Virus genome (UHGV): UHGV-0195737
Length of the DNA stretch: 58,116 nt
Source: a virus
Reading direction: 5' to 3' (one strand)
Shown: positions 1-58,116 of the stretch, piece by piece
Position numbering within the stretch: the first letter of the stretch is position 1
Layout: every line of letters begins with the position of its first letter
Notes under the pieces: generated by a model
Told to the model about the DNA's origin: nothing
What the model saw: the letters and a program-made list of their open reading frames with translations, nothing else
The model's database searches: none
Program-made: the position numbers and the translations under genes

Positions 1-61
1 AGATAAAATATATTGAGATAAAACATGATGTTACGAATGATTTTTCACCTTTAATCTTTGA

Positions 62-83
62 TTTGGTCACAATTTGGTACACA
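62..83. repeat. Left copy of imperfect 22-bp direct repeat (putative att-associated)
   Basis: TTTGGTCACAATTTGGTACACA matches 56196-56217 at 20/22 positions. Confidence 0.3.
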
Positions 84-110
84 AAAAGAAACGAGGCGTT
101 AGCCTCGTTT
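81..110 (-). terminator. Rho-independent terminator after tail-fibre gene
   Basis: 9-bp GC-rich stem AAACGAGGC/GCCTCGTTT followed on minus strand by CTTTTTGT. Confidence 0.5.
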
Positions 111-140
111 CGCGCGGCGATGTTCTTCGCACATCACCTC

Positions 141-1643
141 TTATTCTTCGCTTCCGGTTAACTGCTTAACAAGCGCAACCAGTTCGCTAACCTGATTTTC
201 AAGATTGGTGATGCGTTCATCCATGACAGCCGCGCTAGCGCGTAAGTTGGCGTTTTCTTCCTCCAGTGCGGTAACGCGATCATCTGTTTCGCGTGCCACC
301 TGGACAAGCAGACCAGTTACTGCGGCATAGTCTACGTTAAGGTAGCGTGTTTCTTCTCGCAGTTCATGACCGCTTTGTGTCGGGCCTGCCAGTTCTTCAC
401 CGTACTGAATAAACGATCCTACCGCTTCCGGGATGGCCTCCATACATTCCTGAGCGATAACACCAGCGTAAGGCAGGCCGTTTTCTTTCAGGGTGTAGGT
501 GTAACCATTCATTTTGCGGATCGCTGCGGTGGCGTCGCTAATGACCTGGATGTTATCTTTCAAGTCGCGGTCTGAGGATTGAGATAGCGAAGTGCAAGCA
601 ACGCTACCGTTAACATTAAGGGTCTGCGATGTGTCGCTTTGACGTTGAGCGTAAAACAGATAGCCTGTTGAAAGTTTTACCTCAAAGACGCTATAGCGAT
701 CCGAACCTTCGTAACCATCACCCCAGCATTGTACATACATGTCATGGTAAGCGTTACCGCTATTCTGGAGAACAAAAGATTTACCGGACATTCCACTAGG
801 TTGCACCAAATGCAAATCACAGGTAGATGTTAAGCCGCTATCACTAAGCGTTAAAGTCTGCGATGTGCCAGTTTGCCCGCCACTGTAAAGCTGTACAGAT
901 CCGTCGTCGCCATTCAGCATTACACCTTCGCTACCTAAATAATCTTCAAACCATACCTTATACGTCTGGCTCTTATATGTGCCAAGATACCAGCCCATGT
1001 TTTTTCCGGTGGAGTCGTAACCAGTAAGGCCGCAATTCATCGCACTGCGTTTCGACGTGTCGCCGATGATATGCAAATCGCCACCACCAGATCTAACCGC
1101 TGATGTGGTAGTCAGGCTGTTGACTGTTAAGTCAGTGGATGTGCTTAGGTCGTCTGTGGTTAATAAACGCTTCCAGCCATTATCCGTGCCAGCCTCAAAA
1201 GTCCTGGCCCAAAATTGGGATAAGCGCCCGGCAAACTGAACAGCATAGTTACCGCTGAATTGAACATGAAAACCACCGAACACGGTCGGATCTGATGGCC
1301 CATTAGTGCTGCCAGCCATAGGCTTAAATTTGTTTACGTTATCGGATATTTGCCCGCTCCAATCCGCGCCAGTGTGGGTAACGTGACCGCCAGGCGAGTG
1401 AAACGTGCCGTCTTTGTTAAAGTTAAAGAATTTATGTGCGGCGGCGGTTGTGAGATCGCGAACAATTACTTGGCCCTGGTTTTCTCCTGATCTGAATTCA
1501 GCCTGGCCGATTACTGCGCCAGTCGAATCTTTGAGCTTGGAATAAAATGTATTATTAACAACATCAACCCCTTGCGCCGTGAATGAATAACCGGAAAAAA
1601 CACCCTTTTCGGCGGTCACTTTACCTTCTGTTGTAATGCTCAT
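141..1643 (-). CDS. Tail fibre protein with C-terminal intramolecular chaperone (peptidase S74-like) domain
   Basis: 500 aa; SDRDLKDNI autoproteolysis-type motif and C-terminal coiled coil; strong SD AGGGGG upstream. Confidence 0.65.
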   Translation of the reverse strand: MSITTEGKVTAEKGVFSGYSFTAQGVDVVNNTFYSKLKDSTGAVIGQAEFRSGENQGQVIVRDLTTAAAHKFFNFNKDGTFHSPGGHVTHTGADWSGQISDNVNKFKPMAGSTNGPSDPTVFGGFHVQFSGNYAVQFAGRLSQFWARTFEAGTDNGWKRLLTTDDLSTSTDLTVNSLTTTSAVRSGGGDLHIIGDTSKRSAMNCGLTGYDSTGKNMGWYLGTYKSQTYKVWFEDYLGSEGVMLNGDDGSVQLYSGGQTGTSQTLTLSDSGLTSTCDLHLVQPSGMSGKSFVLQNSGNAYHDMYVQCWGDGYEGSDRYSVFEVKLSTGYLFYAQRQSDTSQTLNVNGSVACTSLSQSSDRDLKDNIQVISDATAAIRKMNGYTYTLKENGLPYAGVIAQECMEAIPEAVGSFIQYGEELAGPTQSGHELREETRYLNVDYAAVTGLLVQVARETDDRVTALEEENANLRASAAVMDERITNLENQVSELVALVKQLTGSEE

Positions 1644-1655
1644 TACTACCCCCTA

Positions 1656-1922
1656 TTAAGCCCATGCGCGGACGCCCGGATCTGGAACAATAAAGTCTTC
1701 CAGCGGGGCAATATCAATGTTGTCACTGGTTATGCGCATGTTGACGTAATACCCTTTGCGCTCGATTAAAACCGGGTTTTCACTTTCTGGATCGTCGAAT
1801 ACCAAAACAAAACCAATATCATCAATAAATACGGTTGACGGCTGGGCGTCCAGCCAGCCGCTATTAATCACAATGTCGTTATATTGTTGTTTATCAGTAA
1901 ACTGTAAGCTAATATCTCGCAT
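1656..1922 (-). CDS. Hypothetical protein between fibre genes
   Basis: 88-aa ORF with SD AAGGTGA, ATG start, packed between two fibre genes. Confidence 0.4.
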   Translation of the reverse strand: MRDISLQFTDKQQYNDIVINSGWLDAQPSTVFIDDIGFVLVFDDPESENPVLIERKGYYVNMRITSDNIDIAPLEDFIVPDPGVRAWA

Positions 1923-1931
1923 GTTATCACC

Positions 1932-4900
1932 TTAAACCTTTTCGAATAATTGCCCGTCGGTTAGCGCTTTGTGCCAGATACGGAAATTGCGGATGTGTCC
2001 GAATAAGTGGCGCTCACCTGTTGATGTTTGACCGCCGAATCTGATGTTTTTGTCCTGAGTTACTCCACCGTAAGAACATGTTGCATCTGCAACGGCTACA
2101 CCATTCATGATTACATGGAAAGTATCATCATCTTTAACTACCGCACCAATAATGGCCTTATTTGGCAATACGGAAGCGGCGGCGGAATTGATATAAGCTC
2201 CGTCACTTTTGGATAGAGACATGTAATACTTATCGCTACCACGGTTAACCGCAGCGATAACGCCCTGCCCCGTATTAGCGTTGGCAATATCAAAAACACG
2301 CGGCGCGGCGTTTGGCGCTCTGAACCAGTCCTTGTGAAGCTCGATCAGGAAACTGAACGGAGGACGCGCAAGGTTGTTTTTAGTCGTAATGCTTACTAGA
2401 TCGCTCGCACGGGTAGAAGGAGTTGAACCTGAGCAAATATACGATGATGCATTCGGGCCAAGCTCGACTTGAGGTGTCGCTAGTTCCATGTAGTCGCCGG
2501 ACACGAACGCGCTAACCGGAGCAAGCTGAATTTGTGCAGTAACCAGCGTTACGGTTGATTTATACGTCACCACTGCGCGATTCCATCCGGTGATGTTGTC
2601 TGTTGTTACACTAACAGTGATATTGTCTGCACCGCCGCCTGCTTTCGTTACAGTCATGTCGCTTAGTTTGATATACGCATCACACAGGAATGCCAGGCTG
2701 GAAGTATCTTCACCACCAGCAAAACGGATACGCAACCGGACGTCGCTTGACGAACGAAAACGACAAGAAACCGTGACGTACTGTTCATCGTGCTGAGTAG
2801 TGTCGATAACGTTAGCAGTGATCACTGATGCCATGTTGCAAGCACCAGTACCGCCAACTGCACTGTCGTCGATCACGAATTTTCCGTACAGGAAACCGTA
2901 GCTGTCAGTTTCTGCTGTAGCGGTGATATTAGTTGATCGGCCCCAACTTGCAGGAACGCTACCGTTAATAAAGAAGTTTGTGCGAGTACCTTCAATTAAT
3001 AATCCCTCGCGTTCGAAACGTGGCTCATCAATATCAGCAATGGTTAAAACACCGGATTTATTAATATAAGTCGCAGTGCTGGCGCGGGCGAAGCCCACCA
3101 CTTTATCCGACGGGATGGATGTGGTTTCGTCGTTAACCGTTACTTTCTTATAGCCAGGAGCGAAGCCTGCCAGCATATCAAGTGAATCGTTAAACGGTAT
3201 CCATACGTCAGGAAATGGTGCTTCTTCATGAATAAGTGGATCGGATTCGAATTTAGCCCAATCCGTCCAGGTTTCCAAATTGGCGTAATAGGTGCGCATG
3301 TAATACAAACCCGTCGAATTGTACGGGTAATATAATTGCGTGGCCCCGTTTGTATAGTTGCCGTTTTTCAGTACAACCAGTGCACCACCATATTTGCATG
3401 GGTAATGCAGTTCGGTTGTTGCTTTTGATGATGCGCCCTGCCAGTAAACACCGGAATAAGCGGCGGTAAGCGTATCCAGATCGGTGTCAGCTAGTGAGCT
3501 TTTTTGTTCGTGCATAGCGGCAAGGTTGGTGCGGGCCGTGGCTGCATCGTTTGCACCTGTACCACCATGTGATAAATCAAGCGGAATCCATTTTGATTGA
3601 GTGTCGCTATAACAGCCCCACGATGTTCCAGTAAGCCCTAAACGCATAGATGAATCTGCGTTATATACCCAGGTTTCACTACCCCATTGAGCAAGGCGAT
3701 CTACTTTTAAGTTTTCTCTTGCTTCGTCGACTGTTACAGCCCCTGTGCCGCCCTGTTCAATAGCTAACGCCTTCCAGCAATTATCAACCGGACTGTAATA
3801 ACCCCAGCGGCCCGTCGCGTCGAGCTGAAGATAGCACCCTGCTGTCGAGTCGTCCATAGAATAAACTACTGTCCGATTGCTGCCGCTTTGATTAAATCGA
3901 CTAACCTCATTTTTTCTTGCGTGTCGCGTCCATTGTGGGCCAGTGCTTTCACTCCAACGATAAGTATAAAGCGAGCGTGTCCCCCACCCCTGGAAAATGC
4001 CTGTATATGATGGCGAACCATCGTTTACGCTAATGAAGCCTGTTAGATATGCTTCACCGTCCGCGACGTCTTCGGGCCATCCGGTGACGCCTTCGCGAAT
4101 ACGAATAAAGCCAATGTAAGCGGCGGGATTGCCGGAAATATCGGCGCAATCGCGCGGGGCGTTAGTTAGACCAATGTCACCCAATAACACACCAGAACTA
4201 AGAAAACGCGCCCATTCTGACCATGTGAAAGTTGCCGCATCAAAACTACGAAGATAAAACGAAGCATTATAGTTATAAGGGTAATAAATTTGCGTGCATC
4301 CAGAATCAGTATTAGCACTATTCCCAATCACAACAAGCGCACCCGCATTATTGCACGGATAATGGCGATCAGTAGTAGCTTGCGCGTTGAGTTTTTGGCG
4401 ATAAAAACCGGAATACTCGCCCGTGAGCGTATCCAGATCCGTGTCAGCAAGATCGGTTTTTTGCTCGTACATTACTTGTAAATTTGTGCGGGCTTGTCCG
4501 GCGTTACCGCCGCCCGTACCACCATAATTGATGCCTAACTTAATTGCCCCATCAACTGAATAAGCACCCCACCCCGTATTATTCACGAAGATGTAATTTT
4601 GGCCCACGCCGTCCCATAACTGCGTTTCGCCTGTTGAGTTACTCGTCTGCAATAAGCGGCTTACTTCATCCTTCCGGGCGTGACGTGTCCAGCCGTAAGT
4701 CCCATCGGCATTGTTATACATGTATGTATAAAGTGAGCGCGTGTTAGTTCCCACAAAACAGCCGTTAATGATCAGGCCGTCACCGCGTGCCAGCCAGCCT
4801 ACCAAGTAGACTTCACCGGAAGCGATAGACGGGAAACCCGTTGCGGTCGCCTCTTCCAGACGAACAAAGCCAATATAGGCTGATGGGTTAACTGTGCAAT

Positions 4901-5909
4901 CAGGCCAATCACGGCGATCAGCACCCAGGCCAATAAGAGATAGTGAATCTTCTGATAGTGATTTTGCTTGCTCCATGTAGGTTTTGGCGTTCGCTTCCGA
5001 AAGTGCGGCGGCGGTGGCTGATTCTGCGGCGGCGGCGGCATTAGCTGCAATTTCTTGTTCGTCTTCTGCAACATTGGCGGCGCTTGTTTCGGCAGCAGTG
5101 GCGGCTTCTGTAGCGATGGTGGCTTGTTCGGTTGCTGTGGTCGCTGATTCTGCGGCGTTATTCATCCAGATGTACGCCGTGCCGCGATGATCTTTTGCCT
5201 CTGCGGCGGCGGCCGCGGCGGCGGTGGCTTGTTCGGTCGCTACGGCTGCCTGTTCAGTTGCGACGGTTGCTTGCGCGGCGGCTTCGTCACGGGCCGTTTC
5301 GGTAGCGGTCTGCGCGGTCTGCGCGGCGCTGGCGGCATTAGTGGCGATGGTGGCTTGTTCGGTTGCCGTGGTCGCCTGCGTGGTGGCGGTGGCGGCATGT
5401 TTCCCAGCCAGTACGCTGTAATCTTCTGCGGCATTTTTCGCGGTAATAGCTTCATCCCGCGCGGCGGCGGTTGTTTCAACGTCTGCGGCGGTCGCGGCGG
5501 CGTTGGCGTTTGATTGCGCTGTTTCTGCCTGAATAGCGGCTAACAGTGCTTCAACCTGCGCGGCATCACCATAATTTTTCCAGTATTCGACGGCAGCATA
5601 GATCTCTGATTCTTGTCCGGTGAAATAGCGCAATGCCTCCGCTACGTCCTGGGCCAGCCCGTCAACCGAGATCGAATCGCACAGCAAAATACTGTAAGCA
5701 GTACCCGCCGGAATATCCGGTGATGCTGCCGGGGTTACAGACAATTCCGTTTCACTGACAATTTCAGTGATAGAAAAGATCTGAATGGGGTTACTTTTTA
5801 CGATAACAGTACACCCCACGCGGATCATGGATAGCGGCGCTTTAAAATTCGTACCCGTCCCGGTCAGCGTGTTACCGGATACGGCAATGCTTCCAATGGT
5901 GTAGATCAT
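1932..5909 (-). CDS. Long tail fibre protein, repeat-rich
   Basis: 1325 aa; Ala/Thr/Gln-rich low-complexity segment; two tandem copies of a ~250-aa module (TRHARK-EVSR, HYPC-GALVV-YYPYN). Confidence 0.65.
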   Translation of the reverse strand: MIYTIGSIAVSGNTLTGTGTNFKAPLSMIRVGCTVIVKSNPIQIFSITEIVSETELSVTPAASPDIPAGTAYSILLCDSISVDGLAQDVAEALRYFTGQESEIYAAVEYWKNYGDAAQVEALLAAIQAETAQSNANAAATAADVETTAAARDEAITAKNAAEDYSVLAGKHAATATTQATTATEQATIATNAASAAQTAQTATETARDEAAAQATVATEQAAVATEQATAAAAAAAEAKDHRGTAYIWMNNAAESATTATEQATIATEAATAAETSAANVAEDEQEIAANAAAAAESATAAALSEANAKTYMEQAKSLSEDSLSLIGLGADRRDWPDCTVNPSAYIGFVRLEEATATGFPSIASGEVYLVGWLARGDGLIINGCFVGTNTRSLYTYMYNNADGTYGWTRHARKDEVSRLLQTSNSTGETQLWDGVGQNYIFVNNTGWGAYSVDGAIKLGINYGGTGGGNAGQARTNLQVMYEQKTDLADTDLDTLTGEYSGFYRQKLNAQATTDRHYPCNNAGALVVIGNSANTDSGCTQIYYPYNYNASFYLRSFDAATFTWSEWARFLSSGVLLGDIGLTNAPRDCADISGNPAAYIGFIRIREGVTGWPEDVADGEAYLTGFISVNDGSPSYTGIFQGWGTRSLYTYRWSESTGPQWTRHARKNEVSRFNQSGSNRTVVYSMDDSTAGCYLQLDATGRWGYYSPVDNCWKALAIEQGGTGAVTVDEARENLKVDRLAQWGSETWVYNADSSMRLGLTGTSWGCYSDTQSKWIPLDLSHGGTGANDAATARTNLAAMHEQKSSLADTDLDTLTAAYSGVYWQGASSKATTELHYPCKYGGALVVLKNGNYTNGATQLYYPYNSTGLYYMRTYYANLETWTDWAKFESDPLIHEEAPFPDVWIPFNDSLDMLAGFAPGYKKVTVNDETTSIPSDKVVGFARASTATYINKSGVLTIADIDEPRFEREGLLIEGTRTNFFINGSVPASWGRSTNITATAETDSYGFLYGKFVIDDSAVGGTGACNMASVITANVIDTTQHDEQYVTVSCRFRSSSDVRLRIRFAGGEDTSSLAFLCDAYIKLSDMTVTKAGGGADNITVSVTTDNITGWNRAVVTYKSTVTLVTAQIQLAPVSAFVSGDYMELATPQVELGPNASSYICSGSTPSTRASDLVSITTKNNLARPPFSFLIELHKDWFRAPNAAPRVFDIANANTGQGVIAAVNRGSDKYYMSLSKSDGAYINSAAASVLPNKAIIGAVVKDDDTFHVIMNGVAVADATCSYGGVTQDKNIRFGGQTSTGERHLFGHIRNFRIWHKALTDGQLFEKV
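4990..5520. repeat. GC-rich tandem coding repeats inside fibre gene
   Basis: Repeated GGTGGCTTGTTCGGT-type units encoding AT(E/A)QAT-like repeats. Confidence 0.5.
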
Positions 5910-5952
5910 TGCAATGACTCCATTATGTTAATTAACGGAATAATTCTACCAT

Positions 5953-5968
5953 TTTGTGATCTATGTTA
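5953..5968. promoter_or_regulatory. CRP-like palindrome upstream of lipoprotein gene
   Basis: TGTGA-N6-TTACA about 100 bp upstream of the 6069 start, next to CCATTTTGT/ACAAAATG inverted repeat. Confidence 0.25.
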
Positions 5969-6068
5969 CATTTCTGGTTTATACAAAATGTGTTTGTTGA
6001 TTTACATCAATGTTGTAAAAATGCGGTTTATGGATACTACAACCAACGAAACAACGGAGGGTAAGACA

Positions 6069-6308
6069 ATGAAAGGTTTAAAAAATATCGCTATCGCTGC
6101 AATGGTTGCTGGTCTGGTTGGTTGTGCTGATATGCCAAAACGTGAATGTACAGCAATCTATCAAACTGGCGGTAATGAATATGCGGTTGCAGTCTTTGGC
6201 GTTGCAGATGTTGGCGGTCACAAAATGGTTAAGGCCGGGTATCCGTTCAATTTCCAATGGGTGAGCGTTGACCACTTCAAGAAAACGGATTGCCCGGAAC
6301 TGAATTAA
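6069..6308 (+). CDS. Small lipoprotein (moron; possible superinfection-exclusion lipoprotein)
   Basis: Start moved to internal ATG with SD GGAGGG; signal peptide with lipobox LVGC; opposite strand to flanking tail genes. Confidence 0.5.
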   Translation: MKGLKNIAIAAMVAGLVGCADMPKRECTAIYQTGGNEYAVAVFGVADVGGHKMVKAGYPFNFQWVSVDHFKKTDCPELN

Positions 6309-6904
6309 TCATAGGCGTCGGTTTTAATGGCGGTGATAGCGTTCCCGTGGTTAATGTAGCTGTAAGCCTGCTGCAAGCTACCAACCTGTTTTCCGCGAAT
6401 TCGTGTAGTGCTGCCGTTGTAGTATGCCTCTGTATATATTGTTGCAGAACCCATACCTACAACGGCCCCTAATATCTGAGGCACTACCGCATAAGATCCT
6501 GATAATGTTTGATCGATATAAATCCCCCCGCTCGATCCCGCCGTGCCTACTGTAACAAGGTCGGTTAATATTTTTGATTCATTGGTCAGTACCAATTCCC
6601 CGGAAGCGTTCCAGATAGCCATCCCCCATCTCGGCAGCGATGGCGGGAAGATGCTGAATATATACGCATACCCGTTACCAGGCGGGATCACTACCGTAGA
6701 TGATGATGCGCGATAAGCAAGCCCCGTGGCGGTGTCGTCGGTGTTTTTGATGAATACCATTACAGGCTTGCCGTCGGGTACAGCGATCGTTTGTTGCTGG
6801 CTGGAATTTAAGGCCACCCGCGAATATAAACACATCGGGGTAGAATCCGGCGTCACAAAAATATTGCCATTATCCAGGCGTAAATAAGCGCCAAAAGTAG
6901 CCAT
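6305..6904 (-). CDS. Hypothetical tail-associated protein (MATFG family)
   Basis: 199 aa; shares N-terminal MATFG with the next gene; SD ACGGAG. Confidence 0.4.
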   Translation of the reverse strand: MATFGAYLRLDNGNIFVTPDSTPMCLYSRVALNSSQQQTIAVPDGKPVMVFIKNTDDTATGLAYRASSSTVVIPPGNGYAYIFSIFPPSLPRWGMAIWNASGELVLTNESKILTDLVTVGTAGSSGGIYIDQTLSGSYAVVPQILGAVVGMGSATIYTEAYYNGSTTRIRGKQVGSLQQAYSYINHGNAITAIKTDAYD

Positions 6905-7215
6905 TATGCAATCTCCGTAAAAATAATCAGGTCACATTGTGATGCGGGCCATATATCAGCCCCTACCGTATCCCCTGCTGAGGAAATGGAAACAGTGCCG
7001 CCGGAAATACTAATCTTTCTGCGCGTTGACGATGTTGTACCATAATCAAGCGCCACGCCATAAGATAATTTGCACCCGGTTGGAACGGTAAAAGAATATG
7101 TGCCGGATACTTGCCCGGAAGACAAGGAAATATAGCCAACCACGACGGAAGGTTTGATTCCATAGTTATTAGGATTGCCGTTGGCGTCCCAGGTCGCTAT
7201 GCCGAAAGTAGCCAT
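6904..7215 (-). CDS. Hypothetical tail-associated protein (MATFG family)
   Basis: 103 aa; strong SD AAGGAGGTGA; paralogous N-terminus to 6305-6904. Confidence 0.4.
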   Translation of the reverse strand: MATFGIATWDANGNPNNYGIKPSVVVGYISLSSGQVSGTYSFTVPTGCKLSYGVALDYGTTSSTRRKISISGGTVSISSAGDTVGADIWPASQCDLIIFTEIA

Positions 7216-7265
7216 AATTTCACCTCCTTAATAAAACTGAGGCCGAACAAGTCGGCCCCTTGATT

Positions 7266-10200
7266 TTACCATGATCCGGTAATTCGCCCAATCTGGACGC
7301 GTAACACGCTATTTCCATCTCTGACAGAGATTGTTGTGTTCGTCCATTTCATCGCTCCTTCACCGCTTACTGATCCGTAGTTTTCGAATGTACCGGATTT
7401 ATCCAGCTTCCAGCCAGTACTACCGGAAACATAGTTATTTGACTGGATGTAAGATCCAATTTTCGCGTTAGTGATTGAGGCGTCTTTAATAAACGCTTCG
7501 CGCACATACATTGCACCATTTGTGACATAGAAAGGCGTTGTATATGTGCCGTTTGCCGCTGTCATTAATACAAAGCGGTCAGCAAGGAAAATACATTGCG
7601 ATTGCGTACTCGTACCGCTGCCAGTCAAGCCAAGCGAGATCCCGGAAAAATATTTCATGCCGTTGTTGTCTGCGGCGATCTTAACGCTCCACGTTGCCGA
7701 CATGTCGGTTTCAAGGCCAGCGATGGCGGTTTTATTTTCCTCAATTGATACCGATTGCCCCTCGATTGACGCCGTAATACTTTCAATCTGCGTGGCGGTC
7801 GATTCCTTATAGGTTGTAAACGCTTCGCTCCACTCCGTGATCGACGCCTCGTTTGCTTCCAGCGATGCGCTAATTTCCGCAAACTGAGTAGCATTAGCTT
7901 GTTCATGGGTGGCAAGCGCGGATTGCATTTCGGTAATAGCTGCCGCCACATCGTCGTCTATTTGCGCCTGTAGTTGCTCCAGCTTCTGCGCGGTTGCTTG
8001 TTCATTGGTTGCGATCGTCTGATTAGTTTCAGTGATTGCAGCCTCATTCTCATCAATCTGACTTTGCAGGCTATTAAACTGCGTAGCGTTGGCTTTTTCG
8101 TGGGTAGCGAGTGCTTGCTCCATGTTGCTTATTGCTGACGATATATCACCATCTACTTTAGCCTCAAGGTTGCTAATAGATTCAGATGTGGATGATTCCA
8201 GATCGGTGATCGTCTGGTTAATCTCCGTTATGCTTGCCTGAATATCTTCGTTGACCTGGCTTTCTAATTTTTCGATCGACTGGCTTGTCGAACTTTCAAG
8301 CGTTGCAATGGTTTGTTGCAGTTCGGTTACGTTGGCGCTGATTTCGTCATTGACCTTGCTTTCGAGTGTCGTAAGCGCCTGCGCGGTCGCTTCTTTCTCT
8401 GTAGCGATCACAGTGTCGATGCGCTCAATCTCCGCCTTCGTTTCTGCTTTCTGGTTTTTATACTGTGCCGTCAACGTGGTGCGCGTGCTGGTGTTAGCCA
8501 GTGAGTTATTCATAAGCGCAATAGCTGCGTTTTGCAGGCTGGCGCGTGTCTGGATTAGTTCATTTTCCTGTTCAGTTAACTCGACGCTGATTTCGTTGAT
8601 CTGGCTTTCATGTTCTCCAATTCCATCCTCATTGTTTTTCACGCGTTCTTCCAGGTCTGCGGTCGATTCTTTCAGATCGGTAACAGCCTGGTCAATATCT
8701 ACCGTGGTTTGTTTCAGTTCTTCCACATCGCCCATCAAGCCGCCTGTTACCTCGTCGATGGTTTCTTTAATCATGTCCTGAAATTGCTCACCCTCCATAA
8801 CTTCATTCAGCACGGCATCCGTGATTTCTTCGAAGTTTTCGGACGGCTTACCACTGGCTTCGATAAAGTCAGATACGCCGAAAGCGTTTTTTGTGCGCAC
8901 GTAAACGTAATACGTGTGGCCCGTTGCCATCCCGCCAAAAGTCCACTGATAGCCGCGCCCGGAAAATTGCGCTGATGTTGTTACCAGTGAGAAGTCAGTA
9001 ATCTGGTTTTCTCCAGCGTAATAGAATTCGTAAGTAGTATCAGTCGTTAGCGTGCTGTTGCTGATCGGGTAAACAGTCGCCTGAAAAACACCTGGCACCC
9101 AATTAACACCAGTCGGCGCGGCAGGCGCACCAACAATAAGATCTACCAGTGTTTCCGCTCCCTTCATCCCGGTGTCATTGCGCCCACGAATACCAAGCGA
9201 ATAATTACCGCACTCAAGGCCGAAAAAGTCATACCGGTAATTTTGCGTTTCGTAGCTCGCCACCACGCGCCCGTCGGTGTCATAAATGCGGATCTCAAAG
9301 GTTAATGCGCGGGTAGTGGTTTGAGTTTCCCAGGTGGCGCGGCATTGAACTGTTTCCGATCCAATGTTTATCACTTTCAGGTTTTCGATGTTCGGTACAC
9401 GGAAGTGATTCAGCGTGTCGCTGTTAACCTCAAAGATTGCGCCCTCATCGACAACCGCTTGCTTGTTCGGATCGTGCTGCGCGGCCTCAATGGTGTATAC
9501 GCTGTTATTTTCGGTTTCGGCTACGCTAGTGATTCGACATAAAACGGGTTTTGCCGCTTCGGTTGATACAGCAAATACAGTACCGTTCCGAATCCATGCC
9601 GGGGCCGCCGCTAAGGTGATCTCGTTTCCATTCACTCCGGTGATCTGGTGTTTTTTAAATTTACCATCGCTATCGAGCAAGCTGATGGTGTCGCCTGCCG
9701 TAATGTACTCGCTATCAACCTTATCAACCGTTATCACGTTCCCGTTATTCGCCACGATACGACCGCCTAAACGCGCGCCAGCACGGTTATTATCGAGAAT
9801 CTCGATAATATCCCCTGGTGTAAAGTGAATCGCGTCACGGGCCATTTTAAACGTGAATTTCGACGGCTCGCGTTTTGCTGTTTCTATCAGCCATTTGCCC
9901 GCGCGGTACGCTTGCCCGCGTGATGTACAGCCGAACGCCTCCAGTGTGGTTTCATTGTAACCATCGCGGGCGATTAGCTCATCATCCGCTACATACTCTT
10001 TTGATTGCTCCCAGCCGTTTTCCGGATCAGTCCAGGATACAATCACGGCGTTGTAACATTCCGCACGCGCAATGCTTGAACGGGTGAATGCACCATCAAC
10101 GACGTTTGCGTTTGTGATGGTTGCAATCGGATCTTGCGGTGCATCGAGCATTACAGTAAGTGTTTGACCGTCCCATAACGCAATCCCCCGGAACATTCCG

Positions 10201-11243
10201 GCAATGTTGTCCAGTAAGTCGCGGGCGCTCATTTGCTCCGTAATGTATGCATTAAGCGTCACGCGCGGCTCAAGGCCGCCATAACCATCGTCAACCAACT
10301 GATCGCAGTATTGGGAAAGCGTGTATAATGCGCCGTCGTCAACGTCAATATAACCAGCATGGCGGGCAAGGCCAAAACGCTCGTTTTTAACCAGATACCG
10401 GAAGATCCACGCTGGGTTATTGGTGTACACCTGTTTCATCCCGCCCAGCCATAAACCGGAATAAGTGCGCGTTTCCGGATCGTAGTTATCCGGTACATCA
10501 ACAATCAGGCCACGCATGTGATAAGTGCGTGTCGGCGTGTCGGTATACTGGTCATGATCAATCACCGCGCCCGCTACAGCGGTGTGAGGATAAGACAAGT
10601 TATCGTCGATAATTTCACTGTAGCTATTCCAGCGGGTATCATTCTGCAATAGATCGCCCGTGCTGTCAGGTGTTATGCGGCGAACGCGAATATCGAACGG
10701 TTTTTCGTCCGGCGCATCAATGATGTGTGATTCCAGATATTCACCGCTAATCTTACCCGGACCGATTTGCACGGCCTTAATCGCCGACCAGATTGATGAT
10801 GATGATGGTTTTACATCAATCGCCATAAAAACTGATGTTTCATGCTGGTTTGATTCGCTGTCACTTTCCACCAGTGAATCCACGCCAATATTCAACCGGA
10901 CGCGCGTCACGTTCGGATCTGATACCGTCCTTACCAGTGGCGTGTCATATTTCACCTGCGCGTTAACCATTACCGTAGATTCAATGGCGTTGAAGCCGTT
11001 GATCGGTGACTGGTCGGCAGTACCCGGACGCCAGGCGACGCTAACGCCTGGGATACTGGTATTACCCACGGCATCCGTAACAGGTGTGTCATTAAGCATT
11101 ACGCAGTTTAACGGGGCAGCGGTATTGACCGGACCGTAAATCGGCCCTTCACTCAATATATCCAGAACCCGGTAAAATTGCTTATGAAATAAATTGTCGT
11201 TTATTAATGTTGGTGTTTTTGCTTTACCACCGCCGCCGCCCAT
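7266..11243 (-). CDS. J: Host specificity / tail tip protein J-like
   Basis: N-terminus matches lambda J as recalled (DxxSEGPIxGPV, NDTPV); long central coiled-coil repeat region; position after I. Confidence 0.8.
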   Translation of the reverse strand: MGGGGGKAKTPTLINDNLFHKQFYRVLDILSEGPIYGPVNTAAPLNCVMLNDTPVTDAVGNTSIPGVSVAWRPGTADQSPINGFNAIESTVMVNAQVKYDTPLVRTVSDPNVTRVRLNIGVDSLVESDSESNQHETSVFMAIDVKPSSSSIWSAIKAVQIGPGKISGEYLESHIIDAPDEKPFDIRVRRITPDSTGDLLQNDTRWNSYSEIIDDNLSYPHTAVAGAVIDHDQYTDTPTRTYHMRGLIVDVPDNYDPETRTYSGLWLGGMKQVYTNNPAWIFRYLVKNERFGLARHAGYIDVDDGALYTLSQYCDQLVDDGYGGLEPRVTLNAYITEQMSARDLLDNIAGMFRGIALWDGQTLTVMLDAPQDPIATITNANVVDGAFTRSSIARAECYNAVIVSWTDPENGWEQSKEYVADDELIARDGYNETTLEAFGCTSRGQAYRAGKWLIETAKREPSKFTFKMARDAIHFTPGDIIEILDNNRAGARLGGRIVANNGNVITVDKVDSEYITAGDTISLLDSDGKFKKHQITGVNGNEITLAAAPAWIRNGTVFAVSTEAAKPVLCRITSVAETENNSVYTIEAAQHDPNKQAVVDEGAIFEVNSDTLNHFRVPNIENLKVINIGSETVQCRATWETQTTTRALTFEIRIYDTDGRVVASYETQNYRYDFFGLECGNYSLGIRGRNDTGMKGAETLVDLIVGAPAAPTGVNWVPGVFQATVYPISNSTLTTDTTYEFYYAGENQITDFSLVTTSAQFSGRGYQWTFGGMATGHTYYVYVRTKNAFGVSDFIEASGKPSENFEEITDAVLNEVMEGEQFQDMIKETIDEVTGGLMGDVEELKQTTVDIDQAVTDLKESTADLEERVKNNEDGIGEHESQINEISVELTEQENELIQTRASLQNAAIALMNNSLANTSTRTTLTAQYKNQKAETKAEIERIDTVIATEKEATAQALTTLESKVNDEISANVTELQQTIATLESSTSQSIEKLESQVNEDIQASITEINQTITDLESSTSESISNLEAKVDGDISSAISNMEQALATHEKANATQFNSLQSQIDENEAAITETNQTIATNEQATAQKLEQLQAQIDDDVAAAITEMQSALATHEQANATQFAEISASLEANEASITEWSEAFTTYKESTATQIESITASIEGQSVSIEENKTAIAGLETDMSATWSVKIAADNNGMKYFSGISLGLTGSGTSTQSQCIFLADRFVLMTAANGTYTTPFYVTNGAMYVREAFIKDASITNAKIGSYIQSNNYVSGSTGWKLDKSGTFENYGSVSGEGAMKWTNTTISVRDGNSVLRVQIGRITGSW

Positions 11244-11255
11244 AATAACCCCCTA

Positions 11256-11786
11256 TTAACTTACAACGTCTAAGGCGTCTTTATTGTTGGTTGTATCAAT
11301 ACCCAACGATCCAACGTTCGACCCGATTTTCATTTCGCCAAGTAAAATTGGTACGGGTCGGCCTTGCCCTACTCTGTTTTCTACACTGGTGTAACTGTTG
11401 TTTGTAATGCTGTTATCCTGCGCACTTTCTGCTGATGTTTTCACTTTCATGTTTCGGGCCATAAAAATTGAAAACGCAATACTCGCAACGGAAAGGCCAA
11501 TTAACAGCCAGCCAACCACCCCAATCCCTGCAATACCACCTTCTACCACTGGCGCAACAATAATTGTTGTTCCGTCGGGATATTCATTATTAACGGCGGC
11601 TGGCGCGGTTTTCGCGTCGTAATCCTTTCCGGCAATCCGTAACCGTAATGGCGTACTTAAAAACGCCCGTTTAAATTCCTGATTCTGCGCGGTCAATAAG
11701 CGAAGCCCCTGCGCAGGTGTATTGACGTTTAAACACACCTTGCTGAAATATCTTCGAAGATTGCCCGTAAATCTAAATTTGAGCAT
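11256..11786 (-). CDS. I: Tail assembly protein I
   Basis: 176 aa, hydrophobic glycine-rich centre, overlaps K 3' end as in lambda; position between K and J. Confidence 0.55.
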   Translation of the reverse strand: MLKFRFTGNLRRYFSKVCLNVNTPAQGLRLLTAQNQEFKRAFLSTPLRLRIAGKDYDAKTAPAAVNNEYPDGTTIIVAPVVEGGIAGIGVVGWLLIGLSVASIAFSIFMARNMKVKTSAESAQDNSITNNSYTSVENRVGQGRPVPILLGEMKIGSNVGSLGIDTTNNKDALDVVS

Positions 11787-12460
11787 TTATCAGATCTCCA
11801 TATTGAATGCGTTTGTCGAACATATGCGGGCCGCATTTGCTCGCGGCGGCTCAATAGTCCGGCATGGTCATGATGCAAAACCGTGTTATCACCCAGGTAA
11901 ACCATCGCGTGACATGGGTCCGCGCCTTTAAATGGTTGCCTGATAATCACATCACCCGGCTGGATGTTTTGCGCGTCAACCTGGAAAAACCCGTTTAGCG
12001 GCAAGTTTTTTAAATACAGGTTTTCACCGCGCAACCACCAGCCATCAAGGCGCTCGAAGTCCGGTAGATCCACACCACAAAGGTGATAGGCATCCCGGAA
12101 AAGCGTGTAACAATCCGTTACGCCGTGCACAAACTTACGGCCTAACAGGTGCGCCACCGGGCGAAATCTTTTAATCCTGCCGCCGGAACACAAAAACCAG
12201 GGTAGCCCGGAAATAACTTGCTGTTGTCGATCCCGTGCCGACAATACCGGAATATCATCAACGTGGGAGTGGAAAACGGCGGTTATAACGCCCAATTCGT
12301 CCGCTTTGATGTAATCGTCCGGCGAAATCTTAAAGCTGTTGTACGGCGTTTCAGACACGTTAGCGCACGAAAAAAAATATTCATCATCTATCACCAGTCC
12401 GCATACTTCCTCAAGCGGGTGTGCGGCGGCATAACGCAACATTTTGTCTTCCATCGCCAT
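11729..12460 (-). CDS. K: Tail assembly protein K (MPN/JAMM plus NlpC/P60-like)
   Basis: HSHV JAMM-like motif and DCYTL cysteine motif; position between L and I. Confidence 0.7.
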   Translation of the reverse strand: MAMEDKMLRYAAAHPLEEVCGLVIDDEYFFSCANVSETPYNSFKISPDDYIKADELGVITAVFHSHVDDIPVLSARDRQQQVISGLPWFLCSGGRIKRFRPVAHLLGRKFVHGVTDCYTLFRDAYHLCGVDLPDFERLDGWWLRGENLYLKNLPLNGFFQVDAQNIQPGDVIIRQPFKGADPCHAMVYLGDNTVLHHDHAGLLSRREQMRPAYVRQTHSIWRSDKCSNLDLRAIFEDISARCV

Positions 12461-12462
12461 GA

Positions 12463-13167
12463 TTAACCTACCTTACTGGACCCCGGAAAACAGGAGATTG
12501 GCAGTGCCGCCGGGCGCGGGAAACGTAAACGGCAACCGCTCAAGCGGTGGCTGCACCGATCTAATGTTGGATCATTAGTCGGAACGTCTTTGTCTGTTGC
12601 AACTGGCCCGCCAGCGTAACCACATCCATCACCTTTGTATTGCCACTGGCAAACGTCCGCAAGAATGGTGCGGCCAGGGATAATGGCTTTATCTTCATCA
12701 ATTGGCGTTGCCAGTTCATATTGCACCTGGTCGGCGGTTTCTTCGCTCATAGCTTCAATGACGTAAACCGATACCGCTTCAATAGATGGATCTGCATCGG
12801 GATTGCCATTAGGGAAGTTAATGGCATCCAGATATTTTACCTCCACCTGGCGGCGCGTTACCTTCATCCCCCGAAGGTCGTTGTAATCGGTGTTCATTCC
12901 GGTAATAAGCCCTTCAATGTTGGCTACAGCCATTTGGGGCCGTGAATAAACACCCTCGTTTTTCATTTCGAAGCCTGTCGCCTCGATCGGGTAGCTGTTG
13001 TAAGCTACGCCCTTCCAGATAACCGGGCCGTAATAGCCGTTCGCGCCGGAATGGAAGCGGATAACCTCGCCTCCCAGGGGCGTAAGGTCCAGTTCGAACA
13101 AGTCAATGATTGCGCCGACTCCCGCATCGACGGAATCAATAATCATCTCTGTAGGTATATTGCGCAT
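12463..13167 (-). CDS. L: Minor tail protein L
   Basis: Matches lambda L as recalled (IDLTxxGGE, GDxCGYxG, RCSxxLSGCxxR); start set at ATG with SD instead of track TTG. Confidence 0.75.
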   Translation of the reverse strand: MRNIPTEMIIDSVDAGVGAIIDLFELDLTPLGGEVIRFHSGANGYYGPVIWKGVAYNSYPIEATGFEMKNEGVYSRPQMAVANIEGLITGMNTDYNDLRGMKVTRRQVEVKYLDAINFPNGNPDADPSIEAVSVYVIEAMSEETADQVQYELATPIDEDKAIIPGRTILADVCQWQYKGDGCGYAGGPVATDKDVPTNDPTLDRCSHRLSGCRLRFPRPAALPISCFPGSSKVG

Positions 13168-13299
13168 TTTCTCACCTTTCGATTTTGTGATCTGCGTCAC
13201 GCTAAATCGCGCCAAAATGGATTGATCGCGATTTTTACAATATGTATATTTTACTCAAACGAAGGGGAAGTTAACAAAACGGCATAAAAGGGGTACGGG

Positions 13300-13467
13300 A
13301 TGAACGATAAGCTATGGCGGCTAACCTTGTTTATGAGTAGCGGGCGTGATGTTGAGGCTGAATTCGATAATCCCAGCGACGCATTGGAAACAGCTCTCGA
13401 CCTGTCAGAAAAAGATGATCGCGTCCTGGGCTACCGGATTAAACCGATTAAAAACGGGGATCAGTAG
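13300..13467 (+). CDS. Hypothetical small protein (moron cassette b)
   Basis: 55-aa ORF, not in ORF track; SD AAAGGGG; first gene of plus-strand cassette. Confidence 0.4.
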   Translation: MNDKLWRLTLFMSSGRDVEAEFDNPSDALETALDLSEKDDRVLGYRIKPIKNGDQ

Positions 13468-13468
13468 G

Positions 13469-13819
13469 ATGCAAAAATATAAGCTCGAAGTGTTTACGGA
13501 TCGGTGCAATTGGGAATGTATAGGTTTATATGACACAGACGTTAAAGCACATACGGAAGGGCGAGAACTGCTGCGATGTTGGTCTAATGCCCGCGACTAT
13601 GTGGTCACTCCAGTACAAATAGCGGAAAAGGTGGAAGATATGAAATACGATATTGATAACAATGCTTGTTTTAAAGAAAACCTTGCGGATTCTATGGATC
13701 AATCTTGCCCGGAAATACACGCGCACGGTTTCCCGGCAGACGACCCGAAAGCAAAACAGGAATACGAAAAAGCGGCAAAAGATTTCTGCATCGATAACCT
13801 GGGCGCTTTCAATAAATAA
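13469..13819 (+). CDS. Hypothetical protein (moron cassette b)
   Basis: 116 aa from internal ATG of track ORF 13346-13819; coupled to upstream ORF. Confidence 0.5.
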   Translation: MQKYKLEVFTDRCNWECIGLYDTDVKAHTEGRELLRCWSNARDYVVTPVQIAEKVEDMKYDIDNNACFKENLADSMDQSCPEIHAHGFPADDPKAKQEYEKAAKDFCIDNLGAFNK

Positions 13820-13828
13820 GGTGGCAGT

Positions 13829-14077
13829 ATGGCGCGGCGTAATCACGGAGACTATGTATACACGTTGAAACAAGCCGCCCGCCTTATCGGTTATCATGAG
13901 CACGAATTTATTGATTTGCTGATTGAGCGCGGGATTTTGTACCAGGTCTGTTTAACGCTGTACCCGAAAGCGAAATATTTGCAGGAAAAGTTATTCATCA
14001 TCATGACGGATGAAAACCAGGTTAATCATTCATTCGTCACTGACAAGGGCGTTAATTATCTGCGTGATAACCTGTAG
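13829..14077 (+). CDS. Putative small DNA-binding protein (excisionase/HTH_17-like)
   Basis: 82 aa; YTLKQAARLIGYHEHEFIDLLIERGIL resembles Xis/AlpA-type HTH. Confidence 0.4.
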   Translation: MARRNHGDYVYTLKQAARLIGYHEHEFIDLLIERGILYQVCLTLYPKAKYLQEKLFIIMTDENQVNHSFVTDKGVNYLRDNL

Positions 14078-14085
14078 GACCGCAT

Positions 14086-14289
14086 ATGTTAAAGTACGAC
14101 GGGCAAGAAACAGTCAGGTTTACTGGTTTTACTAAGGGGAACAATAAGGAGCTAACAGAATATTTTAGCTTAGATATTGGCGATGTTTACCGAGTAGAAA
14201 AATACTTACCCTCAATTAATTCTTTCATAATCATTAACAAAGAAAATCAAGGGGTGCTTGTTACATTCAACGAAGTGGAGTTGCCTTAA
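14086..14289 (+). CDS. Hypothetical protein (moron cassette b)
   Basis: 67-aa ORF in operon-like spacing. Confidence 0.4.
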   Translation: MLKYDGQETVRFTGFTKGNNKELTEYFSLDIGDVYRVEKYLPSINSFIIINKENQGVLVTFNEVELP

Positions 14290-14370
14290 ATGAATAGAGT
14301 GGACGAAGTAATTGAAAATGTTCTGGTAGTGGCTGGCGCAATCGCCATTGTTTATGCCTTTCTGAATTAA
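14290..14370 (+). CDS. Putative hydrophobic microprotein (26 aa)
   Basis: ATG overlaps upstream stop (TAAATG); single predicted TM helix. Confidence 0.25.
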   Translation: MNRVDEVIENVLVVAGAIAIVYAFLN

Positions 14371-14381
14371 CGGAGTGAATC

Positions 14382-14519
14382 ATGAAAATCGAAGTTTTAG
14401 CACTAATAGCAATGGGATTGATAGTATTTGGCGTACACGCTGCGGATTTGGACTGGTGCGCAATAGCTGAGAATATGGCACACGCTCACCCAATGGGATT
14501 GATGCACATGAACTTCTAA
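14382..14519 (+). CDS. Putative secreted peptide (45 aa)
   Basis: SD GGAG; N-terminal signal peptide ending VHA-AD; His-rich C-terminus. Confidence 0.35.
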   Translation: MKIEVLALIAMGLIVFGVHAADLDWCAIAENMAHAHPMGLMHMNF

Positions 14520-14528
14520 CACGAAAAA

Positions 14529-14557
14529 CCCCGCTCCGGCGGGGTGTTATTTTATTT
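14529..14557 (+). terminator. Rho-independent terminator of cassette b
   Basis: CCCCGC-TCCG-GCGGGG stem-loop followed by TGTTATTTTATTT. Confidence 0.6.
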
Positions 14558-14639
14558 GTCGTTCCGGCTATCGATTTCGTAAAAAATAGCCATACCTACC
14601 GCGATAATGAATACCATTACTAAACCATCAATCAGCATA

Positions 14640-14825
14640 TTAAACGCCCTCAATCAGAAATAAATACTCCTTCCCTTCGTATGATCTGCATCCCACATAC
14701 CCGTCGCCGTAGTCATGCAGATACCAGGTGTCGCCCTTGTCACTCACTACCGTGAGGTTATCGATCTGATAGTCTTCGAATAGCGTAAATGATTCATCGC
14801 CCGTCTTAACGCACATCCCGTACAT
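14640..14825 (-). CDS. Hypothetical small protein
   Basis: 61-aa ORF immediately downstream of M. Confidence 0.35.
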   Translation of the reverse strand: MYGMCVKTGDESFTLFEDYQIDNLTVVSDKGDTWYLHDYGDGYVGCRSYEGKEYLFLIEGV

Positions 14826-14834
14826 GTTGCCCCC

Positions 14835-15188
14835 TTAATTGATAACTTGTTCAAATGTCGCGGTTAGCGTGTATACAGGGCCGTCTTTCGTCATGTTCCA
14901 TTTTCGGCAGACAAAAAGCCTTTGCTCCCCATCCATTGATGGTGTCCAGTAAAACGCCTCGACCGCGCCGCGCGCCCGTAAAAACGCCTCTGCCTGGACC
15001 GCTGGATTGCCAGCGTCACCACATCCGGCGCTCGAACCTTTAAAAACCACGCTGTAGTCGTCGAGCAAGGGATTAATCCCCTTAACCTGGCGTTGCTCAT
15101 AACCATCACCCAGCTTGACGACCGATACGTTTGGCTCCCTGGTTACGCTGTAGCTTCGCTGCGGCGTCCAGGTAAACACTTCCGGCAT
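14835..15188 (-). CDS. M: Minor tail protein M
   Basis: Matches lambda M as recalled (GDGYxQR, YSV, C-terminal FEQVIN); SD GGGGGAAG. Confidence 0.8.
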   Translation of the reverse strand: MPEVFTWTPQRSYSVTREPNVSVVKLGDGYEQRQVKGINPLLDDYSVVFKGSSAGCGDAGNPAVQAEAFLRARGAVEAFYWTPSMDGEQRLFVCRKWNMTKDGPVYTLTATFEQVIN

Positions 15189-15216
15189 ACTTCCCCCTAT
15201 AAGTTACATTTTGTGT

Positions 15217-15245
15217 ACATCTTTACGCGTTGCTACGCGAAAAAT
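15217..15245. repeat. 29-bp conserved hairpin element, copy 1
   Basis: ACATCTTTACGCGTTGCTACGCGAAAAAT; 28/29 identical to 27307-27335; upstream of M. Confidence 0.5.
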
Positions 15246-15356
15246 GAGATATTCATCACAAGAATTATAACCAGTTTACAAAATGGCTTCACACAGGACG
15301 CAACAAGATGTATATAGAAAGCAAGAAGAAAGCAGTACCAACAAAGGAGGCCCAAG

Positions 15357-15524
15357 ATGAAAGGCAACGATAAACACTACGCAGTCGTAATGCTTAACGA
15401 CGCATTCGAACAAGTAGAAGTAGCGATTGTTAAAGGCTTCGATGATGCGTTCAAAATGGGCCAGTTCTACATGAACGTGAAAGCAAACGAATATCGGGAT
15501 TTCTACCTGAAAGCGGTCAACTAA
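15357..15524 (+). CDS. Hypothetical small protein (moron cassette c)
   Basis: 55-aa ORF with strong SD AAGGAGG; not in ORF track. Confidence 0.45.
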   Translation: MKGNDKHYAVVMLNDAFEQVEVAIVKGFDDAFKMGQFYMNVKANEYRDFYLKAVN

Positions 15525-15542
15525 GGATGATGGGGGTGGGCT

Positions 15543-15797
15543 ATGAAACTGGTAGCGATTGATAAAAACCTGAAAGCACAGAAAAACGCACAGGACCGGA
15601 TCATCAAAAAAGGTAAGGCTTTATTAAACGCTTTCCTGAGAAAAGAAGCCTACCCCAAAAAATTACGCGATGGATACGGCTACAAAATGGATATTAACCC
15701 CGACTGGCGGCTTTACAGTCAGGACTTAAAGGTTTGGTTAATTGTTGAACACCACAAATACAATGAATTATGCGGCGTGCGCGGTTGCCATAAGTGA
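15543..15797 (+). CDS. Hypothetical basic protein (moron cassette c)
   Basis: 84 aa, Lys-rich, C-terminal HHKYNELCGVRGCHK; SD GGGGGTGGG. Confidence 0.45.
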   Translation: MKLVAIDKNLKAQKNAQDRIIKKGKALLNAFLRKEAYPKKLRDGYGYKMDINPDWRLYSQDLKVWLIVEHHKYNELCGVRGCHK

Positions 15798-15805
15798 GGT
15801 GGGAT

Positions 15806-15898
15806 ATGGAAGATGATAAATTTACATGGCGGGAGATCTGGAATATTTGGCAGGTGATTTTCGGAAGGGGATATGTCGCGCGGAATGGTCGATTATAG
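15806..15898 (+). CDS. Putative microprotein (30 aa)
   Basis: SD GAGGTGGG then ATG; Trp-rich. Confidence 0.25.
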   Translation: MEDDKFTWREIWNIWQVIFGRGYVARNGRL

Positions 15899-15904
15899 GG
15901 GTAA

Positions 15905-16087
15905 ATGATGATTATTAATGAAACGGAAGAATGTAGGCGAATCACTCTTAGCATTGAGTATGACGAAAGATTATGGCTTGAAAGCGACTGCGAACTTATC
16001 GTAATAGACAAAAAGCAAGCCGCCGAACTAATAAAAGCATTACAGCTTTATGTAAACAACGAATTTAAAAACGACGAAGTTGAATAA
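15905..16087 (+). CDS. Hypothetical acidic protein (moron cassette c)
   Basis: 60-aa ORF, AT-rich codon usage unlike flanking tail genes. Confidence 0.4.
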   Translation: MMIINETEECRRITLSIEYDERLWLESDCELIVIDKKQAAELIKALQLYVNNEFKNDEVE

Positions 16088-16094
16088 AAGATAA

Positions 16095-16125
16095 CCCCGG
16101 CATTGTACCGGGGTTTTGTTTATTT
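16095..16125 (+). terminator. Bidirectional rho-independent terminator (cassette c / H)
   Basis: CCCCGG-CATTGTA-CCGGGG followed by TTTTGTTTATTT; T-rich on the other strand as well. Confidence 0.6.
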
Positions 16126-18462
16126 GCGGCGTGGTTGCAATATGCCGCCAGGACGCGTGCTTTGTTCTCTGACTACACTCATAGCTACGCGCTTCATTGT
16201 GTCTTCAAGTCTGCGGCTATCATCATCACTAAAACCGTTTGTCGTTTGAACTGTGATACTGACAGGCATGTTGATGCCACCGCTGCCGCCCAGGTCGCGG
16301 CCTGGTGTAACACGCCCACCTTCACCGGGGATCATGTACTGTTTCCCGCCAGTGGTAGTAAACAGTTCTGGTATACCGTGCTCACCAACCCTGTAAAGAT
16401 TGCCACCGTTAACCGCGCCGCCGTTGTAGCGCCCGCCGCCGAAAATCGACGTCGCCAGTGACATGATCGCGGATAGTGCCGCCGCGCCAGCCGCCGCCCA
16501 GCTACCGCCAGTTGACGCCGCTGTCGCCGCTGCCGCCGGGGCCGCTGCCGCTGCAATCTGACCTTGCGCCGCTACCGCGCCAGCCGTGGTGCTGGCTTGC
16601 GTTGCCTTACTCTGACTTTCCATCATGATTTGATCGGCTATCCAGTTCCCGGCAATGTCGGCAAGCCTGTTACCCACCGTACCGAGTATATTGCTTCCCA
16701 GGTTAGCAAACATCTCACTGAGGGATTGCGTACCGTTCAATAATCCGGTGATAGCGTTGCTCATGCCGCCTTTTAAGCCGCTGACGCAATCGCCTATTAG
16801 GGCGTTAGTATCGCTTTGCGCCTGCCATTGTTCCCACTTCAGGTTGGCGATGGTTTGCTCATGCTGGAGTTGTTCAGCCCGGATTTGTGCCTCTGAGGCG
16901 TTCAGATCTAACAACATTTGCTTACGGATGGCCCATTCATTTTGCGCCTGCTGAATGGGATCTACTTGCCCTTTGAGTTTATCCATAGGATTAATCATGT
17001 TATCCCATTTATCTTGCAAGGCTTCGGCTTCAAGTCCAGCCAGCGTGCGATCCCTTTCTTCTCTTATGCCCTTCATAGCGCCTTTGTATTCAAGGAGCGT
17101 GATTTTGCCCTGGGCGAAGGCAGCATCAATGGCCATGCCGCTCTTTAATGCTTTGCGCATGGCGGCGGCGTCTTTGTTGTACTGGTCGGAAACACTGATA
17201 CCCTGATCGCCTAAGCGGTCATAGTCTGATTTTTTCGCTTTCTTCTGTTTTTTCGGCTTGCCAACTGGTTTGTCAAATCCGGTGATACTGCCATCATTAT
17301 TTGAGGCTTGTTCTTCCTTCTGCGCTTCTTCTGTGCGTTTAAGCATTCCTTGATGGTCTTCCCATGCTAACATCGCCCAACCTAAGCGTTTACCGTATTT
17401 CTTGAACGGATCGCTGTTATATTCATCCTTGCTTTTTCCGACCAATTCCTTCGCCCACTTATAAGCATCCATCATTGCCTTAATTGGCGTCACCATTTCG
17501 ATGATCTTGTCGGCAACCTCCTTAGCCTTAACCGCAACATCATCAAACATGTCGATAAACTCACCTCCAGCGCGCTTCAATGTATTAAAGCAGTTAGCTG
17601 CAAAACTCACTTTTTCGCCCAGCCATCGTCCACCAGTGGCAGTATTATCCAGGATAGTGACCACTCTGTCTGACACGCCTAATAGATCATCGAGTTTTTC
17701 AACCAGTCCCATGACTTCGATTTTTAGCGAATTGAACGCAACGCCGGACGTGCGCGGGAGTTGTTCAAATTGCTCGTTTGTTTCTTTCGTTGCCGCCTGG
17801 ATAGCGTTGACCATTCTTTCAGCGGTGATCTTACCTTCCAGCATTTCGGCGCGGAACTGGCCCATTGATAACCCCATTTGTTTTGCCATTGTTTGTACGA
17901 TGGTTGGGGTGTTTTCCAGTAAACTGTTAAATTCTTCCGCACGCAGTACGCCGCCGTCAACCGCCTGCCGGAATTGGCGCATGGAGTTAGACATTTGTTC
18001 GGCTGATGCCCCGCCTAACGCCCCCATTTTTTGAAGCGTGCCTACCAGATTAAGGATCTGCCCTTCGGTGGCAGATGTATTTTTTAATGAGATGGCTAAA
18101 CCTTGCCATAGGTCGGTTGTATCTTTAATACTTTGCCCGGTCTGGTGAGCGATAGATTTAAGGCCATCAAAAACCCGGTTTGCGCTTTCTGCGTCACCTG
18201 TCAGCATTTTGATTTTTATGCGTAGCTGTTTTGCCTGCTCTGCCATGTCAATAAACTGGCGCACGGCCTCCGCTGCGACTAACAGGTGGATAACCCTGGT
18301 CAGTGCTTTGATTGATGTTTTCAGTGTATTAACCTGGCGGTCAGCACGTTTTGCGCCGCGCTCGATACTGTCGAATGTCTGATCGGCCTGTCGCTGTACG
18401 ACAAGGAGTTGCCCTGTTTTGGCGTCGATCTCGTAATAAATTGTACCTAAACTGGTAGCCAT
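16120..18462 (-). CDS. H: Tail tape measure protein
   Basis: 780 aa, long alpha-helical protein with Ala/Gly-rich C-terminal segment; sits between chaperone and M. Confidence 0.85.
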   Translation of the reverse strand: MATSLGTIYYEIDAKTGQLLVVQRQADQTFDSIERGAKRADRQVNTLKTSIKALTRVIHLLVAAEAVRQFIDMAEQAKQLRIKIKMLTGDAESANRVFDGLKSIAHQTGQSIKDTTDLWQGLAISLKNTSATEGQILNLVGTLQKMGALGGASAEQMSNSMRQFRQAVDGGVLRAEEFNSLLENTPTIVQTMAKQMGLSMGQFRAEMLEGKITAERMVNAIQAATKETNEQFEQLPRTSGVAFNSLKIEVMGLVEKLDDLLGVSDRVVTILDNTATGGRWLGEKVSFAANCFNTLKRAGGEFIDMFDDVAVKAKEVADKIIEMVTPIKAMMDAYKWAKELVGKSKDEYNSDPFKKYGKRLGWAMLAWEDHQGMLKRTEEAQKEEQASNNDGSITGFDKPVGKPKKQKKAKKSDYDRLGDQGISVSDQYNKDAAAMRKALKSGMAIDAAFAQGKITLLEYKGAMKGIREERDRTLAGLEAEALQDKWDNMINPMDKLKGQVDPIQQAQNEWAIRKQMLLDLNASEAQIRAEQLQHEQTIANLKWEQWQAQSDTNALIGDCVSGLKGGMSNAITGLLNGTQSLSEMFANLGSNILGTVGNRLADIAGNWIADQIMMESQSKATQASTTAGAVAAQGQIAAAAAPAAAATAASTGGSWAAAGAAALSAIMSLATSIFGGGRYNGGAVNGGNLYRVGEHGIPELFTTTGGKQYMIPGEGGRVTPGRDLGGSGGINMPVSITVQTTNGFSDDDSRRLEDTMKRVAMSVVREQSTRPGGILQPRRK

Positions 18463-18500
18463 GATTTAACCTCATACAAAATGTGATCTGTGCCTCTATT

Positions 18501-18542
18501 TTATACAAAATGGCTTTACTTTACCGACTCCATTTTGTATAA
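18501..18542. promoter_or_regulatory. Perfect 13-bp inverted repeat (putative regulator binding site)
   Basis: TTATACAAAATGG-N16-CCATTTTGTATAA upstream of plus-strand cassette d. Confidence 0.4.
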
Positions 18543-18593
18543 GGAAGTCAAAGGAAAAGATAGTTAAACAAAACAATTAAGTGGGGGTGTTTT

Positions 18594-18818
18594 ATGAAAC
18601 GTTATGATGGTATCTATGAAAAAATTGGTGGCTTCCACAAAGGCGAACAATTTAAAATCATCGACGGCGAAGTGTACGCCGGGAGAAACAATAACAAGGA
18701 ATGGGAGCACATTGATCACCCAGCACAAAAGGAAGCCTGGTTGAGATTAGTTAAAGGGTTTCAAGTCGGCAATAGAATCATTAAAGACAAAAACATTGTA
18801 AAAATTGCTGATATTTAA
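18594..18818 (+). CDS. Hypothetical protein (moron cassette d)
   Basis: 74-aa ORF with SD GTGGGGG. Confidence 0.45.
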   Translation: MKRYDGIYEKIGGFHKGEQFKIIDGEVYAGRNNNKEWEHIDHPAQKEAWLRLVKGFQVGNRIIKDKNIVKIADI

Positions 18819-18829
18819 CGGGGTGTTTT

Positions 18830-19183
18830 ATGAAACGGTTAGCGAAAGTAGTAATGATGGTGGCGCTGGTTGGTTTTGCATTTAACGCCCACGCCGACGA
18901 TAAAATGGATAAGGCTATTTATGAATGCGCTCACGCCGCGCACCTGTACGACATAAGACACGGTGACGGTACGGGGTATAAAGAAATTATTTTTGACATG
19001 GCGTGTAAACAAAAAGCCTTAATACCATTTCTTGACAAGGAAATAGTTAAAGCAAGAAAAATACACGAAAAATACGAAGCATTGAAAGCGGAAAATAAAG
19101 ATCCCGAAGTCGCGGAAGTGTTCAGACATGGAGAAATAAAGGGGCACGCAATCCATAACAGAATCAACGCTGGCGCGGCCTAA
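18830..19183 (+). CDS. Secreted/periplasmic protein of unknown function
   Basis: 117 aa; signal peptide ending AFNAHA-DD; conserved Cys pair. Confidence 0.5.
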   Translation: MKRLAKVVMMVALVGFAFNAHADDKMDKAIYECAHAAHLYDIRHGDGTGYKEIIFDMACKQKALIPFLDKEIVKARKIHEKYEALKAENKDPEVAEVFRHGEIKGHAIHNRINAGAA

Positions 19184-19193
19184 TAAACAAAAC

Positions 19194-19216
19194 GCCCGGA
19201 TCTACCGGGCTTTTTT
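19194..19216 (+). terminator. Bidirectional rho-independent terminator
   Basis: GCCCGGA-TCTA-CCGGGC followed by TTTTTT; T-tract on the other strand too. Confidence 0.6.
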
Positions 19217-19879
19217 CTGCCTGCGATTTTTCATTCTTTCCAGTGCCTTTCTAGCGGCCTCCATTCGCTCGTCATAAACCTGTTTATTTATCTGAACGTT
19301 TGGTTTAGCTTTCTCGTTTTTCGCGTCTGGCGGCATTTTAGCGCGTACAGCGGCCCTATATCCGGTCATGGTCATGGCCCATGCTTCCGATTCAGATAAT
19401 CCCAGGTGAGCAACGGCAGAATAAACGAATTCCAGCACGTTAAAGGCTGGCTTATATTCCCCTTCCGGGATCTCTCCGGCGTCTTCTTCCGGCCCGTCAC
19501 CGATTAGACCGTGGTACATGCAATGCTGTGCCAGCGTGATAATATCTTCGGTTGGCATTAATCCGGGTTTCTGTCGTAGCTTGCCCGCAGGAGTAAATCG
19601 ACATTCGCCCACCAGGTCTGTTATATCGTCGTCAGAGCAACATTTCAGGATATGGATGGACGATTGCACTATCTCACCATAACACCGCGCCAGAATGCGA
19701 TTACGGAGGTCTGGATCGTTAGGCAGGCGGGAGGGATACTTGCTACCGTGAATGGTTGCGAATAACTGGACAAGCTCACGATCGCCGCCAATTTTCGCCA
19801 TTGCAGCGAAGCAGGGGTTAAACACGTAGCGTTTATTATCCACCACCGCCGCAAATTGTCCGGTACGAACATGAATCAT
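19202..19879 (-). CDS. Putative tail assembly chaperone
   Basis: Position between major tail gene and tape measure; start set at ATG with SD GGTGA; no frameshift partner seen. Confidence 0.4.
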   Translation of the reverse strand: MIHVRTGQFAAVVDNKRYVFNPCFAAMAKIGGDRELVQLFATIHGSKYPSRLPNDPDLRNRILARCYGEIVQSSIHILKCCSDDDITDLVGECRFTPAGKLRQKPGLMPTEDIITLAQHCMYHGLIGDGPEEDAGEIPEGEYKPAFNVLEFVYSAVAHLGLSESEAWAMTMTGYRAAVRAKMPPDAKNEKAKPNVQINKQVYDERMEAARKALERMKNRRQKKAR

Positions 19880-19890
19880 AATTATCACCC

Positions 19891-19915
19891 TAAAAGAAAG
19901 GGGCCGGATGGCCCC
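19891..19915 (-). terminator. Terminator/attenuator after major tail gene
   Basis: GGGGCC-GGAT-GGCCCC stem followed by TTTCTTTTA on minus strand. Confidence 0.55.
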
Positions 19916-19923
19916 ATCAAATG

Positions 19924-20436
19924 TTATTCGGTTTGCTGTTCTTCTTCTGTTCCGGCGTCTTCTTCTACCGGAAGATCATCAACGCCTACTTGTCCGGCGC
20001 TTGAACATTCAATAGACCAGGTAGAAACATCATCGTGAGGATTTTCCTCTTCAAAGCTGGTGCAAAGAAATGGGCCTTCGGTCACATCAAGCGGGGAAAC
20101 AATTTTCAACCACACATACGGCTGATTACCAGTGGCCTCGCCTGGCGTCATTACGTGACGTTTTAGTGCCTTCTGGTTATGGATTTCTTCGGTACGGGAT
20201 ACGCCATCACCGGAGAAGGTAACAGATTTGTAAGTTACCATTGATTCCTTTGTGTAATCTGCTGATTTATCAGCGGTGGCGTCGGCAGTTTCCCATTCAA
20301 CGGAAAGCGTTTTACCGCGCATCATGCCTAATGCCTGGTATTCCTCATCGGCTGGCTTCGCATTCGGGCAAGCAATAGCGAAGAATACCGCGACGTCGCG
20401 GCCTGTAAATGTGCCTTTTTCGCAAGTTTGAGACAT
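19924..20436 (-). CDS. Putative major tail tube protein
   Basis: 170 aa with acidic C-terminal tail; strong SD AGAGG; followed by terminator, position upstream of chaperone. Confidence 0.5.
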   Translation of the reverse strand: MSQTCEKGTFTGRDVAVFFAIACPNAKPADEEYQALGMMRGKTLSVEWETADATADKSADYTKESMVTYKSVTFSGDGVSRTEEIHNQKALKRHVMTPGEATGNQPYVWLKIVSPLDVTEGPFLCTSFEEENPHDDVSTWSIECSSAGQVGVDDLPVEEDAGTEEEQQTE

Positions 20437-20449
20437 GTTATTTTACCTC

Positions 20450-20836
20450 TTATCTAGATATGATGGTCTGAAAAGCTACTGTGAAAATAAAGCGCCCTTC
20501 CCTTGTCTGCATCACCGGAATAGCGCCTGTTGGCTTCATGAGTGTAATTTTATCAGTTTTAAATTCACTTAACATACTTTGCCGGATGGCGTCCGCCAGG
20601 TCTTCCACTTCACTGATATTTGCGTCATTACGCGCAGAAATAACCAGTATGCGAAAATAGTCGCGGGTAATGGCTTCCTCTCCCGGTGCGCCGCCGTTCT
20701 GTTGGATTACGATGTATCTGTCATTATTCGAATTACTTCGCTCATTCCAGAAACGGGCCTGCAAAATATAGCCCTCATCGTATCCGTGGGATTGTATCCA
20801 ATCCCTTACATTGTCGTAGACTTCGCTGCGCTTCAT
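20450..20836 (-). CDS. Putative tail completion / tail terminator protein
   Basis: 128 aa; position in head-tail joining block. Confidence 0.4.
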   Translation of the reverse strand: MKRSEVYDNVRDWIQSHGYDEGYILQARFWNERSNSNNDRYIVIQQNGGAPGEEAITRDYFRILVISARNDANISEVEDLADAIRQSMLSEFKTDKITLMKPTGAIPVMQTREGRFIFTVAFQTIISR

Positions 20837-21297
20837 ACTTTGTAACCTTCTACAATCTCTTTATAAATATCATCAGCGTGGTTAGGATCTTCGAATGCCT
20901 TACGCAAAAATCCAGGCTCCGCGTTTGGGTCCCAATATTTATCCTTGCCAGTACCGCCGCCGAAACTAATTACCTGTTTCGGTCCGAAATCTGAAAGGTT
21001 ATTTGTTTTACCGAAATCTTCGCGCGGCTGGCCTTTTAATGTGCCCGGCATATCATGCACCCATTCGGCGTAGCGGGCCGTATACCCCAGGCGCAATTGC
21101 AAGCCTTCCGCCGTCTTGCCTATATATTGGAACTGGCTGTTGATTAAAAAACCCGTATCGACTGGCGTCATATTCGCAGCAAAGCCACCAGCCAGCATAC
21201 CGACACGCCATAAAACCTCATGCGTCTTCTTGTCGGTTATTTCCTTTAATTCCTGCTTCAATCGCTCCCTTACGCGCTTCACTCCCTTAATCGGCAT
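20833..21297 (-). CDS. Head-tail joining protein (HK97 gp10-like)
   Basis: 154 aa; resembles HK97 gp10 family by position and size. Confidence 0.5.
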   Translation of the reverse strand: MPIKGVKRVRERLKQELKEITDKKTHEVLWRVGMLAGGFAANMTPVDTGFLINSQFQYIGKTAEGLQLRLGYTARYAEWVHDMPGTLKGQPREDFGKTNNLSDFGPKQVISFGGGTGKDKYWDPNAEPGFLRKAFEDPNHADDIYKEIVEGYKV

Positions 21298-21299
21298 AA

Positions 21300-21674
21300 T
21301 TAACCCCCTGTCACAATTTTATAATCCGGTGTGTCGTTAAACATGCTCATGTCCCATTCAACAATTCCGGTAATAATATTGGCCCCAGCCGCCAGCGGAT
21401 CGAGAATATCAGTAGTGTCGCCAGTGGCAATCATCCAGCCTTTTTCCGGGCGCTGTACTGGCTGCATATTGTAAAGCAGTTCGGTAAACACGGTTATCGT
21501 ATTGCTAACCTCGTTGCCGTTTGAGTCAGTCGCTGTGCCGTCGGTGCGCTCCCATGCACAGTTAACCAGGTACGGCTCACCGTATACATCGGAGTTTGTC
21601 CAGTCGTCATGCGTCACGGGGTAAATGGTGGCTAATGCCTTGTAGCTGAATCGCGCGATCTTACTCATAACCAT
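21300..21674 (-). CDS. Putative head closure / head-tail connector protein
   Basis: Start set at first ATG (track start is TTG); position after capsid genes. Confidence 0.4.
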   Translation of the reverse strand: MVMSKIARFSYKALATIYPVTHDDWTNSDVYGEPYLVNCAWERTDGTATDSNGNEVSNTITVFTELLYNMQPVQRPEKGWMIATGDTTDILDPLAAGANIITGIVEWDMSMFNDTPDYKIVTGG

Positions 21675-21846
21675 AGCTCCACTTAACAATTTTTGGATGG
21701 GTTTTCGCCACGCGCGGGCAAAGAATTACCCACTGACCAGCATCATTGAGGTAGGCCGCCACCTGTCGCCCGGTGTCAGTCTTCACCCATACGCGGGTAA
21801 ACAGCTTCGGTAATACCGGATTCGGTAACGTTAGGTCATTCCACAT
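21661..21846 (-). CDS. Hypothetical small protein
   Basis: 61-aa ORF in head-tail block. Confidence 0.35.
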   Translation of the reverse strand: MWNDLTLPNPVLPKLFTRVWVKTDTGRQVAAYLNDAGQWVILCPRVAKTHPKIVKWSYGYE

Positions 21847-21848
21847 GG

Positions 21849-22235
21849 TTACATCCTCCCGCTTTTACCAATCCATAGTCCGGCGTGCGCGGTAGCTTCG
21901 GGATCTGCCGGGATTAGTTCGGCTGTGCAATTATGTTTGTCAATTGAGCGAAGCAACGAGCAAGCTGCCTTCCATTTTTTATTGAAATCAACGTAGCGGT
22001 AAGACTGGCTTGCGCCGTTCGGGCCTGTGTGTGAGGAAACGTATTTATTCGCCTGCGTGAGTCCTAACAGGCCAATCAGGTAAAGTTGGATCAATGTTGC
22101 AGTGGAGGCCGGATAATTGGCATCAAGGCATTCATTAACGCTGTTAGCCTGCTCCACCATCAAAGACAAGATAATGTCTGGCAGGTCAATACCCTGGCTT
22201 TCAAGATATTCCCGCGCCTGTTCTGTAGTGACCAT
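21849..22235 (-). CDS. Putative head-tail connector (gp6-like)
   Basis: Start set to ATG with SD GGAG; track start lies inside the upstream terminator hairpin. Confidence 0.45.
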   Translation of the reverse strand: MVTTEQAREYLESQGIDLPDIILSLMVEQANSVNECLDANYPASTATLIQLYLIGLLGLTQANKYVSSHTGPNGASQSYRYVDFNKKWKAACSLLRSIDKHNCTAELIPADPEATAHAGLWIGKSGRM

Positions 22236-22252
22236 TTTGTTTGCTCCACATA

Positions 22253-22281
22253 CAAAAAAAATCCCCGGCATCGCGCCGGGG
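22253..22281 (-). terminator. Terminator after major capsid gene
   Basis: CCCCGG-loop-CCGGGG stem followed by ATTTTTTTTG on minus strand. Confidence 0.55.
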
Positions 22282-22301
22282 AGTTACAGGAAACAGATAG
22301 A

Positions 22302-23351
22302 TTATTCGTGACCGTAAACGACACCGGAACGGCCCAGCATGTCGGAAGTGATTTGTAAACCTTCTGCTGACATGATGCGGAAGTTATAGTTGTCGGTCGG
22401 CATCATACGCGGCAGCGGTACTACACCAGTAGTCATACCGATCAGTGGGGTAACTACATCTTTACGGCGTTGATAGCCGAGAATTTCGTTGCCTTTCAGG
22501 GCGAAGGTCTGAGTAATTTCACCAACCGGGGCAAACGGTTTGATAATATCCAGAACACTACCAACGATAGCACCGTTAACGATGTGCGGACGTGCCAGGT
22601 TAGCCATGATTTCCGGGGATACCCACAGACGATCGTATTTAGCAACGAAGTTGTTGCGGGCCAGTACACCGAATTCACCAACGGTGAAGAAATCGATAAT
22701 CTCTTCAAAGCCTGCGGTAGTCAGGTCAATGGTCAAAGTAAGCTGTTGAGTGTTTTTGTGGTTTTTCAGGCCCATTGCTTTATGACCATCAACAACCATG
22801 CGTTCATTGCCGTTCAGATAAAAATCGACGCGTGCTTTGTTGAATTTTTTCAGTTTCAGGCGCTGGCTATCCAGTGCAAGGTCAATGCCTACGGTATTCA
22901 GGCCAGCGGCATGACGCCAGTTAACACCGTAACCCGCTGCGAACATCGGGATCGGGTCGCCATCGCTACCGTATTCGGTGTGGTCGAAGCCATGCGGAAC
23001 TTGACCGTCCATAGACATTACGACCTCATCGTTAATATCGCCAGCCACGCTGTACATTTTCAGCGTTTTACCGATAGGCAGTACGGTTTGTACAGCCATC
23101 AGGTCGTTGACGATCTCGATACCGATTTCTTCGGTGTTCAGTTCGATGATCTGGTTATCGATTTCTTTCCAGAATTCTTTCTCGAAGCCGCCGACGGCGT
23201 TACATGCCAACATTTCAGTGGTCATGTTTGCTTTGTTAGCTGCAATCATGGCGTTATGCTGAACGTTGAAGATATTACGTTGCGCCCACAGTTCAGCCCA
23301 ATGCGCTTGAAGGCGGCTATTAGCGGCTAAATTTTCTTTAGTAAAGTACAT
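22302..23351 (-). CDS. Major capsid protein
   Basis: 349 aa; follows decoration gene, followed by terminator; SD AAAGGGG. Confidence 0.75.
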   Translation of the reverse strand: MYFTKENLAANSRLQAHWAELWAQRNIFNVQHNAMIAANKANMTTEMLACNAVGGFEKEFWKEIDNQIIELNTEEIGIEIVNDLMAVQTVLPIGKTLKMYSVAGDINDEVVMSMDGQVPHGFDHTEYGSDGDPIPMFAAGYGVNWRHAAGLNTVGIDLALDSQRLKLKKFNKARVDFYLNGNERMVVDGHKAMGLKNHKNTQQLTLTIDLTTAGFEEIIDFFTVGEFGVLARNNFVAKYDRLWVSPEIMANLARPHIVNGAIVGSVLDIIKPFAPVGEITQTFALKGNEILGYQRRKDVVTPLIGMTTGVVPLPRMMPTDNYNFRIMSAEGLQITSDMLGRSGVVYGHE

Positions 23352-23368
23352 GTTTTTCCCCTTTTAAA

Positions 23369-23740
23369 TTAAGCAATGCGGACGCGGACGAAATCAACGT
23401 CTTCTAAGGTGACGTTTTCCTGGCAGAAAGCAACGGTTACTTCACCCAGCTTGATAGCCTGGTCTTTCACGTATTCACCAGCATCAAGGCGCATAGCGAA
23501 CTCGCGACCTTCTTCCACGTAATCAGCTACAACCGTTTCACCTGCTGCGATGGCGTCACCAATACCTTTTCCTTCATGGTATGCAGGGTTAACGATATAC
23601 AGGCGGCCCGTTGCGTCAGTAGCGTTTACGAACACACCATCAACCAGGGCAACCAGTTTTCCCGGCAATACTTCTTCGCCTGCTGCGTAGGTTTCGGTAA
23701 TGGATTTACCATCAATATTTACACGACGAAAACGAAACAT
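23369..23740 (-). CDS. Head decoration protein (D-like)
   Basis: 123 aa immediately upstream of capsid gene. Confidence 0.5.
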   Translation of the reverse strand: MFRFRRVNIDGKSITETYAAGEEVLPGKLVALVDGVFVNATDATGRLYIVNPAYHEGKGIGDAIAAGETVVADYVEEGREFAMRLDAGEYVKDQAIKLGEVTVAFCQENVTLEDVDFVRVRIA

Positions 23741-23756
23741 TGTGATCCCCTCTTAA

Positions 23757-25040
23757 TTAGAAATAAGTGTTAAAGTCTGGTACTTCGCCTTTTTTGCCTT
23801 CATCAGCGGCATTGGTTGCCAGCGGCGCGGCTTTGCCCAGGTTTTTAAACATTTCCTCTAACGCTTCACCACTCAAAGCGTTAGCAACAATTTCGCCGTG
23901 AACTTTTGCTACTGCGGCGCGTTTTTCTTCGACTTCTTTATTTGCGTTGGCTGCAATTTCTTCTTTAATTGCTTTCTGATTGGTCTGTAATTCTTCTACG
24001 CTTGCCTGTACTGGTTTTAATGCTTCTGCTACTGCATTAGCGATATTAGCGGCTAAACCTTCGTTAATTTCTTTTACCAGTTCGGCGCGTTCTTCTTTGG
24101 TCAAAGGCATGTCGAGATCCTCTTTTTTGTTGGCCTGGATTTTTTCTTTCAGGATGAATAAATCAGATAGGTGTTCAGCGAATTGAGTAAACCAGGATTT
24201 CGATTCCTCGTTAGTTTGCAGTTCGCCATCATTGAGAATTATTTTATCAGCCTGTTTTTCGTAGTTGTATCTTTCCGCACAGTTTTCATTGGTGGCGATT
24301 GTCACCTCTTTATCAGTGAAGTCCACCACGTATACGTAATCAGCATCAGGGAACATTTCCCGCGCGGCGGCGGTTAACTGTTTTTCAAGCGTGCGATAGC
24401 TGTTTTCTTTCATTGCCACTGCCATTAATGGTGTAGCTTGTTCAGTATTAACCATCAGGCCGACACCTTGTTCCGGCGATGCGGCTGGCGGCTCATGCAG
24501 TAAAATAGCGTCATGGTCGATCGACATGATTTTCACTACATGGTCAGCACCCTGGGCTTTCATTTCTTCGGTAGCTGGCATACGTTGACGATATACAGCA
24601 ACGGAGGACCAGATCGGATCTTTGCTTTCTCCTTTCTCCAGTGCTTCCAGTCGGGTTAATAATTCGCGGCCCTGTTCTGAATGGCTGGCGGTTTCTACGT
24701 CCACCCATTTTTCCACATAAACACGGTTGCCGCGTAATTCCACATTTCTATTCCACGCCCCACAAAAACCCGTGTTTAATCCTTCCGGGCTAAATGCGGA
24801 AACGAATTTACCATCAACGGTGGGATGGCCCAGCGGGGCAAGTGTTCCCTCCAGTGACTGATAGTTAGCGATAATTTCAGTTTCCGGGTAATACTCCCGA
24901 TTCATAACGATATTGAATGGCAACGTGTAGGACGGAACGACAATATGTTCGCGCCCGTTATACGTTTCCCGGCGAATGGTATTAGCGGTTAATTTGGTGT
25001 TAACCTGAATCAATTCTTTTTCCACGGTTATTACTCCCAA
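23757..25040 (-). CDS. Putative prohead scaffolding/protease protein
   Basis: 427 aa; C-terminal third is Ala/Glu/Lys-rich coiled coil typical of scaffolds; track start is TTG, a GTG with SD GGGAG lies 15 nt downstream. Confidence 0.45.
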   Translation of the reverse strand: MGVITVEKELIQVNTKLTANTIRRETYNGREHIVVPSYTLPFNIVMNREYYPETEIIANYQSLEGTLAPLGHPTVDGKFVSAFSPEGLNTGFCGAWNRNVELRGNRVYVEKWVDVETASHSEQGRELLTRLEALEKGESKDPIWSSVAVYRQRMPATEEMKAQGADHVVKIMSIDHDAILLHEPPAASPEQGVGLMVNTEQATPLMAVAMKENSYRTLEKQLTAAAREMFPDADYVYVVDFTDKEVTIATNENCAERYNYEKQADKIILNDGELQTNEESKSWFTQFAEHLSDLFILKEKIQANKKEDLDMPLTKEERAELVKEINEGLAANIANAVAEALKPVQASVEELQTNQKAIKEEIAANANKEVEEKRAAVAKVHGEIVANALSGEALEEMFKNLGKAAPLATNAADEGKKGEVPDFNTYF

Positions 25041-25978
25041 TCATTACCATATTTAGCGTGCGCTACCTTATAGTTTTCTTGCGCCCGTTCTAAAATTCGT
25101 TTGTTTAATATATTACCGTCTTCATCCACCAATACGGTAATCGTGCTGCATTTACAGTTAATTGAGTTAGGAGATCTGCTCCACCATTCGCGCTGCTCAT
25201 CTATGGTGTATGTCTTTCCGTGCCGCTGTGCGTGTGATAGCCTGGTTGTCGGTGATAATGCCGAGATATGCATTTGCTTAGTGCGGAGGTTGAATTCTTC
25301 CGTCGCCGCTTCAGCCTCATCCATACGCGCTGTGCGTAACGCTGTGCATATTTCCGTTCGGGCAATACGTTTGCACCTGTACAGGGGCAATTGCGTTTCC
25401 TGCTGCAATGTGCGCGCTATTTCTAGTGGATTTAAGCCACGGGCCATCCCTTCCGTTAGCCGTCGGGCCATATCCTTTTTGATCTGTGCGGTCAGCCCGC
25501 GCATTTCCTCAAATACACGTGTCCGGACCAGGGCAAGGCGTATGCGATAAGGTGTACTGGATAACACCGCCGACACTTCCGGGTAAGCCCTGGCGTATGT
25601 AACCGACTGGTTGGCAAGGTTGGCATATTCCTGTGCCGTGCCGCGCTGATAGGCGACCTTCACGTAATCCTGCCAAAACCAGAATGAATCAGGATCTGAC
25701 AGTTCGAATATCTCGTCAATCATTCGACCAGCATCATCCAGGAGATCATGCAGTTCATCCATGTAAATCTGGAATGAGTATTTCTTATTCACCGAAAGGC
25801 TGTGCGGTATCTTGTCCAGTATATCGACATAAGGTTGGGCCACCTTCTTTAAGCACGCCTTAAATCGCTTGTTAGCGCCCGACCGTAACTTACCTGTCAT
25901 GGTCGGGTCTTCGGTGTTATTTGGCATTATTGCGGACGGCGGAATCTTTTTGATTATTCTCTTTACCTTCATCTTCAT
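25031..25978 (-). CDS. Head morphogenesis protein (SPP1 gp7 / Mu F-like)
   Basis: 315 aa; position after portal, overlaps portal 3' end. Confidence 0.55.
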   Translation of the reverse strand: MKMKVKRIIKKIPPSAIMPNNTEDPTMTGKLRSGANKRFKACLKKVAQPYVDILDKIPHSLSVNKKYSFQIYMDELHDLLDDAGRMIDEIFELSDPDSFWFWQDYVKVAYQRGTAQEYANLANQSVTYARAYPEVSAVLSSTPYRIRLALVRTRVFEEMRGLTAQIKKDMARRLTEGMARGLNPLEIARTLQQETQLPLYRCKRIARTEICTALRTARMDEAEAATEEFNLRTKQMHISALSPTTRLSHAQRHGKTYTIDEQREWWSRSPNSINCKCSTITVLVDEDGNILNKRILERAQENYKVAHAKYGNDWE

Positions 25979-27290
25979 CGTCCTCGTCTTCCAGTTCTAC
26001 TTCCTGCGTCGGGCCTTCGTATCCGGCAGCTTCGCGGATTTCTTCACCGTCGAATATTTGCTCCCCGGTGGCTAAACATGCCTGGTTAATCTGTGCCATC
26101 TTATGTGCCGCTTCCAACATTTCGGCTTTCGTCATGGCGTTAAGATCATCCCATATCACTGATATATCGATCGGCATTGCAATCAGACGAAGATCAGCCA
26201 GCTTACGGAACAGAATTTCAATCTCCCCGCCGATTTCCTCGCGTCTGGTCATACAGCGGTTATTGAAGTAGCGGAGGTCTTCGGTTGATGCGCGTTCACC
26301 CTGTTGATTCCCAACAAGAATACGCGTTGGAATGTCAATCCCGGCGGCGGCGGTTTGCAGGTTGACGTCATAGGTTGCCGATGGATCGGCTACGGTAGTG
26401 ACCAGTGGGTTAACGGTAGCGCCTTGTAACGCCATCATCACGTCATTACCCCTGTTCATTTCAGCGGTGGCCTCGTTGAATTTCTCGCGTAGCTCTGTAA
26501 CATCGCAATCATACGTCGCGGCCAAGGAACGGAAATCAATTTCCTTATCGAATGAGATAGCCAGTTGGCGTGCTGCGTTTTTCAGGAAAGATTCACCGCT
26601 ACCGCCTTCCACTTTCTCCAGTGAAACAAAGGCGTTATAGGACGGCTCAAGGAATGCAATGGCGTCTTCGGAATAGTCACCGAAGATGAAAATACGGTCA
26701 GCGTGGATCTTCCGGTTTATGGTTTTCCCGTTGATACGCTCCTTGTACTCCCACCAGGTAGGCAGGCCATAGGTTTCGCTATCCGGGTTTTCATCGAAGT
26801 CTTTCGGTGTCAGTGCGCCCGCCCATACAGGTGAAAACTTCTCGATCGCCGTTCCCTTAGTCACTGGTTTTTCCCACGGCTGATTATCTTTGACGTGGAT
26901 TAACAGGCCAGCATAACGACCAATCAGGCGGCGGCGGTCGCATTCTGAGATAGTGCGCCAGAAACGATTGTCAAATTGCTTTTTAATTGCCCTTTCCCAT
27001 GCCGTTTCCTTTTCAGCACGCTCGTCTTCTGTACCCTCGATAATAACCGGGGGAGTGCGCCAGCAAGTACCTACTATCTTCTCGATGGCCCCGTGAGCGA
27101 TACCACCGCGACGATACAGCTTATATAAATCGCTGTAGGTAATTTCTTCTTTAAATCCGTATTCACTCCATGCTGCGTGGCGTTTTGCATCAATACCCAT
27201 TGAGAATGGATGTGCGGCAGCGTAGCGGGTCATTGCTGCGTGGCGTTGTTCCATTGCAGCATTAACCGCCAATTCTAAATTGGATGGCAT
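25917..27290 (-). CDS. Portal protein
   Basis: Position directly after terminase large subunit; start set to second ATG with SD AGGAG. Confidence 0.7.
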   Translation of the reverse strand: MPSNLELAVNAAMEQRHAAMTRYAAAHPFSMGIDAKRHAAWSEYGFKEEITYSDLYKLYRRGGIAHGAIEKIVGTCWRTPPVIIEGTEDERAEKETAWERAIKKQFDNRFWRTISECDRRRLIGRYAGLLIHVKDNQPWEKPVTKGTAIEKFSPVWAGALTPKDFDENPDSETYGLPTWWEYKERINGKTINRKIHADRIFIFGDYSEDAIAFLEPSYNAFVSLEKVEGGSGESFLKNAARQLAISFDKEIDFRSLAATYDCDVTELREKFNEATAEMNRGNDVMMALQGATVNPLVTTVADPSATYDVNLQTAAAGIDIPTRILVGNQQGERASTEDLRYFNNRCMTRREEIGGEIEILFRKLADLRLIAMPIDISVIWDDLNAMTKAEMLEAAHKMAQINQACLATGEQIFDGEEIREAAGYEGPTQEVELEDEDDEDEGKENNQKDSAVRNNAK

Positions 27291-27306
27291 AATGTTTACT
27301 CCTGAA

Positions 27307-27335
27307 TACATGTTTACGCGTTGCTACGCGAAAAA
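27307..27335. repeat. 29-bp conserved hairpin element, copy 2
   Basis: ACATGTTTACGCGTTGCTACGCGAAAAAT between terminase and portal genes. Confidence 0.5.
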
Positions 27336-27368
27336 TAGAAAAATTTGTGGGGGATTGTGAGGCAGATT

Positions 27369-28853
27369 TTAAAATCCACGCAGGCGCTTAGGTAACATAA
27401 GGCCCATAGCCTGTGGCTGGCTTAATTCAGTGATACCCCATACCATTGCGTCGAGTCGGTCCGGGGATTTTTTAGCGGTAGCTGGCACGTATTCCATCAT
27501 TTGGTTTTCCAGCGTGTACAGTTCGCCAGTGTGAGCGACCTTACCTTGCGCATACAGTGCTGATATTGGCTCTGCACGGGCGAATTTACCCTTACTGGCG
27601 TGCACCTTAACGATGCGACCATCGAAGCGGGCGTTGCGTAAGGTTGCCTCCGCCATCTCCCCGCCCTGGTTGGTTTCGATAACTATCGCATCAGCTTCGT
27701 GGATCTTGTAAGCGCGTATTGCAGTTTGTGCCCAATCGTTAGGCGACATGCGGCCTGAGTAGTCACCATCGACCGAGTACTGCGCATACTTCCCGCCACC
27801 ATAAGCGGAACACGCCACAATTCCGGTTTCGTCCGATTCTTCCGATGATGTTGTCGCCGGGTCGATAGCAATTACCGTGCGGATCTTGTCCTGCGTTATC
27901 TGCATCCGGTGCGCAGCGGTTATCATCGCTTCCGTCCATAATGCGCCTTCCTCGTCGAATTTACGCGGGCGCTGCATATATTGGGCTTCGAATGATCTGC
28001 GGTGCGCTCTTAGTCCGGCTTCATGGCTATCATTGTGCTTCTTAGGCCATAGCCAGCCATCCGGCAGGTTGTGAGCAATAGGAATGGCGAATTCGTTTTC
28101 AGGGTACAGATCCCAATAACCCAGGCTGTTGTCAATCTTCACGGGCAGATTAAGGTGATGCCACTTCTCACCACTCCCGCCGCGTAGCAGGTAGCCGGAT
28201 AAATCATCGTAATGGATACGCTGCATAATGACGATAACGGGCGTCGCTTGCACTGCCAGACGTGATGCCAGTGTGTCGTTGTAGTTGGTGTTAACCTGCG
28301 TCCTGACCACATCAGAGTAAGCGTCAGCGGGTTTTAATGGGTCGTCAATGATTAACGCACCGTTAAAGCCGGACTCCATATATCCGGCCCTGAATCCTGT
28401 CACCTGCCCTAACGAAGACGTTGCATATACACCGCCGCCGTGTTCCGTCCACCACATCGATTTGGAATTGGCATCATTGCGGATCTTCATAGGCCACATC
28501 GCCTGATATTCCGGCGTACAAATCATACTTCTGACTGTCGATGAATTGAGTAATGCCAGGTTGTTGGAATAGGAAACATGAAGGAAGCGTGTGCGGGGAT
28601 TTATTGCGAGGGAACGCGCCATCATATTGATGGTCGCAATCATGGTTTTACCGTACCCTGGGGGAATGTTAACGATAAGCCGGGTAATCTCACCGTTAAT
28701 AACGCGTTGCAGTGCATCACGGATAGCTAAATGATGGCCTGCGATAAACATCTTCGTTCCGTTGGCCTGCTTATAGAAATAGCGGTTGAAGAACAGGCCG
28801 TCGTTTTCACATTTGGATTGGATAACCCTTTCTTTAATCGTCAACACAATCAC
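27369..28853 (-). CDS. Terminase large subunit
   Basis: 494 aa; Walker A-like PPGYGKT; GTG start overlapping small-subunit stop. Confidence 0.8.
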   Translation of the reverse strand: MIVLTIKERVIQSKCENDGLFFNRYFYKQANGTKMFIAGHHLAIRDALQRVINGEITRLIVNIPPGYGKTMIATINMMARSLAINPRTRFLHVSYSNNLALLNSSTVRSMICTPEYQAMWPMKIRNDANSKSMWWTEHGGGVYATSSLGQVTGFRAGYMESGFNGALIIDDPLKPADAYSDVVRTQVNTNYNDTLASRLAVQATPVIVIMQRIHYDDLSGYLLRGGSGEKWHHLNLPVKIDNSLGYWDLYPENEFAIPIAHNLPDGWLWPKKHNDSHEAGLRAHRRSFEAQYMQRPRKFDEEGALWTEAMITAAHRMQITQDKIRTVIAIDPATTSSEESDETGIVACSAYGGGKYAQYSVDGDYSGRMSPNDWAQTAIRAYKIHEADAIVIETNQGGEMAEATLRNARFDGRIVKVHASKGKFARAEPISALYAQGKVAHTGELYTLENQMMEYVPATAKKSPDRLDAMVWGITELSQPQAMGLMLPKRLRGF

Positions 28854-29335
28854 ACCTCGTCTTCCACTTCCTGGACGATGCGGGCGATCTCTTCTTTCGA
28901 TACCTCCGCTACCTGAACGGGCGCTTCTTCCTTGTTGCCGACGATCTCCTGTGTGACGCGTTCACCGTATTTGCGCGGCTGGAGTTTTGCCAGTAGCCAC
29001 TTGCGGGTATCAATCATCAGTTGATGGCGGCGCAATTCCTCCGCTTTGATGTTTTCTGCGGCGTCAGAAAGATCGATAATTTCATCAGCCAATACCTCAA
29101 AGCCGATCTCCTTCGCGTGCGCGTACATGACCGAGAATTCTGGTATATCTCTAAACCATTTCAAGATTGTGGAACGGGTAGGCATACCGGGCATTTTCGA
29201 AATTTTATTAATGCTCTGACCGTCCGCCACCAGTTCGCAGATCTCTAACGCTTTTTCTTCGGTATAACCATGCGGACGGCCCACCTTTTTAACGGCAGGC
29301 TCTTTATCAACCTTTGCCTTTTTAGTGCGGGCCAT
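28850..29335 (-). CDS. Terminase small subunit
   Basis: 161 aa; N-terminal HTH, acidic C-terminus; SD GAGAGGTGA. Confidence 0.7.
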   Translation of the reverse strand: MARTKKAKVDKEPAVKKVGRPHGYTEEKALEICELVADGQSINKISKMPGMPTRSTILKWFRDIPEFSVMYAHAKEIGFEVLADEIIDLSDAAENIKAEELRRHQLMIDTRKWLLAKLQPRKYGERVTQEIVGNKEEAPVQVAEVSKEEIARIVQEVEDEV

Positions 29336-29345
29336 ATTTCACCTC

Positions 29346-30108
29346 TCAATATTTATTGATGATATATACGCAAGCAACAAAACTTGCACAGTATGTAAAC
29401 ACTTCCAACCAGTCGAATAATTCTTTCATTGTTTACCCTTAAATCTCTGTTTTACTTCTTTGTGAATGAGCGCACCAATCATTACAATCACGTATGCGCA
29501 TAACATTATCGCGACAATAAGCAGACCAGAACAAAGCAAGAACATAAGCAGATCAAGAAACTCGAACATGATATTCCCCTACTGGCTATTTAATATCGTT
29601 AATTCTTGGAAGCGCATAAAATGCGCGTCCGGGCTAAATGGCGAAAGCCAGGGCGATAATGACAATAGCTAAAACCATGCACCAAAAATCTGATTCTTTC
29701 ATTCTTTAAGCTCCCGGTAAACATCCACAGCAATAACCACAACGACTGCCACCAGTAATAACATTTCATATGCGTTCATGCTTTCACCTATACGACGTTT
29801 TTCCACCAGAAATACAGGACACAGGCAAAGGCCACACACGCTATAATTTCGTGAAGCTCCATTGCGTCACCATAATCTATAAATATTCACGCCAATACCC
29901 ACGATAAGCACCAACAACCAGATGAGATCGTAGGCGTTCATAATTTACCTCGTTATAACATCGAACAATGCAAGGCCAACAAACAACAAAACTATCAGTA
30001 ACAGGAAGTCGCCCATAATTACCTCTGCATAGACATGACTACCAGAAACAGGCAAAGAATAAATCCAGCCGCCATACCGCCAATGAATGTTAATATCGAT
30101 GCAACCAT
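29346..30108 (-). other. Tandem array of 8 small hydrophobic ORFs (22-47 aa)
   Basis: Starts near 30108, 30016, 29941, 29862, 29779, 29702, 29569, 29429; each one predicted TM helix; several ATGA overlaps or AGAGGTAA-nn-ATG junctions; two begin MNAY. Confidence 0.35.
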
Positions 30109-30110
30109 AA

Positions 30111-30665
30111 TCAGCCTCGTTTAAAGCTCATAACGCGCGGTACAAGCGCTTCTTTTGCTTTTGCCTTACGTTTCCCTTTCTTCGTGGGTTTTTCTTCTTC
30201 CTGCGGTTGTTCTGCCTGTTCTAACGCCTGTTCTAACGCTTGCTCCACCACTTCTGCTGCCTGTTGTGCTGCAATTTCCGCTTCGTTTGATTCAGCCAGG
30301 ATAGGGAAGAAAGTGTCAAACATGCGCCCGATCATGTAGGCGTAAGTTTCATTCGCCGGATGTTCTGGACTGGTAGTTGCCAACACACCGACGTCACTTA
30401 GGCAATGGAATGTCGCATGAGCAATTTCATGGACCAGCGTACCCATCTCATGATCGAATACAGCTACAACATAGAAGTTGCCGCCGTTCTCACCAGTACA
30501 GGTTAACGTCAGGCCGCCAGCCAGTTCGAAATCAGGCTCGATTGGAATATGTGCACGCTCGCAGAAGTCATAAAAGATTTCGCGGGTCGGGCAAAAGAAA
30601 ACGGTTGTATGCTCAAAGAGCGGGATCTTGAAGTGAGGCAATTTTAAGCCTTTACCCTTAGCCAT
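30111..30665 (-). CDS. Putative zinc metallopeptidase-like protein (HExxH)
   Basis: 184 aa; LVHEIAHATFH motif; Gln/Glu/Ala-rich and Lys-rich C-terminus; SD AGGAG. Confidence 0.45.
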   Translation of the reverse strand: MAKGKGLKLPHFKIPLFEHTTVFFCPTREIFYDFCERAHIPIEPDFELAGGLTLTCTGENGGNFYVVAVFDHEMGTLVHEIAHATFHCLSDVGVLATTSPEHPANETYAYMIGRMFDTFFPILAESNEAEIAAQQAAEVVEQALEQALEQAEQPQEEEKPTKKGKRKAKAKEALVPRVMSFKRG

Positions 30666-30941
30666 CAGAATATTCTCCTACGTTGGAAAATATAACCCCC
30701 GTAAATTTTGATACCATCGGGGAGTAAAACAGATATAAAACACTGAAAACGGCGCTTATCAGTACCGTTTCCAGAATTTTATAAATTGGTGGATGGCGCT
30801 TTCTTCTACCCAGGTAGCGCCGACCTGTTAATGGGATGGATGATCCGGTATTACGTGTTTTTGACTATTCCGCCGTCGCTCGCGGGAAGGATTGGCCCGG
30901 TTATGGCTGGCTGGCGGAAACGGCGACACGTCCACGCGCTG

Positions 30942-31424
30942 TTATTCTTTGCGTAAGCACTGCGTATTAATGTAGTCCTGCAATCCGGTGATCTTCGCGT
31001 CTTTCTCTTTTAGCTGCTCTCTGAGGGATAGATAAGCCGATTCAGCGTCGGGAGTGAGTCTACAGGCGGTTCCATCAATGGTGCTGGCGGTGGCGGTGGC
31101 GTCGGACACTCGCACGGGTATTGCGTTGACGTGCAACCGGATAGCACCGCTATTAATACCGCTACGCAGATCGGCAATGTCAGACCTGATAGCTTTAATT
31201 TCATCGTGATACCTCTTATCAAGTTTTGACAGTTCGGCGTTTCGCTCCTTCATTTGCTGTATGGTGTTACTTGCGGTTTTTAAAGCGCCTTGCGTTGTCG
31301 TTAGTTCAGTCTGTAACGTGTTTACAGTTGACTGGTAGTGACAAAGCGCGGCGGTGAGTCCGGCAACAATGCAAACAACCACGGCGATGATTAACGCCTT
31401 TATCTTGTCCACGTTTCCCCCCAT
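30942..31424 (-). CDS. Rz: Rz-like i-spanin
   Basis: N-terminal TM helix then coiled coil; directly after endolysin. Confidence 0.65.
31010..31204 (-). CDS. Rz1: Rz1-like o-spanin (embedded, +1 frame)
   Basis: Embedded in Rz; lipobox LSGC; proline-rich mature region. Confidence 0.55.
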   Translation of the reverse strand: MKLKLSGLTLPICVAVLIAVLSGCTSTQYPCECPTPPPPPAPLMEPPVDSLPTLNRLIYPSESS

Positions 31425-31891
31425 TCGCAGACGGCATATTCAACATCACGGCGGTTAATTAAACCTTGCCATTTCTGACCACCAGCATATATCCAGCGTT
31501 TAAGCTGGGCGCACGCCTCTGATTTCTTGCCGTCATTGAGTAGTTTTAGTAAGGTTGATGTTTTGAAGTTGGTAGCGCCTACGTTATAGGCGAATGAGTA
31601 AAGCGCGGCGCGGGTAAAGTCGGAGATCTCGACCTTGATATATGGGTCAATAGCTTTCGCCACTTTGTGAAGATCTTTATTGAGTAATGCCTCGCATTCC
31701 GCAGGGGTGTAAGCCTTACCCAACATAATGTCTTTTCCGGTGTGACCATAACAAACGGTCCAGACACCGATAACATCACGATAGGGATCGTACTCCACGC
31801 CCTCCAGCGGTTTAATCATCACGGCAGCAATTGCTATTGCCCCACCCGCCGCTGCCGCCAGAATCTGGCGCTTTAGCGTTTTGCTGATCAT
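31400..31891 (-). CDS. SAR endolysin (T4-lysozyme-like, GH24)
   Basis: N-terminal Ala/Gly-rich SAR helix; lysozyme-type EG...D...T...GHT signature. Confidence 0.8.
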
Positions 31892-32100
31892 AATTTTTTC
31901 ATCTCCAGGTTGTGCCTTTCCTGCTCCCGCTTATTCTCCTGTCGCTTGTAATACCAGTTAACCGCGAAAGTGCCTATCGTGCACCCGATACCAACTATCA
32001 CGGCTATGTCATTCAGGGATAAACCGCCAATTATGGTTGTCAGAATACCAGCTACATAGCTTGCGGCCTCCCTTGTTCGCGTAATTAACGTGGCGATCAT
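31888..32100 (-). CDS. Holin (pinholin-like, class II)
   Basis: 70 aa, two TM helices, charged C-terminus; overlaps endolysin start. Confidence 0.65.
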
Positions 32101-32110
32101 TTATTCCCCC

Positions 32111-32140
32111 AACAAAGCAAAAACCCGGCGCGGGGCCGGG
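32111..32140 (-). terminator. Late-leader terminator (tR'-like)
   Basis: CCCGGCCCCGCGCCGGG stem followed by TTTTTGCTTTGTT, just upstream of holin. Confidence 0.55.
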
Positions 32141-32379
32141 TGAATACAATTTCGCATTGTTAGGAAATATTTTAATCCGTTTGTTTAACCTATACAAACA
32201 CGGCTTATAGCTACAAATCACCAACCTTGCGCCAGGTCCGCTTCGATGCCTTTGATGGTGTTTACATATTCGCGTTTCATTTTCTTATCTCCCCTTCCGT
32301 CTTTCCTTGACTTATATATAACAAAACGGCACTGCCGGAACAATGCCATTTTGTAAACTTTGCGGGGTAGATCACGCTT
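32141..32379 (-). promoter_or_regulatory. Putative late promoter / Q-utilisation region
   Basis: Only sizeable non-coding gap between Q and holin; contains CCATTTTGT motif and a 20-aa SD-preceded mini-ORF. Confidence 0.3.
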
Positions 32380-32604
32380 TTATTCATCCTGCTTAAAGGC
32401 CACTACAACCGCGCGATCGTCATTCTGAATCAGCCACCAGCCACGCGCCTTGCTGGGCGCTGCATACCATAAGTGACCGTAAGCATCTGTGACGACTAAA
32501 AACGGATTTTTCGGTAATCCGCCTGGCTTTTCCGCTTCGTACTGGCAACCGTCCTCGAAACAATCAAGATCAGATCCGTGACACGTTAAAATAGTCATTA
32601 TCAT
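32380..32604 (-). CDS. Small protein, paralogue family member 1
   Basis: PKNPFLVVTDAYGHLWYA matches family motif; start at internal ATG. Confidence 0.4.
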   Translation of the reverse strand: MIMTILTCHGSDLDCFEDGCQYEAEKPGGLPKNPFLVVTDAYGHLWYAAPSKARGWWLIQNDDRAVVVAFKQDE

Positions 32605-32849
32605 ACCCCCACATACGAAAATGCAGCAAAAGCGCCGCCACCAGTACGCGCATAAACAAGCGCCGTGCCACACCCCATCTTATAAAAGCGCCATAGCTGG
32701 CCCTGGTCGTCAGTAATGGCGTGGATATATTCCTGATCCTTCGCGTCAACCAATGCCGCGCTGACTTCGTAGATCTTGCCATTCTTAAAAAACGCGCTGC
32801 ATCGTGAATACGTGCATTGATACCTGTGATTCCGACTCATAACAACCAC
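32601..32849 (-). CDS. Small protein, paralogue family member 2
   Basis: FFKNGKIYEV...AITDDQGQLWRF. Confidence 0.45.
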   Translation of the reverse strand: MVVMSRNHRYQCTYSRCSAFFKNGKIYEVSAALVDAKDQEYIHAITDDQGQLWRFYKMGCGTALVYARTGGGAFAAFSYVGV

Positions 32850-33101
32850 CTATTCCGGTTTACTGCCTTCGCGGTCACAAAATACAGCTACGCCCTGGAA
32901 GTCATGCACGATGCGATAATAAACCTTGTCAGTGTGTGGAAAGCGTGTGACATAAGCAAAATAAACCTTATCATCATCGCCAGTTATCGCCATCGCCTCA
33001 CCGCCCGGTGCACCGTGGATTTGAACGCCGCAATAAATCTTTCCTTCTTCGAATATGTCGCGATCGCGCGTCTGTACTACCTCAAAATATAAATGTTTCA
33101 T
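32850..33101 (-). CDS. Small protein, paralogue family member 3
   Basis: FEEGKIYCGV...AITGDDDKVYFAY; SD AAAGGGG. Confidence 0.45.
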   Translation of the reverse strand: MKHLYFEVVQTRDRDIFEEGKIYCGVQIHGAPGGEAMAITGDDDKVYFAYVTRFPHTDKVYYRIVHDFQGVAVFCDREGSKPE

Positions 33102-33111
33102 GGTTACCCCT

Positions 33112-33324
33112 TTAATAACGTTCGAAGCTGGCAACAAAACCCACGCCGGATATTTCGCCGCCCTGATAGCTTGGCCTGAACATCCAGATCTCATCATGGT
33201 TATCAATTAAGGCGAGGCAGTTATTCATTGTGTGATTTTCATTGCCATAAACGATGTGAACGTCATAAATTCGCCCAATCGTGAAAACGCTGTCATTGCT
33301 TGAGTATGAACATTTAACCTGCAT
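33112..33324 (-). CDS. Small protein, paralogue family member 4
   Basis: FTIGRIYDV...ALIDNHDEIWMF. Confidence 0.45.
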   Translation of the reverse strand: MQVKCSYSSNDSVFTIGRIYDVHIVYGNENHTMNNCLALIDNHDEIWMFRPSYQGGEISGVGFVASFERY

Positions 33325-33598
33325 TATCAGCCACCTTTAAATAATTTTTTACATCAACATCAGCCGGGTATCTGGAAAATTGCGCTAACCATTGTCCGGT
33401 AATGTTTTTCACCAGTGCATAATCAAGATCGCCGCAGTAGAATACCTGATACATTACCCCTTCGTTATCACTCGCAACGAATACCATCGGGTCAGTAGTC
33501 GCATTGCGCAATCTGTGAATTGTGTACGCCTGCCCCGTGGTAAATTTATATTCGTTACAAGTTGTGCGGCAAAACATCCGATCAAAATAGCTTTCCAT
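33314..33598 (-). CDS. Small protein, paralogue family member 5
   Basis: FTTGQAYTI...VASDNEGVMYQVFY. Confidence 0.45.
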   Translation of the reverse strand: MESYFDRMFCRTTCNEYKFTTGQAYTIHRLRNATTDPMVFVASDNEGVMYQVFYCGDLDYALVKNITGQWLAQFSRYPADVDVKNYLKVADNAG

Positions 33599-33849
33599 CA
33601 GAATATTCCCTTATAATCGACCGTGTATTTTGCTATCAGATTCCAGTCGCAATAATTAAGCATGTCGCGCGGTTGCCAACCTTTCATCCCGACCGCGCCG
33701 CGCGCAGCGTGACGACGATAATCATCGTTATAGTCAGCCATGCACCACGGCTGGAGAACAAACATATAATTTGCTTCATTAACCAGGATAGCCACACGCT
33801 TTCCTGTTGCTTTATCTTTCGCTCTGAAATAATTCACTTTCATTTTCAT
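33598..33849 (-). CDS. Hypothetical small protein
   Basis: 83-aa ORF, start overlaps upstream stop. Confidence 0.4.
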   Translation of the reverse strand: MKMKVNYFRAKDKATGKRVAILVNEANYMFVLQPWCMADYNDDYRRHAARGAVGMKGWQPRDMLNYCDWNLIAKYTVDYKGIF

Positions 33850-34061
33850 TTCAATACCTCGTCGATCAACATTTCTTCTTCCAGGTTAGCCGGACGTTTA
33901 CGGAATATCCCGGCAAAAACCAGATCATCAAGTAGGTCTTTACGCTTGAATAACCACTCCTTCATTATCACCCCGTCGTCACTGCGGCATACGACGCCGT
34001 TTTTCAGAAAATAAAAGGTGTGGGTATTCGTCTGTAGGTATAAATCCTCGTAAACGTCCAT
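33846..34061 (-). CDS. Hypothetical small protein
   Basis: 71-aa ORF in compact same-strand array. Confidence 0.4.
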   Translation of the reverse strand: MDVYEDLYLQTNTHTFYFLKNGVVCRSDDGVIMKEWLFKRKDLLDDLVFAGIFRKRPANLEEEMLIDEVLK

Positions 34062-34065
34062 GATA

Positions 34066-34293
34066 TTAACCCTCGACTACTTGCAGGCCGCGCCCCTTAT
34101 CACCTACGAAATCCCCCAGGCTGAATGTATACGACCACGCCGGGTTAATGTAGTGATCATCAGCACCATGAGCGATGAGGTCTTTACCCATAATGACGCA
34201 GGTCACATCATCAGAATGAACTACGTCTACCACTTCCCCTACTACGCGTTTTAATGATGGGTATCCGTGGTCATGCAGGAATTTAACTTTCAT
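34066..34293 (-). CDS. Hypothetical small protein
   Basis: Start set at internal ATG (MKVKF). Confidence 0.4.
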   Translation of the reverse strand: MKVKFLHDHGYPSLKRVVGEVVDVVHSDDVTCVIMGKDLIAHGADDHYINPAWSYTFSLGDFVGDKGRGLQVVEG

Positions 34294-34576
34294 ATTTTTT
34301 ACCCTTATAAGTAACAGCATCAGCGATCAACAATACCGCCAACATTTCACCGTCATGTAACGGATCTGGAATAGCAAAAAATATGTCGCTGTTTTTGTCC
34401 GGCACTACGACACGCATATTTCCCTGTTTATCTTCATGAACAAACCACGGCTTTTCGTGTGGTTCAAACATACCAAAAAGCAATTTAAGATCTATTTCTT
34501 CACCCTTCGTGAATAACGATACATCCGTTGTGGCGATAACCAACGCTTTCTTATCTGCTGCTTTCTTCGTTTTCAT
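34283..34576 (-). CDS. Hypothetical small protein
   Basis: 97-aa ORF. Confidence 0.4.
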   Translation of the reverse strand: MKTKKAADKKALVIATTDVSLFTKGEEIDLKLLFGMFEPHEKPWFVHEDKQGNMRVVVPDKNSDIFFAIPDPLHDGEMLAVLLIADAVTYKGKKYES

Positions 34577-34806
34577 TCCTCTGCCTCCCAGCGGTCAATG
34601 CTGATTAAAAAATCACGGATAGCGTGGCGCTCGTCGTGCGTCGGTTTGCGCTTCCGGTAAATCTTGAAATCAAACCACTCCTTTTCTTGCTCGAAATCCA
34701 GGTCGTAAGCAAGCGCCTCAATATACCCGCAGTCGTGATACTGGTACGCCACGCCAGCACGAACAAAAAAGCGGGTTTTATCCCGCTTGTGCTCATAGAT
34801 ACGCAT
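34573..34806 (-). CDS. Hypothetical small protein
   Basis: ATG with SD GGGGTGA; track start is GTG. Confidence 0.4.
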   Translation of the reverse strand: MRIYEHKRDKTRFFVRAGVAYQYHDCGYIEALAYDLDFEQEKEWFDFKIYRKRKPTHDERHAIRDFLISIDRWEAEE

Positions 34807-34816
34807 ATTCACCCCG

Positions 34817-35047
34817 CTATGCAGTTGTGTAGCTGTCGGTTAATATTTCATCTTTCATTCTGGCAAGCTGGGCGATGTTCATCGTGTAGCCATCGTCAGA
34901 GAAAAGCCACTCCGCAGCTTTGCGACGAAAAACAATATCATCATGGTTATGCGTCCATGTAGCGATCACTACGCGCTTTCCATCAGTGGCAAACATACTT
35001 AACTCATTGTCAACTACGTCGATAGCACGCCAGATCTTTAGCTCCAT
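34817..35047 (-). CDS. Hypothetical small protein
   Basis: 76-aa ORF with SD GGAGG. Confidence 0.4.
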   Translation of the reverse strand: MELKIWRAIDVVDNELSMFATDGKRVVIATWTHNHDDIVFRRKAAEWLFSDDGYTMNIAQLARMKDEILTDSYTTA

Positions 35048-35403
35048 GATTTACCTCCGTAAATTTTAAATAATTCCCGTGCTTCCTGGTCTTCAAAGAG
35101 ATTCATATGCAGGTTATGCAGGCGGCGCATTGTGCGGAAGCGTGGTCGGAATTCTTGACCCCTTTTAATGTATTTATCGCCAATTGAATAAATATGACCG
35201 TATGCATACCATCTATTCCCGACCCAAATTAGATAAATTTCACCCTCATAATTAAATTTGATTGTAAGCTCGTCAACCTCCATTATTAATCCTTTATCGA
35301 GAATATCGTTTAGCATCGAATCCCATTCTTTAAGAAATGGTTGTTGATAAAAGCCAAAAATTGTATTGAATACATGGCAAAGGTAATCAATGATTATTTG
35401 CAT
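35038..35403 (-). CDS. Hypothetical protein
   Basis: 121-aa ORF. Confidence 0.4.
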   Translation of the reverse strand: MQIIIDYLCHVFNTIFGFYQQPFLKEWDSMLNDILDKGLIMEVDELTIKFNYEGEIYLIWVGNRWYAYGHIYSIGDKYIKRGQEFRPRFRTMRRLHNLHMNLFEDQEARELFKIYGGKSWS

Positions 35404-35407
35404 ATTA

Positions 35408-35620
35408 TCACCACATCATATAGTAAATGTTATCATCAGCTAATGCGTCGGCGTCTTCCTGCGTCATATGCCGCGCTTCCAGGAAGAAATCATCATCATG
35501 CCATTCACTAACAAAAAATCGCGCCCACTTGCGGCGCTGGCGCTTATTGTGTCGCAGATCATCAAAAGCCTTTAACGCTTTGTCATACGCCCTTACCAGG
35601 CGTTTACGGTTACTTTTCAT
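35408..35620 (-). CDS. Hypothetical basic small protein
   Basis: 70 aa, Arg/Lys-rich N-terminus. Confidence 0.4.
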   Translation of the reverse strand: MKSNRKRLVRAYDKALKAFDDLRHNKRQRRKWARFFVSEWHDDDFFLEARHMTQEDADALADDNIYYMMW

Positions 35621-35924
35621 CGCTCCCCCACCTTAACATCCAATTCACATCACATTTAATTGCGAATACTTTCACCGGATCAGGGCCGAATAATGGATGT
35701 GTGATAATTTTCACTTCATACCCAAAATAAGGAAGGTTTATGATCCGGTGCGCTTCGTGGCTGGCTGGATACCCCAGCTTAATAATCAGGCGTTCATATT
35801 CCCGCCCCTCCAGGCGCTTGCGCCAATAGTCATTATAAAGCCGGTATTCCTCCACCTTCTTTCCCGCCCGGATGGCGTAAAAGTATTCTCCTTTCAGGTT
35901 TAAATGTAGATCTTTACTTGCCAT
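35610..35924 (-). CDS. ASCH/PUA-like domain protein
   Basis: LKGEYFYAIRAGKKVEEYR pattern typical of ASCH-like folds; first ATG (track start is TTG). Confidence 0.4.
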   Translation of the reverse strand: MASKDLHLNLKGEYFYAIRAGKKVEEYRLYNDYWRKRLEGREYERLIIKLGYPASHEAHRIINLPYFGYEVKIITHPLFGPDPVKVFAIKCDVNWMLRWGSDEK

Positions 35925-36186
35925 CGCTATGATCCTGTAAACAGTCGTTATAGCCTTCAATATATCCGGTTAATCCGGTATTACTTACTGACCATTCAGC
36001 AGTCCGGCGCTTGATGGCCTTGTCCATCGTCATTTCGTCACCCGGCCCGCCAGGCTCAATATATTTTTTCAAATCCCTTGCTATCCACGCCCGTAATTGT
36101 TGTGTATCACCACACAACCGCGCTGATAACGTCAGGTCATTAACAAGTTTTGCAAAAAGATGTTCTTTTAATTTAGGCTTCATCAT
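35914..36186 (-). CDS. Hypothetical protein
   Basis: ATG with SD GGGGTGA; track start is GTG. Confidence 0.4.
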   Translation of the reverse strand: MMKPKLKEHLFAKLVNDLTLSARLCGDTQQLRAWIARDLKKYIEPGGPGDEMTMDKAIKRRTAEWSVSNTGLTGYIEGYNDCLQDHSDGK

Positions 36187-36373
36187 CGTCACCCCGTTTG
36201 TAAATATGGACTGGCTTAACAGGGATGGCAGGTAACTCGCCGTCGTGTAACGCGCTTGCTATTTTCAAAATTAAATGCGCTTCTGTACCAGTGACTTTCT
36301 TACACCATGCGCCGCCTGTTTTATCTTCGAACAAGATAACAGCGAACTGATCGTTTATTTCCAGCTTATCCAT
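36173..36373 (-). CDS. Hypothetical small protein
   Basis: 66 aa; start overlaps Q stop. Confidence 0.4.
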   Translation of the reverse strand: MDKLEINDQFAVILFEDKTGGAWCKKVTGTEAHLILKIASALHDGELPAIPVKPVHIYKRGDDDEA

Positions 36374-37095
36374 TATTCACCCCGTGTCACTCGCTTGATT
36401 TCGCTTTCCGCGCGGGCTTCCTCTTTGAATAGCTCCGCTATGGCGTCCTCATAGAAAACCCGATATTTTTTCCACCACGTTGATCGGCTTACCGGAAAAA
36501 CAAGCTGATTAACCGCCTGCCGAACAAGATCTACCGGGAAACGTGAGTACCCACGCCCGCCGCAGTGCTGGCACGTTTTGAAAACTGGCATTTCCGCCGC
36601 GTTGCTGGCTGCTTTATCCGGTATCTCGCCGCGCCCTTTGCATTGTTTACAATGGTTGCGAACTTTCCCATGCCCCTTGCATTTTTTGCAAAGGTGTTTT
36701 TCCCCGTAGTCGTCAAACGTAAATTTATATCCGCCGCACTCCATACAAGTTTTTTCCGTAGCGGCGCTTTGGCAATAATCCCTAAACGCGAAAACGGCAA
36801 CAAGAATAATAAGTCCATTGCGCTGATCCTCGTTTAACTCCATGACGTATTCGTAATCTTTTGCCATAGCCCTTAAACGCTCTGTAAGCAATACTACGGC
36901 CTTGTGTTTTTCGGCTTGCGATAGTTCCATCTTCCCTAAAAAAGCGCTATAGCCAAGCTCTACGCGCGATTGCGCCATACCAGCGGCGGTAAGTGCATCC
37001 GTCGTATTAAGCGCATCCGGGGATGTTCCCCGGCTTTCGTCTGACAATCGCGGTGATTTAGGAAAGTGGAATTTTAGAATGGATTCTAAATTCAT
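36373..37095 (-). CDS. Q: Late-gene antiterminator Q
   Basis: N-terminus close to lambda Q as recalled (LESxxKFHxPKSPxxSD, AxGMAQS); CxxCxGxG zinc-finger repeats. Confidence 0.75.
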   Translation of the reverse strand: MNLESILKFHFPKSPRLSDESRGTSPDALNTTDALTAAGMAQSRVELGYSAFLGKMELSQAEKHKAVVLLTERLRAMAKDYEYVMELNEDQRNGLIILVAVFAFRDYCQSAATEKTCMECGGYKFTFDDYGEKHLCKKCKGHGKVRNHCKQCKGRGEIPDKAASNAAEMPVFKTCQHCGGRGYSRFPVDLVRQAVNQLVFPVSRSTWWKKYRVFYEDAIAELFKEEARAESEIKRVTRGE

Positions 37096-37277
37096 TATTT
37101 ACCCCCGTAACGCGCCGCCAGGTGTTTACGGTCAGAAATGGATTGCACCATCTTTCGCTCAAGCTCTTTTAGCGCAAGCAATTCGCGCATATGAAAAGCC
37201 TGGATTTGTCGGATTGTTTCTAAATCATGTTCCTCACGCTGAATATCTATTTGCAGATCTTTAATTTCGTTTTTCAT
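37095..37277 (-). CDS. Hypothetical coiled-coil small protein
   Basis: 60 aa; overlaps Q start. Confidence 0.35.
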   Translation of the reverse strand: MKNEIKDLQIDIQREEHDLETIRQIQAFHMRELLALKELERKMVQSISDRKHLAARYGGK

Positions 37278-37681
37278 TGCTCACCCCACATATTAGTCGC
37301 GTATTCGTCAATATCCGGTAGCAGGTCGCCGCGTTCGCGTACCTTAATAAACAATCGCCCGCCTTTTACCTTCCGGCAGCGTACAATTTTTATTGCGTCG
37401 ATTTGTCCATCATCTTTCCAGAATCCGGCATAAGTAAGGCTATCAAAAAGGCATTTAGGGAGATTATCGAGATCCCTGGTCCGGTTATCCGGCGGCGCGG
37501 CATAAATGGCGATTGCCAGTCGGCAAGATAGGTTAATATTTAAATTCAATAGCTCGATAATGTCTTTTACTTGCTCCCGGTACTCCTTCCCCACTTTGCT
37601 GATATAGTGAAAACCGCGCGAATGCCTGTAATAGCGGTTATTGGATGGCGGGTAAGGCAGGCTAAAAGTATATTCATTCAT
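37274..37681 (-). CDS. rusA: Holliday junction resolvase RusA
   Basis: LPYPPSNNRYYRHSRG and RDLDNL motifs. Confidence 0.8.
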   Translation of the reverse strand: MNEYTFSLPYPPSNNRYYRHSRGFHYISKVGKEYREQVKDIIELLNLNINLSCRLAIAIYAAPPDNRTRDLDNLPKCLFDSLTYAGFWKDDGQIDAIKIVRCRKVKGGRLFIKVRERGDLLPDIDEYATNMWGEQ

Positions 37682-38283
37682 GCTGCCTTTCTCCTTAAGG
37701 CGTCCAATTTCGCCTGATAGATGTTTATTAACTCCTTACATTCTGCGATCGTCCATTTATGCGTATCGTTGTTGTTCTCCAGTGCTACCACCCTAGCGAG
37801 GCCAATTTTTCGAATCAGTGCCGGGCGATACCCTCCTATGTTTCCGTCTAATGTCTGGTTGCAGTGCCTGCATTGTTTATGGCAATTATCCTCGTTAAAG
37901 CGAAGGTGTCCGGCGGCGGCAACCGTTCTGTAGTGGCCTGCATCCCACCCGCATTGCTCACCGTAGTAAGTCCCGCAGGATATACACGGCAACCGCGCAT
38001 CACGTTCGCGGATATAGGCATTGAATACATTTTGAACTTGTTTGATCCAATAACTACGCGGATTTAACTGTTTACGCTTCCGGTTGCGTTCTTCCCGCTG
38101 GCTATCACGGCGTTTCTTCCGTTCCATAGCCTTCATAGCCTTCTCACGGTCGCGGCATAGCTGGTCAAATTTCAATTCTTCCAGGCATTCGTCACTGCAC
38201 CACGTCTGGTTGTGATATTTAGGCTCAAAAAAAACGCCGCAGCACTTGCAACGGCGTCTTATGGGTTTTTTAGGGTTTTGCAT
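37678..38283 (-). CDS. ninG: NinG/Rap-like recombination protein
   Basis: RRRCKCCGxxF start and CISCG, NEDNCHKQCRHCN Cys motifs; start at internal ATG with SD GGGGTGGA. Confidence 0.7.
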   Translation of the reverse strand: MQNPKKPIRRRCKCCGVFFEPKYHNQTWCSDECLEELKFDQLCRDREKAMKAMERKKRRDSQREERNRKRKQLNPRSYWIKQVQNVFNAYIRERDARLPCISCGTYYGEQCGWDAGHYRTVAAAGHLRFNEDNCHKQCRHCNQTLDGNIGGYRPALIRKIGLARVVALENNNDTHKWTIAECKELINIYQAKLDALRRKAA

Positions 38284-38297
38284 AAAGTCCACCCCAA

Positions 38298-38474
38298 TTA
38301 TTTTCGATATTCGATTTCGTTCGGCTTTGCGGCGGCTCCGGCCCTTAGCCAATGATCTACGCATTTGTTGCACTCGTTACAATCTCCTTTGTCGGGGTTA
38401 CATAAATTGCACATTGCCCGCATTACGCATTCGCGCTCGTAGTCGTCATGCCACGCGTACCTATCATCGTTCAT
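38298..38474 (-). CDS. Small Cys-rich protein (putative zinc-binding)
   Basis: 58 aa, not in track; strong SD AAGGAG; CxxC-type cysteines. Confidence 0.4.
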   Translation of the reverse strand: MNDDRYAWHDDYERECVMRAMCNLCNPDKGDCNECNKCVDHWLRAGAAAKPNEIEYRK

Positions 38475-38556
38475 GATTTATTCTCCTTCTGTCAGGTGAT
38501 ATATTTCCGCATTTCAGCGGGGCCAGGTTTTTAAAGAGCATTTCGTTTGATTGCAG

Positions 38557-38635
38557 TATACAAAATGGATACGCCCGGACAAGATGAAAAGCGCCATTAT
38601 GTGACGCTCATCACACAATGACGCCATTTTGTAAA
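38557..38635. promoter_or_regulatory. Intergenic element A with CRP-consensus palindrome
   Basis: TACAAAATGG...TGTGACGCTCATCACA...CCATTTTGTA; ~80% identical to element at 42417-42475. Confidence 0.4.
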
Positions 38636-38637
38636 CA

Positions 38638-39402
38638 TCAATCCGGTAAAACACGGTTAAGCGTAGTGCGAGTGATTGCCCGGTCGTTAGCCAGGAATAC
38701 AGCACGGGCAAAGCCGCGCGGCGTTAGTGAGCGGATCATCTTAGTGCGCTTCGACTTTCCGCCCAACTTCGCGTGCTGCTTACTATCTTCCCATTCATCC
38801 GGCATCGGTACAGGCCGGAATAGCGGCTGTTTAAATCCATTCCCACACCAGATACATGTTTTCTTCGTGTAGGCGTCGCGGTCGGCGATGTATTCCGGGA
38901 AAGCAGGATGTTTATCATCTTCCGGCAGGTAGCCACCGTAAGCGCACGGATTAAAGATAAAATCCGGTTTACGCCATAACGTTGACAGTGCGCCTACCGG
39001 ATTTTCCACCATCCACGGGACGTTATACATACTCGCCAGCATTTCTACTAACTTTGCGTTGTACGCTGCTTTCTGCTGAAAGTAAGGATCTTTCTTCCGC
39101 TTATCAGCAAACCAGCGAGCGCCGGATACCGCGAGATCGTCGCACGGAGGAAAGCCCAGGATAATGTCAGGATCTGGATAAACAGACAATTCAGGGGAGA
39201 ACATTACCAGGAAATGGCTGTCAATCCATACGTTAACGTATTCGATATTCGGATGAATGATTTTTACGCCTTCGTAATCGCCGTGATTAGCGCCGTCATA
39301 GTTGAAGCAATAGCACTTATATCCAGCTTCCGCCCAATCCTTAACGGCGTACCCGCTGCCGTCGTACAGCGACCACACAACCCAATTTCTAAGCCCTTTC
39401 AT
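38638..39402 (-). CDS. Atypical C5-cytosine methyltransferase-like protein
   Basis: C5-MTase-like motifs in order: LYDGSGY (I), GFPPCDD (IV-like, PCD not PCQ), ENPVG (VI-like); only 254 aa, no obvious target-recognition domain. Confidence 0.45.
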   Translation of the reverse strand: MKGLRNWVVWSLYDGSGYAVKDWAEAGYKCYCFNYDGANHGDYEGVKIIHPNIEYVNVWIDSHFLVMFSPELSVYPDPDIILGFPPCDDLAVSGARWFADKRKKDPYFQQKAAYNAKLVEMLASMYNVPWMVENPVGALSTLWRKPDFIFNPCAYGGYLPEDDKHPAFPEYIADRDAYTKKTCIWCGNGFKQPLFRPVPMPDEWEDSKQHAKLGGKSKRTKMIRSLTPRGFARAVFLANDRAITRTTLNRVLPD

Positions 39403-39902
39403 TTCCTGCCCTCAAACGTAAAATAGCGGCGCATGATGATAGTAATCACCGTTACCGCTGCCATTTTTGAGATGAATTGCATAGCTGATATTTCCGGCAT
39501 AAATGCCACAAACGATAGCGTAGGAAAAATTAACGCATCACCAATGGCGGACGCTATATTTGCAGGCCAGCGTTTAGAATCGAAATCACCAGGTAAAACC
39601 CGGTAAACGCCGCCAGAAATAAGCGCACCGGAAACAACCGCGACAAACGACGCGATCGCCACCATTCCGGCGTCGTAATTTATCAGCACCGTGATCGCGC
39701 CAGCTATAGCGCATGTTGTAGCCGACCATTTCAGGCCGCCGTCATATAACAGGAAGTCACGGATCATCATATTGACACACACAGCGGCTACCGTGGTGAC
39801 TGGAATTACCCACGGGCCGCAATGGTTAACAATAAGATTGATGATCACAAAAACGGCGACATAAACGCAGGCTAATAACCTGTCAATTGTCACCCTTTTC
39901 AT
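39399..39902 (-). CDS. Multi-pass inner membrane protein
   Basis: 4-5 predicted TM helices; start at internal ATG with SD GAAGGA. Confidence 0.45.
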   Translation of the reverse strand: MKRVTIDRLLACVYVAVFVIINLIVNHCGPWVIPVTTVAAVCVNMMIRDFLLYDGGLKWSATTCAIAGAITVLINYDAGMVAIASFVAVVSGALISGGVYRVLPGDFDSKRWPANIASAIGDALIFPTLSFVAFMPEISAMQFISKMAAVTVITIIMRRYFTFEGRK

Positions 39903-40374
39903 TTTTATGATCCTTCGGTGAATACAATAAAGCCTCTTTATTAAACCGCCAGCCGTTACCAAGCTGGAGGCTACCATTCATTATTACTTCGCCACTAGCG
40001 ATCAGGTCGCCTGGTATCGAGGTTTTTTTACAGCCGCAATTTAACGGCATATCAAAAACAGCCTGTTTCTTACTTTGTTCTTCCTCCCGATCCGTTAATA
40101 TTTGCTCTGCTTTTAGCGCGTTATAGCTAATCAAATCAATCAACGTGTCTGTCGGATCTGTTCCGTTGCTTAAAATGGCCCCTAAACGCGCTTCTTTGAG
40201 GCAAATCAGTAGATCCCATACATCAAGCGGGGTTAAATCGGCTCCCTTCTTAGCGTTGTAAATAGTGGCTATTTTTGGCGCTGATTTTTCCTCTTTTTTG
40301 TCGTAGCCGTTTTGCTTACCTCTTTGCTCTATGGTTTCCGCTGCGAGTCTTAATAAATCTGCTGCCTTAGTCAT
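39883..40374 (-). CDS. Hypothetical protein
   Basis: 163-aa ORF between membrane protein and Dam genes. Confidence 0.4.
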   Translation of the reverse strand: MTKAADLLRLAAETIEQRGKQNGYDKKEEKSAPKIATIYNAKKGADLTPLDVWDLLICLKEARLGAILSNGTDPTDTLIDLISYNALKAEQILTDREEEQSKKQAVFDMPLNCGCKKTSIPGDLIASGEVIMNGSLQLGNGWRFNKEALLYSPKDHKNEKGDN

Positions 40375-40907
40375 TATTCTGCACCTCTTGCATATAGCTC
40401 TTTACGTGTTATCTGCGTGAAAATACATTCATGCCTGCATCGTGGATGCCAGATCAAGAACAAGCTACCCTTATTGTTCCCGCTCGCTGGCTTACCAGTC
40501 GCAGCATTAATAAACGCCAGCCGCCCGCGCGTGATCAAGCGACATTCGTTTGCCGTTTCCAGGCCGTTCATAAACCAGTTAACAGAAATATCAGCGGGCA
40601 ATAACATTACACATCCGATATGATTTTGATGGTGCTCAAGTGCCGCCTTATCAACGAATGGCCCCGGATTAGAATATGGTGGATTCATCCAGACATACTC
40701 ACCAGGCATCGCCACCGCTCCCCACGGATAATGTAGTGTGTTCATTTCTTCGGTTATATATCGCGGAACTAATGCGTTTGCCTTGTTTGCCGCCACATCG
40801 GCGACGAATTCGAATTCCCGATCCATTCCTCTAAATACGGGCTTCGGCGTTTGCCAGAGATCCTTAATTTCCTTCGGCGTGTGGCTGCCGCCGTAATCAT
40901 TTTTCAT
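40374..40907 (-). CDS. DNA N6-adenine methyltransferase (phage Dam-type)
   Basis: 177 aa; NPPY catalytic motif; size typical of small phage Dam family. Confidence 0.7.
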   Translation of the reverse strand: MKNDYGGSHTPKEIKDLWQTPKPVFRGMDREFEFVADVAANKANALVPRYITEEMNTLHYPWGAVAMPGEYVWMNPPYSNPGPFVDKAALEHHQNHIGCVMLLPADISVNWFMNGLETANECRLITRGRLAFINAATGKPASGNNKGSLFLIWHPRCRHECIFTQITRKELYARGAE

Positions 40908-40916
40908 TATACCCCC

Positions 40917-41150
40917 TTAAAAATAATCCTGTTCCGTCCCCCAGCGGTTGTTTAAATACCCCACCAACCACACAAACCGCTCAATACTGATTAGCGGGGC
41001 GACCTTGCGATAATGCCTATCGAGTATCAGCCGCGTGGCTTTATCGCTATAGCCGTTTCTTTCTACCTCCGCTTTGCAGGCAGAAAGCGCCGCGCGGGCA
41101 GCAGTTTTAACGGCGTTAAATTGCGGCTCTGACAGGTTGAATAAAGCCAT
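40917..41150 (-). CDS. Hypothetical protein
   Basis: Start set at internal ATG with SD GGTGA. Confidence 0.35.
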   Translation of the reverse strand: MALFNLSEPQFNAVKTAARAALSACKAEVERNGYSDKATRLILDRHYRKVAPLISIERFVWLVGYLNNRWGTEQDYF

Positions 41151-41154
41151 ATAA

Positions 41155-41391
41155 TCACCACGGATCATCCCAATCAGGTGCGGCAGCCCAACAAAAACCC
41201 ATGAAAACACTAAAAGCGATTAGCACGCGTACACCAAAAAACAATTCCGCCCACGGTCGAATATCAGGAAGCGACCATGTGATAAACATTGCACCGACAA
41301 TCAAAACAGCAATAATGACAGTGCACCCCAGGAAAACAAAAAGCGCGGCTAAAAGCCACGCCCCCAAGAAATGAAACAGTTCTCTTAACAT
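41155..41391 (-). CDS. Small membrane protein (2 TM)
   Basis: 78 aa, two hydrophobic helices. Confidence 0.4.
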   Translation of the reverse strand: MLRELFHFLGAWLLAALFVFLGCTVIIAVLIVGAMFITWSLPDIRPWAELFFGVRVLIAFSVFMGFCWAAAPDWDDPW

Positions 41392-41595
41392 TTAAACGTC
41401 CTCAATCACCCCGCCTTTCACGCGCTCTTTAATATCCCACACATGAGGCATACACATTTCCTGATAATAGTGATCCGGCCTGCTGCCGAAATACCATTTG
41501 CCATCCATGTAAAAATAAACGCCCGAAAAATTACCAGGTGCGGCCTTTGTTGCTGCTTCTGGAATTTTCCATTCTCTGTAATGTTTAAACCGCAT
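41392..41595 (-). CDS. Hypothetical small protein
   Basis: 67-aa ORF. Confidence 0.4.
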   Translation of the reverse strand: MRFKHYREWKIPEAATKAAPGNFSGVYFYMDGKWYFGSRPDHYYQEMCMPHVWDIKERVKGGVIEDV

Positions 41596-41779
41596 GTAAC
41601 GATACCTCCCGGATAAGTTTGCTCAATTCAACATCTGGTAGCCTGCGAAAATGCTGTACACCATCGACAAAGCGCACGCAATAAACATCGCCTATATTGT
41701 TGTAGTAATAACAGCCACTAAAACCAATCCCGGCTAATTTGGCGTTGTCCGGTAATGTATAGCCACCAACCTTTTTCAT
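41585..41779 (-). CDS. Hypothetical small protein
   Basis: ATG start (track start is GTG). Confidence 0.4.
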   Translation of the reverse strand: MKKVGGYTLPDNAKLAGIGFSGCYYYNNIGDVYCVRFVDGVQHFRRLPDVELSKLIREVSLHAV

Positions 41780-41797
41780 ATTCAGCCTCACAAATAT

Positions 41798-41965
41798 TTT
41801 TCAATCACCCAGCGGAGAAACAAACCGACCATTACGATCCCCCAGCAACAAGCCATAAACATCAATTCAGCGTCCATTGTGTTTTCCTTCTTCCCAGGCG
41901 AAATAACAAACAAAGCCAACCAGGGCGAACAACCAACAACCCAGGATTAAATCAATCAGCCACAT
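41798..41965 (-). other. Two coupled hydrophobic microprotein ORFs (about 29 and 32 aa)
   Basis: MWLIDLILGCWLFALVGFVCYFAW with SD GGAGG; overlapping start of MDAELMFMACCWGIVMVGLFLRW. Confidence 0.3.
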
Positions 41966-41967
41966 AA

Positions 41968-42186
41968 TCACGCCTCCAGTAAGCCATAATCGAATTTTCC
42001 AAGATATTGCTCGATACCAATCATCTCGACACCCTGGACTTCCGCGCCCCATACAGTTACGTGATAAGCGTCCTCCCGCCATTGTTCGTGGCTTAACACT
42101 TCGTTTGCCGGATATTTCCGCCCGGCGACGTAAGCGCCCGGACCTACGCCACCCTCTACGCAATGCAGCATGATTTGGTTTTCCAT
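41968..42186 (-). CDS. Hypothetical protein
   Basis: ATG with SD GGGGTGGA; the overlapping Arg-rich track ORF 41867-42163 is judged spurious. Confidence 0.4.
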   Translation of the reverse strand: MENQIMLHCVEGGVGPGAYVAGRKYPANEVLSHEQWREDAYHVTVWGAEVQGVEMIGIEQYLGKFDYGLLEA

Positions 42187-42196
42187 ATCCACCCCG

Positions 42197-42379
42197 CTAA
42201 TAGCAAACCGCGTACATACAGATCCCGTTGTTGAAGGCTTTGATAATCAGGTCAATGATCATGTAAACGAGCATTACAGCCGCCGCCGGGACCAGAATCG
42301 CGAATAGTCCGCCTAACGTGCGCTCAATGATGAAGTGCGGGTTTAGTTTGCTTTTGTGGTTACGTTCAAAGTTTGTCAT
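42197..42379 (-). CDS. Small membrane protein
   Basis: About 60 aa from internal ATG; one TM helix. Confidence 0.35.
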   Translation of the reverse strand: MTNFERNHKSKLNPHFIIERTLGGLFAILVPAAAVMLVYMIIDLIIKAFNNGICMYAVCY

Positions 42380-42416
42380 TTTCCCGCCCTCCGTTCTGTA
42401 TACCTTTCGATTTAAG

Positions 42417-42475
42417 TTTACAAAACGGATACAGCAGGACAAGACAAAATGTATATTTATGTGATCGCAATCACG
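42417..42475. promoter_or_regulatory. Intergenic element B (homologue of element A)
   Basis: TACAAAACGGATAC...TGTGATCGCAATCACG; near-CRP palindrome. Confidence 0.4.
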
Positions 42476-42478
42476 CTG

Positions 42479-43099
42479 TTAATGAAGTACGCGTTTTTCC
42501 GGCTCATGAATAGGCTGTGCGTTTTTCCGTGCATCATTAAGCACAGCGATAGCCGCCTGTACGCCTAATTCATTAGCTCGCATATCATCGCCAACGAAAT
42601 TTCCGTAAAGCACCGGAATAAACGCCTTAACGTTCACTTCTTCGTGTCCTTCCTCAACAAATTTCTGTAACATCTTAACCTCAAAGATGCCTTTCATCAG
42701 TTCGCGCATACAATGCAGTGAAGCACTACCGAACTGATCCTTACTTAACGGGAAAATAACAGCACTTCCGAACGCGAGCGGATCAACTTCCTCCGGTACT
42801 GGTACGCGTCCGAATTCTTCCTCCATGCGTTTTACAAAAGAAAGGCAGAACACATAACGCGCAATATCTGTTTTTTCTTCCAGGCTTAAATCAACGTAAT
42901 CGCGGATTGATGCATCCATCATAATATCAACAATCTGTAGCGCCAGGTTTAAATCGGCGTCATACGCGCCAGCGTTCATATCTTTTAATACTTCGTGATA
43001 ATCCTTCGTTTCCACTTCATGAAAACTTGCGTCCTCCGCGTAGCGAGTGATTAACATGCCGTCGCTGCCGAGTGAATAAGCTGTTTTGATATTGTTCAT
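42479..43099 (-). CDS. Hypothetical protein (early operon)
   Basis: 206 aa from ATG with SD AAGGA. Confidence 0.45.
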   Translation of the reverse strand: MNNIKTAYSLGSDGMLITRYAEDASFHEVETKDYHEVLKDMNAGAYDADLNLALQIVDIMMDASIRDYVDLSLEEKTDIARYVFCLSFVKRMEEEFGRVPVPEEVDPLAFGSAVIFPLSKDQFGSASLHCMRELMKGIFEVKMLQKFVEEGHEEVNVKAFIPVLYGNFVGDDMRANELGVQAAIAVLNDARKNAQPIHEPEKRVLH

Positions 43100-43110
43100 A
43101 ATATTTATCC

Positions 43111-43443
43111 TTATAGTGGATGATGCCATTTCATTTCAGTTTCTGGATTGAACGGGTTTCCTTCGCTTGAAAGGAATAAATCACGCTCCCGTTTCAGTTC
43201 TTCCGGGCTTATTTCCATTTCGTCAATCTGACCGAACGATCCCGGCATCATTCGTTTTAAATCAGATAGCGGACGCATAAGGCCACAGCCACGTAACAGC
43301 ATATCTACCGCAAATTGTCGCCGCCCGCCAGCATCATTGAAGCGACGCGCCCACGGCACACACACGATCCGGCGTTCGAATTCAATGAATAGAGATAGCT
43401 TGTTTGTGTTAGCGTCATACGCTTTGTGGAATTTAATTTTCAT
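43111..43443 (-). CDS. Hypothetical protein
   Basis: 110-aa ORF. Confidence 0.4.
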   Translation of the reverse strand: MKIKFHKAYDANTNKLSLFIEFERRIVCVPWARRFNDAGGRRQFAVDMLLRGCGLMRPLSDLKRMMPGSFGQIDEMEISPEELKRERDLFLSSEGNPFNPETEMKWHHPL

Positions 43444-43626
43444 TTATAACACCTCGACATATTGTTCAAGATGCCATTGGCCTACCTCGTCGTAATCTTC
43501 ATCGAATATTGTTACCTGACCCCCTGGCCCGAAATAAAAGGCAGTAGCAATAAATTCATATCCCCACCACGCGCGGATCTTCTCACCGCCTTTCAGGTCT
43601 TTAACCTTCACCAATTTTATAGCCAT
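43444..43626 (-). CDS. Hypothetical small protein
   Basis: 60-aa ORF. Confidence 0.35.
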   Translation of the reverse strand: MAIKLVKVKDLKGGEKIRAWWGYEFIATAFYFGPGGQVTIFDEDYDEVGQWHLEQYVEVL

Positions 43627-43889
43627 ACGCCGAACATCCCATTTAGACCAGCGAACAACCGCCGCCAGTGGTTTTCAACATAAGCCCGGAACGGCTTAAC
43701 ACGAACATTGCGGGCCGTTAGTACGATACTATCGAAGTAGCGCGGCTCGATCAGCGTGCCATCTAAATATTGAACAAGTAACGGTCGTTCAAGATCGCTA
43801 CATGTTTTATTCAGCACGACCAGGCCAGGATCACTACGATATGCAGGCAAAACAACGAGATCACCCGCCTTTGCATCCCAAATCATCAT
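43617..43889 (-). CDS. Hypothetical protein
   Basis: First ATG (track start is GTG). Confidence 0.4.
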   Translation of the reverse strand: MMIWDAKAGDLVVLPAYRSDPGLVVLNKTCSDLERPLLVQYLDGTLIEPRYFDSIVLTARNVRVKPFRAYVENHWRRLFAGLNGMFGVWL

Positions 43890-44130
43890 CACATTAACCC
43901 CTTACCAATAAAGCTAATCACCGCCGCCAGTGCGCCGCAAAACACAACCGTAAACAGGAAGCAAATAACGCAAAACGCAACCCTTACAATATCCTTACCG
44001 ACTTTCATAATTGGCCTCACATATTAGTAATCAGTTTGATGATCGCCACCGTGATATAAAGCGAAACACTGAGATACAGCACCGCCACTGCTACCGCCGC
44101 GAGCAATGCGGCAATTTTTGCGAGATTCAT
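43889..44130 (-). other. Two coupled hydrophobic microprotein ORFs (about 37 and 39 aa)
   Basis: MNLAKIAALLAAVAVAVLYLSVSLYITVAIIKLITNM and MKVGKDIVRVAFCVICFLFTVVFCGALAAVISFIGKGLM; ATGA overlap with upstream gene. Confidence 0.3.
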
Positions 44131-44393
44131 TTGCCACCCTCCGCAATGAATTTATCAAGCCATTTATTATTCGCCAGACGTTCGGCGTCTTCGCCAAATG
44201 ATTTACGGTTACTTAATTCCTGGCGAGTAGGGAAAGGCCATTTATCCACCCACCCCGCAGACGTTTCGAATTCATAGTTACCGCCGCCGAAATCAATAAA
44301 GACGTCACTATCATCAAGACTTTCCGCAGTCCTCTGAAAACCTCTGCCGTTATTTTCGCTTAATGTTGTAGCTGTCATGATTCGATACCTCAT
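44127..44393 (-). CDS. Hypothetical protein
   Basis: 88-aa ORF. Confidence 0.4.
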   Translation of the reverse strand: MRYRIMTATTLSENNGRGFQRTAESLDDSDVFIDFGGGNYEFETSAGWVDKWPFPTRQELSNRKSFGEDAERLANNKWLDKFIAEGGK

Positions 44394-44671
44394 TAATCGT
44401 TAATAACCTGGCCCATACGCCCGCGATATTTGCGCATACGTGGATCGACATATTCAGGCCACTGCATATCCGGTTTTCTTTGCAGCGGGTAAAAACTCGC
44501 TTGCCAGTTGTCAAACCAGATTTGCTTTGCGTACAGGTCACTAAATCTTTTCGCCATTCGTTCCGCTGCCGTGCCACATAAAAAAAGCCCCCGATCGATT
44601 TGATCGCGGGCTTCTTTTAATACTTGCTCTTTTGTTCGTGGCGGCGGTGGCGGTTTTAAATAATCACCCAT
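44393..44671 (-). CDS. Hypothetical protein
   Basis: 92-aa ORF; Pro-rich N-terminus. Confidence 0.4.
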   Translation of the reverse strand: MGDYLKPPPPPRTKEQVLKEARDQIDRGLFLCGTAAERMAKRFSDLYAKQIWFDNWQASFYPLQRKPDMQWPEYVDPRMRKYRGRMGQVIND

Positions 44672-44687
44672 CGCTAACCTATTGATT

Positions 44688-45107
44688 CTAAAAAGGAATA
44701 TCGTCGTCGAAGTCCATCGGCGGAGGATTGTTCCCGTTATTATTCTGCTGCTGCGGCGGCGCTTTCTGCTGCTGGCCTTGCTGCTGGCCCTGCTGGTTAA
44801 CGTTCATGAATTCGAATTCACTGACCGCTACTTCTACAGCCGTTCCCTTCGTGCCGTCGTTCCGGTCATATTGCCGAACATCCAGGCGACCGCTTACCAC
44901 TATCTTTCCGCCCTTGCGGATATGCGGCGCTAATTTTTCCGCACGCTCACCAAATACCAGGCAAGTGATCCACATTGTCCGCTTATTATCGCCGTAGCCA
45001 TTCGTTACAGCTAACGAGAAACTACCAATCGCTTTTCCGTTTTGCGTGTAGCGAATTTCCATGTCGTTTCCGATATTTCCGCCCAGCGTGATTGAATTTA
45101 AACTCAT
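44688..45107 (-). CDS. ssb: Single-stranded DNA-binding protein
   Basis: OB-fold-sized N-terminus, Gln/Gly-rich linker, canonical acidic tail DFDDDIPF. Confidence 0.85.
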   Translation of the reverse strand: MSLNSITLGGNIGNDMEIRYTQNGKAIGSFSLAVTNGYGDNKRTMWITCLVFGERAEKLAPHIRKGGKIVVSGRLDVRQYDRNDGTKGTAVEVAVSEFEFMNVNQQGQQQGQQQKAPPQQQNNNGNNPPPMDFDDDIPF

Positions 45108-45748
45108 TAATTAATCTCCCCGTTAAGCTCTTTTAAGCGAATGTCATAAACGTCTTTCGCTTTTTGTTGTTGTTCTGAATCTTTAGGCAGTAGCTTCCAG
45201 CACTTGCCGAAGATCTCGCGCAATTTGTTCGCGTCCGGCGCTTTCGCTGCCGCATCACAGAAACGTGCTAACACTTCATCAGGATTTGGTGGCGCTTTCT
45301 GCTGCTGCGGTTGTTGTTTTGGCGGGTTTTTCTGCTGGCGTGGCTGTTGATTTGTCTGTTTAGCATAAGCATCAGTATCAGCGTCTTTCGCGTCGTCTAT
45401 GCAGAATAAACCGTTCAAGGCATATTTCCGCGCGTAACTTGATGTTGCTCCTGTTAGCTGGCTTGCATCCATACCGCGCTTGTTTTCTTCCTCCCTTGCG
45501 TAAGCAGTTACCGCTATTGCGTCCTCGCCGTCGCTTAATGTCGCAGTGGCTTTAACGTAATAACGCTCACCAATCAGGATAATTTCATCATTCAGCGTTA
45601 GTGTGACATTTTGAAGTAGCGGTTTAACCGCTTCCAGAATATCCTCCGCTGAACGATAGCTATAACCCCCGAAGTTATTACGCTGATTCTTAGGCGCGTT
45701 AAGCGTCTGCTGAATCGTCCACAGTTTCTTGTGTAGCTCTGTTTTCAC
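45107..45748 (-). CDS. erf: Erf-family single-strand annealing protein
   Basis: GGYSYRSAEDI-type ERF signature; Gln/Pro-rich linker; GTG start with SD AAGGAG. Confidence 0.65.
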   Translation of the reverse strand: MKTELHKKLWTIQQTLNAPKNQRNNFGGYSYRSAEDILEAVKPLLQNVTLTLNDEIILIGERYYVKATATLSDGEDAIAVTAYAREEENKRGMDASQLTGATSSYARKYALNGLFCIDDAKDADTDAYAKQTNQQPRQQKNPPKQQPQQQKAPPNPDEVLARFCDAAAKAPDANKLREIFGKCWKLLPKDSEQQQKAKDVYDIRLKELNGEIN

Positions 45749-45858
45749 CCTTTAATCTCCTTCGCTGTTAATACCACATACAAGGCTTTATTCGCGGCGC
45801 TCCACATTTCGGCATCGTGAAGCATTTCCGCTACCGCCAGTTTGAATTGAAGCGCCTG
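45736..45858 (-). CDS. Hypothetical small protein (40 aa)
   Basis: Strong SD AGGAGGTGA; not in track. Confidence 0.35.
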
Positions 45859-45897
45859 GATAACCATAATGTCACCTCCTGTTGTTTACGTTATGTA

Positions 45898-46188
45898 TTA
45901 ATGGTATCGGACTTTATCGAGGGGTTTTTCCCCAAGCTGGCGCGGCTGCGTTGCGTGAAAGTAGTTGCCGCTTTCATTTTCCTGATACCATTTTGTTGCT
46001 CCCTTGCGACGTCCTTTAACGCTATTTGGTTCGCATTTTTCCTCATTTGCAAAGCGAATAGCTTTTTCCACTCTATCAACCTTCTGTATGTGCGGGCCTT
46101 CATCTTGCTCTGCTGCCCGTTTCATCCGTCGGCGGGCGCGGGCGTTAAGTTTGCTCTCACAGTTACCGTAAGTAATTTTCGCATTCAT
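45898..46188 (-). CDS. N: N-like transcription antiterminator
   Basis: Arg-rich motif ARARRRMKRAAEQ near N-terminus; resembles P22 gp24 as recalled; nut-like site upstream. Confidence 0.5.
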   Translation of the reverse strand: MNAKITYGNCESKLNARARRRMKRAAEQDEGPHIQKVDRVEKAIRFANEEKCEPNSVKGRRKGATKWYQENESGNYFHATQPRQLGEKPLDKVRYH

Positions 46189-46218
46189 AATCTTATTTCC
46201 TTAGTTGAAATTTATGTC

Positions 46219-46252
46219 TGCACATTTCAGTGCAACCGGATTGTTAAAGAGC
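46219..46252 (-). promoter_or_regulatory. nutL-like site (boxA + boxB hairpin)
   Basis: Minus strand reads GCTCTTTAACAAT (rrn/lambda boxA-like), then hairpin TGCAC-TGAAAT-GTGCA, about 30 nt before N start. Confidence 0.45.
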
Positions 46253-46417
46253 ATTTTCAAACTTCCTTTTTTCTACTGCCTTCCCTCCTTTGACTCGCAA
46301 TATACGCCCCGTGATATGTTGAGTCAATCCATTTTGTATACTTTTTTAAAATATTTTCTATCTCATTGATATTCAAACAATAAAAACTGTTTTCGGTTTA
46401 CGTTTTGGTGCTTTCCG

Positions 46418-46444
46418 GGCAAAGAAAAGCCGCCATCCGGCGGC
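46418..46444 (-). terminator. Terminator after repressor gene
   Basis: GCCGCC-GGAT-GGCGGC stem followed by TTTTCTTT on minus strand. Confidence 0.55.
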
Positions 46445-46450
46445 TAATGT

Positions 46451-47098
46451 TTATGGCAGGTTTACGATCTTTGCATCCACCACCACGCCAATAATTTTTG
46501 ATTCAGGGTTTAGCGGGATTGGTGGGTACAGCGGATTAAGCGAACGTAAAAGCCTTTGACCTCCATCAATGATTAACTGTTTAAACGTCGGCGTTTGCCC
46601 TTCCTCCAGTTGGGCTATAACCAGTTTGCCGTCAATAGCTGGCGCGTGCGGATCGACAAGTATCATCGTCCCTGCCGGGATACTTAATCCCTGCGGTGCG
46701 TTCATTGACTCACCTTTTGCGACCAGCCAATAACTATCATCCGAACAAATCACGCTCGTGTTAACGTGTGGTAGTAATGCGCGTTTTGCTTCTTCCATGT
46801 AGTTTCCTGCGTCTTTCCAGTCAATAACCGGATAACGTCCCACGTCGAGCGGCGGCGCTCCCGGCAACGTATTTGAAACTGAATCATCGATAACCATCCC
46901 GTCATGAGTGACCGTAAACTGCCGACGACCAAGCGCCCGCATAATCCGCGCAATATCTTCAAGATTTGGCTCGCGGCGACCATTCAGCCAGTGAGATAAG
47001 CCGCCTTTTGTGATCCCCATGAGATCCGCCAATGAATCCTGGCTCATGCCTTGCGCCCGCATGAGTTGTTTTGCTAAGTCATACCATTTTGTTTTCAT
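46451..47098 (-). CDS. CI-like repressor (HTH plus LexA-type S24 peptidase domain)
   Basis: N-terminal HTH (QDSLADLMGITKGGLSHWLNG); C-terminal AKGESM serine motif and downstream Lys. Confidence 0.75.
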   Translation of the reverse strand: MKTKWYDLAKQLMRAQGMSQDSLADLMGITKGGLSHWLNGRREPNLEDIARIMRALGRRQFTVTHDGMVIDDSVSNTLPGAPPLDVGRYPVIDWKDAGNYMEEAKRALLPHVNTSVICSDDSYWLVAKGESMNAPQGLSIPAGTMILVDPHAPAIDGKLVIAQLEEGQTPTFKQLIIDGGQRLLRSLNPLYPPIPLNPESKIIGVVVDAKIVNLP

Positions 47099-47126
47099 AT
47101 CGCTACCCTATCGCCCTAAAAAGTTT

Positions 47127-47222
47127 GATGCAAGTCACAAAATGTATTTTTCAAGCCTTGACCGAAAAACACCATTCTGTAAACTTGCAGACAAGGTAAA
47201 GCCGGACTTGCAAAGACGCAAG
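47127..47222. promoter_or_regulatory. Operator/divergent promoter region
   Basis: Inverted repeats TCAAGcCTTGA, CTTGcagaCAAG, CTTGCaaagacGCAAG, plus TGCAAGTCA/GACTTGCA pair. Confidence 0.4.
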
Positions 47223-47265
47223 AAAAAAGATGAGGGAATAGCACAAAAAGGCGCATACCTTAAAA

Positions 47266-47298
47266 GCTCTTTAAAAACCTGGTGTCGCTGCGAAGCGA
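47266..47298 (+). promoter_or_regulatory. nutR-like site (boxA + boxB hairpin)
   Basis: GCTCTTTAA then 10 nt then TCGCT-GCGA-AGCGA hairpin, upstream of the first plus-strand gene. Confidence 0.4.
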
Positions 47299-47405
47299 AA
47301 AACAAATATCACGCAACGGCGGGATCTGTTGAGCGGTCAATCACTGCTACCTAATGCTAATGGGATACCCGCCCGCGCGTTCATTTTAACCATAGGAGAA
47401 ACACA

Positions 47406-47660
47406 ATGAGTATGCACATGATGAATGAGGCTTGGAAAGTGGAACTTAACAGCCCGATTCAAAAACTTGTCTTAATGGCTCTGGCTGAAAAGGCAGATAA
47501 TCGCCGCCACGCCAGGGTATCACACCAAGAAATCGCAAAAATGTGTGAAATTCCTGTAAGTACGGTGATACTTGCTATCAACGGATTAACACACAAAGGA
47601 TTTATTTGTAACCCTTACCCGGTAAATGACGTTTACCTGGTAATGCTGCCGGAGGAATAG
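47406..47660 (+). CDS. Winged-helix regulatory protein (Cro/CII position)
   Basis: 84 aa; HTH-like segment SHQEIAKMCEIPVSTVILAINGL; first gene of rightward operon. Confidence 0.45.
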   Translation: MSMHMMNEAWKVELNSPIQKLVLMALAEKADNRRHARVSHQEIAKMCEIPVSTVILAINGLTHKGFICNPYPVNDVYLVMLPEE

Positions 47661-47662
47661 AA

Positions 47663-48775
47663 ATGAAGTGGTTTAAGCATGATAGCGATGCGAACCGCGA
47701 TGAAAAACTTCAAAACGTTTTGCTTGATTATGGCCTGGAAGGATACGGGCTTTATTGGTATTGCATCGAGTTAATAGCCTACGAAGTAGATCAACATAAT
47801 CTGACATTCGAACTAAAACACGATGCAAGAATCATTGCCCGGAACGTAGGATCAAGTCCGAAACGTGTAGAAGAAATGATGAGATACTTCATCGAAGTTG
47901 GCTTGTTCGACTGCTCACATGGCGTTGTAAGATGCCTGTCGTTAGCAAAAAGACTTGATCAATCAATGGCTTCGTCAAAAAGCGAATTTAGAGAGGCAAT
48001 TAAAAGGCTAAACGTCAAAAAAAATAAAAAGTTAGATAATCCTTTAGTGGAAGTAAATAATTCACCAGATACAGAAAAAGAAAAACCATGGCACAACCAT
48101 GATGCAGCCATGGCACAACCATGGCACAACCATGGATTAGAAGTAGAAGTAGAAGAAGAAATAGAAACAGAAGAAGAAAAGAAAAATATAAAAAGAAAAG
48201 AAGTCAATCAGGACGGTGACTTTCAGATAAGCGAATCTGCATTGCGTTGCCTGGCTTTCTACAACGAAAAGGCAGGATGCAAATGTCGTGATACTAAGCC
48301 ATTCATCGAACTACTGACAGAAACAAAAACACGTAAGGCATACACGGAGGATGAGATCACATTAGTAATTGAGTGGGCTTTGACGCAATGGCGTAGCCGT
48401 GGTGGAGTGCCTAAGCCTGTTAACATTTGCCGGGTAACTAAGTTTGATGGGTATCTGGCTGATGCTGAACAATGGCGCAAGCTGTCAGCTACTGTAAACG
48501 CTGCCGACGTGGTGGAAGCATTTAACAGCACGTTTGACGGCCTGTTACCACCTGCCGAACTGGATCGGGATATTGAACGTAAGATCCATTCGCTATCTGA
48601 CTACCTGAAAGACAAAAGCGTTGACAGCTTTATTGCTTACTTCCAGAAATTTAAAGCTGATGCGCCGAACTTCTATTTCGGTGAGAATGAAAGCGGCTGG
48701 CTGGCTGATATAGATTTTCTGTTGAAGCCGGAAACGCTCCGCAAGACGCGTAACTTCCAACATATACCATCATGA
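47663..48775 (+). CDS. Replication initiation protein (replisome organiser-like)
   Basis: 370 aa; N-terminal phage replisome-organiser-like region; iterons plus AT-rich tract inside the gene; upstream of DnaB. Confidence 0.6.
   Translation: MKWFKHDSDANRDEKLQNVLLDYGLEGYGLYWYCIELIAYEVDQHNLTFELKHDARIIARNVGSSPKRVEEMMRYFIEVGLFDCSHGVVRCLSLAKRLDQSMASSKSEFREAIKRLNVKKNKKLDNPLVEVNNSPDTEKEKPWHNHDAAMAQPWHNHGLEVEVEEEIETEEEKKNIKRKEVNQDGDFQISESALRCLAFYNEKAGCKCRDTKPFIELLTETKTRKAYTEDEITLVIEWALTQWRSRGGVPKPVNICRVTKFDGYLADAEQWRKLSATVNAADVVEAFNSTFDGLLPPAELDRDIERKIHSLSDYLKDKSVDSFIAYFQKFKADAPNFYFGENESGWLADIDFLLKPETLRKTRNFQHIPS
48086..48200. repeat. Putative origin: iterons plus AT/purine-rich tract
   Basis: CCATGGCACAA x3 plus degenerate copy, then GAAGTAGAAG...AAAAATATAAAAAG. 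Confidence 0.45.
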
Positions 48776-48899
48776 ATTACCAAAAATCCAAAATTACCCA
48801 CAAAACAAGCTCACCAGCGAGCTAAATCGCATTGGGTGCTACACTTGCTTACCTTTTTGCGATTAGCTCGTCAGAGAGCGTTACAGAGAGGATTTTAAA

Positions 48900-49001
48900 A
48901 TGGACGGTAAACACGTTTTCGCCCTGGCTTTTGCCATCGCTGCGGCAATCGCTGTTAACGTCGCCTTGTTCGGCGGTTTGTTCCTTCTAGTCAATCCATA
49001 A
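48900..49001 (+). CDS. Putative hydrophobic microprotein (33 aa)
   Basis: MDGKHVFALAFAIAAAIAVNVALFGGLFLLVNP; SD GAGAGG. Confidence 0.3.
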   Translation: MDGKHVFALAFAIAAAIAVNVALFGGLFLLVNP

Positions 49002-49133
49002 CCTACCTACCAGTCTGTAAATCGAAAATTAGCCACCTGATAGCGTTTCTGACGCAATAAGACACTGCAACCTGTGCAAACGGGTTACGCGGTGGGATTT
49101 TTGCGTTGTAGCGCGTTTTACGGAGAAATTACA

Positions 49134-49904
49134 ATGTCTGAATTAATGGTTTTTGATAACGTTAAAATGAATAGTATTGAAATTTCAGAGTTGGTTGGTA
49201 AGCGTCATGATAACGTAAAACGCACTATCGAGACGCTTGCTAATAATGGGATTATCCGACTTCCTCAAATTGAGGTTTTCGGAAAAATCAATAACTTAGG
49301 ATTGATTCGTGGCGTGGACGCTTACGTTTTTGAAGGGGAGGAAGGCAAGCGAGATAGTATTATTGTGGTCGCACAGCTTTGCCCTGAACTTACGGCGCGG
49401 ATCGTTGACCGCTGGCAGGAACTTGAAAACGCAGTCCGGCAAAATGCTGTTCCAAATTACGGTAACACACAGATCAGTAATGTTCTTGCTTTTGCTGAAA
49501 CGGCGGGCCGAATGCTGAATATGAGTAATTCAGGTAAGTTAGGTATGCTACAGAAGATTGAGAAGGAATATAATATTCCTCCTATCCTTCCGCATTACGC
49601 TATTGACGCTCCTTCTGATGCTGTGGACGGATCAAGCCGCGTGACCAAATCACTGACAGCATTGTTAGAAGAAAATAACGTTGGCATGACTGCGCGTGAA
49701 GTTTACCCAATCCTTGAACGCAAAGGCATTGTCGATCGCAAGTATCGTAAAGCAAAATGCGGAGAAAAAAGATTCTGGAATGTAACTGTGTATGGTCTGC
49801 GATACGGAAAAAATATAACCAACCCATCTAATCAGAGAGAAACACAGCCGCATTTTTATGAATCAAGATTTAAAGAGTTATTGAATATTATTTTTTCTGA
49901 ATGA
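49134..49904 (+). CDS. Rha-family phage regulatory protein
   Basis: N-terminal SELVGKRHDNVKRTIETL matches Rha family signature; SD GGAGAA. Confidence 0.6.
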   Translation: MSELMVFDNVKMNSIEISELVGKRHDNVKRTIETLANNGIIRLPQIEVFGKINNLGLIRGVDAYVFEGEEGKRDSIIVVAQLCPELTARIVDRWQELENAVRQNAVPNYGNTQISNVLAFAETAGRMLNMSNSGKLGMLQKIEKEYNIPPILPHYAIDAPSDAVDGSSRVTKSLTALLEENNVGMTAREVYPILERKGIVDRKYRKAKCGEKRFWNVTVYGLRYGKNITNPSNQRETQPHFYESRFKELLNIIFSE

Positions 49905-49937
49905 GTATACATTCCGTAAACCGGAGGAAATAACGTT

Positions 49938-51056
49938 ATGTCACAGAGAAAGATCAGCGATGAGCAACTGATCGCTGAGTACAACAAGGGGAAGACTTAC
50001 AAGCAAATAGCCGAAGAATATGGAATGGCAAAACGCAACGTCGAACGCCTGGGCGCACGGCTGGCTAAGCGCGGTTTAATATCCACGCGCCGCGCTCCTG
50101 GCTTCGGTGTTAACGGTGAATCATTGCTCGTTGATAAGGATGGCAATGTAATCATGCGCTGGATTAAAACGGCCCGTGACCGTGAGGAAATGGAAAGGCT
50201 AACGCAAGCGGCTTGCGACGCATTCACGGAAGAAATACCACGCGCGGAGGTAGTGCCAGTGCCGGAAATTGATTTCCAAAAAAGCCTGGCCCTTTATCCG
50301 GTATTCGATCTGCATATCGGGGCGCTTGCACATAAAGCTGAATGCGGAGAAAGCTACGACACCGGGATCGCCGAACGCGTGCTAAATGACTTCTTCGACT
50401 ACGCGGTAGGCGCTGCACCAACGTCTGAGAAGGCTGTTTTGCTTCTCGGAGGCGATCTACTTCACTCTGACGGGATGATCCCGGTTACACCGACAAGCGG
50501 GCATATTCTTGATCAGGATAGCCGCTACGCAAAACTTGTTTATGTGGCGATCCGGTCGGTCCGGCGTGCGGTGGGGAAAATGTTGTTAAACCATAAGGAC
50601 GTCGAGATACAAGTGTTATCCGGCAATCACGATCAGTCGGGGATGATCTGGCTACGTGCGGCGCTGGCGGCTTTTTACGAGGATGAACCGCGCGTAACGG
50701 TTGATGTATCACCTGCTATCGTCCACCACACGCAGTACGGTAAAACATTCCTTGCTTATCATCACGGGCACACCATCAAAAAACCCGAAAATTTGTTAGC
50801 TGCCTGTGTTTCTGACTGGCGGGAGGACTTCGGCAAGTCGGCGGCGGTTTACGCTCACACGGGGCATCTGCATCATCAATCTGTCGTAGAAACATCATTA
50901 GGGATCGTTGAGCACCACGGCACGTTAGCGGGTAAAGACGCTTATTCAACGAATGGCGGTTGGCGGTCGCGGCGGCTGGCGGCGGTGATAATTTACAGCC
51001 CGGATTATGGGGAAATCGGGCGCTTTGTTTATTACCCTGAATATTCCATTTTGTAA
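49938..51056 (+). CDS. HTH - metallophosphoesterase fusion protein
   Basis: N-terminal HTH (YKQIAEEYGMAKRNVERL); calcineurin-like phosphoesterase motifs DLH, GGDLLH, GNHD, HHGH, GHLHH. Confidence 0.55.
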   Translation: MSQRKISDEQLIAEYNKGKTYKQIAEEYGMAKRNVERLGARLAKRGLISTRRAPGFGVNGESLLVDKDGNVIMRWIKTARDREEMERLTQAACDAFTEEIPRAEVVPVPEIDFQKSLALYPVFDLHIGALAHKAECGESYDTGIAERVLNDFFDYAVGAAPTSEKAVLLLGGDLLHSDGMIPVTPTSGHILDQDSRYAKLVYVAIRSVRRAVGKMLLNHKDVEIQVLSGNHDQSGMIWLRAALAAFYEDEPRVTVDVSPAIVHHTQYGKTFLAYHHGHTIKKPENLLAACVSDWREDFGKSAAVYAHTGHLHHQSVVETSLGIVEHHGTLAGKDAYSTNGGWRSRRLAAVIIYSPDYGEIGRFVYYPEYSIL

Positions 51057-51074
51057 ACCGGAGGCGACGCCATA

Positions 51075-52496
51075 ATGATAACTGAGCAAGTAAACTCATT
51101 GCGGCAAGAAAGGGAATCGGCGGTTATTGGTGGACTTCTGTTAGGCGGGCTTACCCCTAACGCGCAAGATGTTCTTGCTACACTCGATCCAGAAGTTTTC
51201 ACTATTCCGCTATACAGACGGGCGTTCGAAATTATCCGGGCGCAAGCCAGAAACAGAAATCTCATCGATGCGTTATTGGTTGGCGATGAAATCGGTAACG
51301 AAAACTTCATACCGCTGATGCAAACGGCGCGATCGTGTCCTTCGGCTGCCAACCTGAAAGGGTATGCCGAATTATTGCAGGAAGAACACCAGCGGCGGCA
51401 AATGTTGGACCTGATAGAAGATATTCGCTACAAACTGGAAACGGGTACGCTTGAAGTTGTCAGGGAAACGATGAAAGATTTTGATTCCCGGTATTCAAAA
51501 TTAAAAGTAACGAAAGGCGAAATCCTCCCGGTGCTGTTGCGCGACGCGGTGCAGGAATACACGGAAGTGCTAAGTAAGCGCATGGAATGCGGCGTAAACT
51601 CCGACAACATCAAAACAGGGATTGACCCACTCGACGAAATGTTAGGCGGCATTAACGCCACTGATTTAGTGCTCATCGCCGGACGTCCGGGATCTGGTAA
51701 ATCGGCGTTAGCGTTGGCAATTGCCCGCGCGGCGGCTGAGAGACCTTACCCTGGCGGCGAAGGAAATCGTGTCGGTGTTTTGCTCTTTACGCTTGAAATG
51801 TCGCTCGATCAAATAACTGAGCGGGCCATCGCTGGTGCGGGGAATTTATCAACGGATTGTTTGCGTAATCCGGTAAAACTTGACGATGAGGGGTGGGCGC
51901 ACGTCGCCCAGGGTATGAGCGCCCTCGCCGATCTCGACGTATGGATTGTTGACGCATCGCAGTTAACGGTCGAGGAAATACGCGCCACCACCGAACGTAT
52001 GAAACAGGACCATCCCAACCTGGGAATGGTAATGATTGACTACATCGGGTTAATGAAGCTGGCTAAGGCCGAACGTCATGATCTTGCCGTAGGGCAATTG
52101 TCGCGGTCATTGAAAATGATGGCGAAGGAATTGCGCGTACCAGTGGCGGCGCTGGCGCAATTATCCCGCCGCGTTGAGGAACGACCGAACAAGCGCCCGA
52201 ACAATTCTGATCTGCGTGATTCCGGTAATCTGGAGCAAGATGCGGACCGGATCATCATGGTCTACCGTGATGGCTACTACAACGAACAATCTGTTGCCCG
52301 CGAATATATGGAGATCATCGTTTCAAAAAACCGTCACGGGAAAACGGGCACTGTTTACCAGCGGTTTGACGACAACGGCAATATCTTACCATGTGACCAG
52401 GCCCGCGCGGCGTCCGCTTGCATCCAGTCAATGCAACAACGTCCGGCGGCAAGCCGATTCTCCCCACGAAACAACCAGAATAACTCATCCTTTTAA
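51075..52496 (+). CDS. dnaB: Replicative DNA helicase (DnaB family)
   Basis: Walker A GRPGSGKS, Walker B LGMVMIDY; 473 aa. Confidence 0.85.
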   Translation: MITEQVNSLRQERESAVIGGLLLGGLTPNAQDVLATLDPEVFTIPLYRRAFEIIRAQARNRNLIDALLVGDEIGNENFIPLMQTARSCPSAANLKGYAELLQEEHQRRQMLDLIEDIRYKLETGTLEVVRETMKDFDSRYSKLKVTKGEILPVLLRDAVQEYTEVLSKRMECGVNSDNIKTGIDPLDEMLGGINATDLVLIAGRPGSGKSALALAIARAAAERPYPGGEGNRVGVLLFTLEMSLDQITERAIAGAGNLSTDCLRNPVKLDDEGWAHVAQGMSALADLDVWIVDASQLTVEEIRATTERMKQDHPNLGMVMIDYIGLMKLAKAERHDLAVGQLSRSLKMMAKELRVPVAALAQLSRRVEERPNKRPNNSDLRDSGNLEQDADRIIMVYRDGYYNEQSVAREYMEIIVSKNRHGKTGTVYQRFDDNGNILPCDQARAASACIQSMQQRPAASRFSPRNNQNNSSF

Positions 52497-52575
52497 TTAA
52501 CTTGAGTAAACGGCTTACCGGAAAGCTGACCGCTTTCTGGTGGCTGTTTTCGCGCTTAAATCGAGGCTAAAAACA

Positions 52576-53103
52576 ATGAAAACCACTTATAAAACACAAA
52601 TAGCGAATTTTTTACAGGATGCTACTGTCGCGGGTGAAGCAACAATCATTAAATCTATTCCAGGTCCTGAAATCGAGATTGTTAACAGTTTGCGTGATAT
52701 GGTTTCTGACGGCGCTATTATTCCTGTGGAAATGGGAGGACCACGGTTATCATATTGCTTGAAGTCAGTGCGCGAAATGGCAATAAAAAAAATCATGCCT
52801 TTATTTCTGAATAGTAGCGATTATTTTTCTGCTGAGGATGTTAAGAAGAAATTAAAACTCGAAATAAAACAGAGAAAAATCTGTCGGGTTTTAAAGATGT
52901 TAGGTAGTGAAAATTTATTAACTGTCAATAAATTTGACGGGAAATATTTTTTTAGATCAGCTCGCTTCTATGGTTGTTCAAGTCCTATCGTATTTGAATT
53001 TAACAGCCGCCTGAACGAATACCGGAAAAATAACGGCTTGTTACCGGATAAACCAGCATTTGAAATCGAAAAACTTAACGGTGAAACGGGGTTAGAATTA
53101 TGA
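52576..53103 (+). CDS. Hypothetical protein (AT-rich accessory gene)
   Basis: 176 aa from first ATG; markedly AT-rich relative to flanking replication genes. Confidence 0.4.
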   Translation: MKTTYKTQIANFLQDATVAGEATIIKSIPGPEIEIVNSLRDMVSDGAIIPVEMGGPRLSYCLKSVREMAIKKIMPLFLNSSDYFSAEDVKKKLKLEIKQRKICRVLKMLGSENLLTVNKFDGKYFFRSARFYGCSSPIVFEFNSRLNEYRKNNGLLPDKPAFEIEKLNGETGLEL

Positions 53104-53306
53104 GACGGGTAATCTTTTATTCAGTTGAAACATTCATTGATGAATCACATTTCCGTTTTCCATGCAATTCTTGTGGCGCAATGGTTTATACACCTCCGCT
53201 AATGCGCAAATACAGACACGTAAGATTTAGCTGGGCTTTCGTTCCAATTCGTGAGGCGTTGCGGGCGCTGCGTGGGGAATTAAGAAACACAATGCGGATT
53301 GTGTAA
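53100..53306 (+). CDS. Hypothetical small protein
   Basis: 68 aa; start overlaps upstream stop. Confidence 0.35.
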   Translation: MRRVIFYSVETFIDESHFRFPCNSCGAMVYTPPLMRKYRHVRFSWAFVPIREALRALRGELRNTMRIV

Positions 53307-53315
53307 GGGGGAGTT

Positions 53316-53513
53316 ATGAACAAGGATTTAGAATTGACCGTGGAGGATTTAAGCACTATTGCGGAATACAAGCGCCGCGGTGATCCTGATATGCCTGTTA
53401 CGGTTGATATGGAATATTTAAAAGGCGCTTTTATGACAAGCTCGCGGCTAATTTCTTTGCAGGCGATTATGTACGCGCGCGCACAATGGAAAAATAGCAA
53501 CGGTGTATTATGA
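53316..53513 (+). CDS. Hypothetical small protein
   Basis: 65 aa; SD GGGGAG. Confidence 0.4.
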   Translation: MNKDLELTVEDLSTIAEYKRRGDPDMPVTVDMEYLKGAFMTSSRLISLQAIMYARAQWKNSNGVL

Positions 53514-53941
53514 GGCAAATTAGATTTGAGATAGTTAACGACGCCGTGAAAGAAAATGCTATCAGGCAGATAAGGGAGATCCAGCCTGATAGCAAAAGCC
53601 CGCTGATAATTACCATTCAGGAGAAAACCCGCTCACTGAGTCAAAATGCGTTGTTATGGGCGCTACTAACCGATGTTAGCGATCAGGTTAACTGGTACGG
53701 CAAGAAGCTGTCGCCGGAAGACTGGAAAGCAGTATTTACTGCCGGGCTTAAGAAATATGGCGTCGTCCCCAATCTGGATAAATCCGGCTTCGTTGTATTG
53801 GGAACATCCACCAGTCGAATGAGTAAATCAGAATTCAGCGAACTAATCGAATTGATTTATTCGTTCGGCGCGGAGCATGGCGTTCAGTGGTCAGGTGATA
53901 CGAAATTAAACGAGGAATTTATAAAACGCTGGGGGCAATAA
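53510..53941 (+). CDS. ninB: NinB/Orf-family recombination mediator
   Basis: RSLSQNALLWALLTDVSDQ and SPEDWK motifs typical of NinB. Confidence 0.65.
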   Translation: MRQIRFEIVNDAVKENAIRQIREIQPDSKSPLIITIQEKTRSLSQNALLWALLTDVSDQVNWYGKKLSPEDWKAVFTAGLKKYGVVPNLDKSGFVVLGTSTSRMSKSEFSELIELIYSFGAEHGVQWSGDTKLNEEFIKRWGQ

Positions 53942-54117
53942 TGGTTAGTTATTACAAAGCTAAGGTTACTGGTATCCTGTACAAAATAGAAAACCATACA
54001 GTTTATTATTTTAGTAGACCAGCAAATGAATGGCGTGAATGTTTTTCTAAGTTTAAATCTGAAATAGAAAACAACCCTGAATATTATATCAAGGTTGACA
54101 ATGTAACCGTGGCGTGA
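53941..54117 (+). CDS. Hypothetical small protein (58 aa)
   Basis: ATG overlaps NinB stop; not in track. Confidence 0.3.
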   Translation: MVSYYKAKVTGILYKIENHTVYYFSRPANEWRECFSKFKSEIENNPEYYIKVDNVTVA

Positions 54118-54131
54118 CTGAGGATAAGCAA

Positions 54132-54788
54132 ATGAATAAATCAAAAGTAATCGGTATAATTAGCCATCGCACTAACCCTGAATGCTACCCATCGTTCGAA
54201 GTATCGACATGCAGGGAAGAATATAATTTTGGATCATGCTATTTAGTTGGTGTCCGCGCTGATACTCGCGGCACTTATTCTGTTATGGCGGCAAGCTGGA
54301 AGTTTGATAAATATGCCAATTTATCTAATAAAGATGATGATGGCATGAATAAAGAAAGTGAAATCATTGACGAATTAATCGAAGATGAGCGGCATGATTG
54401 CGATACGCCAGAAGTTACGGAATGGATGGCAGGAGAAAAGCCGCCATGCGGAGTATGGCTTGAGCTTCTAGATCCTGTCGATGGTCGGAAATATGTTATT
54501 CTGAAATACAAGTATATAAGTGATCGCCTTGCTCTTTTTGTAGAAATGGATGCGCCTGATTTTGAACAAGCCGGGGAATGGAAGCCTTTCGCTCATAAGT
54601 TGTATGTAGATCCGAAAGAAAAAATACTGGCTGAAATTGCGTTTGCACTTGCCACTAAGGTTATCGGTGAAGACGCAGCAAAAGAAATTAATTTTAACCG
54701 CGACAATGAGTTTTCACACGATTATCGCAACATGGCGCAAGCTATTATTGATGGATGTATCGGACACGTCGAATACACGGGGAAATGA
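54132..54788 (+). CDS. Hypothetical protein near int
   Basis: 218 aa from ATG with SD GAGGA; acidic. Confidence 0.4.
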   Translation: MNKSKVIGIISHRTNPECYPSFEVSTCREEYNFGSCYLVGVRADTRGTYSVMAASWKFDKYANLSNKDDDGMNKESEIIDELIEDERHDCDTPEVTEWMAGEKPPCGVWLELLDPVDGRKYVILKYKYISDRLALFVEMDAPDFEQAGEWKPFAHKLYVDPKEKILAEIAFALATKVIGEDAAKEINFNRDNEFSHDYRNMAQAIIDGCIGHVEYTGK

Positions 54789-55027
54789 ATATGATCAGCG
54801 ATAAGGAAACGACGATACTAATCACGACGGAAAATATCTGTAAGATGTTAGGTGGCATTAGCCGGGGAACGTTTTACAAGTGGCGTAAAGCGTGGAAGAA
54901 CAGCGGAACACCATTCCCCGCGCCCGCTGCTCTCCCCTTCCCCGGATGTAACCACCTTTACCGCTATCAGGACGTTATGCGGTTTTTTCATGAGCGCGGC
55001 TTAATCTCAACCAGGGATAAAACATAA
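54785..55027 (+). CDS. xis: Excisionase / AlpA-like DNA-binding protein
   Basis: ICKMLGGISRGTFYKWRK HTH typical of Xis/AlpA; convergent overlap with int. Confidence 0.6.
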   Translation: MNMISDKETTILITTENICKMLGGISRGTFYKWRKAWKNSGTPFPAPAALPFPGCNHLYRYQDVMRFFHERGLISTRDKT

Positions 55028-56181
55028 TCAGCCCACTTATTCATCGCTTCTTTTTGCTCATCAATGTAGTCATATTTATCATAAACGGCTAACACGCCTG
55101 ATAGGGCGTGGCCTAATACTTTCTCCGCTATGTGCGGTGCTACTCCTATAGCTGCTAAATGAGTGCGGCATGTCCGGCGCAAGTCATGACATGACCATGC
55201 CTCACAATTCATTATGCTGTAAACGGATAGCGCCGCTTTCTTGATTACGGTTTTACACGCTGGCTTATCTTCCTGTGATCTCGCAGGGGGTAACAGGTGC
55301 TCTTTATCATGCGCCGCCATAATTTCACGCAATAAAGAGACGGCGTAATCAGATAATCCCCTTCTAATCAGTCGCCGGGTTTTTGATATTTCAGCCGGGA
55401 CCGTCCACACACCATTGTCTAAATCAAAATGCGATCTCTTTGCATCCCTCAATTCAATGACACGGCAACCAGTAAGTAACAGCAATTTAAGCGCGTACTT
55501 ATGCAGGCTGTAGATCCTCGACCTTTCCACGGCACGCCAGAACTCCACAATTTCATCCGTTGATAAATACCGCTCACCGACGCCGGGCGTGTTTCCAATA
55601 TCAATAACGCGAACATTTTTTATTGACTGGCTTGTAACCATATCTCGCCTGATGGCGTTATCAATTACGATCTTCATTCGCTTTAACACTATTCCGGCCT
55701 GTACGGGGTAGCCCGCCTCCGTTATCTTCGAAAATATATCCATCCATTGACGCGTCGTTATATCGTCAACGATATAAAAACCGTAGTCTTTCACTACATA
55801 GCGTTGTAGAAAACTTTTAATATCCCTGTAGTTAACAAGTTTTTTGACGTTGGTCATTGAGAGATAATCATCAATCACATCACTGATCGTCTTCTTCTCC
55901 TTCTCCCCTTCTATCCGCTGCTTCAATACTGTTGCCGGATTCTTCCCCTCCGCGAGTATCTCCTTGCATTCTGCCACCGCCGCGCGGGCTTCTTTTAGCG
56001 ACATGATGCCATAGTCGCCCAGCTTCAAGCGCACTGGTTTACCATTGAAACGATAGCGGTACTGGAATGTAATTTTCCCCTTCGCACTTACCCTGGCTGA
56101 TAGTCCGCCAGCGTCCGCCAGTTCATCCGGCCCGGTGTACGCCTTCCCGGCGATGGCTCGTAATTTCGTATCAGACAACAT
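54988..56181 (-). CDS. int: Tyrosine integrase (phage integrase family, arm-binding N-domain)
   Basis: C-terminal HDLRRT, LGH and Tyr motif; N-terminal arm-binding-like domain. Confidence 0.85.
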   Translation of the reverse strand: MLSDTKLRAIAGKAYTGPDELADAGGLSARVSAKGKITFQYRYRFNGKPVRLKLGDYGIMSLKEARAAVAECKEILAEGKNPATVLKQRIEGEKEKKTISDVIDDYLSMTNVKKLVNYRDIKSFLQRYVVKDYGFYIVDDITTRQWMDIFSKITEAGYPVQAGIVLKRMKIVIDNAIRRDMVTSQSIKNVRVIDIGNTPGVGERYLSTDEIVEFWRAVERSRIYSLHKYALKLLLLTGCRVIELRDAKRSHFDLDNGVWTVPAEISKTRRLIRRGLSDYAVSLLREIMAAHDKEHLLPPARSQEDKPACKTVIKKAALSVYSIMNCEAWSCHDLRRTCRTHLAAIGVAPHIAEKVLGHALSGVLAVYDKYDYIDEQKEAMNKWADYVLSLVEIKPRS

Positions 56182-56195
56182 GTTTCCCCCTTCGT

Positions 56196-56217
56196 TTTGG
56201 TCACGTTTTGGTACACA
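56196..56217. repeat. Right copy of imperfect 22-bp direct repeat (putative att-associated)
   Basis: TTTGGTCACGTTTTGGTACACA, 15 bp from int start. Confidence 0.3.
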
Positions 56218-56329
56218 CTTTTCGTTAAACGGATATTAACAGCAATGTACGTAAGAAGACACACTACGGCTAAAAAATAATCTAAGCTGTTGTTTTTGAT
56301 AGGGATTAGTGAACAGGGATGAACGCGAA

Positions 56330-56503
56330 TGAACGCGAATAAACAAGGCGAGATCCTTTTTGGCGAAGTGGTATCAGCAGCGGCAGACGCACGGGTATTT
56401 GTCGAAGGCCGCTGGCAGTTTGATGATGATAAGCTCAATACGTTGCATCATTTAGGTGCTGGCACGTTTGTTACCAGTGGTAAGCGAGTTACCGCGGGCT
56501 AAA
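56330..56503 (+). CDS. Hypothetical small protein (flank)
   Basis: 57-aa ORF MNANKQGEILFGEVV...; outside prophage. Confidence 0.25.
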
Positions 56504-56567
56504 GAATCATATGCAGCAACCAAGTTGTTTAAGCAATGTTTCCATATGAGTTAAAGCATATTTTATC

Positions 56568-57034
56568 TCACGATTGCATATTTTTAGTGAAGATTAATTT
56601 ATCCTCACCAACATCATAGTAATTGCGTATTATCGCCTCATTGATAAAGCCCTGTTTTGTATAAAATGCGCGGGCGGCACTAAAATCGATATGGCTGGCG
56701 GTCTCTACTAATAGTAGTCTTGCCTGTTTAATTGTGAGCTCTTTTCTATTTCGTTAATCAGCAGATGTCTCACTCCCTGGCGCTGATGGGAAGGACTGAT
56801 CCAGAGCATTAATAAATTTCAGACATCATTTGTCATCATTTCAGAAGCACAGTAGGCAATCCCTGCCAGTCCCAAGTGTTCTGCACTAAACCATAAATCG
56901 GCAGATTGACCTGAGAAATAATGTGTTAGTGTTTTTTGTACATGATGAAGGCCATCTTGATCAAATTGATCCCTGTCAAGCAGCATATCCATTAATGGTT
57001 CAACATCTGAAGGTTTGACTGGTCGTATAAACAT
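56568..57034 (-). pseudogene. GNAT-family acetyltransferase, frameshifted
   Basis: N-terminal fragment (track ORF 56819-57034) and C-terminal fragment with ARAFYTKQGF motif in a different frame. Confidence 0.45.
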
Positions 57035-57111
57035 GGAACTCCTTATTTATTGATGAATATTTGAAAATTGTTTGCATGGAACGCGGTTAATCTGAATTTT
57101 CAGCGGAAGTT

Positions 57112-57255
57112 TCACTCAAAGGCTTTATTAATCCGCTCCTTATGTCCTTTTACAGCAAATAAATAATTACCTCCCTGTTTTTGTATCTTCTCTGCAATAT
57201 CTTTCTGGCAACCCATCGCATCAGTTGTGATAATTTCACCTTTAATATCCAACAT
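57112..57255 (-). pseudogene. ISAs1-family (H-repeat-associated) transposase remnant
   Basis: 48-aa fragment [27 protein letters not shown] matches conserved ISAs1 transposase core. Confidence 0.5.
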
Positions 57256-57493
57256 GTTAGTATCAATTATTGAACATAAAATGTAAATTATTTAGTGCAA
57301 AAAATCGGCGCACCGTGTTCTTTCCCATATTCCTAATATGGCAACTTTAAGTTATCGCCGTCTATACTTATAGAAATTTCATCAGGGGTGACGTAAATAG
57401 AATTTTTTTCATCCTCAATTGCCCATAACTGATTAATAAAAAAGTGTTTTTTCATCTAATAACAAATTATTACATGTAGTAAAATTATTAATA

Positions 57494-57961
57494 TCAAAAA
57501 AAATCATCAGCACAATTAATTTTTAAATTTAAAAAATAAAGAAAAATATTATTGATTGATTTGAGTGTAAACCACTTGTCATTAACAAATTTATAGCCAG
57601 ATGGTTTTATAAAATAATAATTATCTCCTGGTATAAAGGCATACATATCATTTAAGGTTATACTCAACAAAAAACTACGACCTGGTTTAATAGTATTCCA
57701 CCGTTCAGGATTCGTATTAATTTCAAAAGGACATGAACCACCTAAGTAGTCCAACGTGATATTCCCAGAGTTGATTCTGAATGGTTTTTTGCATATCGCA
57801 TCATATTCATCTCCTTTTCCATCTTTTACTTTCATAGGTAGATAATATTTAGAAAAAAAATACGTGGTAGAGCTATTGTTAGTAAAGGTTATGTTAGCAA
57901 AAATCCTGTTATTTTTTTTACTCATAGCTAATTGAGCATTGACATCCGCTATATAATTCAT
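57494..57961 (-). CDS. Hypothetical protein in AT-rich flank
   Basis: 155-aa ORF, very AT-rich, Asn/Lys/Phe-rich. Confidence 0.35.
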   Translation of the reverse strand: MNYIADVNAQLAMSKKNNRIFANITFTNNSSTTYFFSKYYLPMKVKDGKGDEYDAICKKPFRINSGNITLDYLGGSCPFEINTNPERWNTIKPGRSFLLSITLNDMYAFIPGDNYYFIKPSGYKFVNDKWFTLKSINNIFLYFLNLKINCADDFF

Positions 57962-58116
57962 ATGATTGTATTTTTTCTTACACTCATCATAATTTTCGAT
58001 AGGATAAATTAATGGCCTTCCTTTGATATCTCTCTCAAGCCCAAACCCGTATTTTTTATTAAAACCATTTCATCCGCAGTCGATTGAAAGGAATAGAAAA
58101 ATATAATATTTACGAT

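Follow-up and report, generated by a model that had tools for sequence, protein, structure and literature searches.

The locus examined here raises the question of what kind of protein an unusually long fibre gene encodes, and whether the repeats within it are a source of host-range diversification, as an earlier note on this DNA had suggested. A 1325-aa open reading frame was confirmed at 1932..5909 on the minus strand of the window, the 58,116-nt stretch of the viral genome UHGV-0195737 that was analysed. We propose, with a probability of roughly 80%, that a temperate E. coli siphovirus belonging to the mEp021/mEpimmI group uses the product as its lateral (side) tail fibre, which is built like beads on a string and contains an ancient, shuffled duplication. 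The genome core shares approximately 85% DNA identity with MagusPhagus and the mEp phages, and the exact 1325-aa protein is also present in a prophage in a 4.6-Mb chromosome and in a 54.6-kb phage contig. The gene belongs to the tail module and lies downstream of J, the central fibre gene (7266..11243; phrog_31, E = 0), with two small genes and then cor in between. The protein combines an N-terminal anchor common to other fibres and spikes with distal parts that vary. Lateral-fibre loci encode one or several proteins conserved at the far N-terminus only, and lateral fibres are thought to bind O-antigen and to be non-essential (PMC8594841). In the mEpimmI paper, receptor use (LamB/OmpA) was mapped to J and the side fibre was not discussed.

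The N-terminal virion-anchor domain (aa 1-110; 5580..5909, minus strand) was delimited by conservation among homologues, by similarity to depolymerase N-termini and by PHROG matches. It is 75-98% identical in the tabulated homologues, including ones with unrelated distal parts, aa 3-170 match the N-termini of the solved Klebsiella-phage depolymerases 7vyv/7vz3/7lzj (E = 7e-27), and PHROG tail-fibre families align from residue 1 of the fibre. Building on the duplication, domain homologies, mosaic pattern and gene linkage established here, we propose that the anchor would fix the fibre to the tail tip, that the heptad coiled coil behind it (aa 111-331) would be a shaft of adjustable length, and that a pair of paralogous knob modules, one X-R-Y and one X-R-R-Y (together aa 332-895), would lengthen this shaft. 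The distal head (aa 896-1325) would bind a surface glycan (O-antigen, LPS core, ECA or capsule) in a reversible first contact, and irreversible binding would fall to J and the small RBP genes beside cor. The fibre is presumably a homotrimer, its head is the part that most likely binds glycan, and the extra module would provide added reach and perhaps weak extra sugar contacts. The fibre is an ordinary, well-explained addition to a known fibre type, with no new mechanism.

The presence of two tandem modules of approximately 250 aa, as originally noted, is borne out by a self local alignment of aa 321-580 with aa 581-900, which scores 492 (z = 67) as compared to 41 +/- 7 for 300 shuffles. The motifs said to be shared each occur twice, namely TRHARK at aa 408/661, EVSR at 415/668, HYPC at 516/835, GALVV at 523/842 and YYPYN at 542/860. 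The aligned copies comprise residues 332-578 (A) and 585-895 (B). Copy A has a length of approximately 247 aa and the order X-R-Y; copy B, with the order X-R-R-Y, is longer, at approximately 311 aa, because it carries one extra R unit of about 60 aa. All units are encoded on the minus strand. In module A, X_A (aa 332-425; 4635..4916), which is 51% identical to X_B and was modelled with AlphaFold2, is followed by R_A (aa 426-482; 4464..4634), a beta-hairpin segment with a GGTG..AR.NL motif assigned by R-unit similarity and the R profile, and by Y_A (aa 483-578; 4176..4463), a pyocin-type knob assigned by the Y profile and its 52% identity to Y_B. Module B starts with X_B (aa 585-678; 3876..4157), placed by alignment to X_A, and continues with R_B1 (aa 679-740; 3690..3875) and the extra unit R_B2 (aa 741-800; 3510..3689), both placed by alignment among the R units, and with the second pyocin-type knob, Y_B (aa 801-895; 3225..3509), for which both the Y profile and the alignment were used. 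X_A and X_B are identical at 46 of 91 positions (z = 35) and Y_A and Y_B at 48 of 92 (z = 41), and the three R units are mutually 37-47% identical (z about 12). In other fibres, the single or first X domain shares 69-77% identity with X_B.

A profile built from 45 diverse Y domains matches the R2 pyocin fibre PA0620 (6cl6_A residues 137-208, E = 7.9e-15; 6ct8, 1.5e-14) and the R1 pyocin fibre (6cl5, E = 4.4e-12), a relationship seen with the family profile only, as the fibre's own Y domains gave no pyocin fibre match as single sequences. The R profile matches the solved fibres 7z47 (E = 4e-13), 8vbx, the T5 L-shaped fibre 8hqz and the R1 pyocin 6cl5, and the GGTG..AR.NL motif that ends each R unit is present in solved fibres too. 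For the X domain, no significant PDB sequence match was obtained and no profile similarity between X and Y was detected. The single-domain AlphaFold2 model of X_A (pLDDT 92, pTM 0.80) is a confidently predicted small beta domain of five strands and a C-terminal helix. Its best fold matches are to fibre knob regions, namely phi812 baseplate chains (TM 0.58-0.64, probability 0.98-0.99) and the R2 pyocin fibre (6cl6; TM 0.56-0.60), with weak E-values (0.2-1.6), and X may thus have a knob-like fold. In Foldseek searches, a two-module model matched R1/R2 pyocin, phi812, P68 and phi11 fibres with a probability of about 1.0 and a low global TM (E = 1.5e-5 for the pyocin fibres), and in BFVD it matched T1, Seurat and rV5-like fibres; Y_B was predicted with a pLDDT of about 87 in this model and the R units were poorly modelled (pLDDT 33-60). 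X and R are without a Pfam or NCBIfam model, and the domain make-up described here is useful for annotating such genes.

Copies A and B are approximately 51% identical in amino acids, 53% in nucleotides and 31% at third codon positions, and the longest exact DNA word common to both is 14 nt. Judged by this divergence, the two copies are old paralogues and the duplication is ancient; neither a recent origin nor a recombinogenic nature of the copies is supported. Copy A is most similar to the first module found in a family of 1600-aa fibres (79-86%), and copy B together with the C-terminus to single-module fibres (69-73%), and the pair was therefore assembled by shuffling old paralogues and not by in-place slippage. 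The duplication seen here would stem from different fibre alleles recombining at domain boundaries.

The shaft (aa 111-331; 4917..5579, minus strand) is rich in Ala, Thr, Glu and Gln and was recognised as a heptad shaft by its composition, by residue autocorrelation with peaks at lags 7, 35 and 42, and by a 21-nt period in the DNA; it is presumed to be a trimeric helical coiled coil. Its segment at 4990-5520 (aa 130-307) indeed has the biased composition ascribed to it (40% Ala, 17% Thr, 10% Glu and 6% Gln, with a GC content of 63%, where the whole gene has 51% and the window 47%), but the DNA repeats, which had been described as near-identical, are degenerate units with a 21-nt (heptad) period that are 60-85% alike. 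Tandem Repeats Finder returned three tiny arrays only. The best repeat pair, assigned to family D3, extends over 53 nt at 85% (5092-5144 / 5323-5375), and at its core lies an exact repeat of 23 nt on the minus strand, with copy 1 at 5344..5366 (from aa 182) and copy 2, coding for ATEQATIA, at 5113..5135 (from aa 259). With a spacing of 231 nt (11 heptads), this pair is the sole exact repeat above codon-shuffled controls, in which the longest exact repeat had a mean of 11.7 and a maximum of 16; the remaining exact repeats have at most 15 nt and are inside the control range. The Ala-rich DNA repeats are mostly at the level expected from composition, and slippage in them is not supported. One might nevertheless speculate that the gene is an active contingency locus, in which recombination between module copies or slippage at Ala codons often changes length or copy number within a lineage. 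The 23-nt pair would fit with such instability, as would the shaft indels among relatives, which are mostly heptad multiples (length differences of 7, 14, 80 and 112 aa, of which 7, 14 and 112 are multiples of seven). However, the module copies have at most 14 nt in an exact match and 53% of their nucleotides in common, the other repeats are at chance level without real tandem arrays, and the 80-aa difference to the homologue P0002 does not match the 77-aa spacing of the 23-nt pair. Moreover, the identical 1325-aa protein was found on 6 contigs from several sources, with no length variants, and we consider a locus of this kind highly improbable.

The earlier note had proposed a comparison of repeat copy number across isolates. 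Module number, R number and shaft length vary among 120 close homologues, which fall into 11 architectures; two X domains are present in 35 of them, and the start of the first X domain varies as well (aa 217, 220, 252, 311, 322, 325 or 332). Representatives of clusters at 50% identity have Y-Y, Y x5, R-R-R-Y and similar orders. Distal ends differ as well, and single sub-domains have been swapped between fibres that are otherwise 87-97% identical, as for R_B2, which is only 44% identical to its counterpart in P0002, a fibre 87-97% identical elsewhere. These observations support diversification by modular exchange; slippage and recombination between the copies are not supported. The gene illustrates, cleanly and in numbers, the assembly and reassembly of side-fibre genes from small exchangeable domains (an anchor, a heptad shaft, knobs, R units and a lectin head). 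The breakpoints are at sub-domain boundaries, and the example also helps in choosing junctions for fibre engineering. In this phage group, host recognition is still attributed chiefly to J and the RBP/cor locus beside it.

The C-terminal head (aa 896-1325 plus the stop codon; 1932..3224, minus strand) contains a GTA head-spike-fibre domain (NF048003; aa 971-1168, E = 3e-13, profile positions 1-181 of 182), with a score of 50.7 bits above the curated cut-off of 36, and a ConA-like lectin/glucanase domain (PF13385, Laminin_G_3; aa 1195-1320, E = 5e-8), with 33.8 bits against a gathering threshold of 27.6. It also matches phrog_1419 (E = 3e-158), and E. coli prophage genes are 86% identical at the DNA level from nt 2698 of the gene (about aa 900). 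The RcGTA head-spike fibre binds capsule (PMC10218006). Based on these homologies, the head is a putative glycan-binding tip and more likely the receptor binder than the internal modules. The modules had been called receptor-binding-like, but they are internal knob-type shaft domains, with Y matching the R-pyocin knob, and the terminal position is taken by the lectin-type head. It is unlikely, in our view, that the duplicated X-R-Y modules themselves bind the receptor, with two copies providing an extra or dual glycan specificity, as in the reading of the earlier note. Knob2 of R-pyocins has been proposed to join the foot in target binding, and knob-like domains have been called common in saccharide-binding fibres (PMC11871291). 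In addition, Y_A and R_B2 are replaced between near-identical fibres, as diversifying pressure would predict, and the R profile has, in its N-terminal half, a weak resemblance to a sub-repeat known from bulb-type mannose-binding lectins (pyocin L1/L2, GNA and curculin, with E = 1e-5 to 0.09 for the whole sequence and no single significant stretch). Against this, the modules lie internally with the lectin-type head after them, X_A and R_A are 87-96% conserved across fibres with unrelated distal ends, and no R unit has a Pfam B_lectin match. R units were also considered as bulb-type (monocot mannose-binding, beta-prism II) lectins; this assignment was rejected, as 0 of 23 R units matched B_lectin and the QxDxNxVxY sugar-binding motif was absent, by eye, from R_A, R_B1 and R_B2.

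The fibre gene is followed by ORF88 (1656..1922, minus strand; phrog_1361, E = 1e-26), a small protein that is possibly an assembly factor or adaptor. Its RBS, AAGGTGA, overlaps the fibre stop codon, and an ORF88 homologue is encoded directly 3' of a gene ending in such a head in 31 of 31 viral loci. Next comes ORF500 (141..1643, minus strand), another fibre protein, which is short and ends in an S74-type chaperone, identified by PF13884, phrog_6578 and the C-termini of long relatives. It corresponds to the distal 486 aa of the long relatives, being 72-82% identical to the C-termini of fibres of 1350-1615 aa, and covers positions 746-1210 of phrog_6578, of which the big fibre covers positions 128-472. 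ORF500 has its own RBS (GGGGG), and its 14-aa N-terminus is conserved in loci L003 and L004. The transcription unit made up of the fibre gene, ORF88 and ORF500 ends at an intrinsic terminator (88..111, minus strand) that has a 10-bp stem and, after it, a T-run; the same terminator sequence is found directly 3' of ORF88 in short-fibre relatives. With ORF500 matching the distal part of the long fibres, the locus has the look of a hybrid between two fibre types. A long knob-chain fibre appears to have gained a 'knob + head + ORF88' cassette, and the old distal tip would remain downstream as the separate gene ORF500; the event may have been an insertion of the head cassette or an addition of ORF500. 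T1-like siphoviruses also have the cassette, as do, more distantly, the rV5-like myoviruses, and the same distal cassette is common to temperate and virulent phages of different families.

It is possible, if doubtful, that ORF500 is a dead leftover of the displaced fibre end and that the big fibre acts alone. ORF500 is without an N-terminal anchor, the N-domain model matching the big fibre only, it equals the distal part of long fibres, and most phages of the group with the head and ORF88 pair have no third gene. However, it is an intact 500-aa reading frame with a strong RBS that shares the operon terminator, the same arrangement with intact reading frames of 427-501 aa occurs in two other loci, and the first 14 residues are conserved even where the sequence following them has been swapped. 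T1-like phages also have a short S74-type fibre gene after their ORF88 homologue, and branched lateral fibres made of two proteins are known in the T5-like phage DT57C, where LtfA and LtfB are encoded by adjacent genes with the anchor on the first only (PMC4728585, PMC10713586). The same two-gene arrangement is found here: ORF500, with fibre and S74 domains and without an N-anchor, is in one operon with the big fibre. The likeness is one of gene arrangement, and ORF500 might, as a hypothesis, be attached to the big fibre. We tentatively speculate that the head and ORF88, together with a short fibre whose N-terminal peptide is conserved, form a portable branching cassette, resulting in a two-tipped side fibre. 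ORF88, the lectin-type head or both would provide a docking site, into which the anchor-less second fibre would plug via a peptide of about 14 residues (MSITTEGKVTAEKG here, with MAT[SV]TVIP.. as the T1-like counterpart), and the distance from one tip to the other would depend on the extra knob module. If this were true, one adaptor system would be common to T1-like and mEpimmI phages, and possibly to rV5-like myoviruses, in which only a weak resemblance to ORF88 was seen.

Among known systems, R-type pyocin fibres have two knobs and a lectin-like foot (PMC11871291). The knob region of one such fibre, PA0620 (R1/R2; 6cl5, 6cl6, 6ct8), is homologous in sequence to the Y domains, tandem knob domains precede a lectin-like C-terminal binding domain in both, the GGTG..AR.NL motif is also found in the R1 fibre, and the Foldseek probability for the pyocin fibre is 1.0. 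Whereas the two knobs of PA0620 are adjacent and followed by the 'foot', four knob-like domains are separated by R units here, the head is of another type (GTA spike-fibre domain and ConA-like lectin), and neither the N-terminus (an anchor of the siphovirus side-fibre kind) nor the shaft (a long coiled coil) is related. The lateral fibres of T1-like phages (Drexlerviridae; BEBK14, BASEL isolates), for which a role in binding O-antigen or another glycan as primary receptor is presumed (PMC8594841), have the same type of N-anchor (34% identity), an Ala-rich coiled coil and, in BEBK14, the same C-terminal head (55% identity), and their gene is likewise followed by an ORF88 homologue and a short S74-type fibre gene. 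At 653 aa, however, the T1-like fibre is without X-R-Y modules and its head directly follows the coiled coil. The long knob-chain fibres of E. coli mEpimmI-type prophages (1150-1615 aa), among them the MagusPhagus fibre, are 75-98% identical in N-anchor, shaft and module A, and a second X-R is found in 35 of 120. They are single polypeptides with a terminal S74 chaperone domain, whereas here the lectin-type head, a stop codon and ORF88 break the chain behind module B. PGAP names these long fibres 'pyocin knob domain-containing S74 family peptidase'; a 'pyocin knob domain' model was not returned by NCBIfam release 20 or Pfam, even for relatives so named. A more distant counterpart is the large tail fibre gp174 of the Vequintavirus (rV5-like) pangalan, in which X-R-Y, a further R and a further Y are followed by the same head, with 35% identity over aa 799-1322. 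This myovirus protein has a different N-terminus, and its modules are separated by about 560 aa of other sequence. A small downstream reading frame in pangalan is weakly similar to ORF88 (E = 0.003).

The 1325-aa product of the fibre gene (1932..5909, minus strand) does contain the internal duplication claimed in the earlier note. Alignment of residues 321-580 with residues 581-900 gave a Smith-Waterman score of 492, compared with 41 ± 7 for residue-shuffled controls (z = 67); this segment-versus-segment comparison with shuffles was used in place of a BLASTP search of the fibre against itself, which returned the identity match alone and no second match. All motifs quoted in that note occur twice, those of the X domain 253 aa apart (TRHARK at 408 and 661, EVSR at 415 and 668) and those of the Y domain 318-319 aa apart (HYPC at 516 and 835, GALVV at 523 and 842, YYPYN at 542 and 860). 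Copy A spans aa 332-578 and is composed of the sub-domains X-R-Y; copy B spans aa 585-895 and is longer because of an extra R unit (X-R-R-Y). X and Y each comprise about 93 aa and R about 58 aa. The two X domains are identical at 46 of 91 positions (z = 35) and the two Y domains at 48 of 92 (z = 41), with the three R units sharing 37-47% pairwise identity (z about 12).

A recent duplication in place was rejected, since third codon positions are saturated and each copy has its own nearest relatives. When codon-aligned, copies A and B are identical at 53% of nucleotides and at 31% of third positions, which are thus saturated, and the longest exact word common to both is 14 nt. Copy A is nearest to the first module of a family of 1600-aa fibres (79-86% identity), and copy B together with the C-terminal head is nearest to the single-module fibres P0004-P0008 (69-73% identity). 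Saturated copies with different relatives argue for an old paralogy united by exchange between alleles rather than for a product of recent slippage, and, judged from their sequences, the copies would offer no substrate for copy-to-copy recombination. The DNA repeats of the shaft, described previously as near-identical, turned out to be degenerate, with a 21-nt period and units that are 60-85% alike. They lie in the segment encoding aa 130-307 (nt 4990-5520), which has an Ala content of 40%, a Thr content of 17% and a GC content of 63%. Tandem Repeats Finder detected nothing beyond trivial arrays in the fibre gene, and a 23-nt exact pair (5113-5135 and 5344-5366) is the single pair above codon-shuffled controls, whose maximum was 16 nt. 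The residue autocorrelation of the shaft peaks at lags 7, 35 and 42, a pattern that we read as the signature of a heptad coiled coil. Two further ORFs in this region, a Gly/Arg/Cys-rich one antisense to the fibre (5187..5513, plus strand) and a Pro-rich one in another frame than the fibre (4799..5074, minus strand), were judged not to be genes but shadows, in other frames, of the Ala GCN codons with their high GC content.

Among 120 close homologues, 11 domain architectures were found, including N-X-R-Y in 64 and N-X-R-Y-X-R in 29 proteins, with two X domains in 35 proteins in all; the arrangement N-X-R-Y-X-R-R-Y-head is seen only in this protein and in one homologue, P0002. The first X residue is located at aa 217, 220, 252, 311, 322, 325 or 332, reflecting variation in shaft length, and the shaft indels of 7, 14, 80 and 112 aa are mostly heptad multiples. 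P0002 is 84-97% identical to the fibre in the N-terminus, the second half of the shaft, X_A, R_A, X_B, R_B1, Y_B and the head, but the identity falls to 54% for Y_A and to 44% for R_B2, and these segment-wise identities show mosaicism of single sub-domains. In an exhaustive search of 50%-identity clusters, 319 representatives matched the module, Y being widespread and X narrower, and X, R and Y vary widely in order and number, for example Y-Y, Y x5, R-R-R-Y or X-R-Y-R-R-R-R-Y. As far as the account in PMC10684548 goes, the shuffling of protein fragments has been described for phage host-interaction proteins, and the variation in X, R and Y appears to be shuffling of this kind. With the duplication upheld and the repeat claim dropped, what remains of the proposed host-range diversification is, in a general sense, modular exchange across the family, and not slippage or copy-to-copy recombination in the fibre itself.

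Residues 3-170 match the N-termini of the solved Klebsiella-phage depolymerases 7vyv, 7vz3 and 7lzj (E = 7e-27) and form the usual conserved anchor of fibres and spikes. The head, i.e. the C-terminal 430 aa, contains the NCBIfam GTA head-spike-fibre domain (aa 971-1168, 50.7 bits versus a cut-off of 36) and a ConA-like lectin domain (PF13385, aa 1195-1320). No model in Pfam or NCBIfam matches the X-R-Y module, and no curated "pyocin knob" model in either database fires, even on relatives bearing that name. The identity of Y was sought instead by a profile search of PDB sequences, in which a profile built from 45 diverse Y domains matched the knob regions of the R2 pyocin fibre (6cl6_A, residues 137-208, E = 7.9e-15) and the R1 pyocin fibre (6cl5, E = 4.4e-12); Y is thus a pyocin-type knob. 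The corresponding X profile found no relative among PDB sequences, its only matches, to feruloyl esterases, being spurious. One could suppose that X and Y are diverged copies of a single domain, and the X_A/Y_A alignment reached z = 4.9; the other X/Y pairs lie at about 0 and the hhalign probability is 0.1, and the idea was rejected at the sequence level. A confident AlphaFold2 model of X as a single domain (pLDDT 92) has five strands and a helix, and its best fold matches are knob regions of fibres, with TM values of 0.58-0.64 and a probability of 0.98-0.99 for phi812 baseplate chains and TM values of 0.56-0.60 for the R2 pyocin fibre; these matches have weak E-values, which is not surprising for a domain of 90 residues. 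A model of both modules (mean pLDDT 65; 72-89 for X and Y, poor for R) matches R1 and R2 pyocin fibres and staphylococcal phage fibres and receptor-binding proteins with a probability of about 1.0, as well as T1, Seurat and rV5-like fibres in a viral library. The C-terminal motif of R, PL.I..GGTGA....AR.NLG, is present in the solved fibres 7z47 (E = 4e-13) and 8vbx, and also in the T5 L-shaped fibre 8hqz and the R1 pyocin fibre. Many bulb-type mannose-binding lectins, among them pyocin L1/L2, putidacin, GNA and curculin, gave weak, summed matches to the N-terminal hairpin half of the R profile. An assignment of the R units (3510-3875 and 4464-4634, minus strand) as B-lectin repeats was rejected, the profile signal being weak and finding no confirmation in Pfam. 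In a putative trimer, three R hairpins could form a beta-prism-like ring.

The relationships of the head and of the two genes that follow it suggest that the window combines a long knob-chain type of fibre with a head-ORF88 type, so that the locus would be a hybrid of the two. ORF500 (141..1643, minus strand), the product of a second, short fibre gene, is 72-82% identical to the final 486 aa of long single-polypeptide fibres, and the fibre and ORF500 match the two opposite ends of PHROG 6578. The head is assigned to phrog_1419 and ORF88 (1656-1922, minus strand) to phrog_1361, which has no assigned function. An ORF88 homologue occurs in 31 viral loci (L008-L038), including those of mEpimmI-like and T1-like phages, and in every one of them it lies directly 3' of a gene ending in this head; the constant linkage suggests that ORF88 serves this head specifically, as an assembly factor or an adaptor. 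Most mEpimmI-like phages among these loci have an N-shaft-head fibre of about 595 aa followed by ORF88. The terminator after ORF500 (88-111, minus strand; GAAACGAGGCTAACGCCTCGTTTC plus a T-run) directly follows ORF88 in short-fibre relatives, at about 5310-5345 in L009, L013 and L022, and delimits the hybrid region on the right. The fibre of the T1-like phage BEBK14 is composed of anchor, shaft and head (653 aa; 55% identity in the head), and this phage also has an ORF88 homologue and a short fibre of the S74 type; the fibre of the rV5-like Vequintavirus pangalan has the order X-R-Y ... Y-head, followed by a small ORF weakly resembling ORF88. The three-gene arrangement is repeated at the P0002 and P0005 loci. 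The third gene lies at 141-1643 (minus strand) in the window, at 5984-7267 in L003 and at 9487-10992 in L004. Its first 14 residues, MSITT[E/Q]GK[V/I]TAEKG, are kept even where the next residues diverge, and T1-like third genes have a different conserved start, MAT[S/V]TVIP[D/T]DI...; such a start could serve as a docking peptide for a branched fibre. ORF500 may be a working second fibre, by analogy with the branched LtfA/LtfB fibres of DT57C (PMC4728585, PMC10713586), or it may be a leftover.

We propose, as the best-supported reading, that the protein is a side fibre, presumably trimeric, whose lectin-type head would bind a surface glycan in an initial, reversible contact and whose coiled coil and knob chain would serve as a spacer that is adjustable in length; J, the central fibre, and the small receptor-binding protein genes adjoining cor would account for irreversible binding. 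Its trimeric state and its binding of a glycan are inferred, as is any part that the knobs may play in binding. The lateral fibres of small siphoviruses, which consist of one or several proteins and are conserved at the far N-terminus only, are regarded as O-antigen binders that are not essential (PMC8594841). In R-pyocin fibres, two knobs are combined with a lectin-like foot, and a contribution of Knob2 to binding has been proposed (PMC11871291); the RcGTA head-spike fibre binds capsule (PMC10218006). The fibre belongs to a known kind of phage fibre, and its hybrid arrangement is unusual.

Across its core, the window shares about 85% DNA identity with Escherichia phage MagusPhagus and with mEp010, mEp013, mEp021, mEp044, mEp515 and mEp554, which form the Nus-dependent non-lambdoid temperate "mEpimmI" group (PMC11893012). 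Megablast of the fibre gene against 50,697 phage records gave no match, and E. coli genomes gave partial matches only, to either its N-terminal part or its head. Six contigs encode the identical 1325-aa protein, among them a 54.6-kb phage contig and a 4.6-Mb chromosome, where the prophage adjoins presumed host genes whose products have Pfam domains of a nitrate reductase, an acetyltransferase and a flavin reductase. In the window, J is followed by two small genes, a divergent Cor lipoprotein gene, the fibre, ORF88, ORF500 and the strong terminator. The small genes encode proteins of 103 aa (6904..7215, phrog_557) and 199 aa (6305..6904, phrog_425), and the Cor-type exclusion lipoprotein (NF047972, E = 3e-14) lies in a plus-strand ORF, 5925..6308, the gene itself probably being shorter. 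T1-like and other small siphoviruses have the same layout as 5925-7215, a receptor-binding protein locus and an exclusion protein downstream of gpJ, which hints at the use of an FhuA-type receptor. J (7266..11243, minus strand) is also 1325 aa long, by coincidence. From about aa 780 to 1130 it has a long Glu/Gln/Thr/Ala-rich segment in which blocks of peptide sequence visibly recur (ATQF...SLQSQIDENEAAITE...). The segment looks coiled-coil-like, and no DNA tandem repeat was detected in J by Tandem Repeats Finder.

Follow-up and report, generated by a model that had tools for sequence, protein, structure and literature searches.

The cor locus and its phage

The window, i.e., the whole stretch of viral DNA that was analysed (58,116 nucleotides), carries a small lipoprotein gene, cor, on the strand opposite to the tail genes. 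The genes and the elements of the spacer upstream of cor are collected in Table 1.

Table 1. Genes and sequence elements at the cor locus (positions of the window)
Feature	Position	Strand	Basis or remark
Side tail fibre gene, 1325 aa	1932..5909	−	PHROGs 1419, 6578, 1591; divergent from cor
Possible extended −10 of the tail fibre gene, leftward, TGGTAGAAT (TGGTAAAAT in some relatives)	5943..5951	−	possible element; no −35
Inverted repeat CATTTTGT (5950-5957) / ACAAAATG (5983-5990)	5950..5990	.	8-nt arms, 25 nt apart
CRP-like site TGTGATCTATGTTACA, centre 5962.5	5955..5970	+	one mismatch to TGTGA-N6-TCACA
Exact FNR consensus TTGAT-TTAC-ATCAA, centre 6003.5	5997..6010	+	predicted class II site, −41.5
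−10-like GATACT (GATATT in LamB-type loci)	6033..6038	+	22 nt past the FNR box
Shine-Dalgarno GGAGGG	6056..6061	+	7 nt 5′ of ATG 6069; read from the sequence
cor, 79-aa prolipoprotein	6069..6308	+	ORF list, PHROG 1119, NCBIfam NF047972, AF2 fold
«Membrane-associated protein», 199 aa	6305..6904	−	PHROG 425, E=2.5e-49
«Outer membrane protein», 103 aa	6904..7215	−	PHROG 557, E=2.7e-28; equivalent of ES18 gp30
Central tail fibre / host-specificity protein J	7266..11243	−	PHROG 31, E=0

A 79-aa lipoprotein with the lipobox LVGC, antisense to the tail genes, had been predicted at this place, and the ORF list agrees: cor is on the + strand and its neighbours are on the − strand. The span then given to it, 5925..6308, is that of a longer in-frame ORF of 127 aa, the final 79 codons of which begin at ATG 6069 and are the likely CDS. 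The longer ORF was rejected as a true CDS: ATG 5925 has no Shine-Dalgarno sequence and lies within the 5′ leader of the divergent gene, and with the extension the reading frame would cross the conserved promoter and leave the signal peptide internal. In the relatives the gene is mostly called at 79 aa, the 127-aa form being just an extension made by gene callers. The Shine-Dalgarno sequence of cor is kept, as GGAGG(G/A), at every Cor-type locus compared.

The N-terminus of the 79-aa protein reads MKGLKNIAIAAMVAGLVGC, followed by ADMPK..., and the lipobox L-V-G-C agrees with the Sec/SPII signature [LVI][ASTVI][GAS]C. The signal peptide corresponds to residues 1-18 (MKGLKNIAIAAMVAGLVG, followed by C-A-D) and the predicted lipidation residue is Cys19 (codon 6123-6125). 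The mature protein has 61 aa and contains Cys27 and Cys75. Its residue +2 is Ala and not Asp, i.e., the inner-membrane retention signal is absent.

cor and the 199-aa gene are convergent and their stop codons overlap (TTAA). No intrinsic terminator was found by a consensus scan of positions 5700-6500, that is, none between these two genes either; Rfam and tRNA scans of the window gave nothing. The 199-aa gene has the same position in ES18 (gp31) and in herni. The PHROG 557 and PHROG 425 genes, located between J and cor, complete a three-gene extended cor cassette. On the other side of the spacer, the tail fibre gene has GGAG (reverse complement of 5918-5921) as Shine-Dalgarno sequence.

The window is from a temperate siphophage of the mEp021-like (mEpimmI) group. 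A repressor and an integrase are present, and the DNA around the slot matches that of mEp013, mEp044, mEp554, mEp010, mEp021, mEp515 and MagusPhagus. The mEpimmI relatives have the same layout, in which the lipoprotein gene lies on the opposite strand, with J on one side and the side tail fibre gene on the other. In mEpimmI phages four types of lipoprotein are known in this slot, and two of them, Lpp021 and Lpp010, were shown to exclude phages using the cognate receptor (PMC11893012). Both share with cor the phage group, the slot and the opposite-strand orientation (PMC11893012), but they belong to unrelated families (PHROG 12984 and PHROG 4281 vs. PHROG 1119) and their receptors are OmpA and LamB. 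In that publication «Cor» is confined to the reference list, and the native promoter of the lipoprotein, FNR and CRP are never mentioned.

Family, predicted fold and probable receptor

By its sequence, 6069..6308 is cor, an ordinary member of the known family of phage Cor exclusion lipoproteins. The product scores 54.6 bits with NCBIfam NF047972 (lamb_exclu_cor equivalog, cut-off 31) over residues 7-75, and PHROG 1119, «Cor superinfection exclusion protein», is matched with E=1.3e-23 over residues 5-76. Homologues were found in 229 phage records, annotated Cor for the most part. Identity is 59-64% to Cor of T1-like phages and 35-41% to HK022 Cor and ES18 gp32. Among 100 homologues C19, C27, C75, G57, P59 and F60 are invariant, and A56, Y58, W64 and V65 nearly so. 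The motif AGYPFN-x-x-WV and Cys19, Cys27 and Cys75 are also present across an alignment of 8 sequences with HK022 and ES18. In E. coli prophages with the same layout (88-91% DNA identity), PGAP calls the gene «cor». A protein-pattern scan of genome contigs gave a single dubious match of 40% identity, in a Paeniglutamicibacter MAG, and is uninformative. The proposal of an exclusion lipoprotein of the Cor/Llp kind is thus borne out for Cor by the NCBIfam equivalog, PHROG 1119, the motifs and a predicted fold that is closest to T5 Llp.

The AF2 model of Cor is a beta fold with a pLDDT of 79 overall and ~90 over the mature part. Against 350,542 PDB chains, Foldseek ranks T5 Llp first, in the FhuA-Llp crystal structure (8a60_B), with a probability of 1.00, a TM of 0.57 (target-normalised) and an rmsd of 2.8 Å over 51 columns, the E value being only modest (0.049). 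When the profile of 100 Cor homologues was run against the PDB, the same chain was non-significant (E=0.16) and aligned mainly over the signal peptide. Of the expected likeness to Llp, the sequence part fails, and for the predicted fold the match is first in rank but statistically modest; identity with Llp by sequence was rejected and Llp is kept as a structural and mechanistic analogue only. Like the product predicted for cor here, T5 Llp is a small outer-membrane lipoprotein; it has an intramolecular disulphide and blocks FhuA from the periplasmic side. It differs in that its gene adjoins that of the receptor-binding protein pb5, in a lytic phage. Cor and Llp share their fold and probably their mechanism (PMC9586334; bioRxiv 10.64898/2026.03.26.714494), and both are treated in the literature as a single structural family (PMC13164509, PMC9586334, bioRxiv 10.64898/2026.03.26.714494).

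The closest relatives by sequence are those of the T1-like lytic phages (Drexlerviridae, Dhillonvirus: herni, PeterMerian, KanT1 and others). These phages carry the three-gene cassette too, again with cor on the opposite strand, and their typed members use FhuA. They are virulent, and their Cor acts during infection, whereas the gene described here is in a temperate phage. Lambdoid Cor (phi80, HK022, N15, mEp167) and ES18 gp32 are likewise proteins of ~77-80 aa with a lipobox Cys, a Cys pair and AGYPFN(W/F)xWV. In these temperate phages the gene closely follows J and is accompanied by the two membrane-protein genes seen here, and the function described for lambdoid Cor is inactivation of FhuA with exclusion of FhuA-dependent phages. 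Besides the lower identity given above, a difference is that the present phage belongs to the non-lambdoid mEpimmI group. The layout of ES18 is identical, with cor on the opposite strand; in HK022, on the contrary, cor is co-oriented with J.

The extended cor cassette is reported only in FhuA users, i.e., T1, HK022, N15, ES18, phi80 and 10 BASEL phages (PMC13164509). The experimentally determined receptor is FhuA for Bas05, Bas09, Bas15 and Bas17 of the BASEL collection (4/4; Cor 53-63% identical). The C-terminal 278 aa of J have 40-44% identity to J of T1 and of the cor+ lambdoid phages mEp043 and mEp213. Since this domain is only ~40% identical to that of T1, the receptor was deduced from the cassette and not from J. 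FhuA is most likely the terminal receptor of the phage itself. One previously untested lipoprotein type of the mEpimmI phages is identified here as Cor, which predicts the use of FhuA by those phages.

That the lipoprotein is Cor-like but blocks another receptor, e.g., BtuB or another TonB-dependent transporter, is improbable. Cor-like proteins are reported in BtuB-using phages (PMC13164509), and the lipoproteins of this mEpimmI slot are receptor-specific cassettes for OmpA and LamB. Nevertheless, the BtuB-linked genes are found without one or both of the membrane-protein genes, whereas the window has both, and FhuA is used by every experimentally typed phage with a close homologue. It is very improbable indeed that the product is a Bor-type serum-resistance lipoprotein, as had also been considered in the original prediction, or the 127-aa protein from 5925. 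Bor proteins are alike in size and lipidation, and Pfam has a Lambda_Bor model. A Pfam search of the protein returned zero families at E<=1, hence no match to Lambda_Bor, while the Cor models match strongly; the Bor class was dropped. As for the 127-aa protein, the long ORF is used in one PGAP annotation (E. coli M15) and in some metagenome gene calls, against what was said above of its start codon and of the buried signal peptide.

From its family membership, Cor would be exported, acquire its lipid at Cys19 and reach the outer membrane, where it would bind the ferrichrome transporter FhuA and render it unusable. FhuA-dependent phages, sister virions included, would then fail to adsorb or to inject. 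Of a Cor protein one would expect exclusion of T1, T5 and phi80 and a block on the uptake of ferrichrome, colicin M and albomycin. [quoted passage not shown] This Llp-like mechanism is kept as an analogy because work on Cor by Arguijo-Hernandez in 2018 reportedly implicates further outer membrane proteins.

The spacer upstream of cor

cor is antisense to the late tail operon and therefore needs its own promoter. The promoter region is an AT-rich spacer of 159 bp, which serves also the tail fibre gene. The consensus scan of positions 5700-6500 found no sigma-70 consensus promoter and no −35 hexamer. The FNR consensus is TTGAT-N4-ATCAA and 19/23 FNR-activated promoters are centred at −41.5 ± 4 (PMC3688515). 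The exact consensus upstream of cor is the single match in the 58-kb window, for 0.11 expected. With the transcription start predicted at ~6045, the box would be centred at −41.5, i.e., it would have class II geometry, without a −35.

Because the footprint was drawn from close and mosaic relatives, conservation is weaker evidence than the following counts suggest: the core TTGA...TCAA is retained in 23/26 distinct intergenic variants, with variation of the central 6 nt, and the right arm of the inverted repeat, ACAAAATGT, is invariant in 26/26. At a constant spacing from the FNR box, the sequence GGATAyT is found unchanged in front of Cor-type and LamB-type cassettes alike, whereas the 22-nt spacer diverges; the half-sites of the box and this element are kept over 23 distinct variants and two unrelated cargo genes. 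The LamB-type (type C) Lpp has its upstream block in common with cor, FNR box and −10-like element included. At L041, a locus not followed by a lipoprotein gene, and in mEp021 (type A), whose upstream sequence differs from that found here, the box is absent or degenerate. FNR boxes with <=2 mismatches were searched in the 260 bp upstream of cor in HK022, ES18 and the T1-like phages; none was found, except a 2-mismatch remnant at −187 in the T1-like phages, i.e., the short TTGATTTATAT, apart from which their upstream region is unrelated. Since the cor genes of HK022, ES18 and T1-like phages are without an FNR box and the upstream sequence of mEp021 differs, FNR control is not a general property of Cor. 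The box was also considered as serving a leftward promoter and this was rejected, there being no −10-like element at class II or class I distance on the − strand.

A palindrome TGTGA-N6-TTACA had been noticed ~100 bp upstream of the gene, and it is present at 5955-5970. It is centred 106 nt 5′ of the ATG, at −82.5 from the predicted start of cor and at ~−26.5 from the possible leftward promoter of the tail fibre gene; the latter was not called by the consensus scan, as it has no −35 hexamer. About half of the relatives have TTGCA as the right half (two core mismatches), and TGCGA is a variant of one locus. The window contains 7 CRP-like sites with <=1 mismatch vs. 1.2 expected, and at least one such palindrome, at 38600, makes up the core of a terminator hairpin. 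The exact FNR box, 41 bp downstream of the CRP-like site, is a much better host-regulator signal. Look-alikes of TyrR, OmpR, IHF and ArcA sites in the AT-rich spacer were not relied upon.

The inverted repeat next to the palindrome was also part of the original prediction. Its arms pair over 8 bp, but the ninth base claimed does not pair. An 8-bp inverted repeat in an AT-rich spacer of ~160 bp is unremarkable by itself. A role as RNA hairpin, terminator or attenuator was rejected: on either strand the fold is no better than that of shuffled sequences (z=−0.3 and −0.1). The 8-mer of the repeat (motif CCATTTTGTA) has 20 copies in the window vs. ~2 expected. The CRP-like site and the repeat are thus both non-random, but as phage-wide motifs.

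Proposed control of cor and its consequences

Taken as a whole, the locus is best explained as cor, encoding a FhuA-blocking lipoprotein in an mEpimmI phage, with a class II promoter that would be driven by FNR; this explanation is held with good confidence. Regulation of cor by FNR is what we infer from the arrangement of the spacer. The promoter would be activator-dependent and of class II, driven by the FNR of the host (exact box, weak −10, no −35). Exclusion would be strongest under anaerobic conditions, i.e., in the gut, when ferrous-iron uptake makes the loss of FhuA cheap. As for the upstream CRP-like site, it may either bring in cAMP-CRP as a second input or be part of the divergent tail-fibre promoter.

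[quoted passage not shown] They differ from cor in being promoters of chromosomal genes of anaerobic respiration or metabolism, with mapped starts and proven FNR dependence, whereas all is predicted here. It must be added that nucleoid proteins can mask FNR sites in AT-rich foreign DNA (PMC3688515). A limited literature search for an FNR-controlled exclusion gene turned up none. A wider proposal, on which our opinion is almost evenly divided, is that in the mEpimmI phages one conserved FNR class II promoter, possibly with CRP, would drive interchangeable cargo, i.e., Cor/FhuA and type-C Lpp/LamB, exclusion then being switched on mainly in the anaerobic gut, where the lost function of the transporter would cost little.

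Three other readings of the spacer have to be weighed. The promoter of cor might be independent of FNR, the palindrome being the site of another protein (CRP, a phage regulator), an element of the tail-fibre promoter or a non-functional remnant, with Cor constitutive in the lysogen; this is credible, and we rather doubt it. Classic cor genes are morons expressed in the lysogen, for which no oxygen control is known, and several of them are without the box, as seen above. Moreover, FNR-like sites with one mismatch number 10 in the window vs. 3.4 expected (mostly intragenic), AT-rich palindromes are common, and the right half is GTCAA or TAAA in several relatives. On the contrary, the exact consensus is unique in the window and has class II spacing to a conserved −10-like hexamer without −35, the G-for-A variants retain the core TTGA-N6-TCAA read by FNR, and the discriminating first base is T (FNR type) and not G (CRP type). 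It is rather unlikely that the CRP-like palindrome is a working cAMP-CRP site co-activating cor with FNR from −82.5, in a class III arrangement like that of ansB. It agrees at 16/22 positions with the CRP consensus, and its left half, TGTGATCTA, is perfect. The reading by host CRP is weakened because the right half, TTACA here, is TTGCA in about half of the relatives, one locus having TGCGA, because such palindromes recur throughout the phage, at least one of them in a terminator, and because a better FNR box lies downstream. The site also falls between the −35 and −10 positions of the possible leftward promoter.

The CRP-like site and CATTTTGT/ACAAAATG could together be a copy of a regulatory element specific to the phage that would concern cor no more than it does the tail fibre gene, a reading for which we would put the chances somewhat under even. 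Such an element could be the operator of a phage regulator, a promoter control restarting tail transcription after opposite-strand islands, or a module boundary. Besides the excess of copies, it is noted that 14/20 are intergenic, that inverted pairs surround palindromes at 5955, 15245, 38600, 42460 and 47124, and that the motif is found at equivalent positions in mEp021. TGTGATCT occurs at three places of the tail operon, and two of these, 5955 and 13186, precede confirmed opposite-strand genes by 110-160 bp. Even in mEp021, which differs in its FNR box and its cargo, the block 5910-5991 is retained. Against this, no protein or mechanism can be assigned to the element, the contexts of the copies are heterogeneous (start codons, gene ends, terminators) and their spacing to −10 elements is not consistent.

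The gene in itself adds little, i.e., one more Cor allele, ~60% identical to known ones. The new point is a promoter that looks built for FNR, the oxygen sensor of the host. The mEpimmI phages are prevalent in the gut, and the identification of Cor predicts that FhuA is used. If the promoter is under FNR control, two things would vary with oxygen: the resistance that the prophage confers to FhuA- or LamB-dependent phages, colicin M, albomycin and microcin J25, and the accompanying loss of ferrichrome or maltodextrin uptake. Exclusion could then largely escape standard aerobic plating assays, which would bear on phage-susceptibility assays for therapy and on the balance, for the prophage, between protection and cost.

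Identity and setting of the lipoprotein gene

The sequence and the ORF list bear out the antisense 79-aa lipoprotein with lipobox LVGC of the original prediction. The interval it gave, 5925..6308, is a real + strand ORF of 127 aa, and the 79-aa form corresponds only to its last 79 codons. These start at ATG 6069; a strong Shine-Dalgarno sequence precedes it by 7 nt. The product begins with MKGLKNIAIAAMVAGLVGCADMPK; its lipobox L-V-G-C is canonical (Cys19), and the +2 residue, Ala, gives no inner-membrane retention signal. It must be noted that PGAP calls the 127-aa long form in E. coli M15 (NZ_CP185789.1), where IS903B is inserted immediately upstream of the cor spacer (1947-3410 of that locus), and that 106- and 127-aa forms occur in several metagenome gene calls.

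By its sequence matches the product belongs to the Cor family. It matches phrog_1119 «Cor superinfection exclusion protein» in PHROGs near full length (E=1.3e-23) and the NCBIfam equivalog NF047972 «phage exclusion lipoprotein Cor» (54.6 bits vs. a cut-off of 31). Searching 50,697 phage records by tblastn gave 229 records with homologues, the majority annotated Cor. The best matches are T1-like Drexlerviridae and Dhillonvirus phages (60-64% identity); identities are lower for ES18 gp32 (41%) and for HK022 and the mEp and HK lambdoid phages (33-36%). The same gene, named cor by PGAP, is found in the same antisense position in E. coli prophages of 88-91% DNA identity. In 100 aligned homologues no variation occurs at Cys19, Cys27 and Cys75, nor at G57, P59 and F60 within the AGYPFN(F/W)xWV motif. 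Of the exclusion lipoproteins first proposed (Cor or Llp type), the PHROG, NCBIfam and homologue matches all designate Cor; the alternative, Bor, is excluded because the Pfam search gave no match at E<=1, Lambda_Bor included.

The records of Campylobacter phages A14a/A15b/A16a and of Pseudomonas phage Motto contain T1-like Cor proteins 52-63% identical to that of the window, and probably represent genomes of coliphage type whose host labels are unexpected. The sole match among genome contigs (contig of an actinobacterial MAG, Paeniglutamicibacter, 4001-4150, 40% identity over Cor residues 7-58) is probably due to chance or mis-binning.

All the large genes around cor are on the - strand. The cor gene and the 199-aa gene are convergent, their stop codons overlap (TTAA, 6305-6308) and the consensus scan detects no intervening terminator, so that cor and late transcripts must pass antisense through each other. 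At 4800-5500, GCC/GCG-rich repeats encode a coiled, Ala/Thr-rich part of the tail fibre; they give rise to numerous spurious ORFs on either strand and weigh most in the k-mer statistics.

Coordinates of the features in the window
Feature	Position	Strand	Remark
Tail fibre gene	1932..5909	-	1325 aa
Inverted repeat, 8-nt arms	5950-5957 / 5983-5990		CATTTTGT / ACAAAATG
CRP-like palindrome	5955-5970		TGTGATCTATGTTACA
Predicted FNR box	5997-6010		TTGATTTACATCAA, exact match to FNR consensus TTGAT-N4-ATCAA
Putative -10 hexamer	6033-6038	+	GATACT
Shine-Dalgarno	6056-6061	+	GGAGGG
199-aa gene	6305..6904	-	PHROG 425 «membrane associated protein»
103-aa gene	6904..7215	-	PHROG 557 «outer membrane protein»
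J	7266..11243	-	
CATTTTGT/ACAAAATG copies	5950, 5983, 6220, 12440, 15207, 15278, 15682, 18476, 18505, 18531, 22233, 32347, 38560, 38625, 42444, 45989, 46330, 47085, 47137, 51047		
Intrinsic terminator	38570-38625	-	16-bp stem, then U run

Phage group and receptor

The DNA flanking cor matches mEp013, mEp044, mEp554, mEp010, mEp021, mEp515 and MagusPhagus. The window also encodes an integrase, replication genes and a CI-type repressor; the phage is temperate and belongs to the mEp021-like «mEpimmI» group. A lipoprotein gene, of one of four sequence types, occupies this slot in 40 of 48 mEpimmI members (PMC11893012). The exclusion tests of that paper cover types A and C: type A (mEp021) excludes OmpA-dependent members, type C (mEp010) LamB-dependent members and lambda; the term Cor is confined to its reference list. 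The type present in the window is Cor. In two mEpimmI relatives (IMG/VR contigs L041 and L025) the slot contains no lipoprotein gene, J follows the spacer directly and it ends in a different C-terminal domain.

Together with the PHROG 557 and PHROG 425 genes, located between J and itself, cor forms the «extended cor cassette». This cassette is found in T1, HK022, N15, ES18, phi80 and ten BASEL phages, all FhuA users; Cor-like genes lacking those membrane-protein partners are found in BtuB users (PMC13164509). The experimentally determined receptor of Bas05, Bas09, Bas15 and Bas17 is FhuA (BASEL supplement), and their Cor proteins are 53-63% identical to that of the window. ES18 and herni have exactly the layout of the window, opposite-strand cor included. 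From the full cassette, the BASEL receptors and the ES18/herni layout, it is probable that FhuA serves the phage as receptor and is blocked by its Cor.

The AlphaFold2 model of Cor, built from the 100-sequence alignment, shows a small beta fold of five strands; mean pLDDT is 79, rising to about 90 in the mature domain. Among 350,542 PDB chains, Foldseek ranks first 8A60 chain B, i.e., T5 Llp with FhuA (probability 1.00, target TM 0.57, rmsd 2.8 A over 51 columns, with a modest E=0.049). The Cor-Llp match is not significant at the sequence level. The fold match agrees with the view that Cor and Llp share one fold, with the same mechanism expected (PMC9586334, bioRxiv 10.64898/2026.03.26.714494, PMC13164509). 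By analogy, Cor would block FhuA by the Llp mechanism.

Predicted promoter elements and repeated motifs

Lying antisense to the late operon, cor must be served by a promoter of its own, within the 159-bp spacer 5910-6068. Nine loci were aligned first, then 26 distinct spacer variants retrieved without reference to their downstream part; a clear footprint emerges. The exact FNR consensus occurs once in 58 kb (0.11 expected). Of the 26 variants, 23 retain its TTGA and TCAA cores; the central six positions vary freely (TTAC, TTAT, TTTT, TTGT, CTGT; tenth position A/G). GGATACT (GGATATT in LamB-type loci) is invariant and lies exactly 22 bp 3' of the box. If GATACT is the -10 hexamer, transcription would start at about 6045 and the FNR site would be centred at -41.5; a site position of -41.5 +/- 4 is reported for 19 of 23 promoters that FNR activates in E. 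coli (Myers et al., PMC3688515). A -35 hexamer is lacking and scanning for the sigma-70 consensus gave nothing, as expected for an activator-dependent promoter.

The box and GGATAyT precede alike the Cor-type and the unrelated LamB-type (PHROG 12984) lipoprotein genes, and over the 22 bp separating the two elements these cassettes share only about half of the positions. The box is degenerate in L041 (TTGATTTATGCCAA, CCAA right core), which lacks a lipoprotein gene. In mEp021 (type A) other sequence takes its place, and the cor genes of HK022, ES18 and T1-like phages are not preceded by it. FNR-dependent activation of cor, as read from the spacer sequence, appears rather likely. It may be speculated that, as Cor abolishes FhuA transport, blocking FhuA would cost less in anaerobiosis, because anaerobic E. 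coli obtains iron via the FNR-activated feoABC. In mEp021 the block upstream of the type-A (OmpA-linked) gene (1700-1762 of locus L023) is kept as far as ACAAAATGT; beyond it, unrelated sequence with a perfect TATAAT stands in place of the FNR box, which suggests a different, possibly constitutive, promoter.

The CRP-like palindrome and inverted repeat announced upstream of cor are indeed present. The palindrome agrees with 16 of 22 positions of the CRP consensus, its left half being perfect. Its distance from the FNR centre is 41 bp, on the upstream side, which places it at -82.5 from the predicted cor start, and by analogy with ansB (FNR plus CRP) a class III arrangement is conceivable. This reading is weakened by the variants found in relatives: one locus shows TGCGA, and about half of them have TTGCA as right half. 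The cor-proximal repeat folds no better than shuffles. Block 5910-5991 is conserved even in mEp021, where FNR box and cargo differ, and on its - strand TGGTAGAAT, or TGGTAAAAT in variants, is a conserved sequence resembling an extended -10, from which transcription of the tail fibre gene could restart; relative to this putative leftward promoter, the position of the CRP-like site would be about -26.5. Palindrome and repeat are thus best regarded as real, non-random parts of a phage-wide element, and the evidence for their action on cor as a switch for host CRP is weak. TGTTAATTAA (5926-5935), nearly invariant in relatives, is a candidate match to the 10-bp ArcA-P box, [A/T]GTTAATTA[A/T], but the tail fibre gene has its 5' leader over the same stretch.

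The window contains 7 CRP-like palindromes (1.2 expected) and 20 copies of CATTTTGT/ACAAAATG (about 2 expected, a roughly 10-fold excess), 14 of them intergenic. Alanine-repeat artefact aside, CCATTTTGTA is the most over-represented 10-mer, and the extended form of the motif is CCATTTTGTA(A/T)A(C). The copies often form inverted pairs around TGTGA-N6-TCACA-like palindromes (5955, 15245, 38600, 42460, 47124), and mEp021 has the motif at equivalent positions. The sole perfect CRP-consensus palindrome (38600-38615) is the core of a strong hairpin (-35 kcal/mol, z=-4.9) which is an intrinsic terminator; its position corresponds to TERM_4 of mEp021 and to the region where the literature places nutR2.

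Other opposite-strand islands interrupt the - strand tail operon at 13346-14289 and 15357-15524 (+), with matches to PHROGs of unknown function (38567, 5689, 14327, 29810); for two more + strand ORFs, at 18594-19183, the PHROG search gave nothing. Further copies of TGTGATCT precede the first island (13186) and these ORFs (18482), and the CRP-like TGAGATATTCATCACA (15245) precedes the second island by about 100 bp. Equivalent islands exist in mEp021, one with a putative antirepressor. A perfect, conserved TATAAT, 8 nt after a CCATTTTGTAAAC copy (15255-15285, -; about 42050-42080 in mEp021 locus L045), is directed toward the minor tail genes, and may be a promoter restarting tail-gene transcription past an opposite-strand island.

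Known and added

The gene is a correctly recognised, ordinary Cor gene, and its slot and phage group are already known. In the literature examined by a limited search, PMC11893012 included, no report of an FNR-dependent promoter for these cassettes was found. The analysis adds: (i) the assignment of one mEpimmI lipoprotein type to Cor and FhuA; (ii) a predicted FNR-dependent class II promoter common to two exclusion-lipoprotein cassettes.

Follow-up and report, generated by a model that had tools for sequence, protein, structure and literature searches.

Adjacent operators of phage lambda lie 23-24 bp apart. The sites of mycobacteriophage L5 are truly asymmetric, share one orientation with respect to transcription and block elongation, and the L5 repressor is monomeric, with an HTH domain only. 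The C1 repressor of phage P1 uses a 17-bp asymmetric operator. The mEpimmI phages form one immunity group with repressors that are ~96% similar, and Rep021 blocked all mEpimmI phages tested, the operators being left undefined (PMC11893012). The virus genome analysed here, UHGV-0195737 (the window, 58,116 nucleotides), carries a recurring decamer that is also found in its relatives of the mEp021/mEpimmI coliphage group (the family). From its sequence and placement, we put at about 75% the probability that this decamer is the core of the operator for the prophage's own lambda-CI-type repressor (46451-47098, minus strand).

Abundance, consensus and conservation of the decamer

A total of nine exact copies of CCATTTTGTA/TACAAAATGG were identified in the window in both orientations, against 0.20 expected, and none of 100 dinucleotide shuffles reached this number. 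At one mismatch or fewer there are 22 copies (6.2 expected), and the degenerate core [AC]C[AG]TT[TCA]TGT has 32 matches (7.3 expected), 28 of which are outside the immunity zone. With GC-rich coding repeats set aside, CCATTTTGTA is the top 10-mer of the window. Eight of the nine exact copies are in non-coding DNA, though long ORFs leave only ~9.7% of the window uncovered; the ninth is within the final 10 nt of the ORF just upstream of dnaB. These counts confirm, also against shuffled controls, the claim of an earlier note that the decamer is over-represented and biased towards junctions. Its coordinates all agree to a few bases, the motif being verified at 5949(+)/5982(-), 15206(+)/15277(-), 18504(-)/18530(+), 32346(+), 38559(-), 38624(+), 42419(-), 46329(+), 47172(+) and 51046(+), and the pair at 18.5 kb is, as it had stated, a perfect 13-bp inverted repeat (TTATACAAAATGG...CCATTTTGTATAA). 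About 29 candidate sites, grouped in 11 clusters, are present in the window. Among complete relatives, mEp021 has 7 exact copies of CCATTTTGTA, mEp010 has 5 and MagusPhagus has 9, with ~0.2 expected in each.

Judged from its sequence, the decamer belongs, as the core, to a full site of 13 bp, the pseudo-palindrome ATACA-TTT-TGTAT. The left arm is usually degenerate in the mEp021/mEpimmI family, giving (T/G)CCATTTTGTA(T/A), and this is the reason for the apparent asymmetry of the decamer. Six promoter units have operators with centres 24-25 bp apart. In this two-operator unit the upstream operator extends to the initial T of the -35 hexamer, its centre near -41/-42, and the downstream operator runs into the -10 hexamer (...TTTTG followed by TAWAYT).

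The motif is at identical junctions in every relative examined. Family samples were picked without regard to the motif, 44 loci via CI and 45 via a tail protein, and in these it is nearly invariant, with no variation at C2, T4, T5, T7, G8 and T9, whereas neighbouring promoter spacers show 29-30 variants. Such scrambling of the adjacent spacers indicates that the motif is under purifying selection across the family.

The CI repressor, its relatives and the immunity region

The proposed binder is the 215 aa CI-like immunity repressor encoded at 46451..47098 (minus strand), which has HTH_3 and Peptidase_S24 domains and lambda CI (3bdn) as its best solved relative. Only this ORF of the window has the helix signature TKGxLSHW. 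In phages with no resemblance to the window at the DNA level, the N-terminal domain of CI is 54-61% identical to that of the window CI, and the recognition helices are near-identical (ITKGAVSHWLNARREP, VSKGAVGHWMTGKREP or MTQGGLGHWLNGRREP, against ITKGGLSHWLNGRREP in the window). Relative to the cI ATG, most of these phages have three ATACA-N3-TGTAT sites (OR) at around -81/-48/-22; those of the P0012 type have an additional pair (OL), 25 bp apart, at pL; most loci have 4-6 sites where 0.2-0.5 are expected, and the exact CCATTTTGTAT is present in one phage. A PWM made from 57 foreign operators only, none from the window's family, picks up the junction sites of the window, with 11 matches at a score of 12 or above, against 2.7 expected, the top matches being at 42442, 47135, 13235, 38558 and 5981. 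Several strong family sites score low (-1.4 at 47172, -2.5 at 32346 and 4.2 at 51046) owing to a C in position 1 and to degeneracy of the left arm, and the preference of the family repressor must therefore deviate to some extent from that of its relatives.

The foreign loci span about 10 kb per side of cI, and for that span their operators are confined to OR and OL. In the 27 foreign loci, 70 core matches fall within the OR-OL zone and 20 elsewhere, where 38 are expected, whereas family genomes have 25-32 against ~7 expected. By these counts, operator dispersal is specific to the mEp021/mEpimmI family when compared with foreign phages that have the same operator type.

This distribution bears on whether the motif is instead a site for a host E. 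coli DNA-binding protein that ties the prophage promoters to host physiology, as the earlier note had also suggested. Invariance of the motif in a family that infects only E. coli would fit a host factor, and separate CRP-like palindromes near three junctions make host input plausible. To our knowledge, no consensus among those of E. coli CRP, IHF, Fis, OmpR, PhoP, TyrR, MarA and the LacI family matches the motif. In unrelated phages, however, the site tracks one CI helix type, at OR/OL only, and is under-represented elsewhere, which is the behaviour of an immunity operator; the host-factor suggestion is thus unsupported and distinctly unlikely.

In the immunity region of the window, control by an immunity repressor has to reach two early promoters, whose regions have only the decamer in common; both promoters were called by an independent scanner. 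The rightward early promoter, TTGACC-N16-TAAACT (47158..47185, plus strand; scanner 9/12, score 11.8), points to the winged-helix and replication genes, with a nut site following at 47266. An OR1-like operator, CACCATTCTGTAA (47170..47182, plus), overlaps its spacer and -10, and across the family is C, T or A at position 6 and invariant at the others. The OR2-like operator, ATACATTTTGTGA (47135..47147, minus; PWM 18.7), has its centre at about -43 from the cI ATG, in agreement with OR2 of the unrelated phages, and for OR1 and OR2 alike the distances to this ATG are nearly equal to the foreign ones. A candidate PRM-like cI promoter, TTGCAT-N17-TAGGGT (47105..47133, minus), has both hexamers conserved in relatives and would yield a leaderless cI mRNA. 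A further operator-like sequence, TACCATTTTGTTT (47082..47094, plus), overlaps the cI start codon (codons K-T-K-W) and could possibly, if uncertainly, be a substitute for OR3; its conservation is uninterpretable because the site is coding sequence.

The leftward early promoter, TTGACT-N17-TATATT (46299..46327, minus; scanner 10/12, score 14.2), serves the N-like antiterminator operon, which has a nut boxA at 46244-46252. The first T of its -35 is the final base of an OL2-like operator, ATCCATTTTGTAT (46327..46339, plus; PWM 13.8). Over its -10, 25 bp from OL2, is a degenerate half-operator at the OL1 position, ATACGCCCCGTGA (46302..46314, plus), which was located by inspecting the expected distance and is weak evidence, and which matches the pL/OL frame of the unrelated phages frame by frame. 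The N-operon promoter and element B, described below, agree with this foreign frame base for base. A single operator-like site, TTACGTTATGTAT (45886..45898, plus; PWM 11.7), lies at the N-like gene's 3' end, and mEp021 carries a copy of ACATTTTGTA at the equivalent position.

Another phage protein might bind the motif instead of, or besides, CI. The candidates are the HTH_36 winged-helix protein in the Cro position (47406-47660) and the protein encoded at 52540-53103, which has a homolog with a MarR-like annotation in MagusPhagus. Cro uses the operators of CI in lambda-like switches, so a lytic-phase partner is expected, and the HTH_36 gene comes first in the rightward operon. However, the HTH_36 protein does not resemble any Cro protein of the foreign phages, CI is the only DNA-binding protein common to both groups, and no second ORF of the window has the recognition-helix signature. 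The proposal that the winged-helix protein is the binder finds no support, as the other phages sharing this site encode nothing that corresponds to it, and a binder other than CI is rather unlikely. Such a protein would be partly compatible with CI control via shared operators. Homology and canonical position point to CI, and the earlier idea that the motif is the operator of a phage regulator, which the comparative evidence supports, may be narrowed to an operator type of this CI subfamily.

Sites outside the immunity region

The internal early promoter A1, TTGTCC-N16-TATACT (38555..38582, minus; scanner 9/12), is followed by a nut boxA at 38531-38539. Its spacer and -10 are covered by the A1 operator, ATCCATTTTGTAT (38558..38570, minus; PWM 16.7), which is invariant in the family loci while the spacer has 30 variants. 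The A2 operator, CGCCATTTTGTAA (38622..38634, plus), is just upstream of the t4 terminator hairpin (38590-38625), within which there is a weak site, CGCCATTATGTGA (38592..38604, plus). Internal early promoter B, TTGTCC-N16-TAAACT (42415..42442, minus; score 10.0), has its -35 TTGTCC adjoined by ATACATTTTGTCT (42442..42454, minus), the best PWM match of the window at 22.8. Its downstream operator, ATCCGTTTTGTAA (42418..42430, minus), lies over the spacer and -10 at 24 bp from its partner, and is invariant across the family beside a spacer with 29 variants. Element B also has a weak third site, CTCCGTTCTGTAT (42389..42401, plus).

Positions 9-14 of every strong site resemble a -10 hexamer (TAAACT, TATACT, TATAAA), and three sites are preceded, at 16 nt, by a good -35 hexamer, as would be seen if the motif were a promoter element (-10 plus T-rich spacer) shared for the host sigma-70 RNA polymerase, spread by duplication of promoter modules and without a dedicated binder. 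The conserved CCATTTTG, however, spans -20 to -13, outside the stretches read by sigma-70. Conservation does not extend to the T at -7, and at element B the family loci have TAAACT, TAAGCC or TGAACT as the -10-like tail; the site at 13213 retains CCATTTTG without the hexamer, and the majority of sites are without a -35. Given also that the same sequence is the palindromic OR/OL operator of unrelated phages, a promoter element of this kind is very improbable, and a CI operator remains the preferred reading.

At the late leader, an upstream operator, TGCCATTTTGTAA (32344..32356, plus), ends 2 nt before the -35 of a candidate late promoter, TTGTTC-N17-TATATA (32315..32343, minus). The spacer of this promoter contains the downstream site, TGCCGTTTTGTTA (32319..32331, minus), at 25 bp from the upstream operator. 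The promoter was not called by the strict scanner because its -10 is without the final T; it is followed by a leader of ~185 nt, a terminator (32124-32140) and the holin ATG at 32100. Two single sites are inside the replication operon without an obvious promoter, and both are followed by GTAAACCGGAGG. These are TTCCATTTTGTAA (51044..51056, plus), directly upstream of the dnaB ribosome-binding site, and ATACATTCCGTAA (49907..49919, plus; PWM 15.3), upstream of the next gene of the operon. The dnaB site is lost in mEp010, which has an HNH gene inserted there.

The 13.3 kb cassette of the tail module, which includes a KilAC/ANT-domain gene (Pfam ANT), has the promoter TTGATC-N17-TATATT (13222..13250, plus; scanner 9/12). 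Adjoining the -35 is an OL2-type operator, ATCCATTTTGGCG (13210..13222, minus), which has the 12-mer AAAATGGATTGA in common with the N-operon promoter; over the -10, 25 bp away, is the family-invariant OL1-type operator ATACATATTGTAA (13235..13247, minus; PWM 18.4). A site further downstream, TGCCGTTTTGTTA (13272..13284, minus), is a 13-mer identical to that at 32319-32331. The ParE-like toxin cassette (cassette c) has the candidate promoter TTCACA-N17-TATATA (15288..15316, plus; score 7.6), with AGCCATTTTGTAA (15276..15288, minus) adjoining the -35 and a conserved OL1-position site, ATACATCTTGTTG (15301..15313, minus; PWM 10.5), over the -10 at 25 bp from its partner. An additional site near the start of a minor-tail gene, TTACATTTTGTGT (15204..15216, plus; PWM 12.9), is conserved in most family loci, mEp021 and mEp010 being exceptions.

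At the cassette-d junction, AGCCATTTTGTAT (18503..18515, minus), which is conserved family-wide, adjoins the -35 of the candidate promoter TTTACT-N17-TATAAG (18515..18543, plus), and CTCCATTTTGTAT (18528..18540, plus) lies over its spacer and -10, 25 bp from its partner. The arms of this pair are always 16 bp apart in 19 loci, with a variable spacer sequence. The pair is accompanied, at a distance of 29 bp, by a third site, TCACATTTTGTAT (18474..18486, minus), which lies a short way upstream of where the tape-measure gene starts. The junction of the tail-fibre gene with the gene for the Cor-like exclusion lipoprotein (PHROG Cor) carries ACACATTTTGTAT (5981..5993, minus; PWM 16.5), conserved in 4/4 genomes, together with a second site, TACCATTTTGTGA (5947..5959, plus), and a weak one, CTCCATTATGTTA (5918..5930, plus). 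The predicted lipoprotein promoter of the window is not conserved in mEp010 and MagusPhagus. By the strict scanner, the late leader and the junctions at cassette d and at the lipoprotein gene all lack a canonical promoter, and therefore some of the units may not be promoters. Coupling of moron expression to lysogeny, as had been proposed, is plausible because three tail-module cassette promoters carry full two-operator units; the direction of control, repression or activation of each promoter, is what we infer.

Mosaic breaks among the relatives are often ~5-30 nt from the motif at the lipoprotein, cassette-d and A junctions, and the motifs could thus be linker or boundary sequences that aid the exchange of cassettes among family members by microhomology recombination. 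Regulatory regions occupy cassette ends anyway, however, and 10-13 bp is very short for homologous exchange. This explanation, which is extremely improbable, also does not account for the fixed 24-25 bp pairing, the alignment to -35 and -10 hexamers or the presence of the site at OR/OL in other phages; cassette exchange at the motifs would be at most a side effect.

Proposed control and comparison with known repressor systems

If the decamer is the core of a CI operator, repressor dimers on the two-operator unit would occlude RNA polymerase, and their binding at paired operators would probably be cooperative, as in lambda. The family would have placed this unit, or single operators, on the rightward early, N-operon and internal A and B promoters, and further on the late leader, three opposite-strand promoters of tail-module cassettes, the junction of the tail-fibre and lipoprotein genes and, at two positions, the replication operon. 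A single repressor would then silence essentially all promoters of the prophage in the lysogen, and the OR2-like site, near position -43 of the cI promoter, would be suitably placed for cI activation, as at lambda PRM. In the foreign loci compared, related repressors use the unit at OR/OL only, whereas here the family appears to have spread the operator to nearly every promoter junction. The operator of this immunity group was previously undefined, and its dispersal over the genome would be a new variant of a known control.

The likeness to lambda is in a repressor that is a true CI homolog (HTH_3 and S24, with 3bdn as best solved match), in pseudo-palindromic operators with neighbours 24-25 bp apart, in one operator over the -10 of a lytic promoter and another centred near -42/-43 of the repressor's promoter, and in a second cluster at a leftward N-type promoter. 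The window differs from lambda in having a 13 bp operator of other sequence, two clear operators rather than three in the immunity region, and about 25 further candidates beyond it, at internal early promoters, the late leader, the replication operon and the tail module. The gp71 'stoperators' of L5 (Cluster A) are similar in that one immunity repressor has dozens of short intergenic sites genome-wide, also in the structural-gene arm, with a promoter hexamer embedded in the site. Unlike those of L5, the sites of the window are degenerate palindromes of the dimeric CI type, in both orientations, mostly paired and in register with -35/-10 hexamers. C1 of P1 likewise has many dispersed, promoter-overlapping operators, one repressor acting over many separate operons, but its fold is unrelated to that of the window CI and the P1 prophage is a plasmid, with immunity organised as a tripartite system. 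The Enterobacter phage ENT1-like and IMG/VR loci (L130-L176, L077-L079 and L194) share the operator consensus ATAC(A/G)TTTTGTAT, a near-identical recognition helix, similar distances of OR1/OR2 to the cI ATG and the same pL/OL2-OL1 frame. Their operators are at OR and OL only, within ~10 kb either side of cI, and their Cro is an HTH_3 protein of the same helix type, whereas the family of the window is without such a Cro and has multiplied the operator.

Excess and conservation of the motif

The window, an E. coli prophage, belongs to the mEp021/mEpimmI group and is a temperate siphovirus with 80 to 86% identity to mEp010, mEp021, mEp044, mEp554 and MagusPhagus. It runs in reverse to the mEp021 record, on the right it is flanked by the E. 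coli chromosome near yddH, and a 54,578 bp IMG/VR contig is 100% identical to it over the parts compared. The genome is laid out as a single long leftward transcription unit, with opposite-strand cassettes between terminators. The sole genomic paper on the group (PMC11893012) describes Rep021, the mEp021 repressor, as lambda-CI-like and also covers Q and an N-like antiterminator that has three nut sites; it reports a single immunity type for 48 of 48 family genomes and gives the operator sequences of the family as unknown. The operator is described neither in that paper nor in the other literature found, where the decamer and the 13-mers returned primers and unrelated matches only.

The decamer CCATTTTGTA occurs in 9 exact copies in the window (0.2 expected) and in 22 copies with one mismatch or fewer (6.2 expected). 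It is the top repeated 10-mer once GC-rich coding repeats are set aside, and 8 of the 9 exact copies lie in the approximately 10% of the window that is outside long ORFs. The earlier note had described the motif as far more common than expected for a 10-mer and as biased in position, and both descriptions are borne out by these counts; its coordinates were all correct to within a few bases. The excess is also present in three complete relatives, at junctions matching those of the window.

Conservation was assessed in loci picked independently of the motif, 44 of them retrieved by way of CI and 45 by way of a tail protein. At A1 and B, which are internal early promoter elements, the 8 nt separating the -35 from the motif exist in 29 to 30 versions, while TCC(A/G)TTTTGTA(A/T)AC is essentially invariant. 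The motif is kept likewise at the tail-module junctions across the family sample. Positions C2, T4, T5, T7, G8 and T9 (-19 to -12) do not change; positions 1 (C/A), 3 (A/G) and 6 (T/C/A) vary. The -10-like part is less constrained, with TAAACT, TAAGCC and TGAACT all found at element B. A pattern search for back-to-back pairs found them in family contigs only, with the arms always 16 bp apart and a spacer of variable sequence, this search being skewed to conserved copies because intact arms were required. Judged from sequence, the motif is selected as a unit.

This pattern differs from that of a sigma-70 promoter. A sigma-70 element would have a conserved -12T, -11A and -7T and a -35 at 16 to 18 nt, but here -7 is variable and most sites are without a -35. 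A reading of TACAAAATGG, upstream of the -35, as an UP element was rejected because sites overlapping only a -10 are equally conserved. To our knowledge, the motif fits none of the E. coli consensus sequences for CRP, IHF, Fis, OmpR, PhoP, CpxR, TyrR, MarA/SoxS, the LacI family and DnaA, nor those for sigma-32, sigma-54, sigma-28 and sigma-S.

Two other features were noted in the window. The GC-rich 12-mer GCCCGCGCGGCG is found six times with one mismatch or fewer (0.6 expected), always in coding sequence and on both strands, at 5455, 24358, 41088, 51723, 52401 and 55978. Two minus-strand ORFs (1932-5909 and 7266-11243), one for a tail fibre and the other for a J-like central fibre, are each exactly 1325 aa. 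They are not paralogs; their best BLASTP alignment reaches 26% identity, in a low-complexity stretch rich in Ala and Thr, and the equal length is a coincidence.

The CI repressor and the operators of unrelated phages

The window CI (gene at 46451-47098, minus strand) has Pfam HTH_3 (2.7e-13) and Peptidase_S24 (7.4e-20) domains, the N-terminal HTH and C-terminal LexA-like S24 arrangement of lambda-type repressors, and its gene is adjacent to the operator region. Its best solved relative is lambda CI (3bdn, E 1.5e-20). The decisive evidence for CI as the probable binder of the motif comes from its homologs in other phages, found by searches with the whole protein and with its N-terminal domain. 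These phages have no DNA similarity to the window, yet their CI DNA-binding domains are 54 to 61% identical to that of the window and the recognition helices are nearly the same (ITKGAVSHWLNARREP, VSKGAVGHWMTGKREP or MTQGGLGHWLNGRREP, compared with ITKGGLSHWLNGRREP). Between their cI and a divergent cro, an interval of approximately 100 bp contains three copies of ATACA-N3-TGTAT, mostly near -81, -48 and -22 from the cI ATG, and P0012-type phages have an extra pair, 25 bp apart, at the leftward promoter, which lies downstream of the cI operon. Most of these loci have 4 to 6 sites each, against 0.2 to 0.5 expected.

The foreign operator consensus is ATAC(A/G)TTTTGTAT, and exact CCATTTTGTAT is present in one phage. 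The window decamer is therefore read as (A/C)CA-TTT-TGTA with its dyad on the middle T, such that C2-A3 mirrors T7-G8. Variant sites with ACATTTTGT would then simply be more symmetric versions of the operator. A weight matrix built from 57 foreign operators and no family sequences finds 11 sites scoring at least 12 in the window (2.7 expected), with the junction sites at 42442, 47135, 13235, 38558 and 5981 as its top matches; some family sites get low scores with it.

The foreign Cro proteins have the same helix type as their CIs. The protein in the Cro position of the family is an HTH_36 winged helix unrelated to them, and the helix signature was found in no window ORF besides CI. CI is thus the sole DNA-binding protein common to the phages that use the site. 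The earlier suggestion that the motif may be the operator of a phage regulator is strengthened by the presence of ATACA-N3-TGTAT at OR and OL, the operator clusters of the cI/rightward and leftward promoters, in phages with homologous CIs. Taken together, the motif is the predicted CI operator, with a probability of about three in four.

Protein P0007 has an identical recognition helix and is without viral-contig context. A short-query protein search returned truncated family copies only, and scans of genome contigs found nothing. An asymmetric 10- to 14-mer with its dyad between GTA and TAC had been considered; its symmetric partner half was not found, and the foreign operators place the dyad at the middle T of TTT. 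A reading of the repeats of loci L077-L079 as GTATAC-centred palindromes was rejected. A covariation test treating these loci as family members with a different CI is invalid, since the phages are unrelated to the family; their use is limited to the homologous DNA-binding domain that they carry.

Apart from the motif, no significant element is common to both early-promoter regions of the window, the two places at which an immunity repressor must act. Pseudo-palindromic candidate operators between cI and the rightward operon, over divergent promoters, are at 47135-47147 and 47170-47182, in a layout matching OR1/OR2 of the phages with homologous CIs. The latter overlies the -10 of the rightward promoter (47158-47185), as OR1 does. 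The former matches the foreign OR2 in its distance from the cI ATG and is centred near -43 of a conserved TTGCAT-N17-TAGGGT, a candidate cI promoter that would yield a leaderless cI mRNA. A first guess at this promoter, TTTTTC-N17-TACATT from the 47172 site, was dropped, since TTGCAT-N17-TAGGGT retains the OR2-to-ATG distance of the relatives. No clear OR3 was found in the immunity region. A second operator cluster is present at the leftward early (N-type) promoter.

Other features of this region were noted. Read on the opposite strand, the start of the cI coding sequence (codons M-K-T-K-W-Y-D, 47082-47098) spells the operator-like CCATTTTGTT, which may be an autoregulatory site or a coding coincidence; the N-terminal arm MKTKWYDLAK is identical in the L077/L079 CI, which is only 38% identical overall. 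Three copies of ACTTGCA, each right after an operator or -10 hexamer, and the 16 bp palindrome CTTGCAAAGACGCAAG are found in the immunity region (47129-47135, 47183-47189 and 47206-47222). The palindrome, at approximately +15 to +30 of the rightward transcript, keeps its arms and varies in its centre among relatives; it may serve a second regulator or form a hairpin in the leader RNA.

Promoter registers and paired candidate operators

With respect to promoter hexamers, the strong sites fall into two registers. The first has the motif merging into a -10-like hexamer (CCATTTTG/TAAACT, the slash marking the join), and at 47172, 38559 and 42419 a -35 hexamer is 16 nt upstream. In the second, an opposite-strand promoter starts 1 to 2 nt past the motif; such a promoter is above the 95th percentile of random positions at 7 of 12 sites. 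An independent scanner called the rightward early promoter (47158-47185, plus strand), the N-operon promoter TTGACT-N17-TATATT (46327-46299, minus strand, 10/12), promoter A1 (38582-38555, minus strand) and the promoter of the 13.3 kb cassette (13222-13250, plus strand), as well as terminators t1 and t4. For the late leader, cassette d and the lipoprotein junction it called no canonical promoter, and these are therefore candidates only; several of the promoters are consensus-level guesses.

Two candidate operators with centres 24 to 25 bp apart form a unit at six places in the window. In the foreign leftward promoter, ATACATTTTGTAT/TGCGCT-(12 nt)-ATACATTTTG/TATATT, the first T of the -35 hexamer is the end of OL2 and the -10 is supplied by OL1. 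The window N-operon promoter has the same frame, ATACAAAATGGAT/TGACT-(12 nt)-TCACGGGGCG/TATATT, with a strong OL2 (46327-46339) abutting the -35 and a degenerate OL1 25 bp off. Element B also follows it, as ATACATTTTGTC/TTGTCC ... CCGTTTTG/TAAACT. The remaining units are at the promoters of the 13.3 kb cassette (13210-13222 and 13235-13247), cassette c (15276-15288 and 15301-15313) and cassette d (18503-18515 and 18528-18540), and at the late leader (32344-32356 and 32319-32331).

The products of the cassettes are an exclusion lipoprotein of Cor type, a ParE-like toxin and a protein with a KilAC/ANT domain. Cassette c (15357-15797) is reversed inside the tail operon and has the ParE-like toxin (PF24732) after a 55-aa ORF, the two probably being a toxin-antitoxin pair; an exact motif copy (15681-15690) is within the toxin ORF. 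The putative lipoprotein promoter of the window is not conserved in mEp010, MagusPhagus and mEp021, and the idea that CI activates it was downgraded for this reason. Published lipoprotein assays were done on plasmids rather than lysogens.

Several observations were made around these promoters. Palindromes resembling the CRP consensus, TGTGA-N6-TCAC(A/G), are at 13186-13201, 38600-38615 and 42460-42475 (approximately 0.2 expected by chance, by our own estimate), centred approximately 60 bp upstream of the starts of the operator-controlled promoters of the 13.3 kb cassette, A1 and B. Their arms are kept across the family and their centres vary, and the copy at element A is also part of terminator t4 (16 bp stem). 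Element A (38531-38634) consists, in order, of an operator, a minus-strand hairpin acting as a strong terminator (38590-38625), the A1 promoter and its operator, and the nut boxA GCTCTTTAA (38531-38539), with further boxA copies at 47266 (plus) and 46244 (minus). It amounts to a terminator followed at once by a restart promoter under predicted repressor control with its own antitermination site.

The late leader (32101-32343) resembles lambda pR'-6S-tR'. Its candidate promoter is followed by what may be an ORF of 20 codons (32280-32218), which has a good ribosome-binding site, then by a strong terminator (32124-32140) and, at 32100, the holin ATG. About eight small genes separate the homologous promoter region of mEp010 and MagusPhagus from the holin gene, which is approximately 2 kb downstream of it; mEp021 is without this region. 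The 13-mer TGCCGTTTTGTTA is identical at two unrelated junctions, 13272-13284 in the 13.3 kb cassette and 32319-32331 in the late leader, both being weak left-arm variants of the operator. The sites in the replication operon each precede the 12-mer GTAAACCGGAGG (49916-49927 and 51053-51064), with an ATG about 8 to 9 nt further on. This looks like a duplicated module of operator and ribosome-binding site before two consecutive genes; mEp010 has lost the dnaB copy by deletion and has an inserted HNH endonuclease gene there.

Dispersal of the predicted operator and comparison with known repressors

There are approximately 29 candidate sites in the window, in 11 clusters from 5.9 to 51 kb, and 28 of the 32 core matches are outside the immunity zone (46250-47250). 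Four complete family genomes have 25 to 32 core copies, against approximately 7 expected. The 27 foreign loci, covering approximately 10 kb each side of cI, contain 70 copies of the degenerate core within the OR-OL zone and 20 outside it, where 38 are expected. The family would therefore have multiplied a conventional operator genome-wide. The stray copies in these non-family loci (L131-L176), at about half the expected frequency, hint that such repressor sites are selected against where a phage has a conventional immunity region.

Every target is a promoter, or a candidate for one, which would otherwise be active within the prophage, and as such the targets make biological sense for a repressor. 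One lambda-type repressor would be tied to essentially every promoter through about 25 to 30 operator copies, including those of the reversed tail-operon cassettes for the ParE-like toxin, the KilAC/ANT gene and the Cor-type exclusion lipoprotein. From -42 it would also activate cI and possibly some lysogenic-conversion genes. Genome-wide silencing by CI through such paired operators is probable, at somewhat lower confidence than the identity of the operator. It is a tentative proposal, rated well short of an even chance, that activation from -42 occurs and, jointly, that operator multiplicity explains the single immunity group, the repressor having to co-evolve with dozens of operators. If true, it would account for the one immunity type of 48 of 48 members, against the many types of the diversified lambdoid phages.

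The result is a concrete operator sequence, open to testing, proposed for the immunity repressor of prevalent, little-studied human-gut coliphages. The arrangement offers a mechanistic reason for the puzzling single immunity group of the family and predicts which of the accessory genes are tied to the lysogenic state. Direct tests are possible, as plasmid pRep021 and the phages already exist.

The defining features of the P1 C1 and mycobacteriophage L5 gp71 systems are absent here, namely an asymmetric monomer-bound site, a single orientation and action within transcription units, and the repressors are unrelated. The L5 stoperators are asymmetric, have one orientation relative to transcription and lie within transcription units, whereas the window sites are degenerate palindromes in both orientations, mostly in -35/-10 register as 24 to 25 bp pairs; only 49907 and 51044 resemble intra-operon sites. 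L5 gp71 is HTH only and monomeric, in contrast to the HTH_3 and S24 repressor of the window, which has no homology to it. The likeness to P1 C1 operators is in the distribution of sites over the genome, and that to the stoperators is in having at least 10 sites across the genome, including structural genes. In its working the system would be similar to lambda OR/OL, and it shares the lambda-type repressor domains and operator layout except confinement to the immunity region. A lambda-type CI would be a genome-wide regulator with sites in the structural region, a role hitherto linked to P1 C1 and L5 gp71, which are quite different repressors.
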